Positions 1 to 64,000 of a stretch of DNA of 64,000 nt are shown one piece after another. The stretch's first letter is position 1. Each line of letters opens with the position of its first letter. Under the pieces are notes generated by a model, which ran no database searches, was not told where the DNA came from, and worked only from the letters and a program-made list of their open reading frames with translations. The translations under genes were made by a program, and so were the position numbers. Source of the stretch: Lingula anatina (Eukaryota; Animalia; Brachiopoda). The DNA is taken from NCBI GenBank assembly GCA_051362555.1, contig CM120648.1:2271721-2335720 (forward strand). Direction: 5' to 3'.

Positions 1-1440
1 AATGGCGTGTAAGTCCTGCCGCTGCCTTACACAAACTCTTTTTATTCACCATGTTTATCAGCGTGTCAAGTTTGCATAGATTTCTTATTCATTCTTTTGT
101 CCCGATGAGGACATAGAGGGGAAAGAACCCAGTGGTAAGGCACATAAGTGGGGGCTAGGGTTAACTCTATATCACAGAATATTTATTTCAGGTAAAAATG
201 ATATGTTGTATTATTTCGTCACATTACACGCTCTTTTTCTTTTCTTTTATTGCATTCTTTTTGCGAGGGAAGGGGAGTCATTTTTTTCTTCTTAAATGGC
301 CACAATTAGTTGTGGCTTTATGCCTATGAGCAAGCTGTATATTGTCCCGGTGGTTGATAGGGAAAATCCGCGATACAATGAATAGCAGCTGTATGGGAGC
401 TTGTTTTTAACTCCAAACTATTAGAACAATGGAATTTATCGTTATTGCTCTATGTTCGAGTTAAGTCAGTTCGACAAACTATTCATAAACGCCCATGTTT
501 TGCCTACTGTTTTCAAAATCAGAAATCCGCTTTTACATTTATCTTACAGTATTTATATAATTTATAAATGGGATTTTTATTGCTAATAGAAATTTTAAAT
601 GTCAGGTATTAGTTATAAGTACATGTATCTATTATAATAACTGGTTTCTTTATGATTTATTTTCGCCAGATTAAGAAATACCCCTTTACTTGCTATGTAT
701 CGAGCGTTGAGAGGGTACTTTCATAGAAACTGGGGGTTTTACCGGTACATATCTAATTTCATTAAGAACAAGTCTTATTGGTGATTTTCCAACATATTAT
801 TATCTGAATGTGAATAAAAAATATGCACGTCTTAGTATGCTCAACAATGACGAACATATAGCGTAAGAATGACTATGACGAACAAAGAAGCATAGGTTTT
901 ATACAAGCAAAAAGGAGAAATAGAGAACTAATATAAACGAAACATTAATGGAACGATGACTGTGACAATGACCAATGGTCGACAAATATACATTACGTGA
1001 CACAGATAAAATACAAGTACAACGATAGCAGATAGCCAAAAAAATTGGAATAAGGAACAAATACTCTGCGATAACTACTCATGTTGTTACATATTTTTAC
1101 ACACGTATAAGAAAATCATTAAACCTTTACTACCATGACCTGCTACTTATCGTCTTTATTCAGTATGTTATTGCCCCCTGCGTTATATATACAGGAATCA
1201 GTTAGATAAACGCTAATCCAATTAGAAAACGGAACTGGGTGGACTTTTATCAAGTTCTGTGTTATTCGGTGGAGTGATCACAAGGATTTTTTTACCATTT
1301 TCTAAATACTTATCACTTCAAAAAATAATTTCCATCCTGTTTCTGAAACTTCTATATAGTTATATTAATTGACTCTTTACTGGTCACTCAATCACGTTTT
1401 ATGCGTTCAATGCCAAAACATTTTTTTTTGTACGTTGTAT

Positions 1441-4400
1441 TATCTGTGGGCACATGATTGAGTTGATCTCCTTTTTTCATATTCTGGTCTGCTGATTTCT
1501 GCGAGGAATGCAAGAACAGGACCGTCTATGTCTTTTCTGTCTTTCCATGTATAGCAGGTGAACCATCGCAAACAGCACTACAGTAATTAGCTATAACCAG
1601 AACCTTGTGAGGGGTCCCAACAGTTTGCAACATTTCGACAAACTTGTCGTATTTATCTTTGTTTTCTTGAGTCAGCTGGTCTCCTTTAGTTAGAACACCA
1701 AAAAGTGAAAAACGATCTATCGCCTATTAAAAAAGAAGATAACAACTAACAAAAGAAAAAGCGTATTTGTGTGTGTTAGTTACACGTACAACGTGTAAAC
1801 AACACCAAAAGAGTCTGAGAGGTGAAATAAGTTTACACTCACCTGCACCCAAAATTTCCTCGCATACTTGAGTCACAATACACTGAAGGCAGTTCCCCGT
1901 CCGCGCGCGGTAGCAACGAAAACCACTCGGTCAATGGGGACACCATCAACGCATTCGGGTATATCTTCTTCATTGTAGAGGAGGTCAAAAACGTTGGTGT
2001 TTACGGGTAGGATAACCCTGAGAACTTCTTCAAAACGGTTGGTAGGCATATTGCGTGGAGATAAACCGCACATATCTACGAGAACTGGAAGCTGTGCTTT
2101 TCTAAATACCTTTGTCGACGGTTCAGTCTTGCAACAAATCATACTTCTTTAGAATCTTTTAGGCGAGTTCATAGGAGTTGCCGCCGCACCTGGCGAGCTC
2201 TCTGTGTGTGCCAAAAAGTGCCATAGCGGTCTTTCCCTGTAGTCGAGTTGCCACTCCCATAGGCCCAAGAGTCGAACCCTGCAATGTTCTTTCCTGTAAA
2301 CTTTTTTGCTGAAACACATTGTTCAGGCCGAGAGAAGCAAAATTAGCTTGGTTGCTACTTCCGAGACATTGAACATTTTCAATGTGGCCGTCAATTTATG
2401 AGAAAAAATAGAAAAACGACTAGAACTTGAACGTTTATCCTATCAGAAGAGCACAACAGAACTAGTAAAAACACTTAAGCGCGTAACATTTAGCATAAAA
2501 CCGAAATGGCCGTCAAAACATATGACAGAAAGTGATAAAAGCTGCAAATTTAGTTCGTTTTTTGCATATTTAGCCTCATTAAAACCATACCTGTTTTTTT
2601 TTTTTATATATATTGATGTTAATTACGATATTTTGTTAGTCATGTACCTAAACACTCAGAATAAGCTTATCTGACAGTTCAATAAGGGGTGGTTGAGGGC
2701 ATAACCCCACAAGAGTCTGCCACTTCCACGGGCCTCATAGTCGAATGCTCCTATGTTATTCCCGTTTTTTTTTTTTAAGAATTGAATTCTTTGGGGCTAT
2801 AAAGGCCAATTTAATTTTTCCTTTCTTGCCAGTGGCTACATCTGAAAGATAGATCAATTTTCAAAATTCAAGATGGCCGTCAATAATATAAAATATATTA
2901 CAATTTTATTATACTATAAATAAATAGTTATGCAAAATAGCAAAGAGTCAGGGTTCAAAGTGCATGGTATTCCGCTTTTCAAATGACCGCTAAAACATAT
3001 CCAAAAAGGAAAAAAAGCAGTAAAATTGCTTTTTGAACTGACAATCTGCCGTATAATATGTATTTAAGTCTTTCATTTAATGACAAGGTGTACTAGTAAG
3101 GTAGTTATACAATCTGAAGGAAATTTTATTGAGGGCCAACAGGGGTTTCCGCAGGATTTTGGGTACAGGAAGTCCAAAAAAATTATCTGCAATCGGTGCC
3201 TCATTAACAGGGAATTCAACCAAGTCCGTCAGGGGGTGGGGGGTAAAATTAATGAATAATATATTTAACTATTGTCAAAATATTAACTTATTATTCTTTG
3301 TTTTTTATTGATCATTCTTACCTTAAATTATTGTCATTTGATGTCTTTATCACAACTATATTCAGTATGTATATAAAATTGGGCTTTAAAATTTTTCGTT
3401 CTTTTAATTAAGATTGGCACGTTTCAGACATTTTTTTTATTCAAATTACGTCAGTGCATAACAGCACTTCTAATTTGCCTAATTACTGCACTTTTCACTT
3501 TAATTTAAATAAAGTCAATAAACAAACATCTTACACATATATTTTGGTTGTATACTGACAGTCTTTAAAAACTTTGAGGCCATATTTTTCGACATAATTG
3601 TTGTTTTGAAGCCCTAAACTGGATTTTGCCTTGGCCAACTGATGACCAAAATAGTACACATGGCCAGAAATGCGCAGCATTCACGCGATACGCGAGGGCG
3701 CTACAGTAGGGCTTCACGTGACTCAACTAGCCAATCACAGCACAACAATGGCATCGCACACAGACTCTGTGATAAGTGCTCAGCCCATTGTCAAGTAGTG
3801 TTAGTTCATGGTAACAAGCGTAATATGATTGAAAATACTGATTGAATTCTTGGCCTTGCACTGGGCAGTTTCACGTTTGTGCTAAGTGCTTTCTTTTTGG
3901 ACTCCATTGTGCAGTGGTAAAAGTTCTTCAATTGCCATGAAAGTTTTTAATCAGACTCTGTATGGTGCTGCTGTCTGCTGGTGCTATCGGCAACGAATTA
4001 GTTTGCCTTTGTTTCTGAGTGAATCTACCGGCTAAAATCATTATTTCTAAAAATATGTGCGTTTTGCTGAGGGTAGGCTAGGCAATTGCTTCTTGTGCTG
4101 TACGACTGACATGGCGAAACTGGTCCCGCAAGTGATGCAACCTGATGTAGCGATCCTGGTCGAGAGTTAAAGTCATAATAACTCTTCGTTTTGGCCAAAA
4201 ATTGGATTTCCTGGAGTAAACGGCAATTTTCCCGTACTTACCAATGGTCAACGACCCCATTCCTACATTCAAAGTTAGTCCAGGTTTTTTTTTCCTAAAC
4301 GTTCTGTTTTTTGTTAAAATCTCTTAAGGGATTTTAACTGACGGAGCCCTCTCTGACATTGCATAGTAACGCGATATCGAGCGATATCTTCTGGTGACCT

Positions 4401-5985
4401 ACTTAAAACCGCGGGAAAAGCAGACAACAACAACACTATCTAATAACAATAATATAAGATTCATAAGATATATTCGTCTTAAATGCATCAAAATGCATTA
4501 ATATCTTCAATGTGTGCAGTTCTGGGCTTTTCGTTATCCGACGCACTACATACAAAAACTCGCAACTTACGCCTGCAGATGGCATCATGTACGTCTTTTT
4601 TTTTCATGGCGCCATATGTTATTTTGGTCTCGAATGAACGCGAGAATCCGCCTGACACGCCAACGTCATTGGCAACGGATGCCTTGACGACCGGGAAGAA
4701 AGGAATCGAAAGCCCTATTGACAAGCACAGATTTTAGTTTTACTACAATACAGCCGTTTTAGTGGTAAAATGCAATATAATATATTTCTATGCGTTGTTT
4801 ACAATGTATTTCTTGCAGAATTTTGAATCTCAAAGGAAGAGTTATTATTGCTTTAACACTCTCTCGCCCTGGACGTGGTCTATCGCAAACAGAGCCTCAC
4901 ATGCTGTGGCATTCAAACAGGTTCGGGAACAGTCCGTACGCATGACTATATCACTGTAGCTAAAATCGGACTCCCCCCCCCCCCCCCCCCCCCCCATACC
5001 AAGTGCCCAGAGACGCACGTTGTTCACGTGATAGACGTGACATGATTCCGTTCACTGGACTAACAACAATGGTTGCCTGTTTTGGGACTTTATATGGGCC
5101 TCCAAAACCAATCCTCAAAATGTGCAAATGCCCGCACTGAGTATTGATCTATGTGTATTTGGTCCACTTTCGCAGAAAGACTAACCCATGTGCAATGAAC
5201 CATGACATGGCAGCTAATCATTTTCTCAGCTACACTAGCACTAAGTCATCAATAAATCCACAATACATAAGTACAACTCCCCTAAAAGTAAAAATACGCA
5301 TACGTTCTTACCCCAAGCTTCCATTGATATTGGCAAAATTAAAAATACCACTACATGATGTCGATGGGTAGACGAAATAATTTAAAAAAATAGCTTGCAA
5401 GATATAACATAGCAGGCTTCAACTATGGGGCTCGTGGGAGTGGCAAATGGAAATGACACCTTCTGCCACCATCTGTTGAACGTCAAATAAGCAGTTTCTG
5501 AGAGTTTAGGGTCATGACTAACAAAATATCATAATGAACATAAATATACAGTGTGTAAGGGGAATATGCTTTTAATAAAACTAAATATGCAAAAAACGAA
5601 TTAATTTTGGAGCTTTTTACACTTTCTCTGTTTAGACGGCCATTTTGGCTTTTTTTACTGAATGTTATGCACTTAAGTGTATTCACTAGTCCTGCTGTGC
5701 TCTTCCGATAGGATAAACGTCCAAAGAAGCCTGCAATAAAGTATACCCGGCGACTTCTGGTCGTTTTTCTTTTTTTCTCATAAATTGACGGCCATATTGA
5801 AAAATGCTCAATGTCTCGGAAGTAGCAACCAAGCTAATTTTGTTTTTCTCGACCTGAAGAATGCATTTCAGAAAAAAAAGTTAACAGGAAAAAACATTGC
5901 AGTGTTAGCGTTCTGGCTACTCGACTACTGGGGAGTAGGACCCGACAGGAACTTTCTCCCACGTTTTGCTAAAAAAGCTCCCCAT
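1441..5985 (-). pseudogene. IFI44-like pseudogene (exon 2 ~1441-1723; exon 1 split into 1843-2239 and 5928-5985)
   Basis: Homologous to 35300-36743 (LPVLVDMCGL, FGVLTKGD, MGSFFSKTWEKVPV). It has frameshifts, a ~90-bp deletion of the P-loop segment and a 3.7-kb TIR element inserted in exon 1. Confidence 0.85.
2240..5927. mobile_element. Non-autonomous DNA transposon with ~450-bp TIRs (Academ-like)
   Basis: Ends TAGTCGAG...CTCGACTA; 2240-2690 is the inverted copy of ~5465-5927; 3-bp TSD CTG at 2237-2239 and 5928-5930; no transposase ORF. Confidence 0.8.
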
Positions 5986-6119
5986 GCTGGCTATGGTAGA
6001 CCAGTGAGGTCACCAACGATTTAGTTTTAAGAGGGCACGTAGTCTGAAAAGGGATATAATGTCAACTTCTAATCGTTTTCGGTGACACGATGAAGGGTCT
6101 TTGAACTAAAGAGGATTCC

Positions 6120-6270
6120 GCGGGGAGTTCAAACCGACTGGAGCTTTCTCTCACGTTTTGCTGAAAAGGCTCCACATGGTAGCTAATGTAGACCAGCGTG
6201 GTTACCAACGAGTTTTAAGAAGGGGCTTTTAAAAGGGAGACAACGTCAATTTCTAAAAATACGACTCGAA
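6120..6270 (-). pseudogene. Degenerate duplicate of the IFI44-like start exon and upstream flank
   Basis: Second copy of 'ggggag..aaccgac.gga.ctttctc.cacgttttgctg..aag.gctcc.catg', matching 5931-6030 and 36688-36865. Confidence 0.6.
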
Positions 6271-7004
6271 AAAGCCCGTTTTATAAACAATAACAAAGCA
6301 ATCATGGAATTTCCATATGATTCGGTTTCTTGCGGTTAAAAAAACCTACAAAAATGAAAAGTGTATATTCATTATATTGAGTGATCACTCAACCGCATTA
6401 CAAGGAAGTTGTGTCAATCTCCAACTACAGGTATCAGTAGGCCCCAGTGTTGTGAACCCTCATCTACTTGTGAAAACCCAGTATCGTAGACGTGCAGATA
6501 TATAAAATTTCTATTAACTATAACCCCCCCTCTCAATCCCATTTTTATTCAAACGAGAATAGATTGCAAGATTCTGATGGTTGTCGCTGATAAAGAACGA
6601 ATAATAACATCAATATTTATTGAACCGTTAAAGACACAGGATTAAGGACTGAGTGATCACAAGGAATTTTTAATTAATTTGAAAGGCTTATCATTTCAAA
6701 AACTAAATTCCACTTCATTTCTCATTTTGGAAACTTGTATTGTGATTATATTGAGTCTTTCCTAATCGCTCAACCATGAAACAAGGAACTAGTTATGCGG
6801 TTGAATGATCAGTAAAGTGCCTTTTCATGCAGTTGGGTGATCACAAGGACTGAGGATTGAGTGAGCACAAAGACTTTTTTATTATTTCTTAAATGCTTAT
6901 CATTTCCAAAAAGTTTTCACCTTATTTATCATTTCGGAAACGTGTATATTGATTATACACCCAAACCCAATATGGAATTGCAATTCACATTCCAGTGGAA
7001 TACT

Positions 7005-7350
7005 GTGAGATACTACAACTCCAAAAATTTCGAAAATTCTCGCTGTCAGTTTCTCCTTCGTCCATCTTCAACAGGGGCTTTTCTCGCGTCGTGATACCTG
7101 GGTTTTCTGTTGTAGGCACTGAATATTTTGTGCGCAGTAGACTGATCTAATATGTACATCAGAGTCGACCTACGGGGCACGAGTGTTGAAAATATTGTTT
7201 GCACAGACAAAGACAACAAAGAAAACTTCAATGTTATTTTATATCAGCTCTCTCACATTCGTTTCATTAAAAGTCACTCTACGTTCAGCCTTTGACGTAA
7301 ATCAGGAATACCCTTTACCTACCTCAGAATATATACGACTTAGGTTATAA
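7005..7350 (-). promoter_or_regulatory. Orphan copy of the family-B upstream/promoter block
   Basis: Aligns with 24130-24465 and 42155-42480 (gaaaattc.cgctgtcagtttc..., cgacctacggggcacgag..., tcagctctctcacattcgttt). Confidence 0.55.
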
Positions 7351-7961
7351 AAAAATTAAATAATGCACTTGGATTTTTTTATTTCTTATGATCTCTTTAA
7401 GTTTAAACAAATGGATAATATGATATGAAGATCAGACTCACATATACATTAGTGACATAAATTATGTCTTTGTTCACACTAACAAAGATTTGATGCAGTC
7501 AGTGTTAAATGTTATGTATATCTAACCCATATACCAAAACTTAGGTTTCCCGTCTATCAAAATGACAACAGTGTATTTGGAGACAAGGAATATTAAAAAA
7601 TAAATATAAAGGTCCTTTCTGTCTCCCTCGTTTAGGAATAACCATAATGCATATACAATACTTGAATACACGTTATTATTATTATTCTTATTACAATAAT
7701 TATTTTTATTATTATTTAGCTTGGTCCCATATCCTTCAAAGTATATTCACAGCAGGCACTTTTGCGTCTTAACTGGCGTTAACGAAACTGTAATTATCAA
7801 CCAATCAATGTATCTCGTCATCAAAAGGCTACGATAAAACAAATAATATATCTGCATTTAATTGAATTATGTTATAAAATACCATGCTGATCATTTCTGG
7901 CACGGAACTTGGAAGCGTTTTCCAGTTGTTTTTTATTCCATTTCCTTGTTAAACACACACA

Positions 7962-7999
<38 letters not shown>

Positions 8000-8338
8000 T
8001 ACATCATTGGCATAAATAAAGCCCGTCTCTCAGTGGTTCGCACATTTTTATTAAAATCACCACAGTTTCAGGAGGCAAGGAAAGTACTGCATGTAAAATA
8101 TTTAAAGTTCTATCAGTCTTTCTCGTTTAAGATTTAACTATCTCCGTATCATTGTTTTTGCTGTCAATATGGTAAGTGGATTTTACATGAAGGGAAAGGA
8201 AAACGTTTTTGTTCCTGTCTACTAGAGTAAAAAAAAAAACAATATAAATGTCCATCTTCTCTTGGGAAACTGATATCGTTCAATGTAACCCTGTGTAAAA
8301 CAGTTTCAAAATTACAAAAGGTGCTCTGTAGAATTGCC

Positions 8339-9187
8339 TCACTTCTTATCGGTTAAGGCTTCTTCAACGAAGTTCTTCATAAACCTCAATTGGAAGTTAG
8401 ATGGACTGTTGTCCACAGTGACCAAAGCGACGCTTCTAGACACTCCACTACGAGTTTGCTCTCCCTGACTGCGTCCTCTCATGTACAGGTCCTGGCCCTG
8501 TTGGAGGACACTGCCATAGATACTTTCGTCGTACAGGGTTTCACGGGGTGTGTTCTTTTCTCCAAATATGATTATCAGCACCGTTGCTGAAAAACAAATA
8601 TGTCTACATGTATATCATGCATATGGAATATTTTAATGGATATGCATTTTTAACAAAGTTTAGACCAATATACTTGTATAGCTAATTTTTATGACCGCCA
8701 GCGAAGTGGAATATTTGACAAAAGTACCCACCTTGAAAGGATCCGGCGTCTGTTATAAGTTCCGCAAAGACCGTGCCATCATCCAAATACATATGTCTGA
8801 TGTTTTTCGGAAGACAACAGATCAGGAGCTGACACTCTGGTGCTAACTTGTGACCCCTGTTAAGGAGGACGATATCTGGACAGGAATTCTTTCCGAACAT
8901 CGCCTGAAGTTTGTTAGCTGTCTCAGAACTCAAGACACCGACGAATGTTTTCTGTATATCTTCGGGACGATGAATGGCCATCAAATCTTTCTCCTGTAAC
9001 AGCATTTGATCGGCTTTTAAATTTACTGCAGTAACACATACTCCTACCATAACCAATATTTGCTTGTGCTTAATTTTAAGTAAGACGCAGAGTTAAAAGA
9101 GAGGGAGAGGGAGAGAGAGAGACTACAACTGAGCTTATCAACTTTTGGCTAAGGCATTACACTCATACGGCTTTTATTTATTTATTT

Positions 9188-9222
<35 letters not shown>

Positions 9223-9696
9223 TTGAATAGATTACAATAATTGTGGTCATTCCAAAAAGCAAATCAGTATTTCACATTATGTCTACATTATATTATATAG
9301 GGACTACATGTATTACAAACAACAACATTACAAGGGTACTGCGAGGGTGGTGCGATATTTATATAAGACACAGTAGTGTGAAAACACCTTCTTTATACTG
9401 AATCTTATGTATAAACCTAAAACTTTTCTGTCACAAAATTATAAAACCCGTATTCAGTCCCATACTTCACTGACAACTTACCGCAATAAGAGGAAGTATT
9501 TGCAGCAGTCGCAGAACGTGTTTTCGCAATATACCTGAATCAGTTGAATACAATTACTCTATAGTCTAATTCTTTATACTATACTATTTCAAACTTCCTT
9601 GATAACTTACAGTAATAGGAATTATCCCCCAACGTTCAAGATAGCGTATTTCTGAAATATTCCAATTCTTTCTGATGTAAGTACAAACAACAAACT

Positions 9697-9729
<33 letters not shown>

Positions 9730-10410
9730 AGAACCGATCACCGTGTTATTAATCTACACAATTGTATTGGTGACAATTATTTAAAAGCAAGTGATATTTT
9801 TTGACATAATGTACACCCCTTGTATGCTTCTATATATTTTGAGACTACTAATATACGCATATATGTACAAACCTCGACGCCAAAGGACGCAGCAAATTAC
9901 AGTTCCACAAGTCAGTGCTCCGAATGCTACCCAACACCATCTTGGTACTGCTGCGACATATGTACACAGCTAAAACAAAAAGTAGATAATTTGCTCTCAT
10001 GAGATTAATGTCCGGTGGTTTAGGTCCTACTCACGCTTGGCTGTCGCTACAGGTACATATAGGCTACGCTAATATTTAGTGTAGGGCCTACAGTCTATGG
10101 CGTATAAATTATAGCGTAAAATTTTCTATAAATGACGATTTTGATTGTTTCAAATAGTCAAAAGCACTACCGATAGTGTCGAATTCTAAAGTCATTTTAG
10201 TGGCTTTTAGGTTCATTAACGGGAGAGCAAGGCGACGGACGACCCTGCTTGTCCTTACTGGGCCGCCAATGGGCGAACACACGATTAGTTGACGTAACGA
10301 TCATGAACGCGCTCGCCAGCTCTTACCCCAGCTGCTAGTTGCCAGAATGTCTTTCTCCAGTCGTCGCTTGCCTGCCCCGTACCAGTCCTGGCGTCCTGCT
10401 GATCTCCCAT
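8339..10410 (-). CDS. Family B copy 1: single-pass membrane protein with cytoplasmic alpha/beta (TIR/SEFIR-like?) domain; exons 10327-10410, 9873-9969, 9482-9534, 8732-8993, 8339-8586; 247 aa
   Basis: All four introns are GT-AG with phases 0,1,0,1, giving an open 744-nt CDS. TM WCWVAFGALTCGTVICCVLW is followed by RR. Exons are conserved in three paralogs. Confidence 0.8.
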
Positions 10411-10481
10411 AGTCGTGTTGATGTTTCTAGCTTCAGGTAGATGGGCTAGACTGTGCAAACTGTAGGACTGTCTCCAGATAA

Positions 10482-10858
10482 GGCCACACTTTTTTATTTT
10501 TATGGATGACATCCTGAGCGCGCACCGATTTTCGTTCGTTCTTCGGGGAAAAAAAAAAAAACGAAGCCTGTTGTCGCAAACGCCGTTATTGAATTTGCCG
10601 GAAAATGAACTTTCTGCTCATGTGTATTATCGCCACATGGAAATATGTCCGCTTTTTGGTCAAATTCTAGGTTTACTTTCAAATTACACGACAATTAAAG
10701 TCATAATAAAGAGAACTGGGGCTGTCGTTTAGGATTGGTATGCCATTGATATTAGGCATGGAGATATCACCTTTTTACAATTATACGAAAGGCTGGCGGC
10801 GGCCATCGATTATTGCCCGGAACATTTTTGTGACATTCTGTCCAAAGCAGCACATACC

Positions 10859-10905
<47 letters not shown>

Positions 10906-11526
10906 TAGCGAAAAAAAGGGTCGACAAGGGCGTCGAGGTATTTGGTGGGCTGAAGGGCGGACAGGCCACCAGACAGTTTGGCATCCCTGTGTGAGTCGAA
11001 GTAGAAAAAATGGCGTCGACGGAAATGACCTTTAATAGATTTGGTAGGCCCTACTATATTAAGCATATCTTTGAATCATTTTTTAAACATTTCTGTGAAA
11101 TGTTCATAATGCTTTAATATTCTGAGAGTACAAATAAAGACACACTGTTTGTTTGATATTTGTTTTATTGATTTCTATACATGCACCAGCAAAATGCATG
11201 AAATAACCTTAAACAGATTTGGTAATAGGGCCTATGCAGCATATCTATTCATGACTTTTACCATTCTATGAAGTATTCACAATGCTTTAAAATAATATTT
11301 TGAGAGCATGGATAAAGACATATTGTTAGTTTGATACGTGTTTCTGTGGTAAATTTGTGTTTCCAGCTGTGTACTGACAGCATTACTTTACTTAAGCAGT
11401 ATTTATTTATTTATTTATTTATTTATTTTTTTTTTTTTTGGGGGGGGGGCTGTTTTTTTCCCGCCGTCTCGCACCCATTTCGGGGTCCCCAGAGGATGTC
11501 ATCCATAAAAATAAAAAAGGGTGGCC
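10482..11526. mobile_element. PIF/Harbinger-type non-autonomous element ~70 bp upstream of the B1 ATG
   Basis: TIR GGCCAC(AC)TTTTTTATTTTTATGGATGACATCCT; TAA TSD; second copy at 38034-39030. Confidence 0.85.
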
Positions 11527-12689
11527 TAATGTGATATAGTGTGATATGCTTTCTGTTTCGTTTCCTGTTTCGTTAAATATTGTCTATCTTCTGCAGGGAC
11601 TTTTTGCACGCCATACCTGTAGGCCTATGTCTGGTTTTTTTAGACGATAGGAAATTGAATATATATATGAGTGCGGTCGGCTGATCCACGATGTACTTAA
11701 CCTTGCCGACCTACGGGGCACGAGAATTTAAAATATTGTCTGTACACACAAAGTCAATAAAGAACTGTCCTAGTTATTTTATATTAGCTCTCTCACATTC
11801 GTTTAATAAAGAGCCTCCTCTGTTCTGTATTTCGGGTTAGTCAACAACACTCATGAGCTATTTCAGTAAATAAACGACTTATATAAAATATTTAAATTCA
11901 CTAGAAAATGTTCATCGCAACGATCTACTAGTACATGGTATCATATAAGTAGAGAAAGTAGGCCTACTTCTGTGATGGTATGTAAAACCGAAACCAAGAA
12001 GAATGGAAGATAACAATTACTAGAACCTTTTGACATTAAAAAAGGACGTAAATTTGTAAGGACGCGCCAGTTTTGAGCTTTGTAACAACATAATTAAAAT
12101 TCAAAATAAAAGAAAAATTATGAAAATAAAAAAGAAAGAAAGAATAGAATTGATTCAACACATTGTGTCCTCGTACTTGAAATTTTCAGAAAACATTGCT
12201 TGAGTTGCTACCTGCAGCCAACTACCGCAATCGCCATCCTCCTAGGCTGTGTCTCCTCTTGGACGGTAGCGTCATCTGGGACCACCGATTGTAAACAAAA
12301 CAATGGCGAATTGCGAGGCAGAGGCAGCCTCACCTCTTCCAGGGCGACAGATTGATTTTCCACAGATATTCACAGATATGTCTCTAGATAAATAGACAGT
12401 CATTTTGGTCTGATACGCTTTAGCCAAAAATGTCAACAATAATAGCTGCGGCCCTGGTAGAGGGTAATAATACCTAGTGATCTTCATTAACCAAGTAAAT
12501 TTCAATCAATCAACTGTGAAAAACTCAGGTAGGCCCTAGACACTGAGTTAAAGAAAACACTGAGCTCAATATTTTTTCACTTGGATAAAAGCCACTTTTT
12601 TGTACATGTGCTTGTGTTCATGTTAGGCACGAACGGAAGGGAAAGTCGGGGGTGTGAGGGCTTGCAGCTTATAAAAAAGGTATAGACCA

Positions 12690-13462
12690 TTGTGTCTATG
12701 TTCTTAGTTATTTAGAACCTACATGCAAAACTTATATTACTTTGGTTCACTGATGTGGATTGAACAGCTACATGTACATGGGTGTTCTTGCTTGTAAAAT
12801 GAAATCTTGAAGGCCATTTAATGTGGTCTTGAACTTGTTTACGTGGCACAGATCTAATTCTGTCTTTAACGTGATTATCACCCACTGAAGTTCAAAGAAC
12901 AATGCAGTGGTCTTAATCCGTACACCAAATGGAGTTTGTCCCAAGTTATCTTGGAGTTTCTAGGTGCAATAGGGTGTTGTTTTGATTAAATAAAGAACTA
13001 TTGTGATGCACTCTGGTGGGTCTCCCTGTGTTTTTTTAATATAAAAATTATTGGGAATAATATTACTCACTGGCATCTTTTCATGCATTGATTGCAGCAT
13101 GCCCCTCACTTGTAAAATGTACTCTCGAAGATGATTCAATATATTAAACATCAACATGGGCGTGGTCACTTGTGAAATGCACTCTTGAAGACCATTTAAT
13201 AAAATGCATGTCATCTGGCCATGAACTTGTTCACGCGACACAGTTTTAGTTTTGTCCTAAATAGTGATCATCACCTGTTGAAGTGCAAAGAACAATACAG
13301 TGATATCTTAATGCGTAATCAAACTGTACTTTGAAACTGTTGTGCATGACATTCGTGATAACCTGTCTTGACATAATAACCTGTCTTGTAATAATATGTG
13401 CCTTGATTTGTGCCATCTCCTTTTTAACTACACATGTCATACAAATAAACTGGCAGCTCATC
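12690..13462 (-). pseudogene. Relic 'C': decayed exon-like region with internal repeats downstream of the IFI44-like copies
   Basis: Acceptor tttacag at 13462; recurring LNxLxExIxQ motif; internal ~385-bp duplication; paralogs at 26030-28487 and 33393-33962; stops and frameshifts. Confidence 0.4.
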
Positions 13463-14650
13463 TGTAAATAAATTGGTTTATAAACATGTTCATTATGTTA
13501 ACATTGCAAAGACACTATTTGGACGTGGTCTGGGCCATTAAGGAAGTGTACTAGATTGGGATCTGGTCTATCACACACACACATATATTCCCCAAGAACA
13601 ATTCTGGTGATTTTCCACTAGTGACATTGACCATCGGTCGGCAGATATACCTTATGTGACACAGATAAATTACAAGTACAACGATAAAAAAAAGAAAAAA
13701 AATAACAAGTACTCTACGCTACTGATTCATATTGTGACAGAATTTTATTCAGGTATAAGCAAATCATTAAACCTCCATTATTGCAAGCTGCTACTCGTTA
13801 AAGATTTTATTATTGCTCCCTGCGTTATTTACCGCAATCAGTTCAATAAACGCTAATCCAATTGAAAAAATAAACACAGAACTGAGTGGACTTGTGACAC
13901 ACAGTATACCAGTATACTATAAATAAATTTATCTTTATTTTCAAGCAAGCCTAACTCATAAAACAAGTTACACATGCAGGTACACGTACACGGAAACGGG
14001 ACGAACAATTCGTTCAATGCGTCCAAGACAAAAACATGCAATACAATAATCTTTTTTTAATTTTTTCTAAAATGCTTATCATTTCAAAAACTAATTTCCA
14101 CCCTATTTCTTATTCAGAACTTATTTTAAAATTGTATATTGGTTATACTGAGTCGGTACTGATTACTTGACCGCGTAACAAGGAACTTCAGTATAGATTT
14201 AACCGCATTGCAAATTCCTTATTATGCGATTGAGTGATCACAAAGATTTAGGATTGAGTGAAAACAATGAATTTTAAAGTTATTTTTACATGCTTATCAT
14301 CTCAAAAACTAATTTTTATTGTGGAAACTTGTATATTGATTATATTGTGCCTTTCCTGATCACTCAACCTCGTCCAAACGAAAACAAACAATGTCAATAC
14401 AAAAGAACCTTTATAGATATTTTTAAATGCTTAGCATTAAAAAATAATTATCATTATAATTTCCAGCCTATTTCGTATTTCGAATTCTATTACCAGAACT
14501 TGTATAAGCATAAGAAATGGTAGTAGTGTAACGATTTTGATATTGAATATCTCCATTTAAAATGAAAATAACGCGTGTTTAACTCAAGTCTGTGTTTCTT
14601 TTGTGTGTACGTTAGATTATTTGTTGGCAAATGATTCAGTTGATCTTGTC

Positions 14651-14977
14651 TTAGTCATATTCTGATCTGCTGATTTCGGCAGGGAATGCAAGAATACGGC
14701 CGTCTATGTTTTTTCTGTCTTTCCATGTCGAAAGTGAATCACTATAAATGGCACTACAGTAATAAGAATGCAAGAATAGGACCGTCTATGTCTTTTCTGC
14801 CTTTCCATGTTGCAAGTTATACAGTAATTAGCTGTAACCAGATCCTTGTAAGGGGTCACGACTGCGTGCAACATTTTGGCAAACTTGTCATATCTGTCTT
14901 TGGTCTTTCGAGTCAGCTGGTCTCCTTTAGTTAGAATACCAAAAAGGTTAAACTCTGAAATACAAAAGTTCTTTCGT
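14651..14977 (-). pseudogene. IFI44-like exon 2 only, with internal tandem duplication
   Basis: Homologous to 35300-35562 (FGILTKGD...AEISRSEYD*); exon 1 is absent. Confidence 0.75.
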
Positions 14978-15074
14978 CTATTAAAAAGAAGATAACAACT
15001 ATCGTAAGTGAAAGCATCTGTGTGTATAAATTACAACATGCATAGAATTGCGAGAGAGTCAAAGAGGTGAAATA

Positions 15075-15810
15075 TGAGTTTCCACCAGTACTCCAAAATT
15101 CACGGCTCTTCAAACGTGTAGCGTGTTTGAAGCAAAACTTACAAGTTTTATGGCGCTCAGTGAATGTGGGAGAATACCGTTATATGTAACCTATATATCC
15201 AGGTGTGTCAAGTATTGGACAAGATTGGGGAGATACCCAAGACAGTGCAATATTTTACTGCGTCAGTTGGACTCAGCAGGAAGGACGACGTGGGCGACCC
15301 ATATAAAACACCTTTTCCAGTCCTGTTTCGGCTTTGCCTGGATCGCGGACGAGTTAGAAGATGCTACTGAGTAAATTAACCAATTTACGACACGAGTGAC
15401 AGACTGTGCATTACAAAAACATTTGCTGATATATACACATCATCAAAGTGCTAATCATACGAAACTTTACAAAACTGTTTTAAATCCAGAAAGTTATTTG
15501 TCATTGCCATTGTTTTATATACAGAAACGTACGTTATCAGATATCCGCTGCTGAACCAACAGTCTCATGATTGAGAAAGGAAGTCACATAAATATAGGAA
15601 AAGACAGTAGATTTTGTCCATATTGTTTAACTCATAAAGTTTATACTATAGAAAATGAGATACACTTTCTACTACTCTGTCCGTTGTTTAGTGATTTGAG
15701 GGAGATATATTTCAAAACAAGATGGACAAAACAGTAATAATGAACGATTATTTGGAATTCGTCTGACATTAGTACGGGTGGCATATTTAACAAGATTTTT
15801 AACTAGTGCA
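15075..15810 (+). mobile_element. Non-LTR retrotransposon (LINE) ORF2 C-terminal fragment
   Basis: SECGRIPL..CVKYWTRL..WATHIKHL..FGFAW, then FCPYC...IENEIHFLLLCPLFSDLR (CCHC-like C-terminus); broken frames. Confidence 0.7.
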
Positions 15811-16063
15811 TTATAACCTATTATAACCTGATATTTGCTTTTTGTTGCAATTTATTCTTGATTTTTGTATACAGCACAGGTTAATATTGAGCTTTTTAAT
15901 CCTGAATTCTTCTCATATACCTGTGGCAATAGACAGAAGCAGCGGCAGGTGGGATTACCAGTTTATGTTTTTGTTTATGTTTTTAAATTTTTCAGTAGAT
16001 TTTAGATGACTGATTTCAGTCCTTCTTCTCTTTTTTTGACCGATTTCGTAGAAAGTTTGAAAA

Positions 16064-17407
16064 TTAGACTTGGTGATCTACAGATTCATCTGACACCCTA
16101 GTGTCAGTAAAGGCACGTTCAACAAACTTTTTCATAAACTCCAGTTGGAACTTAGATGGACGGCTGTCCACTGTGACCAAGGCGATGTTTTCAGACAAAG
16201 CGTCTCCGTTCTCTGTTGTACCGGGGATGTCTTGGCAAGGGTGGTCTAACAGCGTCGTCCGACTTCGTCCTTTCATGTATAGCTCCTGGCCCTGTCGTAG
16301 GACGATGTCGTAGATTTTTTCATCGTCCAGCTTTTCCCTATTAGGTGTCTTCTTTTCTCCGAATATGATTATCAACACCATTGCTGTAAGACAAGCAACA
16401 TGCAATACTTAGTTCAAAATAAAATACTGAACACAACACAAGCGATTTGCTATTCTTATAAAGGTTTAGAAATTATTCCATCATTAGTATTCCTTTTGCT
16501 CAGTCTTCTACATGTAACCGCGAGTGCAGAGGCATAATAAACATAAACACCCACCTTGTAAGGACCCAGCGTCTTCTATAAGTTTGGTGAATACCTTGCT
16601 ACTACTCAAGTACATTCGCCCGGTGTTCTTTGCTAGACAACAGATCACGAGCTGGCACTCTGGTGGTAACACGGGGTCCCTGGTGAGAGGGACGATCTCT
16701 GGGCAGAAGTTCTTTCTGAACATAGCCTGTAGTTTGTTTGCTGTCTCAGAACTCAAAACACCGACGAATGTTCTCTGTATGTTTTCGTCAGGACGAGGAA
16801 TAGCCATCAAATCTTCCTCCTGTAAATTAAAAGTATTTAACTCATTCTTAAATATACATTTGGAAGACACATGTCTTACACCTTATTAGCTTGTGCTAAA
16901 TTCCGACAAGTAGTGTATAGTAGTGTAGAAGTATAGTATTGCGAAAAACATTTATAAATACTGCAACCTAGCTACACTCTATTGTAATTTTTGAGTAAGT
17001 TATCAAATGCAAACTAGTATAAGTTCATGCTTCCTTGATAGCTTACATTAAAAGTGCCTGGCCTCAACTTTTGGTAGATGCTTTGTAGGCCTACATGTTC
17101 CCTTTCGACTGAAATACGGTAATCTAATGTTATTATTTAATAACCTTATATTTCTCTATGGAAATACAAACAACAAGCGGACCTTCCGATATTCAATAAA
17201 CGTTATTACACAATTTTATAGGTGATATTCGTTTAAAAACCAGCATTATTTAAGTGATAGAAAGCACGCTGCAACAATATTTTCTTATAATACGTACAAA
17301 TACCCAAAGATGAATCCCCACCCTTCGGTATGTGGGAGTGATCGTCTGCTTTTGCAGTCGGGCCAGGCCTTTTAACCTATTATATATATAGCCAGTAAGT
17401 ATTTTCC

Positions 17408-17472
<65 letters not shown>

Positions 17473-19721
17473 ACACACACTGGACAAAAGAAGTGTCACC
17501 CCTACTGAGCCAATACTATGGGGGAGATAAATGACTGTGGAATGATATGCTCCTAGTATCATTTTATTAAAGCAATAATAACTCTTCGTTTCGGCCAAAA
17601 AATGAATTTTTCTGGAGTAAACAACAATTTTCCCATACTTACCAATGGTTAATGAATCCATTTTTACATTCAAAGTTAGTCCCTGTTTTTTTTCTAAAAA
17701 GTTTGTTTTTTTGTTAAAATCTCTGAAGAGATTTTAACAGAGTATAGACATCAGTGGAGGTCACGTGGTCTAAAGACAAGTTCAAATATCAGAATAAAAG
17801 CTATAACTGCTGTTTTTGTGGTAAAACAGAATATATTATATTTCTATGAGTTATTCACAAGGTTTTTATTGTGAAATATAGGTCTCATACGAAGAGTTAT
17901 TATCCCTTTAACATCAAATTTCACAAAAAAATCACAAAATGAGAACAAAATATACATTCTACCAAAATATGCAGTTTCAAGTCCAAAATTAGTACTTAGT
18001 GGCATAGCCACATGACCTAATAATAGGTGCCAGTCTACGAAGCAAGGATTCATATAATTGTCTGATGCGTTCAGGGCTTATGCTGGCCCAAGCATGAAAC
18101 ACTGAATATAACAGAGTTTCTCTGCTGGTTAGACGGGCATTCGTAAAAAGTTTTGACATATAAATCCACACATTTTCTATTATGTTTGCATCCGGACTCT
18201 GGGCAGGCCACATCACCCTGCGAATGTCCTGTTGGTCAAACCAATCATCAACTGCTCTGGGCCTGTGACAAGGAGCATTGTCATCCTGGTGAACAGATGG
18301 ATAATTCCTGTCACCAAACATGTTAGCAATAGATGGTAGCAAGCCTGACTCTAAAACATCGATATATTTTTAGCGATTCATGTTTCCATTAACCACTATC
18401 AATTCGCCCAAGCCATGGATGCTGATGCAGCCCCACACCATGATGAATATGCTGCTCCGGGTTCGAAAATTCAGTGCATGTGGTGCAAATGCTTTACCAG
18501 CAGTTTGCCAGCATAGTACCTCTGTCATCTGAGGTCAGACCAAAGCGACACTCATCAGAAAAACTATATAGGACCAATTGTCATGGACTGTCCAGTTCCA
18601 GATCCTGTTGACCCTAGTTTACTCTACGTTGCCTGTTTTGTAACGATATAAGAGGTTTCAGTCTTGCTACCCTGCTGTACACTCTCTGAGCATGTAACCG
18701 ACGCCTAGCAATTTTCACAGACACATTCTTATGTGTGAAATTGTTCCACTTGTTGTCAACTAACAAGCAGTGTCGAACTTTGACAACCTGGACATCAAAA
18801 TCAGTCGTCGGTCCTTACGGCCAGTATTTTTTCTTGGACGACCCATCAGAGGCAATTTGTCACTTGATCCAGTGTTTCTATGCCGAGACCAGACCCCCTG
18901 CACGGTTCTGACTGAACAATTCAATTGTATCGATATTCTGACATTGCTTATATTCCGCCTCTTCAGGTTAATAACTTGCACCTATAACCGTTAGATAATT
19001 GCCTGTATCTTGCCATATTGGAGTAAGACAGGAATAAAATTTGCTGTACATGTACAAGACCAACAATACAATTCCATGGTATAGCGGTTTTATACTCATT
19101 AGTCACATTATAAGTAGACCAGGCATTATAAGTACCCAAGATCTGCCTACTTTTATTACTCTGAGTTAGGGGGTGACACTTCTTTTGTCCAGTGTGTGTA
19201 GAACATGTCATTAAACACGTTGATATTATAAGAGCACAGCATCAACAACTTCCACAGATAGCCCACATCTAGTATAAGTACCCGTGTGGAGGAGTTGGGG
19301 GAGGGGCGGTAAGCGGACACGTGCCCCACCCCTGGCTTTTGATGGACCACGTCTTGTTCTCTACCGGGCGTCCTGCGAGCTATTACAAAATTGTACGTAG
19401 AATTTGGTCTCATTAAGTAACAGCTAGAAATGTCACTGTTAGATAGTACACCCTTCTTCCCTCCCCTTCCAATAATGCAAATCTAGTTTAAAAAATAATA
19501 AAGTAAAATAATAAAAAAGAATGTATCCATTATATAATGTACACCGTATCTCTAACTAGCAGTTGTATGGCTGCATTATATTTCGTGAGGAAAGTAATAT
19601 ACTTCTTAAACCTACTTTCCGAACATAAAGAAAGTACAAACATAACCTTGACAAAATCTTCCTCAATCATCTCTTCCTCAGTCAGCTTTTCTTCTTTAAC
19701 TTTATCCACTTGGTTTCCCAT
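16064..19721 (-). CDS. Family B copy 2 (exon 1 19647-19721; damaged exon 2 ~19199-19379; exon 4 16555-16819; exon 5 16064-16383); pseudogene or exon-skipping form
   Basis: Exons 4-5 are open and homologous to B1. The start context aacatcggcacaactATGGG is shared with other copies. Exon 2 has TAG/TGA stops and a Tc1 at its donor; no exon 3 was found. Confidence 0.6.
17474..19198 (-). mobile_element. Tc1/mariner element with degenerate transposase
   Basis: TIR CACACACTGGACAAAAGAAGTGTCACCCCCTA; TA TSD at 17472-17473 and 19199-19200; HTH/GRPRK at 18760-18981, FSDE, QDDNAPCH...WPAQSPDANIIENVW (DD34E); stops and frameshifts. Confidence 0.95.
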
Positions 19722-19974
19722 AGTTGTGCCGATGTTTAGATTGAGGGGAGACTGTACCCAACTCAAGTGCAGAACTACTCTTGGTGTTATGAAATGAAGC
19801 TACTACCTTAGTGGAATATGTGGTAAAGAGTTAATGCTAGTTTCTCTTCTATTATATCTCATTGATTCATTTTTTGAGACTTTTTTCCTGTCATACTTAG
19901 TTTCTGAAAAGGCAGTCGATTATGCGCTGCCGGTGTATCGGTCTCGGAATTTTGTTCGCTCACAATAGTCGGGC

Positions 19975-20015
<41 letters not shown>

Positions 20016-20139
20016 GCACACTTGTTCGGACATCATCAATATTTATTGCTTTCGATGAAATATCCCCTCTTTGGCTTGAGAAGTACATGTAGTACATAAA
20101 GGTATGGATCGAGGCAAAGGAAACAAAAGAACGCAAATA

Positions 20140-20820
20140 TTATTATCGGTCCTTCTCACCATTTAATGATTTAACTCAATGGTAACAAATTGTCTCACAG
20201 GAAAAAAATCTTGGTTTGAAACCCGTTAATCTATTGCCACTCAAACCTTATAATAGATATATGATTTTTCCATTAACAATAAAATTCCCCTCTTATTGTC
20301 ATATTCTATTCTCATGACTCAGCAGGGCTTTTTTCGTGGCATATTTAGTTTTAGAAAGGCAAAAGGTTAACCGATCTCACTTTTTTGACTTGTTTGTACA
20401 TCAGCAATCTTAATTGCCTTCAATGCCACCTCTTTTGCTTCGGTAGCAGTTTATAGAGTAATAGAACAAGACCATGGAAAAAGGCGTAGATTAATGTCTG
20501 CCCTTTTCACCACCTAGTGCATGGTAACAAAGGGTCTCACGGGGAAAATTCCTGATTTGAAATCCGTTAATCTATAGTCACTTATTCTTTGTAATACATG
20601 TATAAAATTCCCATTAACAATAAAATTCCCTCCCCGTTGCCATCTTCTGTTCTAGGGACTCACACCTTCTTTATAACAGATATATGAAATTTCCATTAAT
20701 CATAAAATTCCCCTTTCATTACCATCTTCTATTCTAGGGACGCATACCTACCTTTTAATAGATATATAAAATCTTCATTAACAATAAAATTCCCCTCTAA
20801 TTGCCATTATCTATTCACGT
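20140..20820. repeat. Degenerate tandem repeats (~70-80 bp units)
   Basis: ccattaacaataaaattcccct... recurs near 20270, 20610, 20692 and 20775. Confidence 0.65.
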
Positions 20821-21271
20821 GAGAATAATGATAAAGAACGAAAAATAACATCAATATTTATTGAAACGTAAATGACACATGTTGTTTCTTGGAAGCAATT
20901 TCCAGTCGTTTTTTATTCCATTTACACACACCCATAAACACACACGCACATCATATAACCTGTCTTTCAGTGGTTATTAAATTCTCTCAGTGGTTATTAA
21001 TACATGTATCACCTCCGTTTCTGGAGACAAGGAAAGAACTGCATATAAAATATTTAAAGTTCTATCAGTCTTTCTCGTTTCTCCGTATCATTGTTTTTGC
21101 TGTCAATATGGTAAGTGGATTTTACATTGAGGGAAGGAAATTAAACATTTTTGTTCCTGTCTACTGAAGGGGAAAAAACAAAATTAATGTCCATCTTCTC
21201 TTGGCAAACTGATAGCTTTCAATGTAATGCTGCGTAAAACAGTTTCAAAATTGGTGATCTACAGCATTGTT

Positions 21272-24051
21272 TTACTCTTTGGTGGTGAAGGCGCCTTCAA
21301 CAAACTTTTTCATAGACCTCAGTTGGTGCTTGGATGGGCAGTTGTCCACAGTGACCAAGGCGACGCTTTCAGACACTCCTCTTCGAGTTTGCTCTCTCAG
21401 CAGCGACGTCTGGCCTCGTCCTTTCATGTATAGCTCCCGGCCTTGTCGTAGGACGTTGCCATAGATACTCTCATCGTGCAGGGTTTCCTTGGGTGTCTTC
21501 TTTTCTCCGAATATGATTATCAACACCATTGCTGGAAAACATAAATATGTCATACATGTAAATCATGCGTATGGAACATTTTAATGGATATACATTTTTT
21601 ATCAAAGTTTAGATCAATATATTTGTATAGCTAAGTTTTATAACCGCCAGTGAAGTGGAATATTTGACATAGGTACCCACCTTGTAAGACTCCAGCGTCT
21701 TTTATAAGTCCCGCGAAGACCGTGGCATCATCTAAATACATTTGTCTGGTGTTCTTTGAAAGACAACAGATCACTAGCCGACACTCTGGTTTTAACTTGG
21801 TACCCCTGGCGAGGGGGACGATCTCTGGGCAGAAGTTCTTTCTGAACATAGCCTGAAGTTTCTTAGCTGTTTCAGAACTCAAATCACCGACGAATGTTCT
21901 CTGTATGTTTTCTTCGGGACGAGGAATGGCCATCAAATCTTCCTCCTGTAACAGCATTTGACCCGCTTTAAAATTGCAGTAAAACACATGCCATAACCAA
22001 TATTTTCTTGTGCTTAATTTTAAGTTAGACGCTGCAGTGTAAATAAAGAAAAAATAATAACAGACTACAACTGAGCTTTTCAGTAGGCCTAGTGTGAAAA
22101 CACCTTTTATACTGCATCTAAAGTATAAACCTAAAACTTTGATTTTTCTTTGTAATGACGAAGTTATAAAACCCGTATCCAGTCCCATACTTCACTGAAA
22201 ACTTACCACGAAGGTAATAGGAACTAATCCCAGCGGTTGCAGAACGTCTTTTCGCAATGTGTCTGAAACAGTTCTATACAATTATTATATAGTCTTCTTC
22301 TTTCTGATGAAAGTCCGAACAACTAACTGTCCTTCTTAGAAAAGATACATATGTAATCAATTATATAGGTGATAATTATTTTGAAAACCTGCGATTTTTT
22401 AAATGATGCAATATTTGTCATAATAGCTGCTAGTATATGTTCTGAGACGATACGTACTGGTCAATGGATTTCGAAAGCACCATAAGCCGTAGCACAGCCA
22501 ATGAAGGCCACTAGTCAGTTTCACCCAACCCCATCTCAGTACTGCTGTGCCATATGTACAGAGCTATAACAAAATTGGAAGGTATCTTCATATAATGTAG
22601 TTACACTTGAGAAGGACACATGAGATTAGAGGAGGTGCCATACGCGACAACAGCTACTTACATGTATTACTCTCTGGCCACCACAGTAGTCTGTTACAAA
22701 TAGTTGTATTGGTTTTTAGTTCTGTATGCCATTTAAAAGGCTGCTAATATCAGAGAGTAGCTAGGCCACAGTTTACTGCTTGCCCTCCTATACTTTATCG
22801 CAGACAATTTGCAGGCTTTACAAAACACTGTACATGTACATGTACCCCGCCCAAAACTGAGTTGTTCTGATATCACTCTGGTTCTCAAAATTTAGACTGA
22901 AGTAGTCTGTCACATTATACCTATATATATACTATAGTATATAAGATTATAATAGCACTACCACTTAACGATGATATGCATGTAAAACGAGGTGGTGTTA
23001 AAACCCCTCCTTTATACAGGTGCTGTAGTGACATACAGAATTTCTTAAATTTAAATTCTGATTTTATTTTTTCATTATTATTAGGTTATAATTTTATACT
23101 TCCATGGCAACTTACAGCGATAGTAATAGGTATTATCCTCCGACGTGCAAGGTTGCGTTTAAGCCATATATCTGAAATATTTCAATTATTTTAATAACAT
23201 TCAATAATCTTATTCTTTCTAATGTAAGTACAAACAACAAAAACATTTTTGTTATTTTAGGAACGATACGTATAAATATCTATAACGATAATACAATTGA
23301 ATTGGAGACAATTATTTAAAAGCAAGTAATATTTTTGTGCCATAATGTACACCGCTTGTATGCTTGTATATATATTTTGAGACTATACGCACATTTGCAT
23401 GAACCTCGACGCCAAAGGACGTAGCAAATTACAGTTCCACGAGTCAGTGCTCCGAATGCTACCCAACACCATCTTGGTACATATATATACAGCTAAAACA
23501 AAAAAAGTAGATAATTTTATAAAACGTACTTACTAACTTTATTGCGATTAAATATGTTATGTTTGGCAACAACGTACGTGCTGCTTGCACTGCTACACTT
23601 AATATTGTGCACAGAAAAATATCAGGCTTTACAAAGCACTTTAATATAGACCGCACCATAAAAATTCAAAGTCGTTCTTATATATTACACTGGCTCTCAA
23701 AATTCTTTATACATGTAAAAATACTGGCTCCCATTTTCCCCAGAGAATGATCTTAACCTGTTGTTGTTTTTAAGCTTGCTACGGTATTGTAGTCCCATGC
23801 TACAGTAGTTGTAGTTAACCTTAAATCTAAGTGGATGCTTAACTAAAAGTGGTTTGTTTTGACGCCATACACTTTTGTGTGTGTGTGGGGGGGGGGGGGG
23901 GGACCTACATGTACATGTATATCCCGCTATATACCCGGTGCTTTAGGTAATAATAAGCTAAACTCACCCCAGTTGCTAGTTGCCAAGATGCCTTTCTCAA
24001 GCTGTCGATTGCCTGTCCCGTGACATTCCTAGCGTTCTGCTGGTCTCCCAT
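21272..24051 (-). CDS. Family B copy 3: exons 23968-24051, 2a 23405-23492 or 2b 22458-22563, 22207-22262, 21681-21945, 21272-21531; 250 or 256 aa
   Basis: GT-AG introns with consistent phases; the frame is open with either exon 2. Confidence 0.8.
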
Positions 24052-24159
24052 AGTCGTGTCGATGTTTATAGCTCCAGGTAAATGGGTTCGACCGTACTAA
24101 TTGTAGAATTGTTCTTGGTCCTCTGATATACTGTGAAATGCTGCAGCTGCTAAAATTTC

Positions 24160-24187
24160 GAAAATTCCCGCTGTCAGTTTCTCTTTC
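24160..24187 (-). promoter_or_regulatory. kappaB-like site (GGGAATTTTC) next to ISRE-like site (AGTTTCTCTTTC) upstream of B3
   Basis: gaaaattccc at 24160-24169 and agtttctctttc at 24176-24187, ~110-135 bp upstream of the ATG; conserved upstream of B4. Confidence 0.55.
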
Positions 24188-26436
24188 ACTGTCTATCTTC
24201 TGCAGGGACTTTTTGCACGTCATTTGGCTGATTCTTCGATTGTAGCTATAGGCAATGAATGCAGTAGACTGATCTGCAGTGCAACTTTGTCGACCTATGG
24301 AGCACGAGTATTGAAAATGTTGTTTGCTCACACAAAGACAACAAAGAATTGCCCTTTGGTATCGTATATCAGCTCTCTCACATCCGTTTAATAAAAAGCC
24401 CCCCTCCATTCTGTATTTGGAGTAAGTCAACAACACTCATTAGCTATTTCAGTAAATAAACGAATTATGTAAAATATTTGAATTTACTATAAAATGTTCA
24501 TCGCAACGATCTGCTGGTACATGGTATCATGTAAGTACATGTAGCGAACGTAGCCTACTCTACTTCTATGATGGTATAAAACTGAAACCAAGAAGAATGG
24601 AAGAGAACAATTACTAGAACCTTTTGACATTAAAAAAGGACGTAAAATAAGTAAGGACTCGCCAGTTTTGAGCTTTGTAACAACATAATTTAAATTAAAA
24701 ATGAATAAATAAATAAATAAATAAATAAATAAAAATAAAAAAGAAGGAAAGAAAAAAGCTTTGATTCAACACATTGTGTCCTCGTACTTGAAATTTTCAG
24801 AAAACATTGCTTCAGTTGCTACCTGCAGCCAACTACCGCAATCGCCATCCTCCTAGGCTGTGTCTCCTCTTGGACGGTAGCGTCATCTGGGACCACCGAT
24901 TGTAAACAAAACAATGGTGAATTGCGAGGCAGAGGCAGCCTCACCTCTTCCAGGGCGACAGATTGATTTTCCACAGATATTCACAGATATGTCTCTAGAT
25001 AAATAGACAGTCATTTTGGTATGATACGCTTTAGCCAAAAATGTCAACAATAATAGCTGCGGCCCTGGTAAAGGGTAATAATACCTAATGATCTTTATTA
25101 ATCAAGTACATTTTAATCAATCAACTGTGAAAAACCCAGGTAGGCCCTAGACACTAAGTGAAAGAAAACACTGAGCTCAATATTTTTTCACTTGGATTAA
25201 AGCCACTTTTTTGTAATTAAAATGACCACATTACTCTTGGGAGAATATAGGCCTACAGATTTTCATAAAATTTTTACAAATGAATCGTTGCTAGCTTTCC
25301 CTGCACTACCTTTTGTTAAATATCCCTTACCTTTGATTATACATTCCTTTACTAGATATTTTAATCAATCTATTTTGATATACATCTATTATATTGTATT
25401 CAATTTTTAATTAAAAGTGTTTTCCTTTCAAATATATATACAATATAATCTTTAAAAATATCATGTATGAAAGTTTTACAAGTACTAATTACACTTTTTT
25501 TCTATAGGCCTACTGTGGTTCCTGACACCAGTGTTAATGGACACTTAAGTGGGGGCTCGGGTTGAATCTATATCACAGATCATTTATTTCGGGTAAAGAT
25601 GGCACGATATGCTGTATAACCATATTATTCTTTCTTCCTTTCTTTTTTGTGGGTGGGAGGGGGTCGCAACGTGATCAACTATTTTTATGTGGCAAACATT
25701 TTCCGCTGAGCAAAAATCTTCACAGGTGAATTTGATCAAGAAGCTGAATCCGCGTAACCCCTTCTCAATAACAGTTCCCCACCCCCCACTCCCCTCCCAC
25801 CCCCACCCCCCACAAATTTTTCTTGTACATAAGGGCCTTCTAGTATGTTCGCTATATAAGCTAGTTTACTTGCAGCACATATAATAAATGCATGTACCAT
25901 TACAATATAAGAAACGCCTTCAAACGTTCACTGGTTTATGCGTACACGTATCTGCATTATAAACAGGGGGAATTTCTCCAGCTTACAGCTGAGTTTCTTG
26001 ATGTTTTTCGACTTCGAGCTACAAACAGGGTACATGTGCTTGTGTTCAGCTTAGGCACGAACGGAAGGGAAAGTCGGCTTATAAAAAAGGTATAGACCAT
26101 TGTGTCTATGTTCTTAGTTATTTAGAACCTACATGCAAAACTTTTATTACTTTGGTTCACTGATGTAGATTGAACAGCTGCATGTACATGGGTGTTCTCG
26201 CTTGTAAAATGTACTCTTCAAGGTCATTTAATGTGGTCCTGAACTTGTTTACGCGGCACAGATCTAATTCTGTCTTTAACGTGATCATCACCTGCTGAAG
26301 TTCAAAGAACAATGCAGTGGTCTTAATCCGTATACCAAATGGAGTTTGTCCCAAGTTATCTTGGAGTTTCTCGGTGCAATAGGGTGTTGTTTTGATTAAA
26401 TAAAGAACTTTTTGATGCATTTGGGTGGGTCACACT

Positions 26437-28068
26437 CCCATCAGGCATAGTTGCGTTGGATCAACGTTGAAAACAGGTTGATACGTTGAATTGCCGTTGA
26501 TCTACCTAAATTCAACGTAAAATCAACGTTGATCCAGCCACGTCGAAACACCGTCATAATGTGACGTTGACTCAACGTTGTATTTTGGTCAATGACACAA
26601 CCTTGCAGTTATGGATTGTAATTTAAAATATTAATTATTGAAAACGTGATATTTTGTTTATCAGTACTGTAACTAAATTTATCAAAATAATAACAAAAGG
26701 ATTTTAAAGTAAAAGTGACAGTTGTTTTGTGTCTTTAGTTCTAGTGAATTTTCTTAACTTGTTATTCAGAAATACATTCCAATAAACCGAATTCCTTGCA
26801 AGGTCAGCTTACACCAGGATGAAGAAGTTGCTGTAAATGTGATGGAGTTAACAGTTCTTGGCAACCTGTTATAGATAGACAGGTTGAGGGGACTGTGACT
26901 TTGTTATATATAAAAAGGATCCCAAAAGGAACTAAAGACACAAAAGGAAAAGCTCTTCAAAAGTTATGACCTTAACATCACTGTATCCACCAACGATAGA
27001 GCAGTTAACTTCCTTAATGTTAACCTAGACTTAGAATCCGGGAAACACAGACCGTTCTTAAAACCGAACGCCCAGCCGATCTATGTTCACAAAAACTCAA
27101 ATCACCCCCCCCCCCCCCCCCGCAATAATAAGGAACATTCCTTAAGCCATCGGCGAAAGATTGCAATCCCTTTCGTCTGAAGGGGTGGTAGCAGAAGGAT
27201 CAGATAACGTATATACGACGGCGCGGGATATACCTAATGTAGTTGGGTAATAACTCTAAAGCAAGCAGCTCTCTTCCCAGTGAAAAGAAAAGACGAAACA
27301 GGAAACTTATTTGGTTCAACCCACCAGACTCGAAAAATGTAAGAACGAAAATCGGGCATATATCCCTCCAGTTGCTAGACAAACATTTCCCTCGCGGAAG
27401 CAAGCTTTACAGATTCTTCAACAGATCGACTGTAAAAGTAAGTTACTGTTGTATGAAAAACATACAGCAAATCATTCACGGTCACAATAAAAAAATCTCA
27501 AAAACATGTCAGTTAACACTCAAGATTAGAAATGTAATTGTAGAGCTCCAAGTAAGTGTCCTTTGAGAGGGGAATGTTTGTCTAGCAACATTGTGTACCA
27601 AGCATCAGTTACAACTAAGGACAAATGCATGAAATATATATAGGTCTTTGTGGTGGGAAATTTAAATTGAGATACAATAATCATACCAAGTCATTAAGGG
27701 ACAAGAAATATGGAAATTAACAGAAAATAACACCCAGTATGGAGTCGGGCCGGGGTTATTGCATGTCTCTTGTTTATTTAAGAAGTTAAGAAAAGAACTA
27801 TATATAATAATCTAAACCTTGAAAATTCTAACTTAAGGCCATACATTTATACCCTACATATATTTAGCCATCAAACATGTCCTACTGCTAAACACATCCA
27901 GGCTAATTTCCCGCTGGGTGGGGTTGATATAACATTGTTTTCTGACGTTGATACAACGTTGTTATCTGAGGTTGACACAACTTTCAAATCCAACGTTTAT
28001 CCAATGTCTTCTCAACGTTATGGTTCAACGTTGTTTCAACGTTAAAACAACATAATTTGCCCGCTGGG
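26437..28068. mobile_element. DNA transposon remnant (CCC...GGG ends, AACGTTG subterminal repeats; CACTA/EnSpm-like) inserted in relic C
   Basis: Imperfect TIRs; ACT TSD; empty site in paralogs at ~13023 and ~33538. Confidence 0.65.
26930..27720 (+). mobile_element. Penelope-like retroelement fragment (RT C-terminus and GIY-YIG endonuclease)
   Basis: VNFLNVNLDL..KPN..IYVHKNSNHP; IWFNPP..KHFP..FNRSTVKVSY; CNC..CPLRGECL..NIVYQA..YIG; broken frames. Confidence 0.8.
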
Positions 28069-28588
28069 ACTGTGTTTTGGTATGTATTGGGAATAATATT
28101 TCTCACTGGCATCTTTTCATGTATTGATTGCAGCATGCCCCTTTCTTGTACAATGTACTCTTGAAGAAGATTTAATAGATTAAACGACAACATAGATGTG
28201 GTCACTTGTGAAATGCACTCATGAAGACAATTTAATTGAATGCACGTTATCTGGCCCTGAACTTGTTTACGCGACACAGTTTTAGTTTTGTCCTAAATAG
28301 TGATCATCACCTGTTGAAGTGCAAAGAACAATACAGTGATATCTTAATGCGTAATCAAACTGTACTTTGAAACTGTTGTGCATGACATCCGTGATAACCT
28401 GTCTTGACATTGTAATAATATGTGCCTTGATCTATGTCATCTCCTTTTTAACAACACATGTCATACAAATAAACGGGCAGCTCATCTGTAAATAAATTGG
28501 TTTATAAACATGTTCATTATGTTAACATTGCAAAGACACAATTTGGTCTTGGCCATTTAGGAAGTGGACTAGATTGGGATCTGGTCTA

Positions 28589-28625
<37 letters not shown>

Positions 28626-28957
28626 AAGAACAATTCTGGTGATTTTCCGCTAGTCACATTGACCATCGGTCGGCAGATATACCTTATGTGACACAGATAA
28701 ATTACAAGTACAACGATAACAAAAAAAAAAAAAAAAAAAGAAAAGAACAAGTACTCTGCGCTACTCATTCATATTGTGATTTAATTTTATTCAGGTATAA
28801 GCAAATCATTAAACCTCCATTATCGCAAGCTGCAACTCGTTAAAGATTTTATTATTGCTCCCTGCATTATTTACCGGAATCAGTTCAATAAACGTTAACC
28901 CAATTGAAAAAATAAACACAGAACTGAGTGGACTTGTGACACACAGTATACCAGTAT

Positions 28958-29108
28958 CATCATCATCGTCAGAGACGGAAGGGTCAAGGCTGACCCGCCG
29001 TGGCACATGCAACGGTACGCACCGTTACCCTGGGCCGGGGAGCTACTGAGGTGCTACTCCTTGCTCAAGGGAGCCCCAGGGTGCAGTTTAACGTCTTACC
29101 CGGGACGA
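28958..29108 (-). mobile_element. Short retroposon (SINE-like, 5'-truncated) with (ATG)n tail
   Basis: TSD ATACCAGTAT at 28948-28957 and 29109-29118; empty site at ~13906; duplicate at ~34440-34590. Confidence 0.75.
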
Positions 29109-29718
29109 ATACCAGTATACTATAAATAAAAAATATCTTTCATATTTTCAAGCAAGCATAACTCATAAAACAAGTTACACATGCAGGTACATGCAATACA
29201 ATAATCTTTTTTTTAATTTTTCTAAAATGCTTATCATTTCAAAAACTAATTTCCACCCTATTTCTTATTCAGAACTTGTTTTAAAATTGTATATTGGTTA
29301 TACTGAGTCGGTACTGATTACTTGACCGCGTAACAAGGAACTTCAGTATAGATTTAACCGCATTCCAAATTCCTTATTATGCGATTGAGTGATCACAAAG
29401 ATTTAGGATTGAGTGAAAACAATGAATTTTGATTTATTTTTACATTCTTATCATCTCAAAAACTAATTTTTATTGTGGAAACTTGTATACTGATTATATT
29501 GTGCCTTTCCTGATCACTCAACCTCGTCCAAACGAAAACAAAAGCACCTTTATGAACATTTTTAAATTCTTAGCAATAAAAGAATAATAATTATCATAAT
29601 TTCCAGCCTATTTCGTATTTCGATTTCTATTACCAGAACTTGTATTACCATATAAGAAACGGTAGTAGTGTAACGAATTTGATATCGAATATCTCCATTT
29701 AAAATGAAAGAAACGGGT

Positions 29719-31859
29719 TGTTATAGTGAGGAATAACGACAGCAGTTTGGAGCTTCCGAACGTTTATTCACCGACCCTTGCTTCTTACAACTTCACAAAT
29801 ATTTATACTCAATTTCTCCGTACTGATCACGCATTTACTTGTTTTCTTTTCCATTGTCTTTGCGTGATTACAAAATATTTTCCATTCTCATGTTGCAAGT
29901 CACTATGCAACATTTCCTTATTAGGTAATCCCTAAGAGACTTGTTTTCAATTAAAGATATCTAAAATATTATTTGGATTACTCATACTTGGATCTTATCC
30001 AAAACTCAGTTATCATGTGATAAATAGATGATCAAAATTAAAATATGTTATGAAATTAACCAATCACATTAACTGTTATTGACTTTGACCTTTTCCATCT
30101 TTTTCTGACACTAAAAACATGTTCTACACTTGTTGACTCTTGGAGAAACTTAACTTACACTCAATAACTCTTTGTCTTTTTACTCTTTTGATTCCGCTTT
30201 AATTGCTACCTGTAATTAGTGAAAGTGTAAGTAATTTGCTTTACAACATACACCCCTTCTTCAAAAGAATTCGTCCTCGAATTCTAAAACTTTACAACAT
30301 ACGCTCCTTTTTCATTTTTTCTAAAGCAAAGCAAATATTAAATAACACAAAATACATAAATTTTCAAAAAGATTAAATGATAAGATCACATATATGTCAT
30401 CAATTTAAATGTTATACGCAAGTTCGTCAATTTCTGCAAAATGAAATAAAATAATAATGAAAGAAAATAATGATTATCTTCCTTAAATACTTCATTTCTA
30501 CCACAAAGTCATGCAAAAATATAACTAAGAAAAGTAATTCTATATAATTAACTTATACATAAAGTTAAAAACACATTCGACATGAAACTAAAATATATAA
30601 CCTGAAGGAAGATAATGTAATAACTTTTTAAGAAAATGCAATTCTTCGTGGATATAGTTCGTATTGTCATTTACACCATTTAATGTGTGGCCCAAGAGCA
30701 AAGATACTTTTTATCAGTTTTCTCATGAGGATATCGAAATATTTTGCTCTCTTATTATGGCTCTGACACATCATATTATACAGTTTTCTCTTTCGGCTGT
30801 TATTAAAACATAGTAGGAATGTGCTACGTAAGACAATAGGGTTAGCTACTCCCTGTCCAATGAACAGCAATCACCACAACGTTGCGACCCGCGCATCGTT
30901 CATGATGAAGTACATATTCATCTTCATATTTGTCCACATTGTAGCTCTCCTCTGTGATGACTATAAGAGAAACACTTGATCATATCAAATTCAATCCACG
31001 AATTTTATAAAATCATACCGATAAATAATTAAGTCGCAAAATGTGAGAATCTTCCTTAATGCATATCATCAGTTTCATGTCATCATTATTAAAAAGCAAA
31101 TACACTTTTTATATAACAATAATCATCTGTTCAAATATTGATAACCAACAATCATAAGATCAATATGTAATATGTTTTTAACATGCAGTTACATTGTAAA
31201 GTAATTAAAATAAAGCATGTTAACAAATGATCATGGTTAACACACAATAAAATGCTCATCATTATATATGATAGTACATATTGATTAATGCGCAAGGTAG
31301 CGGGATCGTTGCCCGCATCCTCCACCACTTGTTATAGTGAGGAATAACGACAGCAGTTTGGAGCTTCCGAACGTTTATTCACCGACCCTTGCTTCTTACA
31401 ACTTCACAAATATTTATACTCAATTTCTCCGTACTGATCACGCATTTACTTGTTTTCTTTTCCATTGTCTTTGCGTGATTACAAAATATTTTCCATTCTC
31501 ATGTTGCAAGTCACTATGCAACATTTCCTTATTAGGTAATCCCTAAGAGACTTGTTTTCAATTAAAGATATCTAAAATATTATTTGGATTACTCATACTT
31601 GGATCTTATCCAAAACTCAGTTATCATGTGATAAATAGATGATCAAAATTAAAATATGTTATGAAATTAACCAATCACATTAACTGTTATTGACTTTGAC
31701 CTTTTCCATCTTTTTCTGACACTAAAAACATGTTCTACACTTGTTGACTCTTGGAGAAACTTAACTTACACTCAATAACTCTTTGTCTTTTTACTCTTTT
31801 GATTCCGCTTTAATTGCTACCTGTAATTAGTGAAAGTGTAAGTAATTTGCTTTACAACA
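29719..31859 (-). mobile_element. Non-autonomous LTR retroelement (Gypsy-type, TRIM/LARD-like)
   Basis: 530-bp TG...CA LTRs at 29719-30248 and 31330-31859 that look identical by eye; GGGT TSD; tRNA-Ala PBS at 31296-31327; PPT AGAAGGGGTG next to 30248; empty site at 35196-35199. Confidence 0.95.
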
Positions 31860-31967
31860 GGGTGTTTTGTTGAACTCAAGTCTGTGTTTCTTTTTCTTTC
31901 TTTTTTTTTTTTTTTTTTTTCGTGCGCGTTAGATTATTTGTGGGCAAATGATTCAATTAATCTCGTC

Positions 31968-32059
31968 TTAGTCATATTCTGATCTGATTATTTCTGCAAG
32001 GAATGCAAGAATGGGTCTGTCTATGTCTTTTCTGCCTTTCCATGTCGCAGGTGAACGAC
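31968..32059 (-). pseudogene. 3' stub of IFI44-like exon 2
   Basis: SPATWKGRKDIDRPILAFLAEIIRSEYD*; the rest of the gene is deleted. Confidence 0.75.
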
Positions 32060-32388
32060 CACACCCTAACGAGCACACCCTAATGCTAATTGTGTGTGAA
32101 TTTGGTGACATTTGATGACGTCTTTTCAATTTTATAGACATTTCTTTACATCTGTAGAAGTCACAGTGAAACAGTGGATTTGAGGGGGTACCTCTTATAA
32201 ATTTTATTAAATGGTATAAAATATGCATATTTTAACCACTAGTTTGTATTTTTTAACCATTAATCATGTTAGACACGGTTTCTGTAATAAAAAGCACTAT
32301 TTCTAACAATTTACAGCTGTGAGGTGATCATTTGTAAATAAAAGTACATGGAAATGGGGGTGGGACAACCTTTTTGACCAATGTTGTA
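32060..32388. mobile_element. Tc1-like transposon end bridging the deletion of an IFI44-like copy
   Basis: Ends ...gtgggacaacctttttgaccaatgttg-TA; homology to 36956 resumes immediately after. Confidence 0.45.
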
Positions 32389-34187
32389 CTGCGTGAAACG
32401 TGATTCAGGAATTTTTGGTGATTGGCCTGAATACATCTTGGTGATTGGTGATTAAGGGGGGTATCCCCTACCCTCCTTTAATAATCAATAGCCATGCAAC
32501 AATTTGGTAACCCAAATGATTGGGTTTCTTATGGTTAAAAAACCTGAAACTTGTATATATATTCATTATCAGTCTTTATTAATCTCTTTATTAATCGTCA
32601 GTCTTTACTAATCACTCAACCGCATATAACACTATCAGTCATTTCTTCGAACAAAAAGCGAATAGGGTCCCGATTCGAATAACTGTAGTAGTCTGTTCTA
32701 ACTGTAGTAGTCGTAAGTGAGGATTTTTGTTAACCGGTTTCTCAAAATCTTGTTAGCGATCTAAGACGTCTCGTCGCGGCATGTAAATTCTCCTACTTAG
32801 CGACTGGCTCCGACCTGTACCAAAATTACTTTGCGAAACGTTCGTGAAAGGGTCTGTTCGCAAAAAAAAAAGGAACTTTGCGCAATTGGGCAAATTGCGA
32901 AACGTTTCGTGAAAGCCGGCCCTGGGCTTTCTTCAGCGATTCGAATACCGGTAACTTACCGTAACCAACATCTGTTTAGATTTTACTGTGCATATGCAAA
33001 GAAAAGTGCGGGTATCTATGCACACTTGTTTATCACTTTATCGTTTGCACCAAACGTATTTGGAGGTCATCGCTCACTACAACACGGGGAAACATAAACT
33101 TATTTTGCCATCTGATACGTTCCAATAATGCTGGAATGTCTTATGAGTTGCACTTGCCGTCACAAATAAATACAGAAGACAAAAGTGGAGTACGATTAGA
33201 GCCGTAAATGGCTTCATATTTTTGTTTGGTATTTTGAGTTTTCAAAAAAAATAATAATAAAATAAAAATAAATAATAATACATGTAACTGCCCTCAGTTG
33301 TCTTTTTTGTGTGTATGATCAAACATTTTGATTGAGAAAAACTAACATAACGATAAAAATGACGATATTGTTATAGCATCTCGTACAGTATCACCCACTG
33401 AAGTTCAAAGAACAATGCAGTGGTCTTAATCCGTACACCAAATGGAGTTTGTCCCAAGTTATCTTGGAGTTTCTAGGTGCAATAGGGTGTTGTTTTGATT
33501 AAATAAAGAACTATCGTGATGCACTCGGGTGGGTCTCCCTGTGTTTTTTTAATATAAAAATTATTGGGAATAATATTACTCACTGGCATCTTTTCATGCA
33601 TTGATTGCAGCATGCCCCTTTCTTGTAAAATGTACTCTCGAAGATGATTCAATATATTAAACAACAACATGGGCGTGGTCACTTGTGAAATGCACTCTTG
33701 AAGACCATTTAATAAAATGCATGTCATCTGGCCCTGAACTTGTTCACGCGACACAGTTTTAGTTTTGTCCTAAATAGTGATCATCACCTGTTGAAGTGCA
33801 AAGAACAATACACTGATATCTTAATGCGTAATCAAACTGTACTTTGAAACTGTTGTGCATGACTTTCGTGATAACCTGTCTTGACATTGTAATAATATGT
33901 GCCATGATCTATGTCATCTCCTTTTTAACAACACATGTCATACAAATAAACGGGCAGCTCATCTGTAAATAAATTGGTTTATAAACATGTTCATTATGTT
34001 AACATTGCAAAGACACAATTTGGTCTTGGCCATTTAGGAAGTGGACTAGATTGGGATCTGGTCTATCACACACACACACACACACACACACCAAGAACAA
34101 TTCTGGTGATTTTCCGCTAGTCACATTGACCATCGGTCGGCAGATATACCTTATGTGACACAGATAAATTACAAGTACAACGATAAC

Positions 34188-34218
<31 letters not shown>

Positions 34219-35299
34219 AAAGAAAAGAACAAGTACTCTGCGCTACTCATTCATATTGTGACATAATTTTATTCAGGTATAAGCAAATCATTAAACCTCT
34301 ATTATCGCAAGCTGCAACTCGTTAAAGATTTTATTATTGCTCCCTGCATTATTTACCGGAATCAGTTCAATAAACGTTAACCCAATTGAAAAAATAAACA
34401 CAGAACTGAGTGGACTTGTGACACACAGTACACCAGTATCATCATCATCATCAGAGACGGAAGGGTCAAGGCTGACCCGCCGTGGCACATGCAACGGTAC
34501 GCACCGTTACCCTGGGCCGGGGAGCTACTGAGGTGCTACTCCTTGCTCAAGGGAGCCCCAGGGTGCAGTTTAACGTCTTACCCGGGACGAATACCAGTAT
34601 ACTATAAATAAAAAATATCTTTCATATTTTCAAGCAAGCATAACTCATAAAACAAGTTACACATGCAGGTACATGCAATACAATAATCTTTTTTTAATTT
34701 TTCTAAAATGCTTATCATTTCAAAAACTAATTTCCACCCTATTTCTTATTCAGAACTTGTTTTAAAATTGTATATTGGTTATACTGAGTCGGTACTGATT
34801 ACTTGACCGCGTAACAAGGAACTTCAGTATAGATTTAACCGCATTCCAAATTCCTTATTATGCGATTGAGTGATCACAAAGATTTAGGATTGAGTGAAAA
34901 CAATGAATTTTGATTTATTTTTACATTCTTATCATCTCAAAAACTAATTTTTATTGTGGAAACTTGTATACTGATTATATTGTGCCTTTCCTGATCACTC
35001 AACCTCGTCCAAACGAAAACAAAAGCACCTTTATGAATATTTTTAAATGCTTAGCAATAAAAGAATAATAATTATCATAATTTCCAGCCTATTTCGTATT
35101 TCGATTTCTATTACCAGAACTTGTATTACCATATAAGAAACGGTAGTAGTGTAACGAATTTGATATCAAATATCTCCATTTAAAATGAAAGAAACGGGTG
35201 TTTTGTTGAACTCAAGTCTGTGTTTCTTTTTCTTTCTTTCTTTTTTTTTTTTCGTGCGCGTTAGATTATTTGTGGGCAAATGATTCAATTAATCTCGTC

Positions 35300-36743
35300 T
35301 TAGTCATATTCTGATCTGATTATTTCTGCAAGGAAAGCAAGAATGGGTTCGTCTATGTCTTTTCTGCCTTTCCATGTAGCAGGTGAACCAGCGCAAACAG
35401 CACTACAGTAATTAGCTATAACCAGAACTTTGTAAGGGGTCCCGACTGCTCGCAACATTTCGATAAAATTGTCATATTTATCTTTGTTCTCTCGAGTCAG
35501 CTGGTCTCCTTTGGTTAGAATACCAAAAGGTTTAAACTCTGAAATAAAAAAAGTTCTTGGGTCTATTAAAAAGAAGATTACAACTAGCAAAAGTGAAAGC
35601 GTATCTGTGTGTATAAATTACAACATGCATAGAATACCCAGAGTCAGAGAGGTGAGACTGAGAAAGGAGGTTACACAAATATAGAAAAGGACTGTGGACT
35701 CTGCCCATATTGTTTAACTCAGAAAGTTTATGCCATAGAAAATGAGATACACTTTCTACTACTGTGTCCGTTGTATAGTGATTTGACGGAGAGATATTTC
35801 ACAAGTTGGAAAAAAAACTGTAAAAAAGAACGATCATTTGGATTATGTCTGACATTAGTACGGATAGCATATTCTCATATCCTCACTGGCAAGATTTTTT
35901 GTGCATTTGCATTTCGAGAAGAGATTTGTTGCTAATGAAGTAATTCAATTCAGTGTTTATTAAGAACATGACTATTATAACGTTTACAATCATTTAAAAT
36001 CTTTAAAAAGAGGAGCAGCTATTATGGATATGTTCATACTTATTCGGTGTACATAAAAGGATTTATTTCTTTACTGCCAGTGGTACACCATAGTTACTAT
36101 GGTGAAATTGTGCATGTACTTTGGGTCGGGCGCCTTTAATTACGTAATAAACATCATCATCATCAGTATGTTTTCACCCACCTGCCCCCACAACATCCTC
36201 GCATACTCTTCTTACTGAATCACAATACGCTGTAGGCAGCTCCTGGTCCGCGGCAGCAACGAAAACCACTCGATCTATGGGGACACCATCGGCGCATTCA
36301 GGTATCTCTGCTTCATTGGAGAGAAGGTTAAGAACGTTGGTGTTTACGGGTAGACGACCTCTCAGGACAACCCTGAGAACCTCTTCAAAACGGTCGGTAA
36401 GGATATTGTTCGGATTTAAACCGCACATATCTACGAAGACTGGGAGCTGTTCTCTTGTAAATAACCTTGTCGACGGTTCAGCCTCGACTTCGGACAAATC
36501 ATGCTTCTTTAGAAATTTTGAGATGTGTCCCTCAGTGCCCCCGCTCTTGGCGAGCTCTCTGTATGTGCCAAAAAGTGCCGTAGCGGTGGCATTTATAAAA
36601 GACGATTTACCGCTTGCTACATTTCCAATTAGCAGAATATGTTTTTGGCGACGTGACTCAGTATCTCTGATCACAAAAGTCTTCTTTGGGGAGTAGCAAC
36701 CGACAGGAACTTTCTCCCACGTTTTGCTGGAAGAGCTCCCCAT
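35300..36743 (-). CDS. IFI44/IFI44L-like P-loop GTPase, intact 2-exon gene (exon 1 36182-36743, exon 2 35300-35562; ~275 aa)
   Basis: G1 ILLIGNVASGKSSFIN, G3-like LPVFVDMCGL (cf. IFI44 DTMGL) and G4 ILTKGD in exon 2. Donor CAG|GTGGGT at 36182/36181 and acceptor ttaatag| at 35563 are both phase 1 and in frame; an alternative in-frame acceptor lies at 35539. N-terminus MGSSSS; no TLDc domain. Confidence 0.85.
35658..36163 (+). mobile_element. LINE 3' end in the IFI44-like intron
   Basis: Same family as 15570-15810; ends with aataaa followed by a (CAT)n tail at 36146-36163. Confidence 0.7.
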
Positions 36744-37692
36744 GCTGGCTATGGTAGACCAGCAAGGTTACCAACGATTTAGTTTTAAGAGGGGACGGAG
36801 GGGGGGGGGTCCTTAAATACACAAAAGCGAGATAACGTCAACTTCTAAAAATACGACGCGAAAAAACGCCCCTTAAAGAGGGTGGGAATACCTTTTGCGT
36901 TCCGCGTGATTGGCCTTATTTTTCTAGCGTGATGCGTTATTTGAGACCGATATTCTGCGTGAAACGTGATTCAGGAATATTTGGTGATTGGCCTGAATAC
37001 ATCTTGGTGATTGGTGATTGAGCTTTTTTAATCTTGGTGATTAAGGGGGGGGGGTATCCCCTACCCTCCTTTAATAATCAATAGCCATGCAACAATTTGG
37101 TTATCCAAATGATTCGGTTTCTTATGGTTAAAAAACCTGAAACTTGTATTAACCGGTTTCTCAAAATCTTGTTAGCGACCTAAGACGTCTCGTCGCGGCA
37201 AGTAAATTCTCCTACGTAGCGACTGGCTCCGACCTGTACCAAAATTACTTTGCGAAACGTTCGTGAAAGGGTCTGTTCGCAAAAAAAAAAAAAAAAAAAG
37301 GAACTTTGCGCAATTGGGCCAATTGCGAAACGTTTCGTGAAAGCCGGCCCTGGGTTTCTTCAGCGATTCGAATACCGGTAACTTACCGTAACCGACATCT
37401 ATTAGATTTTATTGTGCATATGCAAAGAAAAGTGTGGGTATCTATGCACACTTGTTTATCACTTTATCGTTTGCACCAAACGTATTTGGAGGTCACCGCT
37501 CACTACAACATGGGGAAACATAAACTTACTTTGCCATCTGATACGTTCCAAGAATGCTGGAATGTCTTTTGAGTTGCCCTTGCCGTCACAAATAAATATA
37601 GAAGACAAATGAGGAGTACGTAAAGGACGCCATATTTTTGTTTGGTATTTTGAGTTTTCATGTGTGGCGCATGCCGATTTAAAACAGGATAT

Positions 37693-37832
37693 GTTACTAC
37701 CCTCTACCAGGGTGAGTGATAGATTTTTTACAGATATTCACAGATATGTCTCTAGCTAGATAGATTGTCATTTTGAACTCAACTCAACTGAGTTGTAAAA
37801 AATATATCACTCACCCCGGTGGAGGGTAATAT
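37693..37832. mobile_element. MITE with TIR ..ACCCTCYACC.GGGTGAGTGATA
   Basis: Inverted ends; related copies at ~12331-12470 and ~24941-25080. Confidence 0.6.
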
Positions 37833-38033
37833 GTTACACCGAGAAAAAACTTGCAGAGGATTCAAAATAGTTTGGCTGGCTTTTTCACCGGCACATCCAA
37901 GAGAAATAGCATTACACCCATTTTAGAACAGTTGTACTGGGCCCCTGTTAGAGCGTATGTTTTATTCGAAATATAAACTTTCATCATGCATGCAATTCTT
38001 TATCAATCAGCCCCCTCTTACCTATTGAATTTA

Positions 38034-38094
38034 GGCCACACTTTTTTATTTTTATGGATGACATCCTGCGCGCGCACCAATTTTCGCCCGTTCT

Positions 38095-38143
<49 letters not shown>

Positions 38144-39030
38144 CCCCCCAGCCCCCACGAAGTCGGTTGTCGCAAACGTCGTTATTGAATTTGCCAGGCA
38201 ATGAGCTTTCTGCGCATGCGTATTATCGCCACGTGGAAATGCGGCCGCTTTGCCGTCAAATTCATCTCTAGGATTACTTTCAAATTACACAACAATAAAA
38301 GTCATAAAGAGAACGGGCGCCGTCGTTTTGGATTGGTATGCCATTGATATTGGACAAGGAGATATCACATTTTTACAATTGTGAGAAAGGCTGGCGGCTA
38401 GCAATTATCGCCCGAAAAATTTCTGTGACATTCTGTACAAAGCAGCACATTAATACCAGGTTTTCTGTAGCGAAAAAAGGGTCGGCAAGGGCGTCGAGGT
38501 ATTTGGTGGGCTGAAGGTCGGACAGGCCACCTGACAGTTTGGTTGCTTCGTGTGAGTTGAAGTAGACAAAATGGCATCGTCCGAAAAAAACTTTAATAGA
38601 TTTGGTAGTATTAAGCATATCTTTGCATCATTTTTTTAACATTTCTGTAAAGTGTCCAAAGTTTTAATATTCTGAGAATACAAATAAAGATACACTGTTT
38701 GATTGATATTTGTTTTATTGATTGCTATACCAACTGAATGCATGAAATAACCTTAAATAGATATGGTAATATGAAGTATATCTATTCATGACTTTTTTTT
38801 TACATTTCTACGAAGTATTCACAATGCTTTAATATTTTGAGAGCATGGATAAAGACATATCATTAGTTTGATACATGTTTCTGTGGTAAAATTTGTGTTT
38901 CCAGCTGTGTACTGACAGCATTCCTTTGCTTAAGCAGTTTTTTTTTTTTTGTACCGGTTTTTTTTTTCGCCCTCTCGCACCGATTTTGGGGTACCCAGAG
39001 GATGTCATCCAAAAATAAAAAAGTGTGGCC
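38034..39030. mobile_element. PIF/Harbinger-type non-autonomous element (second copy)
   Basis: Same TIR as 10482-11526; TTA TSD. Confidence 0.85.
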
Positions 39031-39049
39031 TTAATCAAAAGAACAGAAT

Positions 39050-39088
<39 letters not shown>

Positions 39089-39750
39089 ACACAAACACAC
39101 ACTTGCAATTCAATATCGAGAAAATGTTATAGTTAAATCTGTAAGTCTGAAACAAGGTTTTGTTTGAATTAGATTTGTCTTCATTTTATGCTGAGAAAAC
39201 ATAAATTAGAACAGCTGTAATTTTGGGGACGTGTTTCTACGATTAAATCTCTGCAAGGAATGCTGGAACAACCGCCTACCTTTTCGGCCTTTACATGTCG
39301 CAGGTTAATTACAAGAAAAAAAACAATAATAAAATAAAAATAAATAATTATAACGGCCTTCAGTTGTCTTTTTTGTGTGTATGATCAAACATTTTGTTCG
39401 AGAAAAACTAACATAACGATAAAAATGATGATATTGTTACAGCATCTCGTATCAGTTTTGTTTATATGACGGAATTTTTGTCATTATATACTTATAACCT
39501 GACAATTGGTTTTTGTTGCAATTTATGCTCGATTGTTTTATGTAGTCATGGTTAATATTGCTCTTTTAAATCCTGTATCATTCTCATTTCCCTGTGGTAA
39601 ATACAACTAAAGCAGCGGCGCGTGGGGTAACCAGTTCATGTTTTTATTTATGTTTTCAAATTTTTCAGTAGACTTTAAATGCTAGAGTTCAGTTAATCTG
39701 TCTGTTTTCTCTTTTCAGGCCGATTTCGTCCCGCGTAGAAAGTTTGAAAA

Positions 39751-42095
39751 TTAGACTTGGTGATCTCCATATTCATCTGACACCCTAGTGTCAGGAAAGG
39801 CACGTTCAACAAAATTTTTCATAAATTCCAGTTGGAACCAAGATGGACTGCTGTTCACTGTGACCAAGGCGATGTTTTCAGACAAACCGTCTCCGTTCTC
39901 TGTTGTACCGGGGTTGTCTTGGCAACGGTTTTTCAACTGCGACGTCCGACGTCGTCCTTTCATGTATAGCTCCTGGCCCTGTCGGAGGACGTTGCCGTAG
40001 ATTTTTTCATCATGCAGGGTTTCCTCATGTGTCTTCTTTTCTCCAAATATAATTATCAACACCATTGCTGTAAGGCATAAACATGCAAAACATAGTGCAA
40101 AATAAAATACTGAATACAACACAAGCGATTTACTGTTCTTACAAAGGCTTCGAAATCATTCCATCACGAGTGCAGAGGTATATATATATATATATATATA
40201 AACACCCACCTTGTATGGATCCAGCGTCCTCTATAAGTTTGGTGAAAACCGTGTCACCATTTAAGTACATTTTTCTGATGTCCTTTATTAGACAACAGAT
40301 CAAGAGCCGACAATCTGAGTTTAACTCGGTACCCTTGGCGAGACTGGAGATTTCTGGACAGAAGTTCTTTCTGAACATAGCCTGAAGTTTTTTTGGTGTC
40401 TCAGAACTCAAGACACCGACAAATGTTCTCTGTATGTTTTCTTCGGGACGAGGAATGGCCATCAAACCTTCATCCTGTAACAGCATTTGACCCGTTTTAA
40501 ATTTAATACTGCAGTAACACTTGCCGTAACCAATATTTGCGTGTGCTTATACTTTAAGTAAGACGAAGCAGTGTAAAACTTTCACCCAACCGTATCTCGG
40601 TACTACTTTGTCATATGTACGGAGCTATAAAAATTGGAAGGTATCTTCATATATACACTGTATCACACTGGTACTCAAAATTTAGACTGAAGTAGTCTGT
40701 CACATATTACTGGTACATTCACTGACATTACAAGAGCACTGCCTCTACAGTGGTGATATTCATGTCATTTAATTTTTTTATTAAAATTTTGATTAAGTCT
40801 TTTGATTATTATTGGGTTACAACGCCCGTATTCTATTTCAAACTACCTTGATAACTTACAGTAATAGGAAATATCCTGCAACGTCCAATACAGCGTTTTA
40901 GCCTTAGGCCTATACCTGAAATATTTCAATTATTAAAATATAATTCAATAATATCTTATTCTTTCTGGTACAAACGACGAACTTTTTTTGAGAACCGCTA
41001 AGTATGTTATTAATCTACACAATTGTATTGGTGACAATTATTTAAAAGCCAGTGATAATTTTGTGCCATAATGTACACCGCTTGTATGCTTGTATATATT
41101 ATGAGACTATATGCACATGGGCCTATGTATGTACCTCGACGCCAAAGCACGTAGCAAATAACAATAGTTACACAAGTCAGTGCTCCGATTACTACCCAAC
41201 ACCATACTGGTACTGCTGCGACATATGTACACAACTAAAACAAAAAAGGAGATGATTATATTAAACGAATTTGCTCTCATGAGATTAAAGAAGATGCTTT
41301 GCTTACTCAGATCTAGAGAAATTACAGACTTGCATGTAACAAAGCACTTTAATTTAGCACACACAATCAACAAAACTGACTCGTCCTTATACCGGTATAT
41401 CAGTGTAAGTAAAATCTACGGCATTGCAGTCTCATGCCAGAGCCGTAGCCTGAGCAAAATGCCAGGGGGGGCAGTAAGCCGACACGAGGGGGCGAAGCCC
41501 CCGAGGGGGGAGGGGGTGTCCCCCTACCAGTGTGGAAAATTCTAAATCCCAGGGGGGGGGGGGCAGCTGCCCCCCCCCCTGCCCCCCCGGAGGCTACGGC
41601 CCTGCATGCTACAGTAAATGTAGTTAATCTTGAATTAAAGGGTACGCTTAACTAAAAGTGACATATAATGACACCATACACTTTCGTGAGGGAACCTACA
41701 TGTCCCACTATAGGCCTATACACGGTGCTAGCTTAATTGGCTGTCACTAATAGGCTATTATATGCTAATATATAAGACAGTCTATGGCGTATAGATAGCG
41801 TAAAATTTTCTATAAATGACAATATCATAAGATTAGTTTCAAACACTTAAAAGCACTTGTGTAGTATTCTAAAGTCGTATTAAGGGCTTTTAGGTTCATT
41901 AACAGGAAAAGGTGACGGACTGTCTTTACTGGCCATGGGCGAACGCACGATTGGTTGACGCAACGATCATGAAACGCGCTCGCCAGCTCTTACCCCAAAT
42001 CCTAGTTGCCCAATTGCCTTTATCCAGACGTCGATTGCCTGCCCCGTAGCAGCCCTGTCATCCTGTTGATCTTCAATAGTCGTGTTGATGTTCAT
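39751..42095 (-). CDS. Family B copy 4 (exon 1 41994-42095; 2a 41135-41234; truncated 2b from 40624; exon 4 40210-40474; exon 5 39751-40067); exon 3 deleted
   Basis: Exons are open. The ancestral ATG is ATT but a new in-frame ATG lies 6 codons upstream. Splicing 2a to 4 frameshifts, whereas splicing 1 to 4 is in frame. Confidence 0.65.
41438..41604. mobile_element. hAT-type MITE with 5-bp TSD in B4 intron 1
   Basis: TIR CAGAGCCGTAGC / GCTACGGCCCTG; TSD CATGC; empty site in B3 at ~23796. Confidence 0.75.
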
Positions 42096-42185
42096 AGCTT
42101 CAGGTAAATGGACTCAACTGTACTGACTGTAGAACTTTTGTAAGTCTCCTGATATACTATGAGATGCTGCAGCTACTAAAATTTT

Positions 42186-42213
42186 GAAAATTCCCGCTGC
42201 CAGTTTCGCTTTT
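42186..42213 (-). promoter_or_regulatory. kappaB-like and ISRE-like sites upstream of B4
   Basis: gaaaattccc at 42186-42195; agtttcgctttt at 42202-42213. Confidence 0.5.
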
Positions 42214-42694
42214 ATTGTCTATCTTCTGCAGGGAGCTTTTTGCACGCTGTCTGGTTTGAAGGCAATGAATATTTTTGAGTAGTCAGCTGATCCACGATGT
42301 TACCTTGCCGACCTACGGGGCACGAGAATTTAAAATGCTGTTTGCACACACAAAGTCAATAAGAAATTGCCCCAGTTATTCTATATCAGCTCTCTCAATT
42401 CCTGAAATAAAGAGCCTCCTCTGTTCTGTATTTGAGGTAAGCCAATAACGCTCATTAGCTATTTCAGTAAATAAGCGACTTATGTAAAATATTTAAATTT
42501 ACTAGAAAATGTTCATCGCAACGTTCTACTGGTACCTGGTATCATTTAATGTGGAGAAAGTGCTCTATTTCTATGATAGTATATAAAACTGAAACCAAGA
42601 AGAATGCAATTACTAGAACCTTTTGACATTAAAAAAGGACGTAAAATTAATGAGGACTCGCCAGTTTTGAGCTTTGTAACAACATAATTAAAAA

Positions 42695-42735
<41 letters not shown>

Positions 42736-43489
42736 CAAAGATTGGATTCAAGACAGTGTGTTCTCGTACTTGAAATTTTTAGAAAACGTTGCTTGAGTTG
42801 CTACCTGTAGCCAACTACCGCAATCGCCATCCTCCTAGGCTGTGTCTCCTCTTGGACGGTATCGCCATCTGGGACCACCGATTGTAAACAAAACAATGGC
42901 GAACTGCGAGACAGAGGCAGCCAACTCTTCAGAGAGCTGGTAAAAGAATTCATGCTCCTTTCTCTCAACTTTGACAATCAGTACAGGGAGCTATGGTAAG
43001 GATAAATATTGTTTTTCTTGTTCATTCCGCATTCTTTAACGTTCATCTTGGTTTGATTTTTGGCCTGCAAACTAGAACTGATTTATCCCCTGGCAGAGTT
43101 GACCGAGAATTTGTAGACTGAGGGGGCGTGTGAAGTACATACGAACGCCAAGTCCCTGTGTTAATTCAGTTGAGTAAAGACTGTATTTCATGGATATTCA
43201 CTGTGATATAATCTATGTCGATTTAGGTTTGAATTCTGAGAAAGACGTGTGCATGTGCCTGATTTAATTTGGTGCTATATATAGCTCTAGTGAGTTGAAT
43301 GAATTATTTTTACGGGATTCGATTACCTCTTCTTGTCCCGTACGCTTCAGAATTTATTGTACCTCTGATATAAAGAGGTGTATTGCGGTGTATTGCGCAT
43401 TTCAGTCACACCGGGTGTCAAGGATTGTTCTGTCCCTTAGCTAATTAATCTCTCTCTCTTTCTCCCTCACCCCCCTCTTTAATGCTCTA

Positions 43490-43531
<42 letters not shown>

Positions 43532-43814
43532 AACTAAGACTTCATTTCTATAGATACGCCATCTGTCTATATGTAGAAGATTGACCCAAGTACTGTATTC
43601 GAGGACTCTGGCTAAGTGCAATCAGCTTAAAAGCATGGCATGCCTCCTGACTTAAAGTGATATACAGAAAAGCTCCCTAGCTGTCTCTTCCATCACTCTT
43701 TCACCTTCTCTCTCTCTCTCTCTCTTTATCTCTTTCACTCTCTCTCTCTTTCACTCTCTCTCTCTCTCTCTTTCTCTCTTTCACTCTCGCTCTTTCACTC
43801 TCTCTCTCTCTCTA

Positions 43815-45006
43815 AAACCCCCTTTACACTGGACGGCGTCCTTTCTGCGTCCTTTGTGCGACCATGAAACTGGCCAGGACGCCGTCGGATGCTCAAAGAA
43901 CGCACAGTGATCGCCAAGGTCGCACAAAGAACGTTCAAGCATCGCCGAGGACGCCATGGACGCCGCGAAGTTTTGAGCATGTTCAAAACAATCGCTGAGA
44001 GAACGCGATGGAGGATGGTCGCTCAATGGACGCAGAAAGGACGCACAAGCATCGCCGTGGTCGCAGAGAGAACGCACAAGCACCGCCGCGGTCGCAGAGA
44101 GGACGCACAAGCATCGCCGCGGCCGTAGAAAGGAGGCACAAGCATCGCTTTGGTTGCAGAATGAAAACTCAAAGATCGTCCAGTGTTCGACACGTAGAAC
44201 GTTGTTTTTTTTCACTCTCAAACGGGGCCGTGCTGAGGTATTTTTCACCAGACAGGAATTCTAAGGGCAACAGTGGTCTCATATCAGTCTCCGATTGTTT
44301 TTTCCCCTAAAATTCATGAAACGATCCATTTTTTTTTTTTTTGAGATTATTATAAAACGAATATTTTTTTCCTTTTTTACAAGATGCATTAATTGTCAGA
44401 ACTTTTTGCTGAATGCTTCATTTGAAAACGGATTCAAACATTCTATGTTGTGTCAGTCATACTTTCTCGTTTTCGGCGCCTGTCCATCCTTCTTATAAGG
44501 AAAACAATGAGCATCTGGCTGATTATCAGTCCATGCAGACCTTGCATCACTATAGTTTAAAGCGTTTATTCCCATTTATTTGTTTTGTGTGCTGGAAATG
44601 TTCTTTATTGGATGACCTGGTTGGAACCGATGAAAAAATATGAGTTAGAATATAGAGAAGGGCGCCCAAACAACGCTCATCGGTCAAGCAGGATGCAGAA
44701 TGATCGTAGAATAGACGCCACTGATCGCTGATGAAGGTACAGAGAACGCAGCAAGAATGCTCAATGGTCGCTCAAACATCGCAATGGATGCCTTGGGTTG
44801 CACAGGGTACGTACAGTGGAGGCAGGCAGGTTGCTCGCAGTTTTACAGGTAAAATCAAGATACGGTCATTCAAAGGACGCACAAGGGACACAGACGCCTT
44901 TACACTGAGACACGATTTAATAGCTTTGGCGACCGTTGAGCGTCCTGACCACATTTTTGAACGCAGAAGGGACGCAGAAAGGAAGCCGTCCAGTGTAAAG
45001 GGGCCC
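43815..45006. mobile_element. Harbinger-like non-autonomous element with ~30-bp subterminal tandem repeats
   Basis: TIR CCCCTTTACACTGGACGGC..CCTTTCTGCGTCC at both ends; gcacaagcatcgccg repeats at 43900-44160. Confidence 0.8.
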
Positions 45007-47225
45007 TTAGTGGAATACAGAAAAGCTTTCTCTTTACCATCACTCTTTCACTCTCTCTCTTTCTTCTGTGAGTGCAGTCATAACAAGTAAATCTGCAGAC
45101 TAACAGATCTGCGGATCAAATGTTGCCAACCCACTTAAAAGCAACGCTGTATAAAATCCTGATGAACTGCCAACCTCTACACACACCGTCCCTAGCAAAA
45201 ACATTTAAGCCGAGATTTAATCTATTAAAATGGTGCGTCTGGAGGCAGGGAGACCATCAGGGGATTATTTGATCGGGACTGCCTTTAAGGCTCTATTCCC
45301 ATAGATTTTAGATCAATCTATCCCCGCGGGGAGTCTCACTAGATTACTGTCAGATAATCCAACTTAAATGTCCGTCCCGCCTACTACAAGCTGTAAGAGG
45401 GTAATTAACTTTTGTGTCTGCCCGGCTGACAGCTATTTAGCGTGAACCCACAGGGAGTTAGGTTGATCTAAAGTAGGTCGATCTAATCTATAGAAATGGG
45501 GTGTTAGTGGCTCGGCCATATTTAGTCCGTGGATATATGTAAGTCTGCTGATCAGCTTGTTCTAAATCTGCTCTCTCTCTCTCCCACACATTTCCTGCAC
45601 ACTGTTAGGGATTAGACAAGTCAAACATATGTAAGGCACAGAACGACCATTGATGTAAGTGGAATAATCAATCATTAAGCTGGCCTTGTAGCACCAAGCT
45701 GCTAAGGTCTTCACTCTGGCATTACAGCCATTTTTAAGTTTAAGTCAACTGTTAGAGAGTTTTTAAAAGAAATTCTTTAATCATCACCACCAGCCTTTGG
45801 TACTGTATTGTTCAAATTTTAATGGTAAATAAATTTTGCTGTTTGTTGGGGTACCTACTTTCTTTTCTTTGTTTCTTTGTTTTTTACAATCATTTTTCAC
45901 CTTCTTTACATAATTGAACACGGCATATACAAATCATACAAATTCAACCAACCAATTTGCTGGAACTTCCCTTATTCTGGCACCCAAGCCATAGCCTTGG
46001 AGCAATTTTTTTCCTTTTTGATAGTTTACCTGGGCTGCAGGGGTTCATTATACCATCCATTATGTCTTCCAATGCCTAAAATAATTGCTCTGCACTGAAA
46101 AAAAAAGGCACAGATCAATATTTCTAATATAAAATGAAAGGATGTCAACAGTACAGTAAGTAATTTGATTGTGCAAAGAGAGAAAAAGAGAGAGAAAGAA
46201 AAAGAGAAATAATTCAGAGAAGAGAGTTATTAAATTGTTACGGAAATTTGCAATAATTCCCCATGGGATAAAGGCAGCTGCACAGGACCCTCTGGAGTTC
46301 ATGTGGGAAAACCTGAACAATTGGAAATCTTTAGAAACAGAACTTTTTATTTTCTTCTCATCAGAGTTGCATATTTTGTATATTATTTATAACAGACTCC
46401 CATTGTTTCTATTCTATACTTTAAAAGTGGCAAAAAATGCTAAACAGAATATGATTATAATTATAATGAATGCAGAATTACGTACAAGAAAAAAGGTTCT
46501 GAATTTTGTATTGTATTTGAGGGCTCTCTGTGACTCTCAGAGTGTAACTATACCAGTTCAGCACCTTATGTTCTTTGACGCTGAGGGTGTAACTTTTCCA
46601 GTAAAGTCTTTATGGTCTTTCACTCTCAGGGTGTATTGTCTGCAGTAATCCAGATGTCTTCTGAAGAATGTCGCTGTGTCTCAGGGGACACGCCATTGAG
46701 TGGCCATATAAAATGTCAGGCCTTTCTTTATCAACTGACGAGCATGCTGTGCTTTCTTAGGTCAAGAAGAGATGATATTACTAGTATATATTATACTATG
46801 TGAGGTGCTGGCCCATATGAGATTTTTCTCCTGTCATGAATTATGGCTTTTATTACTTTTGTCATGGCTATTGATTCTCAATCCATCAGATACTGACCTT
46901 GAATGAGAAGAGACGCTTGACTTTTTTATTGAAATTTTTGAGGCAACATGTTTAAATTCTGTGGTTTTATGGTTTCCAAAATTCCATGTATTTTTTTCAC
47001 TCTTATTAAAAAATCATGAAATCTTTGTATCAAATTTTTGTTTTCTCTATAAGTAAAAAAAAAAAAAAAAGCTGGGTTCTGGATTTACTAAAGCAGCATA
47101 AATTTATTTATTTATTTTTATTTGTTTGTTTGTTTATTTATTTATTTATGAGATCATTAAAATATTTTGCTTGCACTGAAAATAATGAAGAATTGTTTTT
47201 ACTTTAACATTAAGTTTTTAATTAC

Positions 47226-47266
<41 letters not shown>

Positions 47267-49519
47267 GCTACACACAAAAGTAAACACATATTGCCTTAAA
47301 TCATCTCAGCACAGAACTCGGCTGAGAACAGACAGAGTGGGATTATATTGATCGGCTCAAGTATAAAAGAAGATTACATTTTATTCCGTTCTTTTCTTTC
47401 TTTATTGGCCAAGGTCTCAACTCTGGGGATTCCTCTACATCCGGTAGGTGACCACAGCTGATTGCGCTCGTTAGAGGCATCTTTGTTGTTAAGCACATTT
47501 ATAGTAATTGTGAATGCATATATTTCTGTAATTGTTGGTACATAATCGTTATTCCTTCATTTCTATATTTCATTTTATGGATGTACTAGCTTATCAATAA
47601 AAAGGTCCTGTTTCAAAGGACTTGTAAGTGGTTTTTGTTCTGGATGTTTGGAAAGTAACTCTTTTTGTGCTTGTTCTAATGGCTGTATAGTATAGAAAAA
47701 ATATCACATGTCAGTTTGACTGTTGTTGTTATTTTCATTATTATTATTATTTCTTGTAGCAAGGGTTAAGGCAAACATTTTGTTATCTCAGTGTTTGTAA
47801 ACATTGCTGTTGCATTTTCTTTGGTTTCATTTACAGAACTTCTATAATATCTGTGTCTGCATATATCTGAGGCCGTTCTTAACACAGCACCTCTTGTTCA
47901 ATGTGAAGCACCCTGGGTATCAGAGCTTATTTTCCTCCAATCAGCATGTCTCTGCTGTTACCAGGATACTTGACTGGTTCCCTTTAATCTCTGAAATTCA
48001 GGGTACATGTTCAAGAAGGGCATCATTCAGAAGCAAACTTGATCCATCTACTTGAAAGCTTGCCACATAATCCCCTTGGGGAATCTATTCAGTGTCCACT
48101 AGGGGATTATGCAGCAAGCATTCAAGGGGGTCGGACATATTTGATCCGCGGATCTGTAAGTCCATGGATCCAGCAATCGGCAATCCTCGGCTCATTCTGC
48201 AAGCTCCATACTAACCTTGGATGTGATAGGTGGAGAAATATGCACCAAATCCATGCATTTTGTCTGCCGGAAATGCCTTAATTCTCACTCAATCGATCAT
48301 TACGCTCATAAAGATGGCTGTCAATACCCCTGATTTTTATGATGGTTTACAGTTTGCCAAACAATGCACTAAGATTGACTTTGATTTAAAAGATAAATAG
48401 ATACAGGCGTTGAAAGAATTAGGTTTAAATTAGCGCGAGGTTGAAAGTAGTTCCTTCCCAACAATCAGCAATCAAATATGGCTGCCTCTGTATTACGTCC
48501 GAGGTTATTGTCGAGTGCGGAGACATCCGAGTAGTTCCGAGTGTGGATCCAGTTGTTCTGAATGTCCCCAATGTTTTCACTTGTTTGATAGCATTCCACT
48601 TACAGTACATGTATTTATGTATATATATGTGTGTAAGCACGTTTATATACAGTATGTTACTCGTGTAAAATGTTGCCACTAAAAGGAAAGGTGTGTTGAA
48701 TGACTTAACTAAGTTATTATATTATATGTCACATGTGTCTATAATGTCAGTGTAATGTAACCACTAAAAAAATTGTGTGAAGAATGAATGAAAAAAGTAA
48801 CTAATTTTTTTCAGCATGTTAAATTTGGTCTTTTTAACAGAAATGATAACATCTTGTAGGCCTCCATGTCCAGAACACGATGACACGGTGATCTACTTCA
48901 TCTTGCCCCTTCTTTGACTTATTAACCTGATACTATTAGAATTTTCTTGCATACAAAGCGCATGCCAGATCAGTCAAATCCAGACCACTATTATTTCCCA
49001 CATAATTTCCCTGAGAGCAATCGATTGGCAATTGCCATATTACAATTATGCGGTGGTCAAGATACGATTAAGTTGACCTGAGGCCAATATTAGCTGACTG
49101 AAGATTGGACAGCGATCGTAATTGAAGCTTATTTCTTCCCACTTGAGGTTTTGGTATTTTGTTTTGTAGACAGGCGGAGTAGGTTAATGCATGGATTTGT
49201 GAATTAATGAATTAAACTGAGATTTCATGGCATAAGAGATCCAGATGAAAGCTGGCCAAAGCATTTGCAGTGTGGTGTCTTTAATTTGTCCATTGCAATC
49301 ACAGATCCACAGCTTTAGGTCACAAATGACAATTATTGTTACAGAGGCCTGTTGTGTGATGTTCACAGTTCCATAACTCTCTCTAGTTTCAGATCAATTA
49401 TCCTGGAGATAAAACTGCTCACGACCTGGGTTCGCACATGTTGTGTGGCTCCAAACATTATCCAGTACATTACTGTTATCTTTATTTCTCTATATTGTCT
49501 CATGTTTTATGACTTCTTA

Positions 49520-52500
49520 CGGTAATGTGCCATGAATTTCGAACAGTAGAAAATAATTAAATTTGGGAAACGATCGTTCTGGCCGAAATTCATGAAAAGG
49601 AGGTGCTCAGAACTTCCGAAAGTTCGAATTTCATGGAATTCTGTCAATTTTGACCGGAAGTTGTCTGTTCGTCGCTAGGCCTTCTGTTATCTTCTCCCGA
49701 CGATCTATTTAGAGTTACCATAATGTATGATTGTGTGAGTGTCGGTAATTGCGACCAAAGGTATACACGTACTTTCACCCGATCACTGTGTATGGCCCAT
49801 AGATAGAGCGGTGCTGTTGTTTAGGGCCGCAAAACAGCATCGTTATCAGTAGTGTCGTTTTTCAAAAGCGATTCTGGCAGCCAGAAACTAGTGTCGTTTT
49901 TCAAAAACGATCCTGGCGCTCAGAACGGGAGTGGACGGAGGGAGAGACGGCCGACGATTAGCGTCTGCCACGGCCAGATAACCTTTACTATGGAAGCTTA
50001 GTGTTACCGTTGCTCCTTTCCGTGCACTGAAACTGAGACGACAGCCGATCAGTGTCTATGGCGCACGTGCAGGTAGCCTTCATCTGCGATAAGTGTCTTC
50101 CGCGACCAGGTTCGTTGCCTTTACCGTTAAAGTCGGGCGGAGCTTTACGCGCGAATGCGTCCTCATCTCGCCGTTCTCGGGTCGGTGTCTCCGACGCATA
50201 CGTAGCCTTCCCTGCAGAAGCCGGCCTCGGAACTACGGCCTCTCCTCCGGACGGAGAGGCCACTACGACCGCAGATCGGTATGTGCGGCGCACAGGTAGC
50301 CTTCGCCACGGCAGCCGAACTGTGTATTACGGTCTCTCTCCGTCGTGCGCTGCGACCAAGATGACAGCTGATTGTTGTCTGCGATCAAATATATTAGGTT
50401 TGGGATTAGGCTTTTTTTCAGTGAACCGCCCAGCCGCCGAGAAAGCCGAGAAAGCAATTTTCATATTCGCGCAAAGGAGTTCGTTAGCGGCATATCGTCA
50501 GCGTGAGATAGCTTCTTTTCCTTCTACCTTTGGTGGACTAATGGAGCATAACAATAGCAAAGGTCTTTAAAATATTGTAATTCGCATGCACAGAATTGAA
50601 GTTGTGTGTTTTTTCCTCTTTTGACCACGTGGATGCTAAAATCCTAGGAATATGCGCCAACATCGTCTATCTTCAAGAAACGGACTCGGTATGATCAGTT
50701 TCAGTCGACAAACCGAATTTTCCCATCATATCCGTAAGCTCATATTAATTAGCGACAAGGCATGGCACAAGCATGTATTGTAAATGTATTTGCCGTAGCC
50801 CGTAGCCACTTACGATGCCATAAAAATCGCACGGAAAACAGTAAATGTTTTCATTGTACGGCATATGTAGCAAATGGCATTTAGCAATCCAAACGAGATG
50901 AAGAGGCAATTTTAACATTATCAGCCGAATATCGTTTGCGATCCGAGCGAGACGAGAAGGTAAATTTCATATTCGTTTTAGGGACTTCGTCAGCAGAAAA
51001 ATCATTAGCGGGAGATAGTTATGAATCCGAGCAAAACGAGAAGGCAATATGAATAAGGTTGGAGGGAGATCGTCAGCGATTCGAGGGAGACAAGAAGGCA
51101 ATTTCCACATTTGTTCAAGGGCCGCATTAGTGGAAGATCGTCAGTGGGAAACAAGGTGGTTTGGTTGCGTTCATCATATATAATTTATGTTAATGTCACA
51201 TGGCTGAGATGGTGACAACTGACTGCTGAATGGTAATTTTTCATTAAAAATCCACGTGCTCTAGCATTTCAGACTGCCACCAAAAAAAAAAAAAAAAACA
51301 AACAAAACAAAATAAGTCCGTAATTTAATTTTTTATGTATTTTTTATATTATTTTTAATTATTTTCATACCCCCCTTTCTTTGAAAATTATTCTTTCTCT
51401 TTTTCATTTACATTTTTTTTTATTTTTGAATGTCCAAAAAGCTATTAATGATAGGTAAGGATAGTGTCCAATGAAAAATCCAAATGAACAGAAAAATCGA
51501 AGGCGTTAAAAGTTTTAATTAGACTAATTATACCAGTAATAGACTGATATATTTCTATACTCCATCCTCTGCTGCATGCGTTGGCGGCCATTTTGGTTTA
51601 TACATACCAGAAACGTGCTAGCATGCAGTCAATTATCCTACTGTGTTTTTTTTTTACAGGAAATAGGTTCACAAGAGCCACAAATAAAGTATATCTGTCG
51701 ACTTTTGGTTGTTTTTCTATTTTCCCTCAAAAATTGACGGCCATATTGAAAATGCTCAAAGTCTTTGAAGTAGACACCAAGCTAACTTAATCTTTCTAGC
51801 CCTAAAGGATGGGTTTCTGTAATGGATGTTTACAGGAAAGATCACTGCAGGATTCGACTATTTAGTATATGGGAGTCAGTAGATATTCGCATGTATTGTG
51901 CAATATCACCCAGTGACATCATCATGACGTCATTATAACTGTTATAGATGTGCACAGTAAGTGTCAGTTTCTCAAATTTATTCATATTATCATAATTAAC
52001 GCCGGTAGTGCTCGTTTAAGGGAATTTTTGATGTACGTAAAAATGCTGAATCAGCATATTTTAAGAAAGCCGCTCATCCGGGTACTTGTGAATTTTGGAA
52101 TTGCCCCCCGATCCAAAATTGACAAACACCCAATGGTCATTCATCGTGGAAAGTTTCATGCTTTTATCAACTTTTGCACAATTTTTTGGCTTAGCCGCCT
52201 AACTACAATTTTATCCTTTAATATAATTTTGGGAGGCATGCACCCGCATGTAAGCTGGGTGATGTCAGTTAGCCCCTAGTTAAATAAATATACCCTTATG
52301 AGCAAGGCTTTTCCCAGCGAACCGTCCAGCCGTCATTTGGACGGCCTCTGACATCACCAGACGGCCTATATTTTCAAAGACGGCTAGACGGCTTGCGACT
52401 TTTATTTTAATGACGTCTTGGCTTGTCGGGACAGCCGTGGACGTTGTAAGAAATTTTCTTAGAGTAATTTGACGTACCTAGCTTTTATGATGCGTCACAG

Positions 52501-53476
52501 ATGAATGGTACTACTTTGTAGTGTACGCTGATATTCAGTCACGACGAAACTACTTTCTTAAAGCTTACAAAACACAATAAAATGTTTCTATGAACAAAAC
52601 ACTAAGCAAACTACAGGCCAATTTGTGAAAGGGGACACCTTCCGAACCTTCATACGCACGGCAACTGACAAAGCTGATTGACAGAAAGGAAAATTTCAAA
52701 TTTTCGGCGAGAGATCGTTCGCAATCCGAGAGAGACCAGGAGGCAATTTTCATATTTGTTAAAGAGACTTCGTAAGCCAAAGGGCGAGTAAAACGAGAAA
52801 GCTCATACTCGTTCAGTGGCTTTCGTTTGCGGCAGATCGTCAGCCGGAGATCGTTCTCGATTGTTTTTAACCCTCCATCCCTCCCCATTGGAATTTATAA
52901 TTTTTAAAAATATTTTTCATTTCATTTGTACATTTCAAGGGACTTCATTAGCGGAAGATCGTCAGCGGGAGATCGAGCGAGACAAGAAAGCAATAATGGT
53001 AATCTTTATTGCAGCTCTTAACATTGCTCTTTTGTTCTGTTACTGAAGTCTCTACTGTTAACAATGCTATTGTGCGCCTCAGCAAAACTACCGATCGCTA
53101 TCTCACACCGAATACTGCGGTAAAGAAACAACAGCCCGACAGTACAACTCTTAATAGATTCTCCTGTTATCTGAATGAATGGATATGACGATGTTGTTTA
53201 GCGTCCTAAACTAACTGTACTGATCGTTATCTTGCACCTTGGGCCGCACACGTAGTACTCAGGTAAAGGTACGCTAGGGCAACATTGCCGACTGTTAGAT
53301 CTTTATAAGCGCGAGAATAGCCCGGTGGCCGATTTTAAGGTGTACGAAATTCACGAAATGAAGATCGCGCAAAATTGCTTACTGGCCGAAATTCATGGTC
53401 CAGAAAAAACTCCAGACGGCCGATTTTAAGATCGTTCGAAATTCAAGAGCCGTTCGAAATTCATGGCACTTTACCG
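49520..53476. mobile_element. TA-flanked TIR element (Tc1/mariner-pogo type, non-autonomous) with nested fragments
   Basis: TIR CGGTAAWGTGCCATGAATTTCGAAC; TA flanks; internal dispersed repeats (gag.gagac.agaaggcaattt); nested segment 51700-51860 matches the TIR at 5760-5900. Confidence 0.75.
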
Positions 53477-53592
53477 TATATGTGATAAGATATGCCAATT
53501 GCTCTCAATGAAGAAGATACTGTGGTTTACACTAATATTTGATAAAGCTCCACCCCTTTGTTAAATGTCTGGTGACGTGACCCTGAGATTCA

Positions 53593-53766
53593 GGCCTCAT
53601 TCAGAAAAGGGAACTATAACTAGTCCTAGGGCCAAATATGGCCGACCCACTTGAATACTTCCCCTCGGGTTATCTATTCAGTGTTTATTAGCAGATTAGA
53701 CAAGTTTTGTAGTGTGTAGCCATATTTGACCCTCGGATGAGTAAGTCCCCTCTTGTGAATGGGGCC
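53593..53766. mobile_element. Harbinger-type MITE
   Basis: Imperfect TIR GGCCYCATTCA.AA.AGGG; TCA TSD; degenerate relatives near 45500, 48020-48170 and 55290-55340. Confidence 0.6.
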
Positions 53767-54809
53767 TCAGAGGTCACTGGGAGCTTACTGTACCTCTCTA
53801 TCCCCATGTCTCTCCCATTACAAGTATCACCCTGAGCTTCTGAGTTTCACTGGGCACTGGCCTCTGCCACCACTTTGCCAGAGAGTGTTCCTCCAGGGCA
53901 TATAGAGACATGGGCCATGTTTGATGTCATGCTGGCACATGTATAAGTTTGATGTTTGGCAAGAGGAGATCTGAGAAGAGACAGCTTGGCTTCAATTTCT
54001 TGTTTCATGAGAGGCTAAAATTGATAAATTATCATGAAATTATGTGTTTCTCATTATGTGGCCTTAAATGGTCTGATTAAAATCATCAATTTCAGATCAA
54101 AATTGAGCTAACATGGTCTTTAGACCATTATTGGACTGATTTCCAATTAATTTGTTAAATAATATTTATGCATTTTGAGCAGAGGTGTCCTCCATTGTGA
54201 TGGGAGGAAATTGCTTGACCACTTAAACTAGACGTTAGATCAGTCTTGATGTTAAAAGGGGTCCATTTTAAGACCATTTCTATAATTGATTGAGAATATG
54301 TAAGGTCATTTGTGATCTGAAATAGCTGATTAAGACCATTTCAGGTGCACTGATGGTGGTAGCAGAAGTACATGTATATATAATGTCAGTAAGAATACAA
54401 TATAATTGAATTGGTTTATTATATACAAAGGAGATAATTATTTTTTAATCTAGGCTGAGTTTTTCACTCAGCTTTGCTTCATCACCAAGCGTATGACAAA
54501 CTCATGCACTTGCGCACACATAGTAATTACACACGTACACACACACATACATGCACGTACACACACATACACACACAGAAGAACACAGTGACACATACAA
54601 CTGACACACACACAAACACACACACACACACACACACACACGAAAAGGCATACACATACATAACACATGTACAGATATTTACATATATATATATATATAC
54701 TAGACTAAGTATATATATAATAGTACACAGACACACATACACTCATATCTACATGCTTACACCTGATGTTTTTCCTCAACCTTTGGCCATTCATCTCAGC
54801 ACAAGTATT

Positions 54810-54935
54810 CTGATGTATAGTACAGATGATCTGCTATGTATTCTGGCATACAGTCAGCATATAGTACAGATGATCTGCTGTGTATTCTGGCATACATTCA
54901 GCATATAGTACAGATGATATGGTGTGTATTCTGGT
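54810..54935. repeat. ~44-bp tandem repeat (about 3 units) after a CA-rich microsatellite
   Basis: tagtacagatgatctgct.tgtattctggcataca is repeated. Confidence 0.75.
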
Positions 54936-57900
54936 TTATGAGCACTCAAGCATACCTAAATGCTGTGCATGTAAATATTAGAAAGGTTTATGCATGAGGG
55001 AATGCAGCTGCTGTGGAAATTATGTTACCAGATGTCCAGAAAGACTGTAAGATGAGCCATGGAAAAACACCAGATATCTCCTAGCGTCCATGCAGTGGCC
55101 AGGATAATAAAACATTGGATTTTTAAATACAATAATATTAAAATATTATAGGGCCATTCCGTGGTATTTGGTCTGCAGACCTTAAAATGTCAAAAAAGAC
55201 TCCTACTTACAAAACTTAAAATTTCTGAAACCAGGCGGGAAGACCATTAAAGGATAGGGCGGTCTTGCTTTCATGAAGATCCTCCATATTTGATCCACAA
55301 ATCAGTAGATCCTAAGGATCATCTTTTCTGAATAGGGCCTTAGATAATTCATTTATAGGCATATTTTATGGAAAACAAGTTTATATATGGAGAAACAGGT
55401 TTTTCATTGTCTCTGGTAATATGGTGGTAGAAAAAATAAATAGACTGAACACCTATTTTTTACCCAAGAGTTCCAATCATGAATATGTCCATTCACATTT
55501 GAGATGTGAATTTTCCAATTAAGACTCCTGTTTCACATCTTTCTCTGTGTTTAAATAACATTAGTAATCACTGCACTTCATGCAGTTGTCAACATAATAA
55601 TCAAAATGAAATCACCTCAGCATTATCAGGTATTGAAGTGACAAGTCGGATTTATCACAACAAGCTGTTATCTTTAGTTTCAGTTGAAATGGATCTTTTG
55701 AATAATGCAAAGCTGCACAATCAATTTCCTTGTTTTCTATTTATAAAGTAATGAGAGCTGAAATTTCCACAATAATAAAAATAAAGTTGTGTGGGCTTGG
55801 AGGCAGTAGTATAGAATATACCCGCATGAAGACTGAATACCTGGCTCCATCTGCTGGCAAGGACAGACATGCTTCACAGGATGTCAAAGAAAATCTACTG
55901 GCTTGAAAATTCACCGAGTCTTGCTGACGATATGGTCGAACAATTGGAACAAGAAAAAAATTCTGTCACATGATTGGTCTAAATGTTTGAGCCCAGAAAA
56001 AAATAATTTTCGAAAATAATTTCTTTTGTCGGCTTGATTGCACTGGCTTAAATTGTTTGTCACATTACATATACTGTGATGAAACTGAAGTAAAATGCAT
56101 CAGAACCTGTTTTAAGAGGAATATATGCATTGATGACAAAAAGTATTAATTACTATACTTGAAAGTGAAATGTACTATAACGTACAGTTGTATTGAAAAC
56201 CCCAAATGGAAATTTCTTGTAGGCCATCTTTTAGTGTCATATAGGACCCTATAATAATTGGTCTCAAACCCCATTGATTGGGTACTATAGGAAATATGGA
56301 ATCCTTTAGGACATAACTGATAGTAAATTTTATAGTCCTGTAGAGTCCCACACACTCCTTTAGGACTCCTAAAATGAATTATAGCAAGAGAAGTCCCATC
56401 CTTAACCCAGCTTTCAGCTTGTGATGTAATAATAGTAAGTGCTCACTTGCTTCTTATACAGCAGCAGCCAATTGAGCCATAGGACAAACACCCAAGTCTT
56501 CAAGAGTCATTGGATATTTTAATACTTTCAAATTCAACAGAGCTGCTGTTGCCTTTAACTTTCACTTGCTAGGCTACATGATAGTCCGCTGGATCCAGTC
56601 CACAGCATAATTAAATTCTTTATGTAAAAGTGCATGTACCACTGACAGATAATTGTTCCTATTGGTTCATGAAAAAGAGGGTATTGTCTGTGTGAATTAA
56701 TATTGACAGGAGATGTTCATTTTGGCTGCATTTTGGAAGAAAAAAAAAATGCAGATGTTTTCAATTTGACAATTACTAGGTAGCAACATTGACTTTGCTG
56801 GATTTATACCAAATACCAGTATGGCAGAAATGAGCCATATTTCATTATCATGGTAAACAGAAGCAAATTAACTTTTCATGGAATTTTCAAAAATTGGCAG
56901 AAAAAATTATATTTCCTAGGTAAAGCAGTTAACCCATATTGGAAAACAAAAGGGTAGTTGGAACCCAGTTATAAATCTGAATGTATAAAAATGCGGGATA
57001 TTGAATGGAATATATGGGTTTTCTCTTCAGGTGTGTTCATGAGGTCAAGAAATGCTAAAAGAAGAACCATATCTCTCTCCTACAGGGGTCCAGCCCCGCT
57101 CCCCCCCCTTCCTACCCCCTTCCCTCTCCACACCCCCCCTCCCCTTGAGGCTGGCTAGTCTGATTGGAAGAATAAATCTTCGAAAAAATTCCAATCGTGG
57201 TTAGTGCGTTATCAGACACACGTTCTTTCATGTGTGATCTGCGTTCTAATCACCAAGCCAATAAGTTTGGAGGCGCAGAGATAAAGAACAGTTTCATTTT
57301 TGAAGCAGATGGGGGGGATGAAGAGATTGCGATTCTCTCACTGACCTCTAATTATCACGCACTATTCCTGAGAGGATACTGCAATGAGAGAACAGATCCT
57401 TGGAAATACACAGTATGAATGGCAAGCCATTTATCCTGCATTCATAGCTGGATATTTTTACTCTGATAATATTCTGTGAGCATTCATCCAACTGCTTCCT
57501 TTTAATTAGCCACTCTGTGCATGCTGGGAGAAAAACCAAGAGTCCGCGTAATTTTTCTGAATGCACAGGAATCTGGCTGTACAGTCTTGCAATGCTGTGA
57601 ACAAGGCGGCATCACAAGAACGGTGCTGGAAATTTTTTTTTGCAGTGTTTGGTTATCAAATGAAAGCAGTGTTTAAAGCAGAGAGGGAAGCCGTTTCCAG
57701 TCGACAGATTTTCAATTGAAGCTTAGTTATTGCATGAATTCTGGTACCTTGCTTCAAGTGGCGTTGCGTGTGTGACTGAGATCTAAATGAATGAAGCGTC
57801 ACCCATGGCGACGGACCGGGAAACACTAGTTGAGGTAAATTACAAAATGACTGATCACAGTGCAGTATTACAATTGTATTCGTTTTCATTGCCTTTGATG

Positions 57901-58449
57901 TCATTCAACAGATCCTATGTGTTAAGGACTGTGCATTAGATCTTGCATAGATAGCATGAAGGTCCCATATGTTGTGTTTTTTTTTCAGACATTTTGCCAA
58001 AAGACTAACTAAGTCAATTATATGATGTTGTTTTACTGCTATTATGCATACCTTTCGTTGTTAATTATTTTTCCCTCAATTCCATAGTAACATACATATC
58101 CATATAACTAAGCCTCTAATTTTACCATGTAATAATTCAGGAAACTAAGCTATTTATTTCTCCGTCTGATTATCCCATTTGGGGTTGAAGACAGATGAGA
58201 ACAGATTGCATGCTTTAGTATCAAAGCTGTATTTCCTATAAATTATTTAAAAAAAAAGCCGAGGATTGTTGCACAAAGCACCGATATTGCCGCTGCAGGT
58301 CTAGCATGCAGCGCAGTTATTGATGTCATTTGTGGAGAAGAAATTAATCTTCATCAGTGCTGGGAAAATTAGAGAAGCTTTTCCAATTGTAAGTGTGGGC
58401 TGGAGACAGCGGTGAAGATGATGCTGGTAGGATATCGAGATAGAGAGAA

Positions 58450-58452
58450 ACT

Positions 58453-58491
<39 letters not shown>

Positions 58492-58612
58492 GTGGCTTTG
58501 TGTATGTAAGAGAGAGAGAGAGAGAGAGGGAGGAGAGTGAGCAACATAAGAGAGAGAAAGAGACAGGATAGCAAAGGGAAAAGGAGAGAGTGGGTGACTG
58601 TGTATGTGTGTT

Positions 58613-58648
<36 letters not shown>

Positions 58649-58742
58649 GGAAGAGTGAACAACATGGAGAAAGAGACAGGGTAGCAAAGGGAAAAAGAGA
58701 GAGGGAGCAACTCTGAGTGTGTGTGAGTGGGTTTGTGTTTAT

Positions 58743-58780
<38 letters not shown>
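58450..58780. repeat. Compound (GT)n/(GA)n microsatellite with a ~120-bp duplicated unit
   Basis: Directly visible in the sequence. Confidence 0.85.
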
Positions 58781-60855
58781 AAATATATGGACATATTGCC
58801 AGCTCATAATTTTATACTAAACAAAAGGGAATTGCTGTTTTGGAAGCATTGTCTGTGGAATTCTTTTTCAGACACTGTATCTAGCTAGCAGAATACCAAT
58901 TTGATGAGTTTTGAAGTGCTGAGTTCAGGGTCTTTGACCTTTCCAGGAAATTTGCTAACTAACTAAAAAAAAATATGCAAGTTAAAATGTCAAGGGAACA
59001 GATATGTTATGTTCAAACATGGCCTTTTTGTGCACATTTATTGATTGGAAAGAACTGCCTTTTGATGAAAAAGAGCATACTCTGTGCTTTTATTTTAGAT
59101 AAATGATAATAATGATATAGACCGTTCCTACCTTTACTTTTTAATGTTCTTGGATAACGCGATGTAATTTGATAAAATAGTACGAACTAAAAATGAGGTG
59201 ATCTTTACATGCTGGTATGAATACAATAATAACTAAGTAAGGACAATAAAAATAATTATGAATAATGATAAATAATAGTGTGAATCCCACATCATGTAGT
59301 GATGACTTGCTGCATTTTTTATGACCTGTTTGAATTTTAACAATACGTAAATATTTTGCCCAGCTACAACATAATAAGAAAGAGAATTGTTATACGTATC
59401 ATTTACCAGAGCTGGAGCCAAATAAGGAAAAGAAAAAATCAAAACATGATGGAATACAATAAAAACCCACAGCAGTTATAGATAGAGTTATAAAAATGGC
59501 ATATATTTTCTTAATAAATCATCACTGACTCCCAAAGTAGATATAATTTAAGGAAGAGATAAAATGAATATCTCTATAAGTATATAATATGCCTTAATTT
59601 CTTTATTGTGAAGATATTAATAGTCCTTACCCCTTCCGGGATGACCAATACTCTAGTAACTACTCTCTGGCAATACTGGTAGGAAGTCTTCCAGTATCCT
59701 GCTTATAATGAGCAACAGTAGTTATAAACCATATAATTGGCTACAGGGAGTTAATGTCATCTCTTATTACACCTGTGACAATAATGTCTGCTGGAAGAAA
59801 GGTTGTCACTTTTGTCATTTCTGTGGCATATGGTCAGATGATATTTCCCTAATTGGTTTCCACATATGAGTGGCAGATTTCCTTAGAGAAATGTCTCATG
59901 ACGACATCGCTCTGCAAGATCTGGTGAAAAAAATCAGTATAATTTAAAAATTAAAGGTTCAAAAAAAAAAAAAAAAAAAAAAACAGCCACAAAATATGTT
60001 TCCTAAGTCACTATTTAAGCTAGAATGTTTGTGAACATCTGTGATCTTATAGTTTAGCACATCTTGAATTTTTGACCTGCAATTAAATGATTGGTTTTAA
60101 TTTGTGTTTCCTTTGTACTATTAACTCTTGAAGAGAGGAAATCATTACTTAGGAATAGCTCGAAGATGTGCCCTGTCTTGACATTTCCAGGTACTCAGAT
60201 CAACAGGCTGATCACTTGTTATCCCATTTCCACTTTACTTAGACTGGCTGAACTTAATACTTGGTTTATCAGTGAAGGTTAAAAAAAAAACCCTCTAGTT
60301 TGGTGCGAATATTAGAGGGTTAAATGGTCCAAATTAGAAAAATAATAATAGTAATAGATAAGTGCAGTTGAACCCAAATTATAGAAATGTTCTGTGAATT
60401 TGAACAGCTTGAATAATTCGAATGATCTTAAAATTGGCCCTCTGGAGTGTTTTTTAGGTGCATGAATTTCGCTCAGTAACTGAATACTATTAAGCCATTT
60501 TGCATGATGTTGATTAGTAGGACATAGTGTGAAGCAGTTATTCTGGTCGTTACATATGTAGTGAATTACTGCTCATTATCACCAGGAAAAACATGGTGGT
60601 CCCATCATCATCAGCAGAACTAACAGGTTGATGAATTGAGTTATTTTCCACAATCTAGTGCACTTTTAACCTTAACCAGTGCTGGCTACTCAGGTTAGAG
60701 ACAACTCAAGTGTTTATTAGGTGGATTAGACATTTTACTTGTAAATAAAATTGGATTTTACAAAATTACTAGTTCAGAATCTATTAGACTGTTGGAAATT
60801 TTAGGGATTGGTAGAGATTATTTTTCTATTACATTTTTTTCTATAGATCTCTTAT

Positions 60856-60932
<77 letters not shown>

Positions 60933-61269
60933 CGTGCCACTTGGATTACTTGTCAAAAAGACAGCATCAGTATTATCATAATGTATAAAGATATATAAAG
61001 ATTACCAGTTGATAGACACTGAAAGTCCTGAGGTAGATTCAGTAATTATCAGTGTAAAAGTGGTATGTACAGTTAGTGGCGATGGGTGCACTAATCTTTC
61101 CAGGTCACTTCATCTCCACAGGTCTTGTATGTGGGCAAACAGGTTCACTACTGTTACAAAGGATGTATCCCTCAGGAAAGGGATGGAAATTTATTGTTCT
61201 GCCTTTTCAGGTGTCAAAGTTACAAGAAAAATGCATAAGGTTATTTTTAAAACATTTTTTCCGCTAGCT

Positions 61270-62355
61270 ATAGTGAATCCATTTTGTATGGCAAACTATA
61301 TAGTCCAGGAAATTGGTGAAAAATTGTGCATTTTTTACCTACAAGTATGAAATTTGGCACACTTATGGACAATAAAATTCTAAGCAAATTTGGATATATG
61401 GGCATGTCTGAAAATTCCAAAATGGCCGTCAAATCCAATATGGCCACCAAAATACCTTTTCAAATTAAAACTTCCAGTACATAGTCTTCTAATGACTTAA
61501 AATATCATATAAAGGTTAGAAAACACCATGGTATGAATCCTTCAGGTGTATTAAATCCAAAATGGCTGCCAAAAGTAAAAAAAGCAGACCATTTATTCAA
61601 GATATCCATTTGAATGGGGAATTCATCAAGCACTTAAAACTACAAGCATAAAATTTGGCAGGTTTGTGGAAAATGAAATTCTGAGCAAGTTTGGATGTAT
61701 GGGCATATCCGAAAATTTAAAAATGGCCTTCAAATCCAAGATGGCCTCCAAAAATACGGCTTCTAATTAAAACTTCAAGTATATAGTCTTTTAAGGGCGT
61801 AAATATCATACAAAGGTTAAAAAACACCACGGTATGAATTCAGAATTAATATTTGCTTTTTTAGGTGTATTAAATCCAAAATGGCCGCCAATAGTAAAAA
61901 GCACTCTACTAATCCAAGATATCCAGCAGAGTGGTTAATTCATCAAAAACTACAAGCATGGCATTTGGTACAGTTGTAAAACAGGATTCCAAGCACTTTT
62001 GGATGTATGAGCATGTCTAAAAATTTCAATATATGGCCCCCAAATCCAATATAGCCGACACAAATACCCGTTCAAATTAAAACTTCAAGTATATATAATC
62101 CTATAATAACTTAAGATAACATTTTATGGTTAGACAAGACTATGGTATGCATGAAGTATCAATATTTGATTCTTTAAGTGTATAGAAATGGCCTCCAAAA
62201 ATAAGAAAAACAGGCCACTCACAGCAGCAGTATGGTGAATTCATCATGCACTTAAAACTACAAGCATGAAAATTGGCTCAATTGTCCAGAACAGGATTCT
62301 AAGCAATTTGTTATATAGGGACATGTCTGAATATTCTAATATGGCCACTAAAACC
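61270..62355. repeat. ~300-310-bp tandem repeat (4 units), probably the subterminal array of an Academ-like element
   Basis: ctacaag(c/t)atg..atttggc... starts at ~61339, 61640, 61950 and 62258; aa.atggcc motifs; the left end resembles the reverse complement of 52150-52205. Confidence 0.7.
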
Positions 62356-64000
62356 CTTTTAAAGTAAAAAAGACTACTATATAATCTGACTGACAACAGT
62401 CTTTACTCTTTTTTGGTTTTTCGCTCCTTTAGTTACATTTAGACCCAAATGACCATAAAAAATGGAACAGGACTCCTTTTGGTCTAGTTGTGACACCACA
62501 TGTAGCAATTCTATAAATGTCAAGGATACGAAAATGTCAAGGTATTTTCACAAATAAGTTTCAAATTAACGAAAGTTATTTTATCAAGTAAGTGTTGCAC
62601 ATTATGGGCGGTCAACCTTTAACTTTAGTAAATGGACAATATCTCAACAGAGGATAACAACTACCTACACCGAAATTTCTACTTATTTGGTTAAATAATT
62701 TTCATTCATTAATGTGTGCCTAGCTTTACTAGTAGTTGTGTTTCCCTCAGCTTTCCCAGTATTTCCTAAAAGCTAAAGCTTCTACATGTAATCAACTTTC
62801 CCCAACAAAATACCGAGAGGCATTGGTCGTTTTTAACACCAGAAAGCATCAGTTTACATGCATGAGGGTCCATAGGAACATAAATGAGTGGAAGGGCATA
62901 TTAGTAGATGTAGGTTACTAGTGTGAACCCTAGCCTAGCATTGTCTTCCAATGCTTCTGACTCCCCTCACCACAGTTAGCAACTGCACACATAACTACAA
63001 ACAGATGTGGTAGGAGCTACCTGGTAGATTTTGTGAAATTAGATAAAATTAGGAGTTAATATCATAATAATCATCATTGTTGTTGTAGTAACGGTATGTG
63101 ATAGGAATATGATAAAATTTTAACTCTGAAAAAAAAAAAAAAAATGTATTTTTTGTTCAAAGGATACATTTATACATACGGATCAAGCATCCAAAATTAA
63201 AATTTGGCATAACTGTATAGATGGCTTAATTGAGTTTAATGAAAAGGATTTTTATATTCCGGGAACTTTTATTGTTCACGTTGATATAATTTTAAAAATA
63301 ATGTACCATTATTTTTTATAAAGAGGGGAAGGCGTGTGGAATCCTGCACTAACTCCACATTGTGTATTCAGAGTTAATCAACGTATTATTATATAATTTG
63401 CATCTGTCCTGCATACATAAATATTATTTTCGGTAGAGGCCCATAGGTAGGCCTATTCCTTAGGCAGATGCATATCACCTGTTAATATTGCACAACAATT
63501 AGTATGTAAATAAGTAGCAGCCACATGTACACGCATGTAAATAAGTAGCAGCCACATGTACACATAGATTCCCTGTAGATAATCTGTATATAACTTGAAG
63601 CTTGTCCATAATAAAGACACTTTTTGATCTGAGACTGAAGATGTGAGGTTGTTCTGTTATGCTTCTCTGTGCACGTAAAGTGAAAGACTGAGTCGAATCT
63701 GGAGTCATGTCGGAGCCCATAGATTAGTTAATTCGTTAATGGAAATTGATACACTGGAATTCAGTACAGTTATAAATTAAAGTTAAAGTCATTTTAGACG
63801 GTTCACAACACTGGGTAAGTGAATTCTCCTCATGGCTTCATTCTGGATTGTCCCACAGAGACAATGATGCCGGAAATCTCATGAATTTTTACCTTTCAAA
63901 GTCCATATTGCACTAATTTCTTGGTGTAATCCTCAGAATACATCGTTTTTTGAAGTTTTGTATGTATTAACTGTCTGGAGGATTTTAATTCTTTTATTTT

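What the first reader, a model, noticed from the sequence alone, without database searches (positions are those of the whole stretch)
1441..42213. Candidate innate-immune cluster: alternating IFI44-like GTPase and TM + TIR/SEFIR-like genes
Seen: the same co-oriented module (family B, then IFI44-like, then relic C) recurs 4-5 times with rapid gain, loss and pseudogenisation. Known: IFI44/IFI44L are interferon-stimulated antiviral genes that are expanded in molluscs. Inference: a membrane-anchored signalling-domain protein co-duplicated with a myristoylated IFI44-like GTPase, with ISRE/kappaB-like sites upstream of family B, may be an undescribed two-component antiviral module.
Basis: partly seen in the sequence, partly recalled or inferred. 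Interest (0 to 1): 0.85.

Follow-up and report, generated by a model that had tools for sequence, protein, structure and literature searches.

The report
Brachiopod tandem array with IFI44-related GTPase
A DNA block holding an uncharacterised gene family (B) and an IFI44-related GTPase gene recurs four times in what is likely a Lingula brachiopod, and because all four B genes have open frames while only one GTPase gene does, they are likely fast-turnover immune neighbours rather than an obligate pair.

Summary
The array is real, on the minus strand. The order B, GTPase, relic C recurs four times, not strictly alternating. Four B genes are open (243-279 aa, dN/dS 0.36-0.74). One GTPase gene is intact (266 aa, G1/G3/G4 motifs, MG start); three are relics. 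B's only sequence relatives are two Lingula anatina proteins. The GTPase is IFI44-related (family profile against fish IFI44L, 98.9%) but groups with uncharacterised, mostly tail-anchored invertebrate GTPases and has neither TLDc nor anchor. The TIR/SEFIR label is not established: B against 95 TIR domains scored 0.3% (positive control 94.8%); only weak fold leads remain. A clear TM helix is present in two of four B genes. An IRF-type core lies 120-135 nt upstream of three B genes, with a kappaB-like site in two; none was found before the GTPase. RNA confirms B3-type splicing; GTPase reads are about tenfold rarer and appear in 2 of 8 runs. Best reading: birth-and-death segmental duplication of likely immune genes (0.6). 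A two-component module stays possible (0.15). Synteny and induction could not be tested.

The parts
35300..36743 (-). G4: intact IFI44-related P-loop GTPase gene, exons 36743-36182 and 35538-35300, 266 aa, G1/G3/G4 motifs, MG start, no TLDc, no TM
   Evidence: a few RNA reads in 2 of 8 runs; splice junction not seen among listed joints
39751..42095 (-). B4: five-exon model, 279 aa, TM exon; the ATG shared by B1/B3 is mutated here and an in-frame ATG lies 18 nt upstream
   Evidence: low RNA depth on exons 4-5
21272..24051 (-). B3: 250 aa as five exons; carries a duplicated exon 2'/3' pair (22563-22458, 22262-22207) that also allows a 304-aa form; weak TM
   Evidence: RNA joints for exon 4-5 (14 reads) and exon 3'-4 (12 reads) in runs X8 and X9
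16064..19721 (-). B2: 264 aa, no TM, MG start; exons 4-5 are clear, exons 1-3 are inferred; Tc1-type element in intron 1
   Evidence: no RNA laid on it
8339..10410 (-). B1: 243 or 247 aa (alternative exon 3 or 3'), TM exon; promoter split by a 1-kb element
   Evidence: no RNA laid on it
1477..6273 (-). G1 pseudogene: start codon at 5985, 3.7-kb inverted-repeat insertion, P-loop codons 19-53 deleted, stop and frameshifts; second 5' fragment at 6122-6273
14599..15787 (-). G2 relic: intron pieces and a scrambled exon 2; exon 1 missing
31860..33244 (-). G3 relic: promoter copy and last 89 nt of exon 2 only
   Evidence: tail 97% identical to G4
33389..34439 (-). Relic C, copy after G4: coding-like internal repeat with stops, no family assigned
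   Evidence: bin 33569-34219 has no reads in 3 of 4 runs and a trace in one
26030..28957 (-). Relic C after G3, in two pieces (28957-28085, 26431-26030) split by retroelement-like DNA
12602..13915 (-). Relic C after G2 (96% identical to the copy after G4)
962..1246 (-). Head of relic C after G1 (about 71% identical)
24160..24187 (-). Exact ISRE consensus plus one-mismatch kappaB site, 110-135 nt upstream of the B3 ATG
42186..42213 (-). Paralogous ISRE-like plus kappaB-like pair upstream of B4
19839..19848 (-). IRF-type core at the homologous position upstream of B2, without the kappaB site
7000..7361 (-). Orphan B promoter relic with the IRF core; its gene is lost
10481..11527 (.). 1-kb non-autonomous element with terminal inverted repeats in the B1 promoter; second copy at 38033-39031
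   Evidence: RNA loose ends at 38033 and 39031 show copies elsewhere

Best explanation
A roughly 10-kb block (B gene, IFI44-related GTPase gene, relic C) recurs four times in tandem, likely through repeated unequal crossing-over in a Lingula-type brachiopod, and the two genes are likely independently acting immune-response genes that travel together as neighbours. Shown: the block order, four open B genes with dN/dS below 1, one intact and three dead GTPase copies, mixed ancestry of 5' and 3' halves among B copies, B3-type splicing. Inferred: B encodes a small membrane-tethered alpha/beta domain (TM helix in B1 and B4, possible lipid anchor in B2) that would be switched on by IRF and NF-kB factors and would act as an adaptor or effector. 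Inferred: G4 binds GTP and would reach membranes by N-myristoylation, in place of the C-terminal helix that most relatives carry.
For: Block map. B models open with GT-AG introns; the exon 4-5 join is matched by two Lingula RefSeq proteins and by RNA. dN/dS 0.36-0.74 in all 6 pairs over exons 4-5. Intron 4 is 91% identical in B1/B3 and 88% in B2/B4 but 66-70% across these pairs, while exon 2 of B4 is 88-91% like B1/B3 and 55% like B2. 3 of 4 GTPase copies dead. G family vs fish IFI44L 98.9%, 229 columns. 3 of the 5 AANNGAAACT matches in the window lie 120-135 nt upstream of a B start; the IRF-plus-kappaB pair occurs twice against 0.065 expected in 200 simulated windows. Oyster IFI44 is a multigene family induced by poly(I:C) (PMC7064767, passages). 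One relative carries an HEPN_DZIP3 domain (P0030).
Against: No induction data. Motif counts window-wide are not above shuffles; the two composite sites are copies of one ancestral site and the pattern was chosen after seeing it. B has no assigned domain, so its immune role rests on neighbourhood and motifs. GTPase and B reads both appear mainly in one study (X8, X9), which fits co-expression. Survival of the one GTPase copy is next to an intact B. The dN/dS values are pairwise NG86 on about 170-190 codons with no significance test; B2-B4 (0.74) is near neutral.
Confidence: 0.6

Rival explanations
1. Two-component antiviral module: a membrane-bound B protein with a TIR-like fold recruits or triggers the GTPase, with several B variants serving one GTPase.
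For: Constant order in 4 blocks. 17 of 33 relatives of the GTPase have a hydrophobic helix in their C-terminal half and G4 has none, so B could supply the anchor. TIR clusters rank 1 and 2 of 10 by structure for P0001 and 3 and 5 of 10 for P0002. GTPase reads occur only in runs that also have B3-type reads.
Against: Both intact in 1 of 4 blocks. No IRF-type motif in 950 nt upstream of G4 or about 1 kb upstream of G1. GTPase exon-1 bin depth 1.4 and 0.5 against 10.7 and 5.8 for the B3 exon 4-5 bin. B vs TIR profile 0.3%, within block-shuffled controls. All Atlas rows are under the naming bar and mixed with toprim, receiver and transketolase-C folds. No B domain in any of the 63 GTPase-family proteins fetched. 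G4 has its own MG start.
Confidence: 0.15
2. A non-immune lineage-specific array: B and the GTPase serve membrane, stress or tissue-specific functions, and the upstream motifs are inherited chance matches.
For: The GTPase groups with uncharacterised invertebrate proteins, apart from fish IFI44L. B has no known domain. Motifs are not enriched window-wide. B is transcribed in runs not listed as challenged (treatment is not given).
Against: Full-length homology to IFI44L; IRF core at the same position in four promoter copies including the diverged B2; rapid turnover is usual for immune GTPases such as lancelet GIMAPs (PMC12373286, passages).
Confidence: 0.2
3. Part of the repetition is an assembly artefact: the G3 block is an uncollapsed haplotype or misjoin.
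For: A 531-bp duplication is 100% identical and the adjoining 760-bp flank 99.3%.
Against: The other blocks differ by 4-25%, carry different insertions and have different breakpoints. It would change the count from 4 to 3, not the conclusion.
Confidence: 0.05

Closest known systems
IFI44 / IFI44L interferon-induced GTPase-like proteins
   Same: Homologous GTPase domain over 229 columns; G1 motif, G3 followed by a hydrophobic Leu and a G4 motif as described for IFI44L (bioRxiv 10.1101/2020.02.24.963900, section read); multigene and induced in oyster (PMC7064767, passages).
   Different: No TLDc domain (human IFI44 has a putative one: PMC5614904, passage); about 22% identity to the fish protein; placed in a separate invertebrate clade; MG start; induction unknown.
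Uncharacterised TLDc-less GTPases of molluscs, Lingula and amphioxus (e.g. XP_013389998.1, XP_041369346.1, XP_078697355.1)
   Same: Best sequence hits, 27-38% identity; same motif set. The amphioxus protein P0024 has the same plan: 273 aa, MG start, no TM.
   Different: 17 of 33 hits have a hydrophobic helix in the C-terminal half and G4 does not; G4 is a long branch (2.08); the gene neighbours of the hits could not be seen.
TIR and SEFIR domain proteins
   Same: Alternating beta/alpha pattern; TIR clusters among the nearest Atlas models (TM 0.53-0.61 by the shorter row); single-pass TM in front of the domain in B1 and B4.
   Different: No Pfam match; profile comparison at noise level; almost no ectodomain (about 35-45 residues before the helix).
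GIMAP/AIG1 clusters and other birth-and-death invertebrate immune arrays
   Same: Tandem copies with fast loss; 9 of 13 and 6 of 12 lancelet GIMAPs are dispensable (PMC12373286, passages).
   Different: No AIG1 match for G4 exon 1; here the GTPase is the copy that decays while an unrelated neighbour is retained.

Membership tests
IFI44/IFI44L | GTPase domain homologous to IFI44L over its length | tested here: met
   hhalign 98.9%, E 1.3e-17, 229 columns, 30-row family alignment vs 5 near-identical fish sequences; phmmer E 2.2e-5
IFI44/IFI44L | G1 GxxxxGKS, G3 DxxG plus hydrophobic residue, G4 motif | tested here: met
IFI44/IFI44L | N-terminal TLDc domain | tested here: not met
   Only 34 residues precede strand 1; no Pfam TLD match. 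The fish IFI44L hit also shows none, so the feature is not universal; an unseen upstream coding exon was not excluded by RNA
IFI44/IFI44L | Orthology (one clade with vertebrate IFI44) | tested here: inconclusive
   G4 falls with invertebrate rows, split 99/96 from the two fish domains, but there is a long-branch warning, no outgroup and one vertebrate protein
IFI44/IFI44L | Induction by virus or dsRNA | not testable with these tools
   Run treatments are not given
TIR / SEFIR (family B) | Sequence profile similarity | tested here: not met
   Pfam none at E 10 for the 10 rows of A2; hhalign of the 6-row B domain vs 95 bacterial TIRs 0.32% and vs 3 SEFIRs 0.05%, control TIR vs SEFIR 94.8%. The B profile is shallow and no animal TIRs were in the set
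TIR / SEFIR (family B) | TIR-type flavodoxin-like fold | tested here: inconclusive
TIR / SEFIR (family B) | Catalytic glutamate or box motifs | tested here: inconclusive
   No usable alignment to TIR
Two-component module | Both genes kept intact together | tested here: not met
   1 of 4 blocks
Two-component module | Shared upstream IRF-type element | tested here: not met
   Present before B2, B3, B4; none in 950 nt before G4; distal elements not excluded
Two-component module | Conserved linkage in relatives | not testable with these tools
   No genome held; no animal genomes in the locus collections (searches found nothing)
Two-component module | Physical interaction | not tested
   Only single-exon or partial chains were available and B folds poorly

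The most novel reading that the evidence does not exclude
Family B is a highly diverged TIR-fold, membrane-tethered, IRF/NF-kB-induced protein that supplies the anchor or trigger for an anchorless IFI44-related GTPase, forming an undescribed two-gene antiviral unit of brachiopods in which several B variants serve one GTPase; relic C may be a dead third member.
Probability: 0.12. Interest if true: 0.8.

Novelty: new variant of a known kind. Interest (0 to 1): 0.42.

Why it matters
The mechanism of IFI44 proteins is unsettled: its G1 region is dispensable against RSV, and another paper's title and abstract start call it a negative regulator (PMC6712396, listing only). A TLDc-less invertebrate branch with complete GTPase motifs is a simpler system in which to test GTP binding. 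Family B is a selected, transcribed family without any named domain, with ISRE-like promoters; solving its fold could name a new animal immune domain. If the pairing were real it would give IFI44-type GTPases a first genetic partner. The evidence here does not show that.

Tried and rejected
Whole genome: none held. Word-based search for G4 exon 1: 0 of 211 candidates (lengths 103-329). Longer B relatives: 0 of 7990 candidates at E 1 (weak evidence). B in metagenomes and prokaryote genomes: 0 of 277 and 0 of 131 pattern hits confirmed; plasmids gave two chance hits. Pfam, PADLOC and NCBIfam named no family for B. An integrin I-domain hit at E 0.09 was rejected: B vs 29 VWA domains scored 0.37%. 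Receiver (30 rows) and GATase (29 rows) controls were also at noise. Fold searches with the B model list no TIR domain match; this does not exclude the fold. No RNA holder was listed by the index; the nine runs came by species label and eight were laid. Relic C looked by eye like the C-terminal lobe of Mab21/cGAS-like receptors (recalled, from no call); Pfam at E 10 (0 of 5 frames) and PDB gave nothing. Rfam: no match. Earlier findings: none. Papers: 'Lingula'+'IFI44' gave 6 papers, 5 listed, none on this locus by title; searches listed nothing on a B-GTPase pair. The Lingula immune survey (PubMed 29278680) is not held and may bear on novelty. No complex prediction was run.
Full report
Source. 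The window is animal DNA with introns, about 37% GC. No whole genome is held. The only sequence relatives of family B are two uncharacterised Lingula anatina proteins, 76-77% identical over exon 4 (2 of 4 candidates). The organism is therefore likely Lingula or a close lingulid (inference).

Anatomy. Self-BLAST and a piece-by-piece map give four blocks on the minus strand. In transcription order: B4 (42095-39751), G4 (36743-35300), C; then a block that kept only a B 3' flank, the GTPase promoter, the last 89 nt of exon 2 (G3) and C; then B3 (24051-21272), B2 (19721-16064), G2 relic, C; then B1 (10410-8339), an orphan B promoter, G1 pseudogene and the head of C. A six-frame HMM scan found no other B gene and no other GTPase piece below E 0.5. 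Some intergenic similarity is due to mobile DNA: a 1-kb element with inverted ends sits at 10481-11527 and 38033-39031.

Family B. All four hand-built models are open with GT-AG introns. The exon 4-5 join is the one in the Lingula RefSeq proteins. RNA reads skip exactly the 149-nt intron 4 of B3 (11 reads in X8, 3 in X9) and join exon 4 to the duplicated exon 3' (10 and 2 reads). Reads were accepted from 88% identity, so they may come from alleles or paralogues. Pairwise dN/dS over exons 4-5 is 0.36-0.74 in all 6 pairs, which suggests purifying but loose selection; no significance test was run. The 3' halves form two lineages (intron 4: B1/B3 91%, B2/B4 88%, cross pairs 66-70%), while the TM exon of B4 is 88-91% like B1/B3 and 55% like B2. 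This points to exchange between copies or replacement of B2's 5' exons. A hydrophobic helix is clear in B1 and B4, weak in B3 and absent in B2, which starts with MG instead.

Is B a TIR/SEFIR protein? Pfam names nothing. I built control alignments from bacterial genomes (of the pattern loci, 95 gave a TIR segment of 110 residues or more and were used). The B domain profile scored 0.32% against TIR, 0.05% against 3 SEFIRs, and 0.05-0.37% against receiver, VWA and GATase sets, all within block-shuffled controls; TIR against SEFIR scored 94.8%. The B profile has only 6 close rows, so a very remote link could be missed. AlphaFold2 on the partial domain P0002 gave alternating strands and helices at pLDDT 48, with no clear PDB match. 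In the Atlas, TIR clusters are rows 1-2 for P0001 and rows 3 and 5 for P0002, with DUF4062 at row 9 (its TIR-like nature is recalled), but every row is under the naming bar and other alpha/beta folds score alike. By features the nearest clusters are unnamed animal proteins at 0.76-0.82, a level that shuffled proteins reach a third of the time. B is a small alpha/beta domain of unassigned family; a TIR-like fold is an open lead.

The GTPase. G4 has two exons and 266 aa, with G1, G3 plus Leu, and G4 motifs and an MG start with Ser at position 6. Exon 1 finds 33 proteins at E 0.001 or better, 27-38% identical. Of the 20 looked up, 14 are named: 13 uncharacterised or hypothetical proteins of molluscs, Lingula and amphioxus, and one fish IFI44-like protein. 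A family alignment matches the fish protein at 98.9% over 229 columns. The exon-1 model (pLDDT 84.7) resembles small and TRAFAC GTPases without a clear best match. In a tree of 35 rows G4 sits on a long branch among the invertebrate proteins, apart from the fish domains, with a long-branch warning. 17 of 33 hits have a hydrophobic helix in the C-terminal half; several of the rest are fragments; G4 has none and no TLDc. It works like an IFI44-type GTPase as far as sequence shows; orthology and induction are not shown. G1 lost its P-loop to a 3.7-kb insertion with deletion, G2 lost exon 1, and G3 is a stub.

Promoters. An exact ISRE consensus and a one-mismatch kappaB site lie 110-135 nt upstream of B3, with a paralogous pair at B4. 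The IRF core aligns at the same place in B2 and in the orphan promoter; B1 lacks the kappaB site and is cut off by the 1-kb element. Window-wide neither motif exceeds shuffles (13 vs 9.2; 84 vs 67.9). The composite occurs twice against 0.065 expected, but the two are copies and the pattern was chosen after the fact. No IRF-type motif was found in 950 nt upstream of G4.

Expression. Eight runs were laid, 6-30% of each read. G4 exon bins have depth in 2 of 8 (X8, X9): 1.4 and 0.5 on exon 1, against 10.7 and 5.8 on the B3 exon 4-5 bin. X1, X2, X4 and X7 (92% threshold) and X3 and X5 (88%) show none. No G4 joint is among those listed; 26 were not shown. B3 was covered in four runs only and was clearly expressed in two. 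Tissue, treatment and genotype of the runs are unknown, so the blanks may reflect absence of the genes in those animals.

How it likely works. Unequal crossing-over copied a block; selection kept and diversified B; extra GTPase copies decayed. The asymmetry, the missing IRF motif at G4 and the tenfold lower reads argue against an obligate pair. The homology, the promoter motifs and the turnover argue for an immune locus: oyster IFI44 genes are a multigene family induced by poly(I:C) (PMC7064767, passages), and lancelet GIMAP GTPases are often dispensable (PMC12373286, passages). I give this 0.6, a non-immune array 0.2, the two-component module 0.15 and a partial assembly artefact 0.05. What keeps the module alive is that G4 lacks the anchor most relatives have, and that its few reads come from the runs where B is expressed.

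Literature seen. Section read: bioRxiv 10.1101/2020.02.24.963900 section 27. Passages: PMC7064767, PMC12373286, PMC5614904, PMC8917759, PMC9334734. Listing only: PMC6712396. The mollusc IFI44 expansion paper (McDowell 2016) was seen only as a reference title. The Lingula immune survey was not held. No supplements were read; they may list these genes. Eight searches listed no description of this locus or pair.

Verdict. A real, undescribed tandem array with an IFI44-related GTPase variant and an unnamed, selected gene family. The TIR label and the partnership are unproven, and the within-window evidence leans against the partnership. Interest 0.42.

Noticed in passing
window 12753-13256, 26160-26429, 33393-33900 (minus): Relic C holds an internally repeated coding-like unit of about 60 aa with stops. 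By eye it recalls the C-terminal lobe of Mab21/cGAS-like receptors (recalled); Pfam and PDB searches gave nothing.
   Followed up: partly
window 17478-19191: Tc1/mariner-type element with terminal inverted repeats and a broken DDE_3 transposase (E 1.4e-8; ends) inside intron 1 of the B2 model.
   Followed up: partly
window 10481-11527 and 38033-39031: Two copies (75% identical) of a 1-kb non-autonomous element with 35-bp inverted ends and a 3-bp target duplication, PIF/Harbinger-like by that feature (recalled); abundant in RNA runs.
   Followed up: partly
window 2239-5929: 3.7-kb insertion with inverted ends in G1; related pieces at 51683-51876.
   Followed up: no
window 26900-27600 (plus): Broken reading frames that look like a Penelope-type retroelement (recalled; no Pfam match), inserted in relic C.
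   Followed up: no
window 22207-22563 and 9482-9534: Duplicated exons 2'/3' in B3 and 3' in B1 allow alternative N-terminal forms; RNA uses exon 3' in B3-type transcripts.
   Followed up: partly
window 29718-30248 and 31329-31859: 531-bp duplication, 100% identical: very recent or an assembly artefact.
   Followed up: no
window 61339-62355: Tandem repeat of about 300 bp, three to four copies at about 72% identity.
   Followed up: no
proteins P0030, P0003, P0012, P0015: One GTPase relative is fused to an HEPN_DZIP3 domain; three have two GTPase domains in tandem.
   Followed up: no
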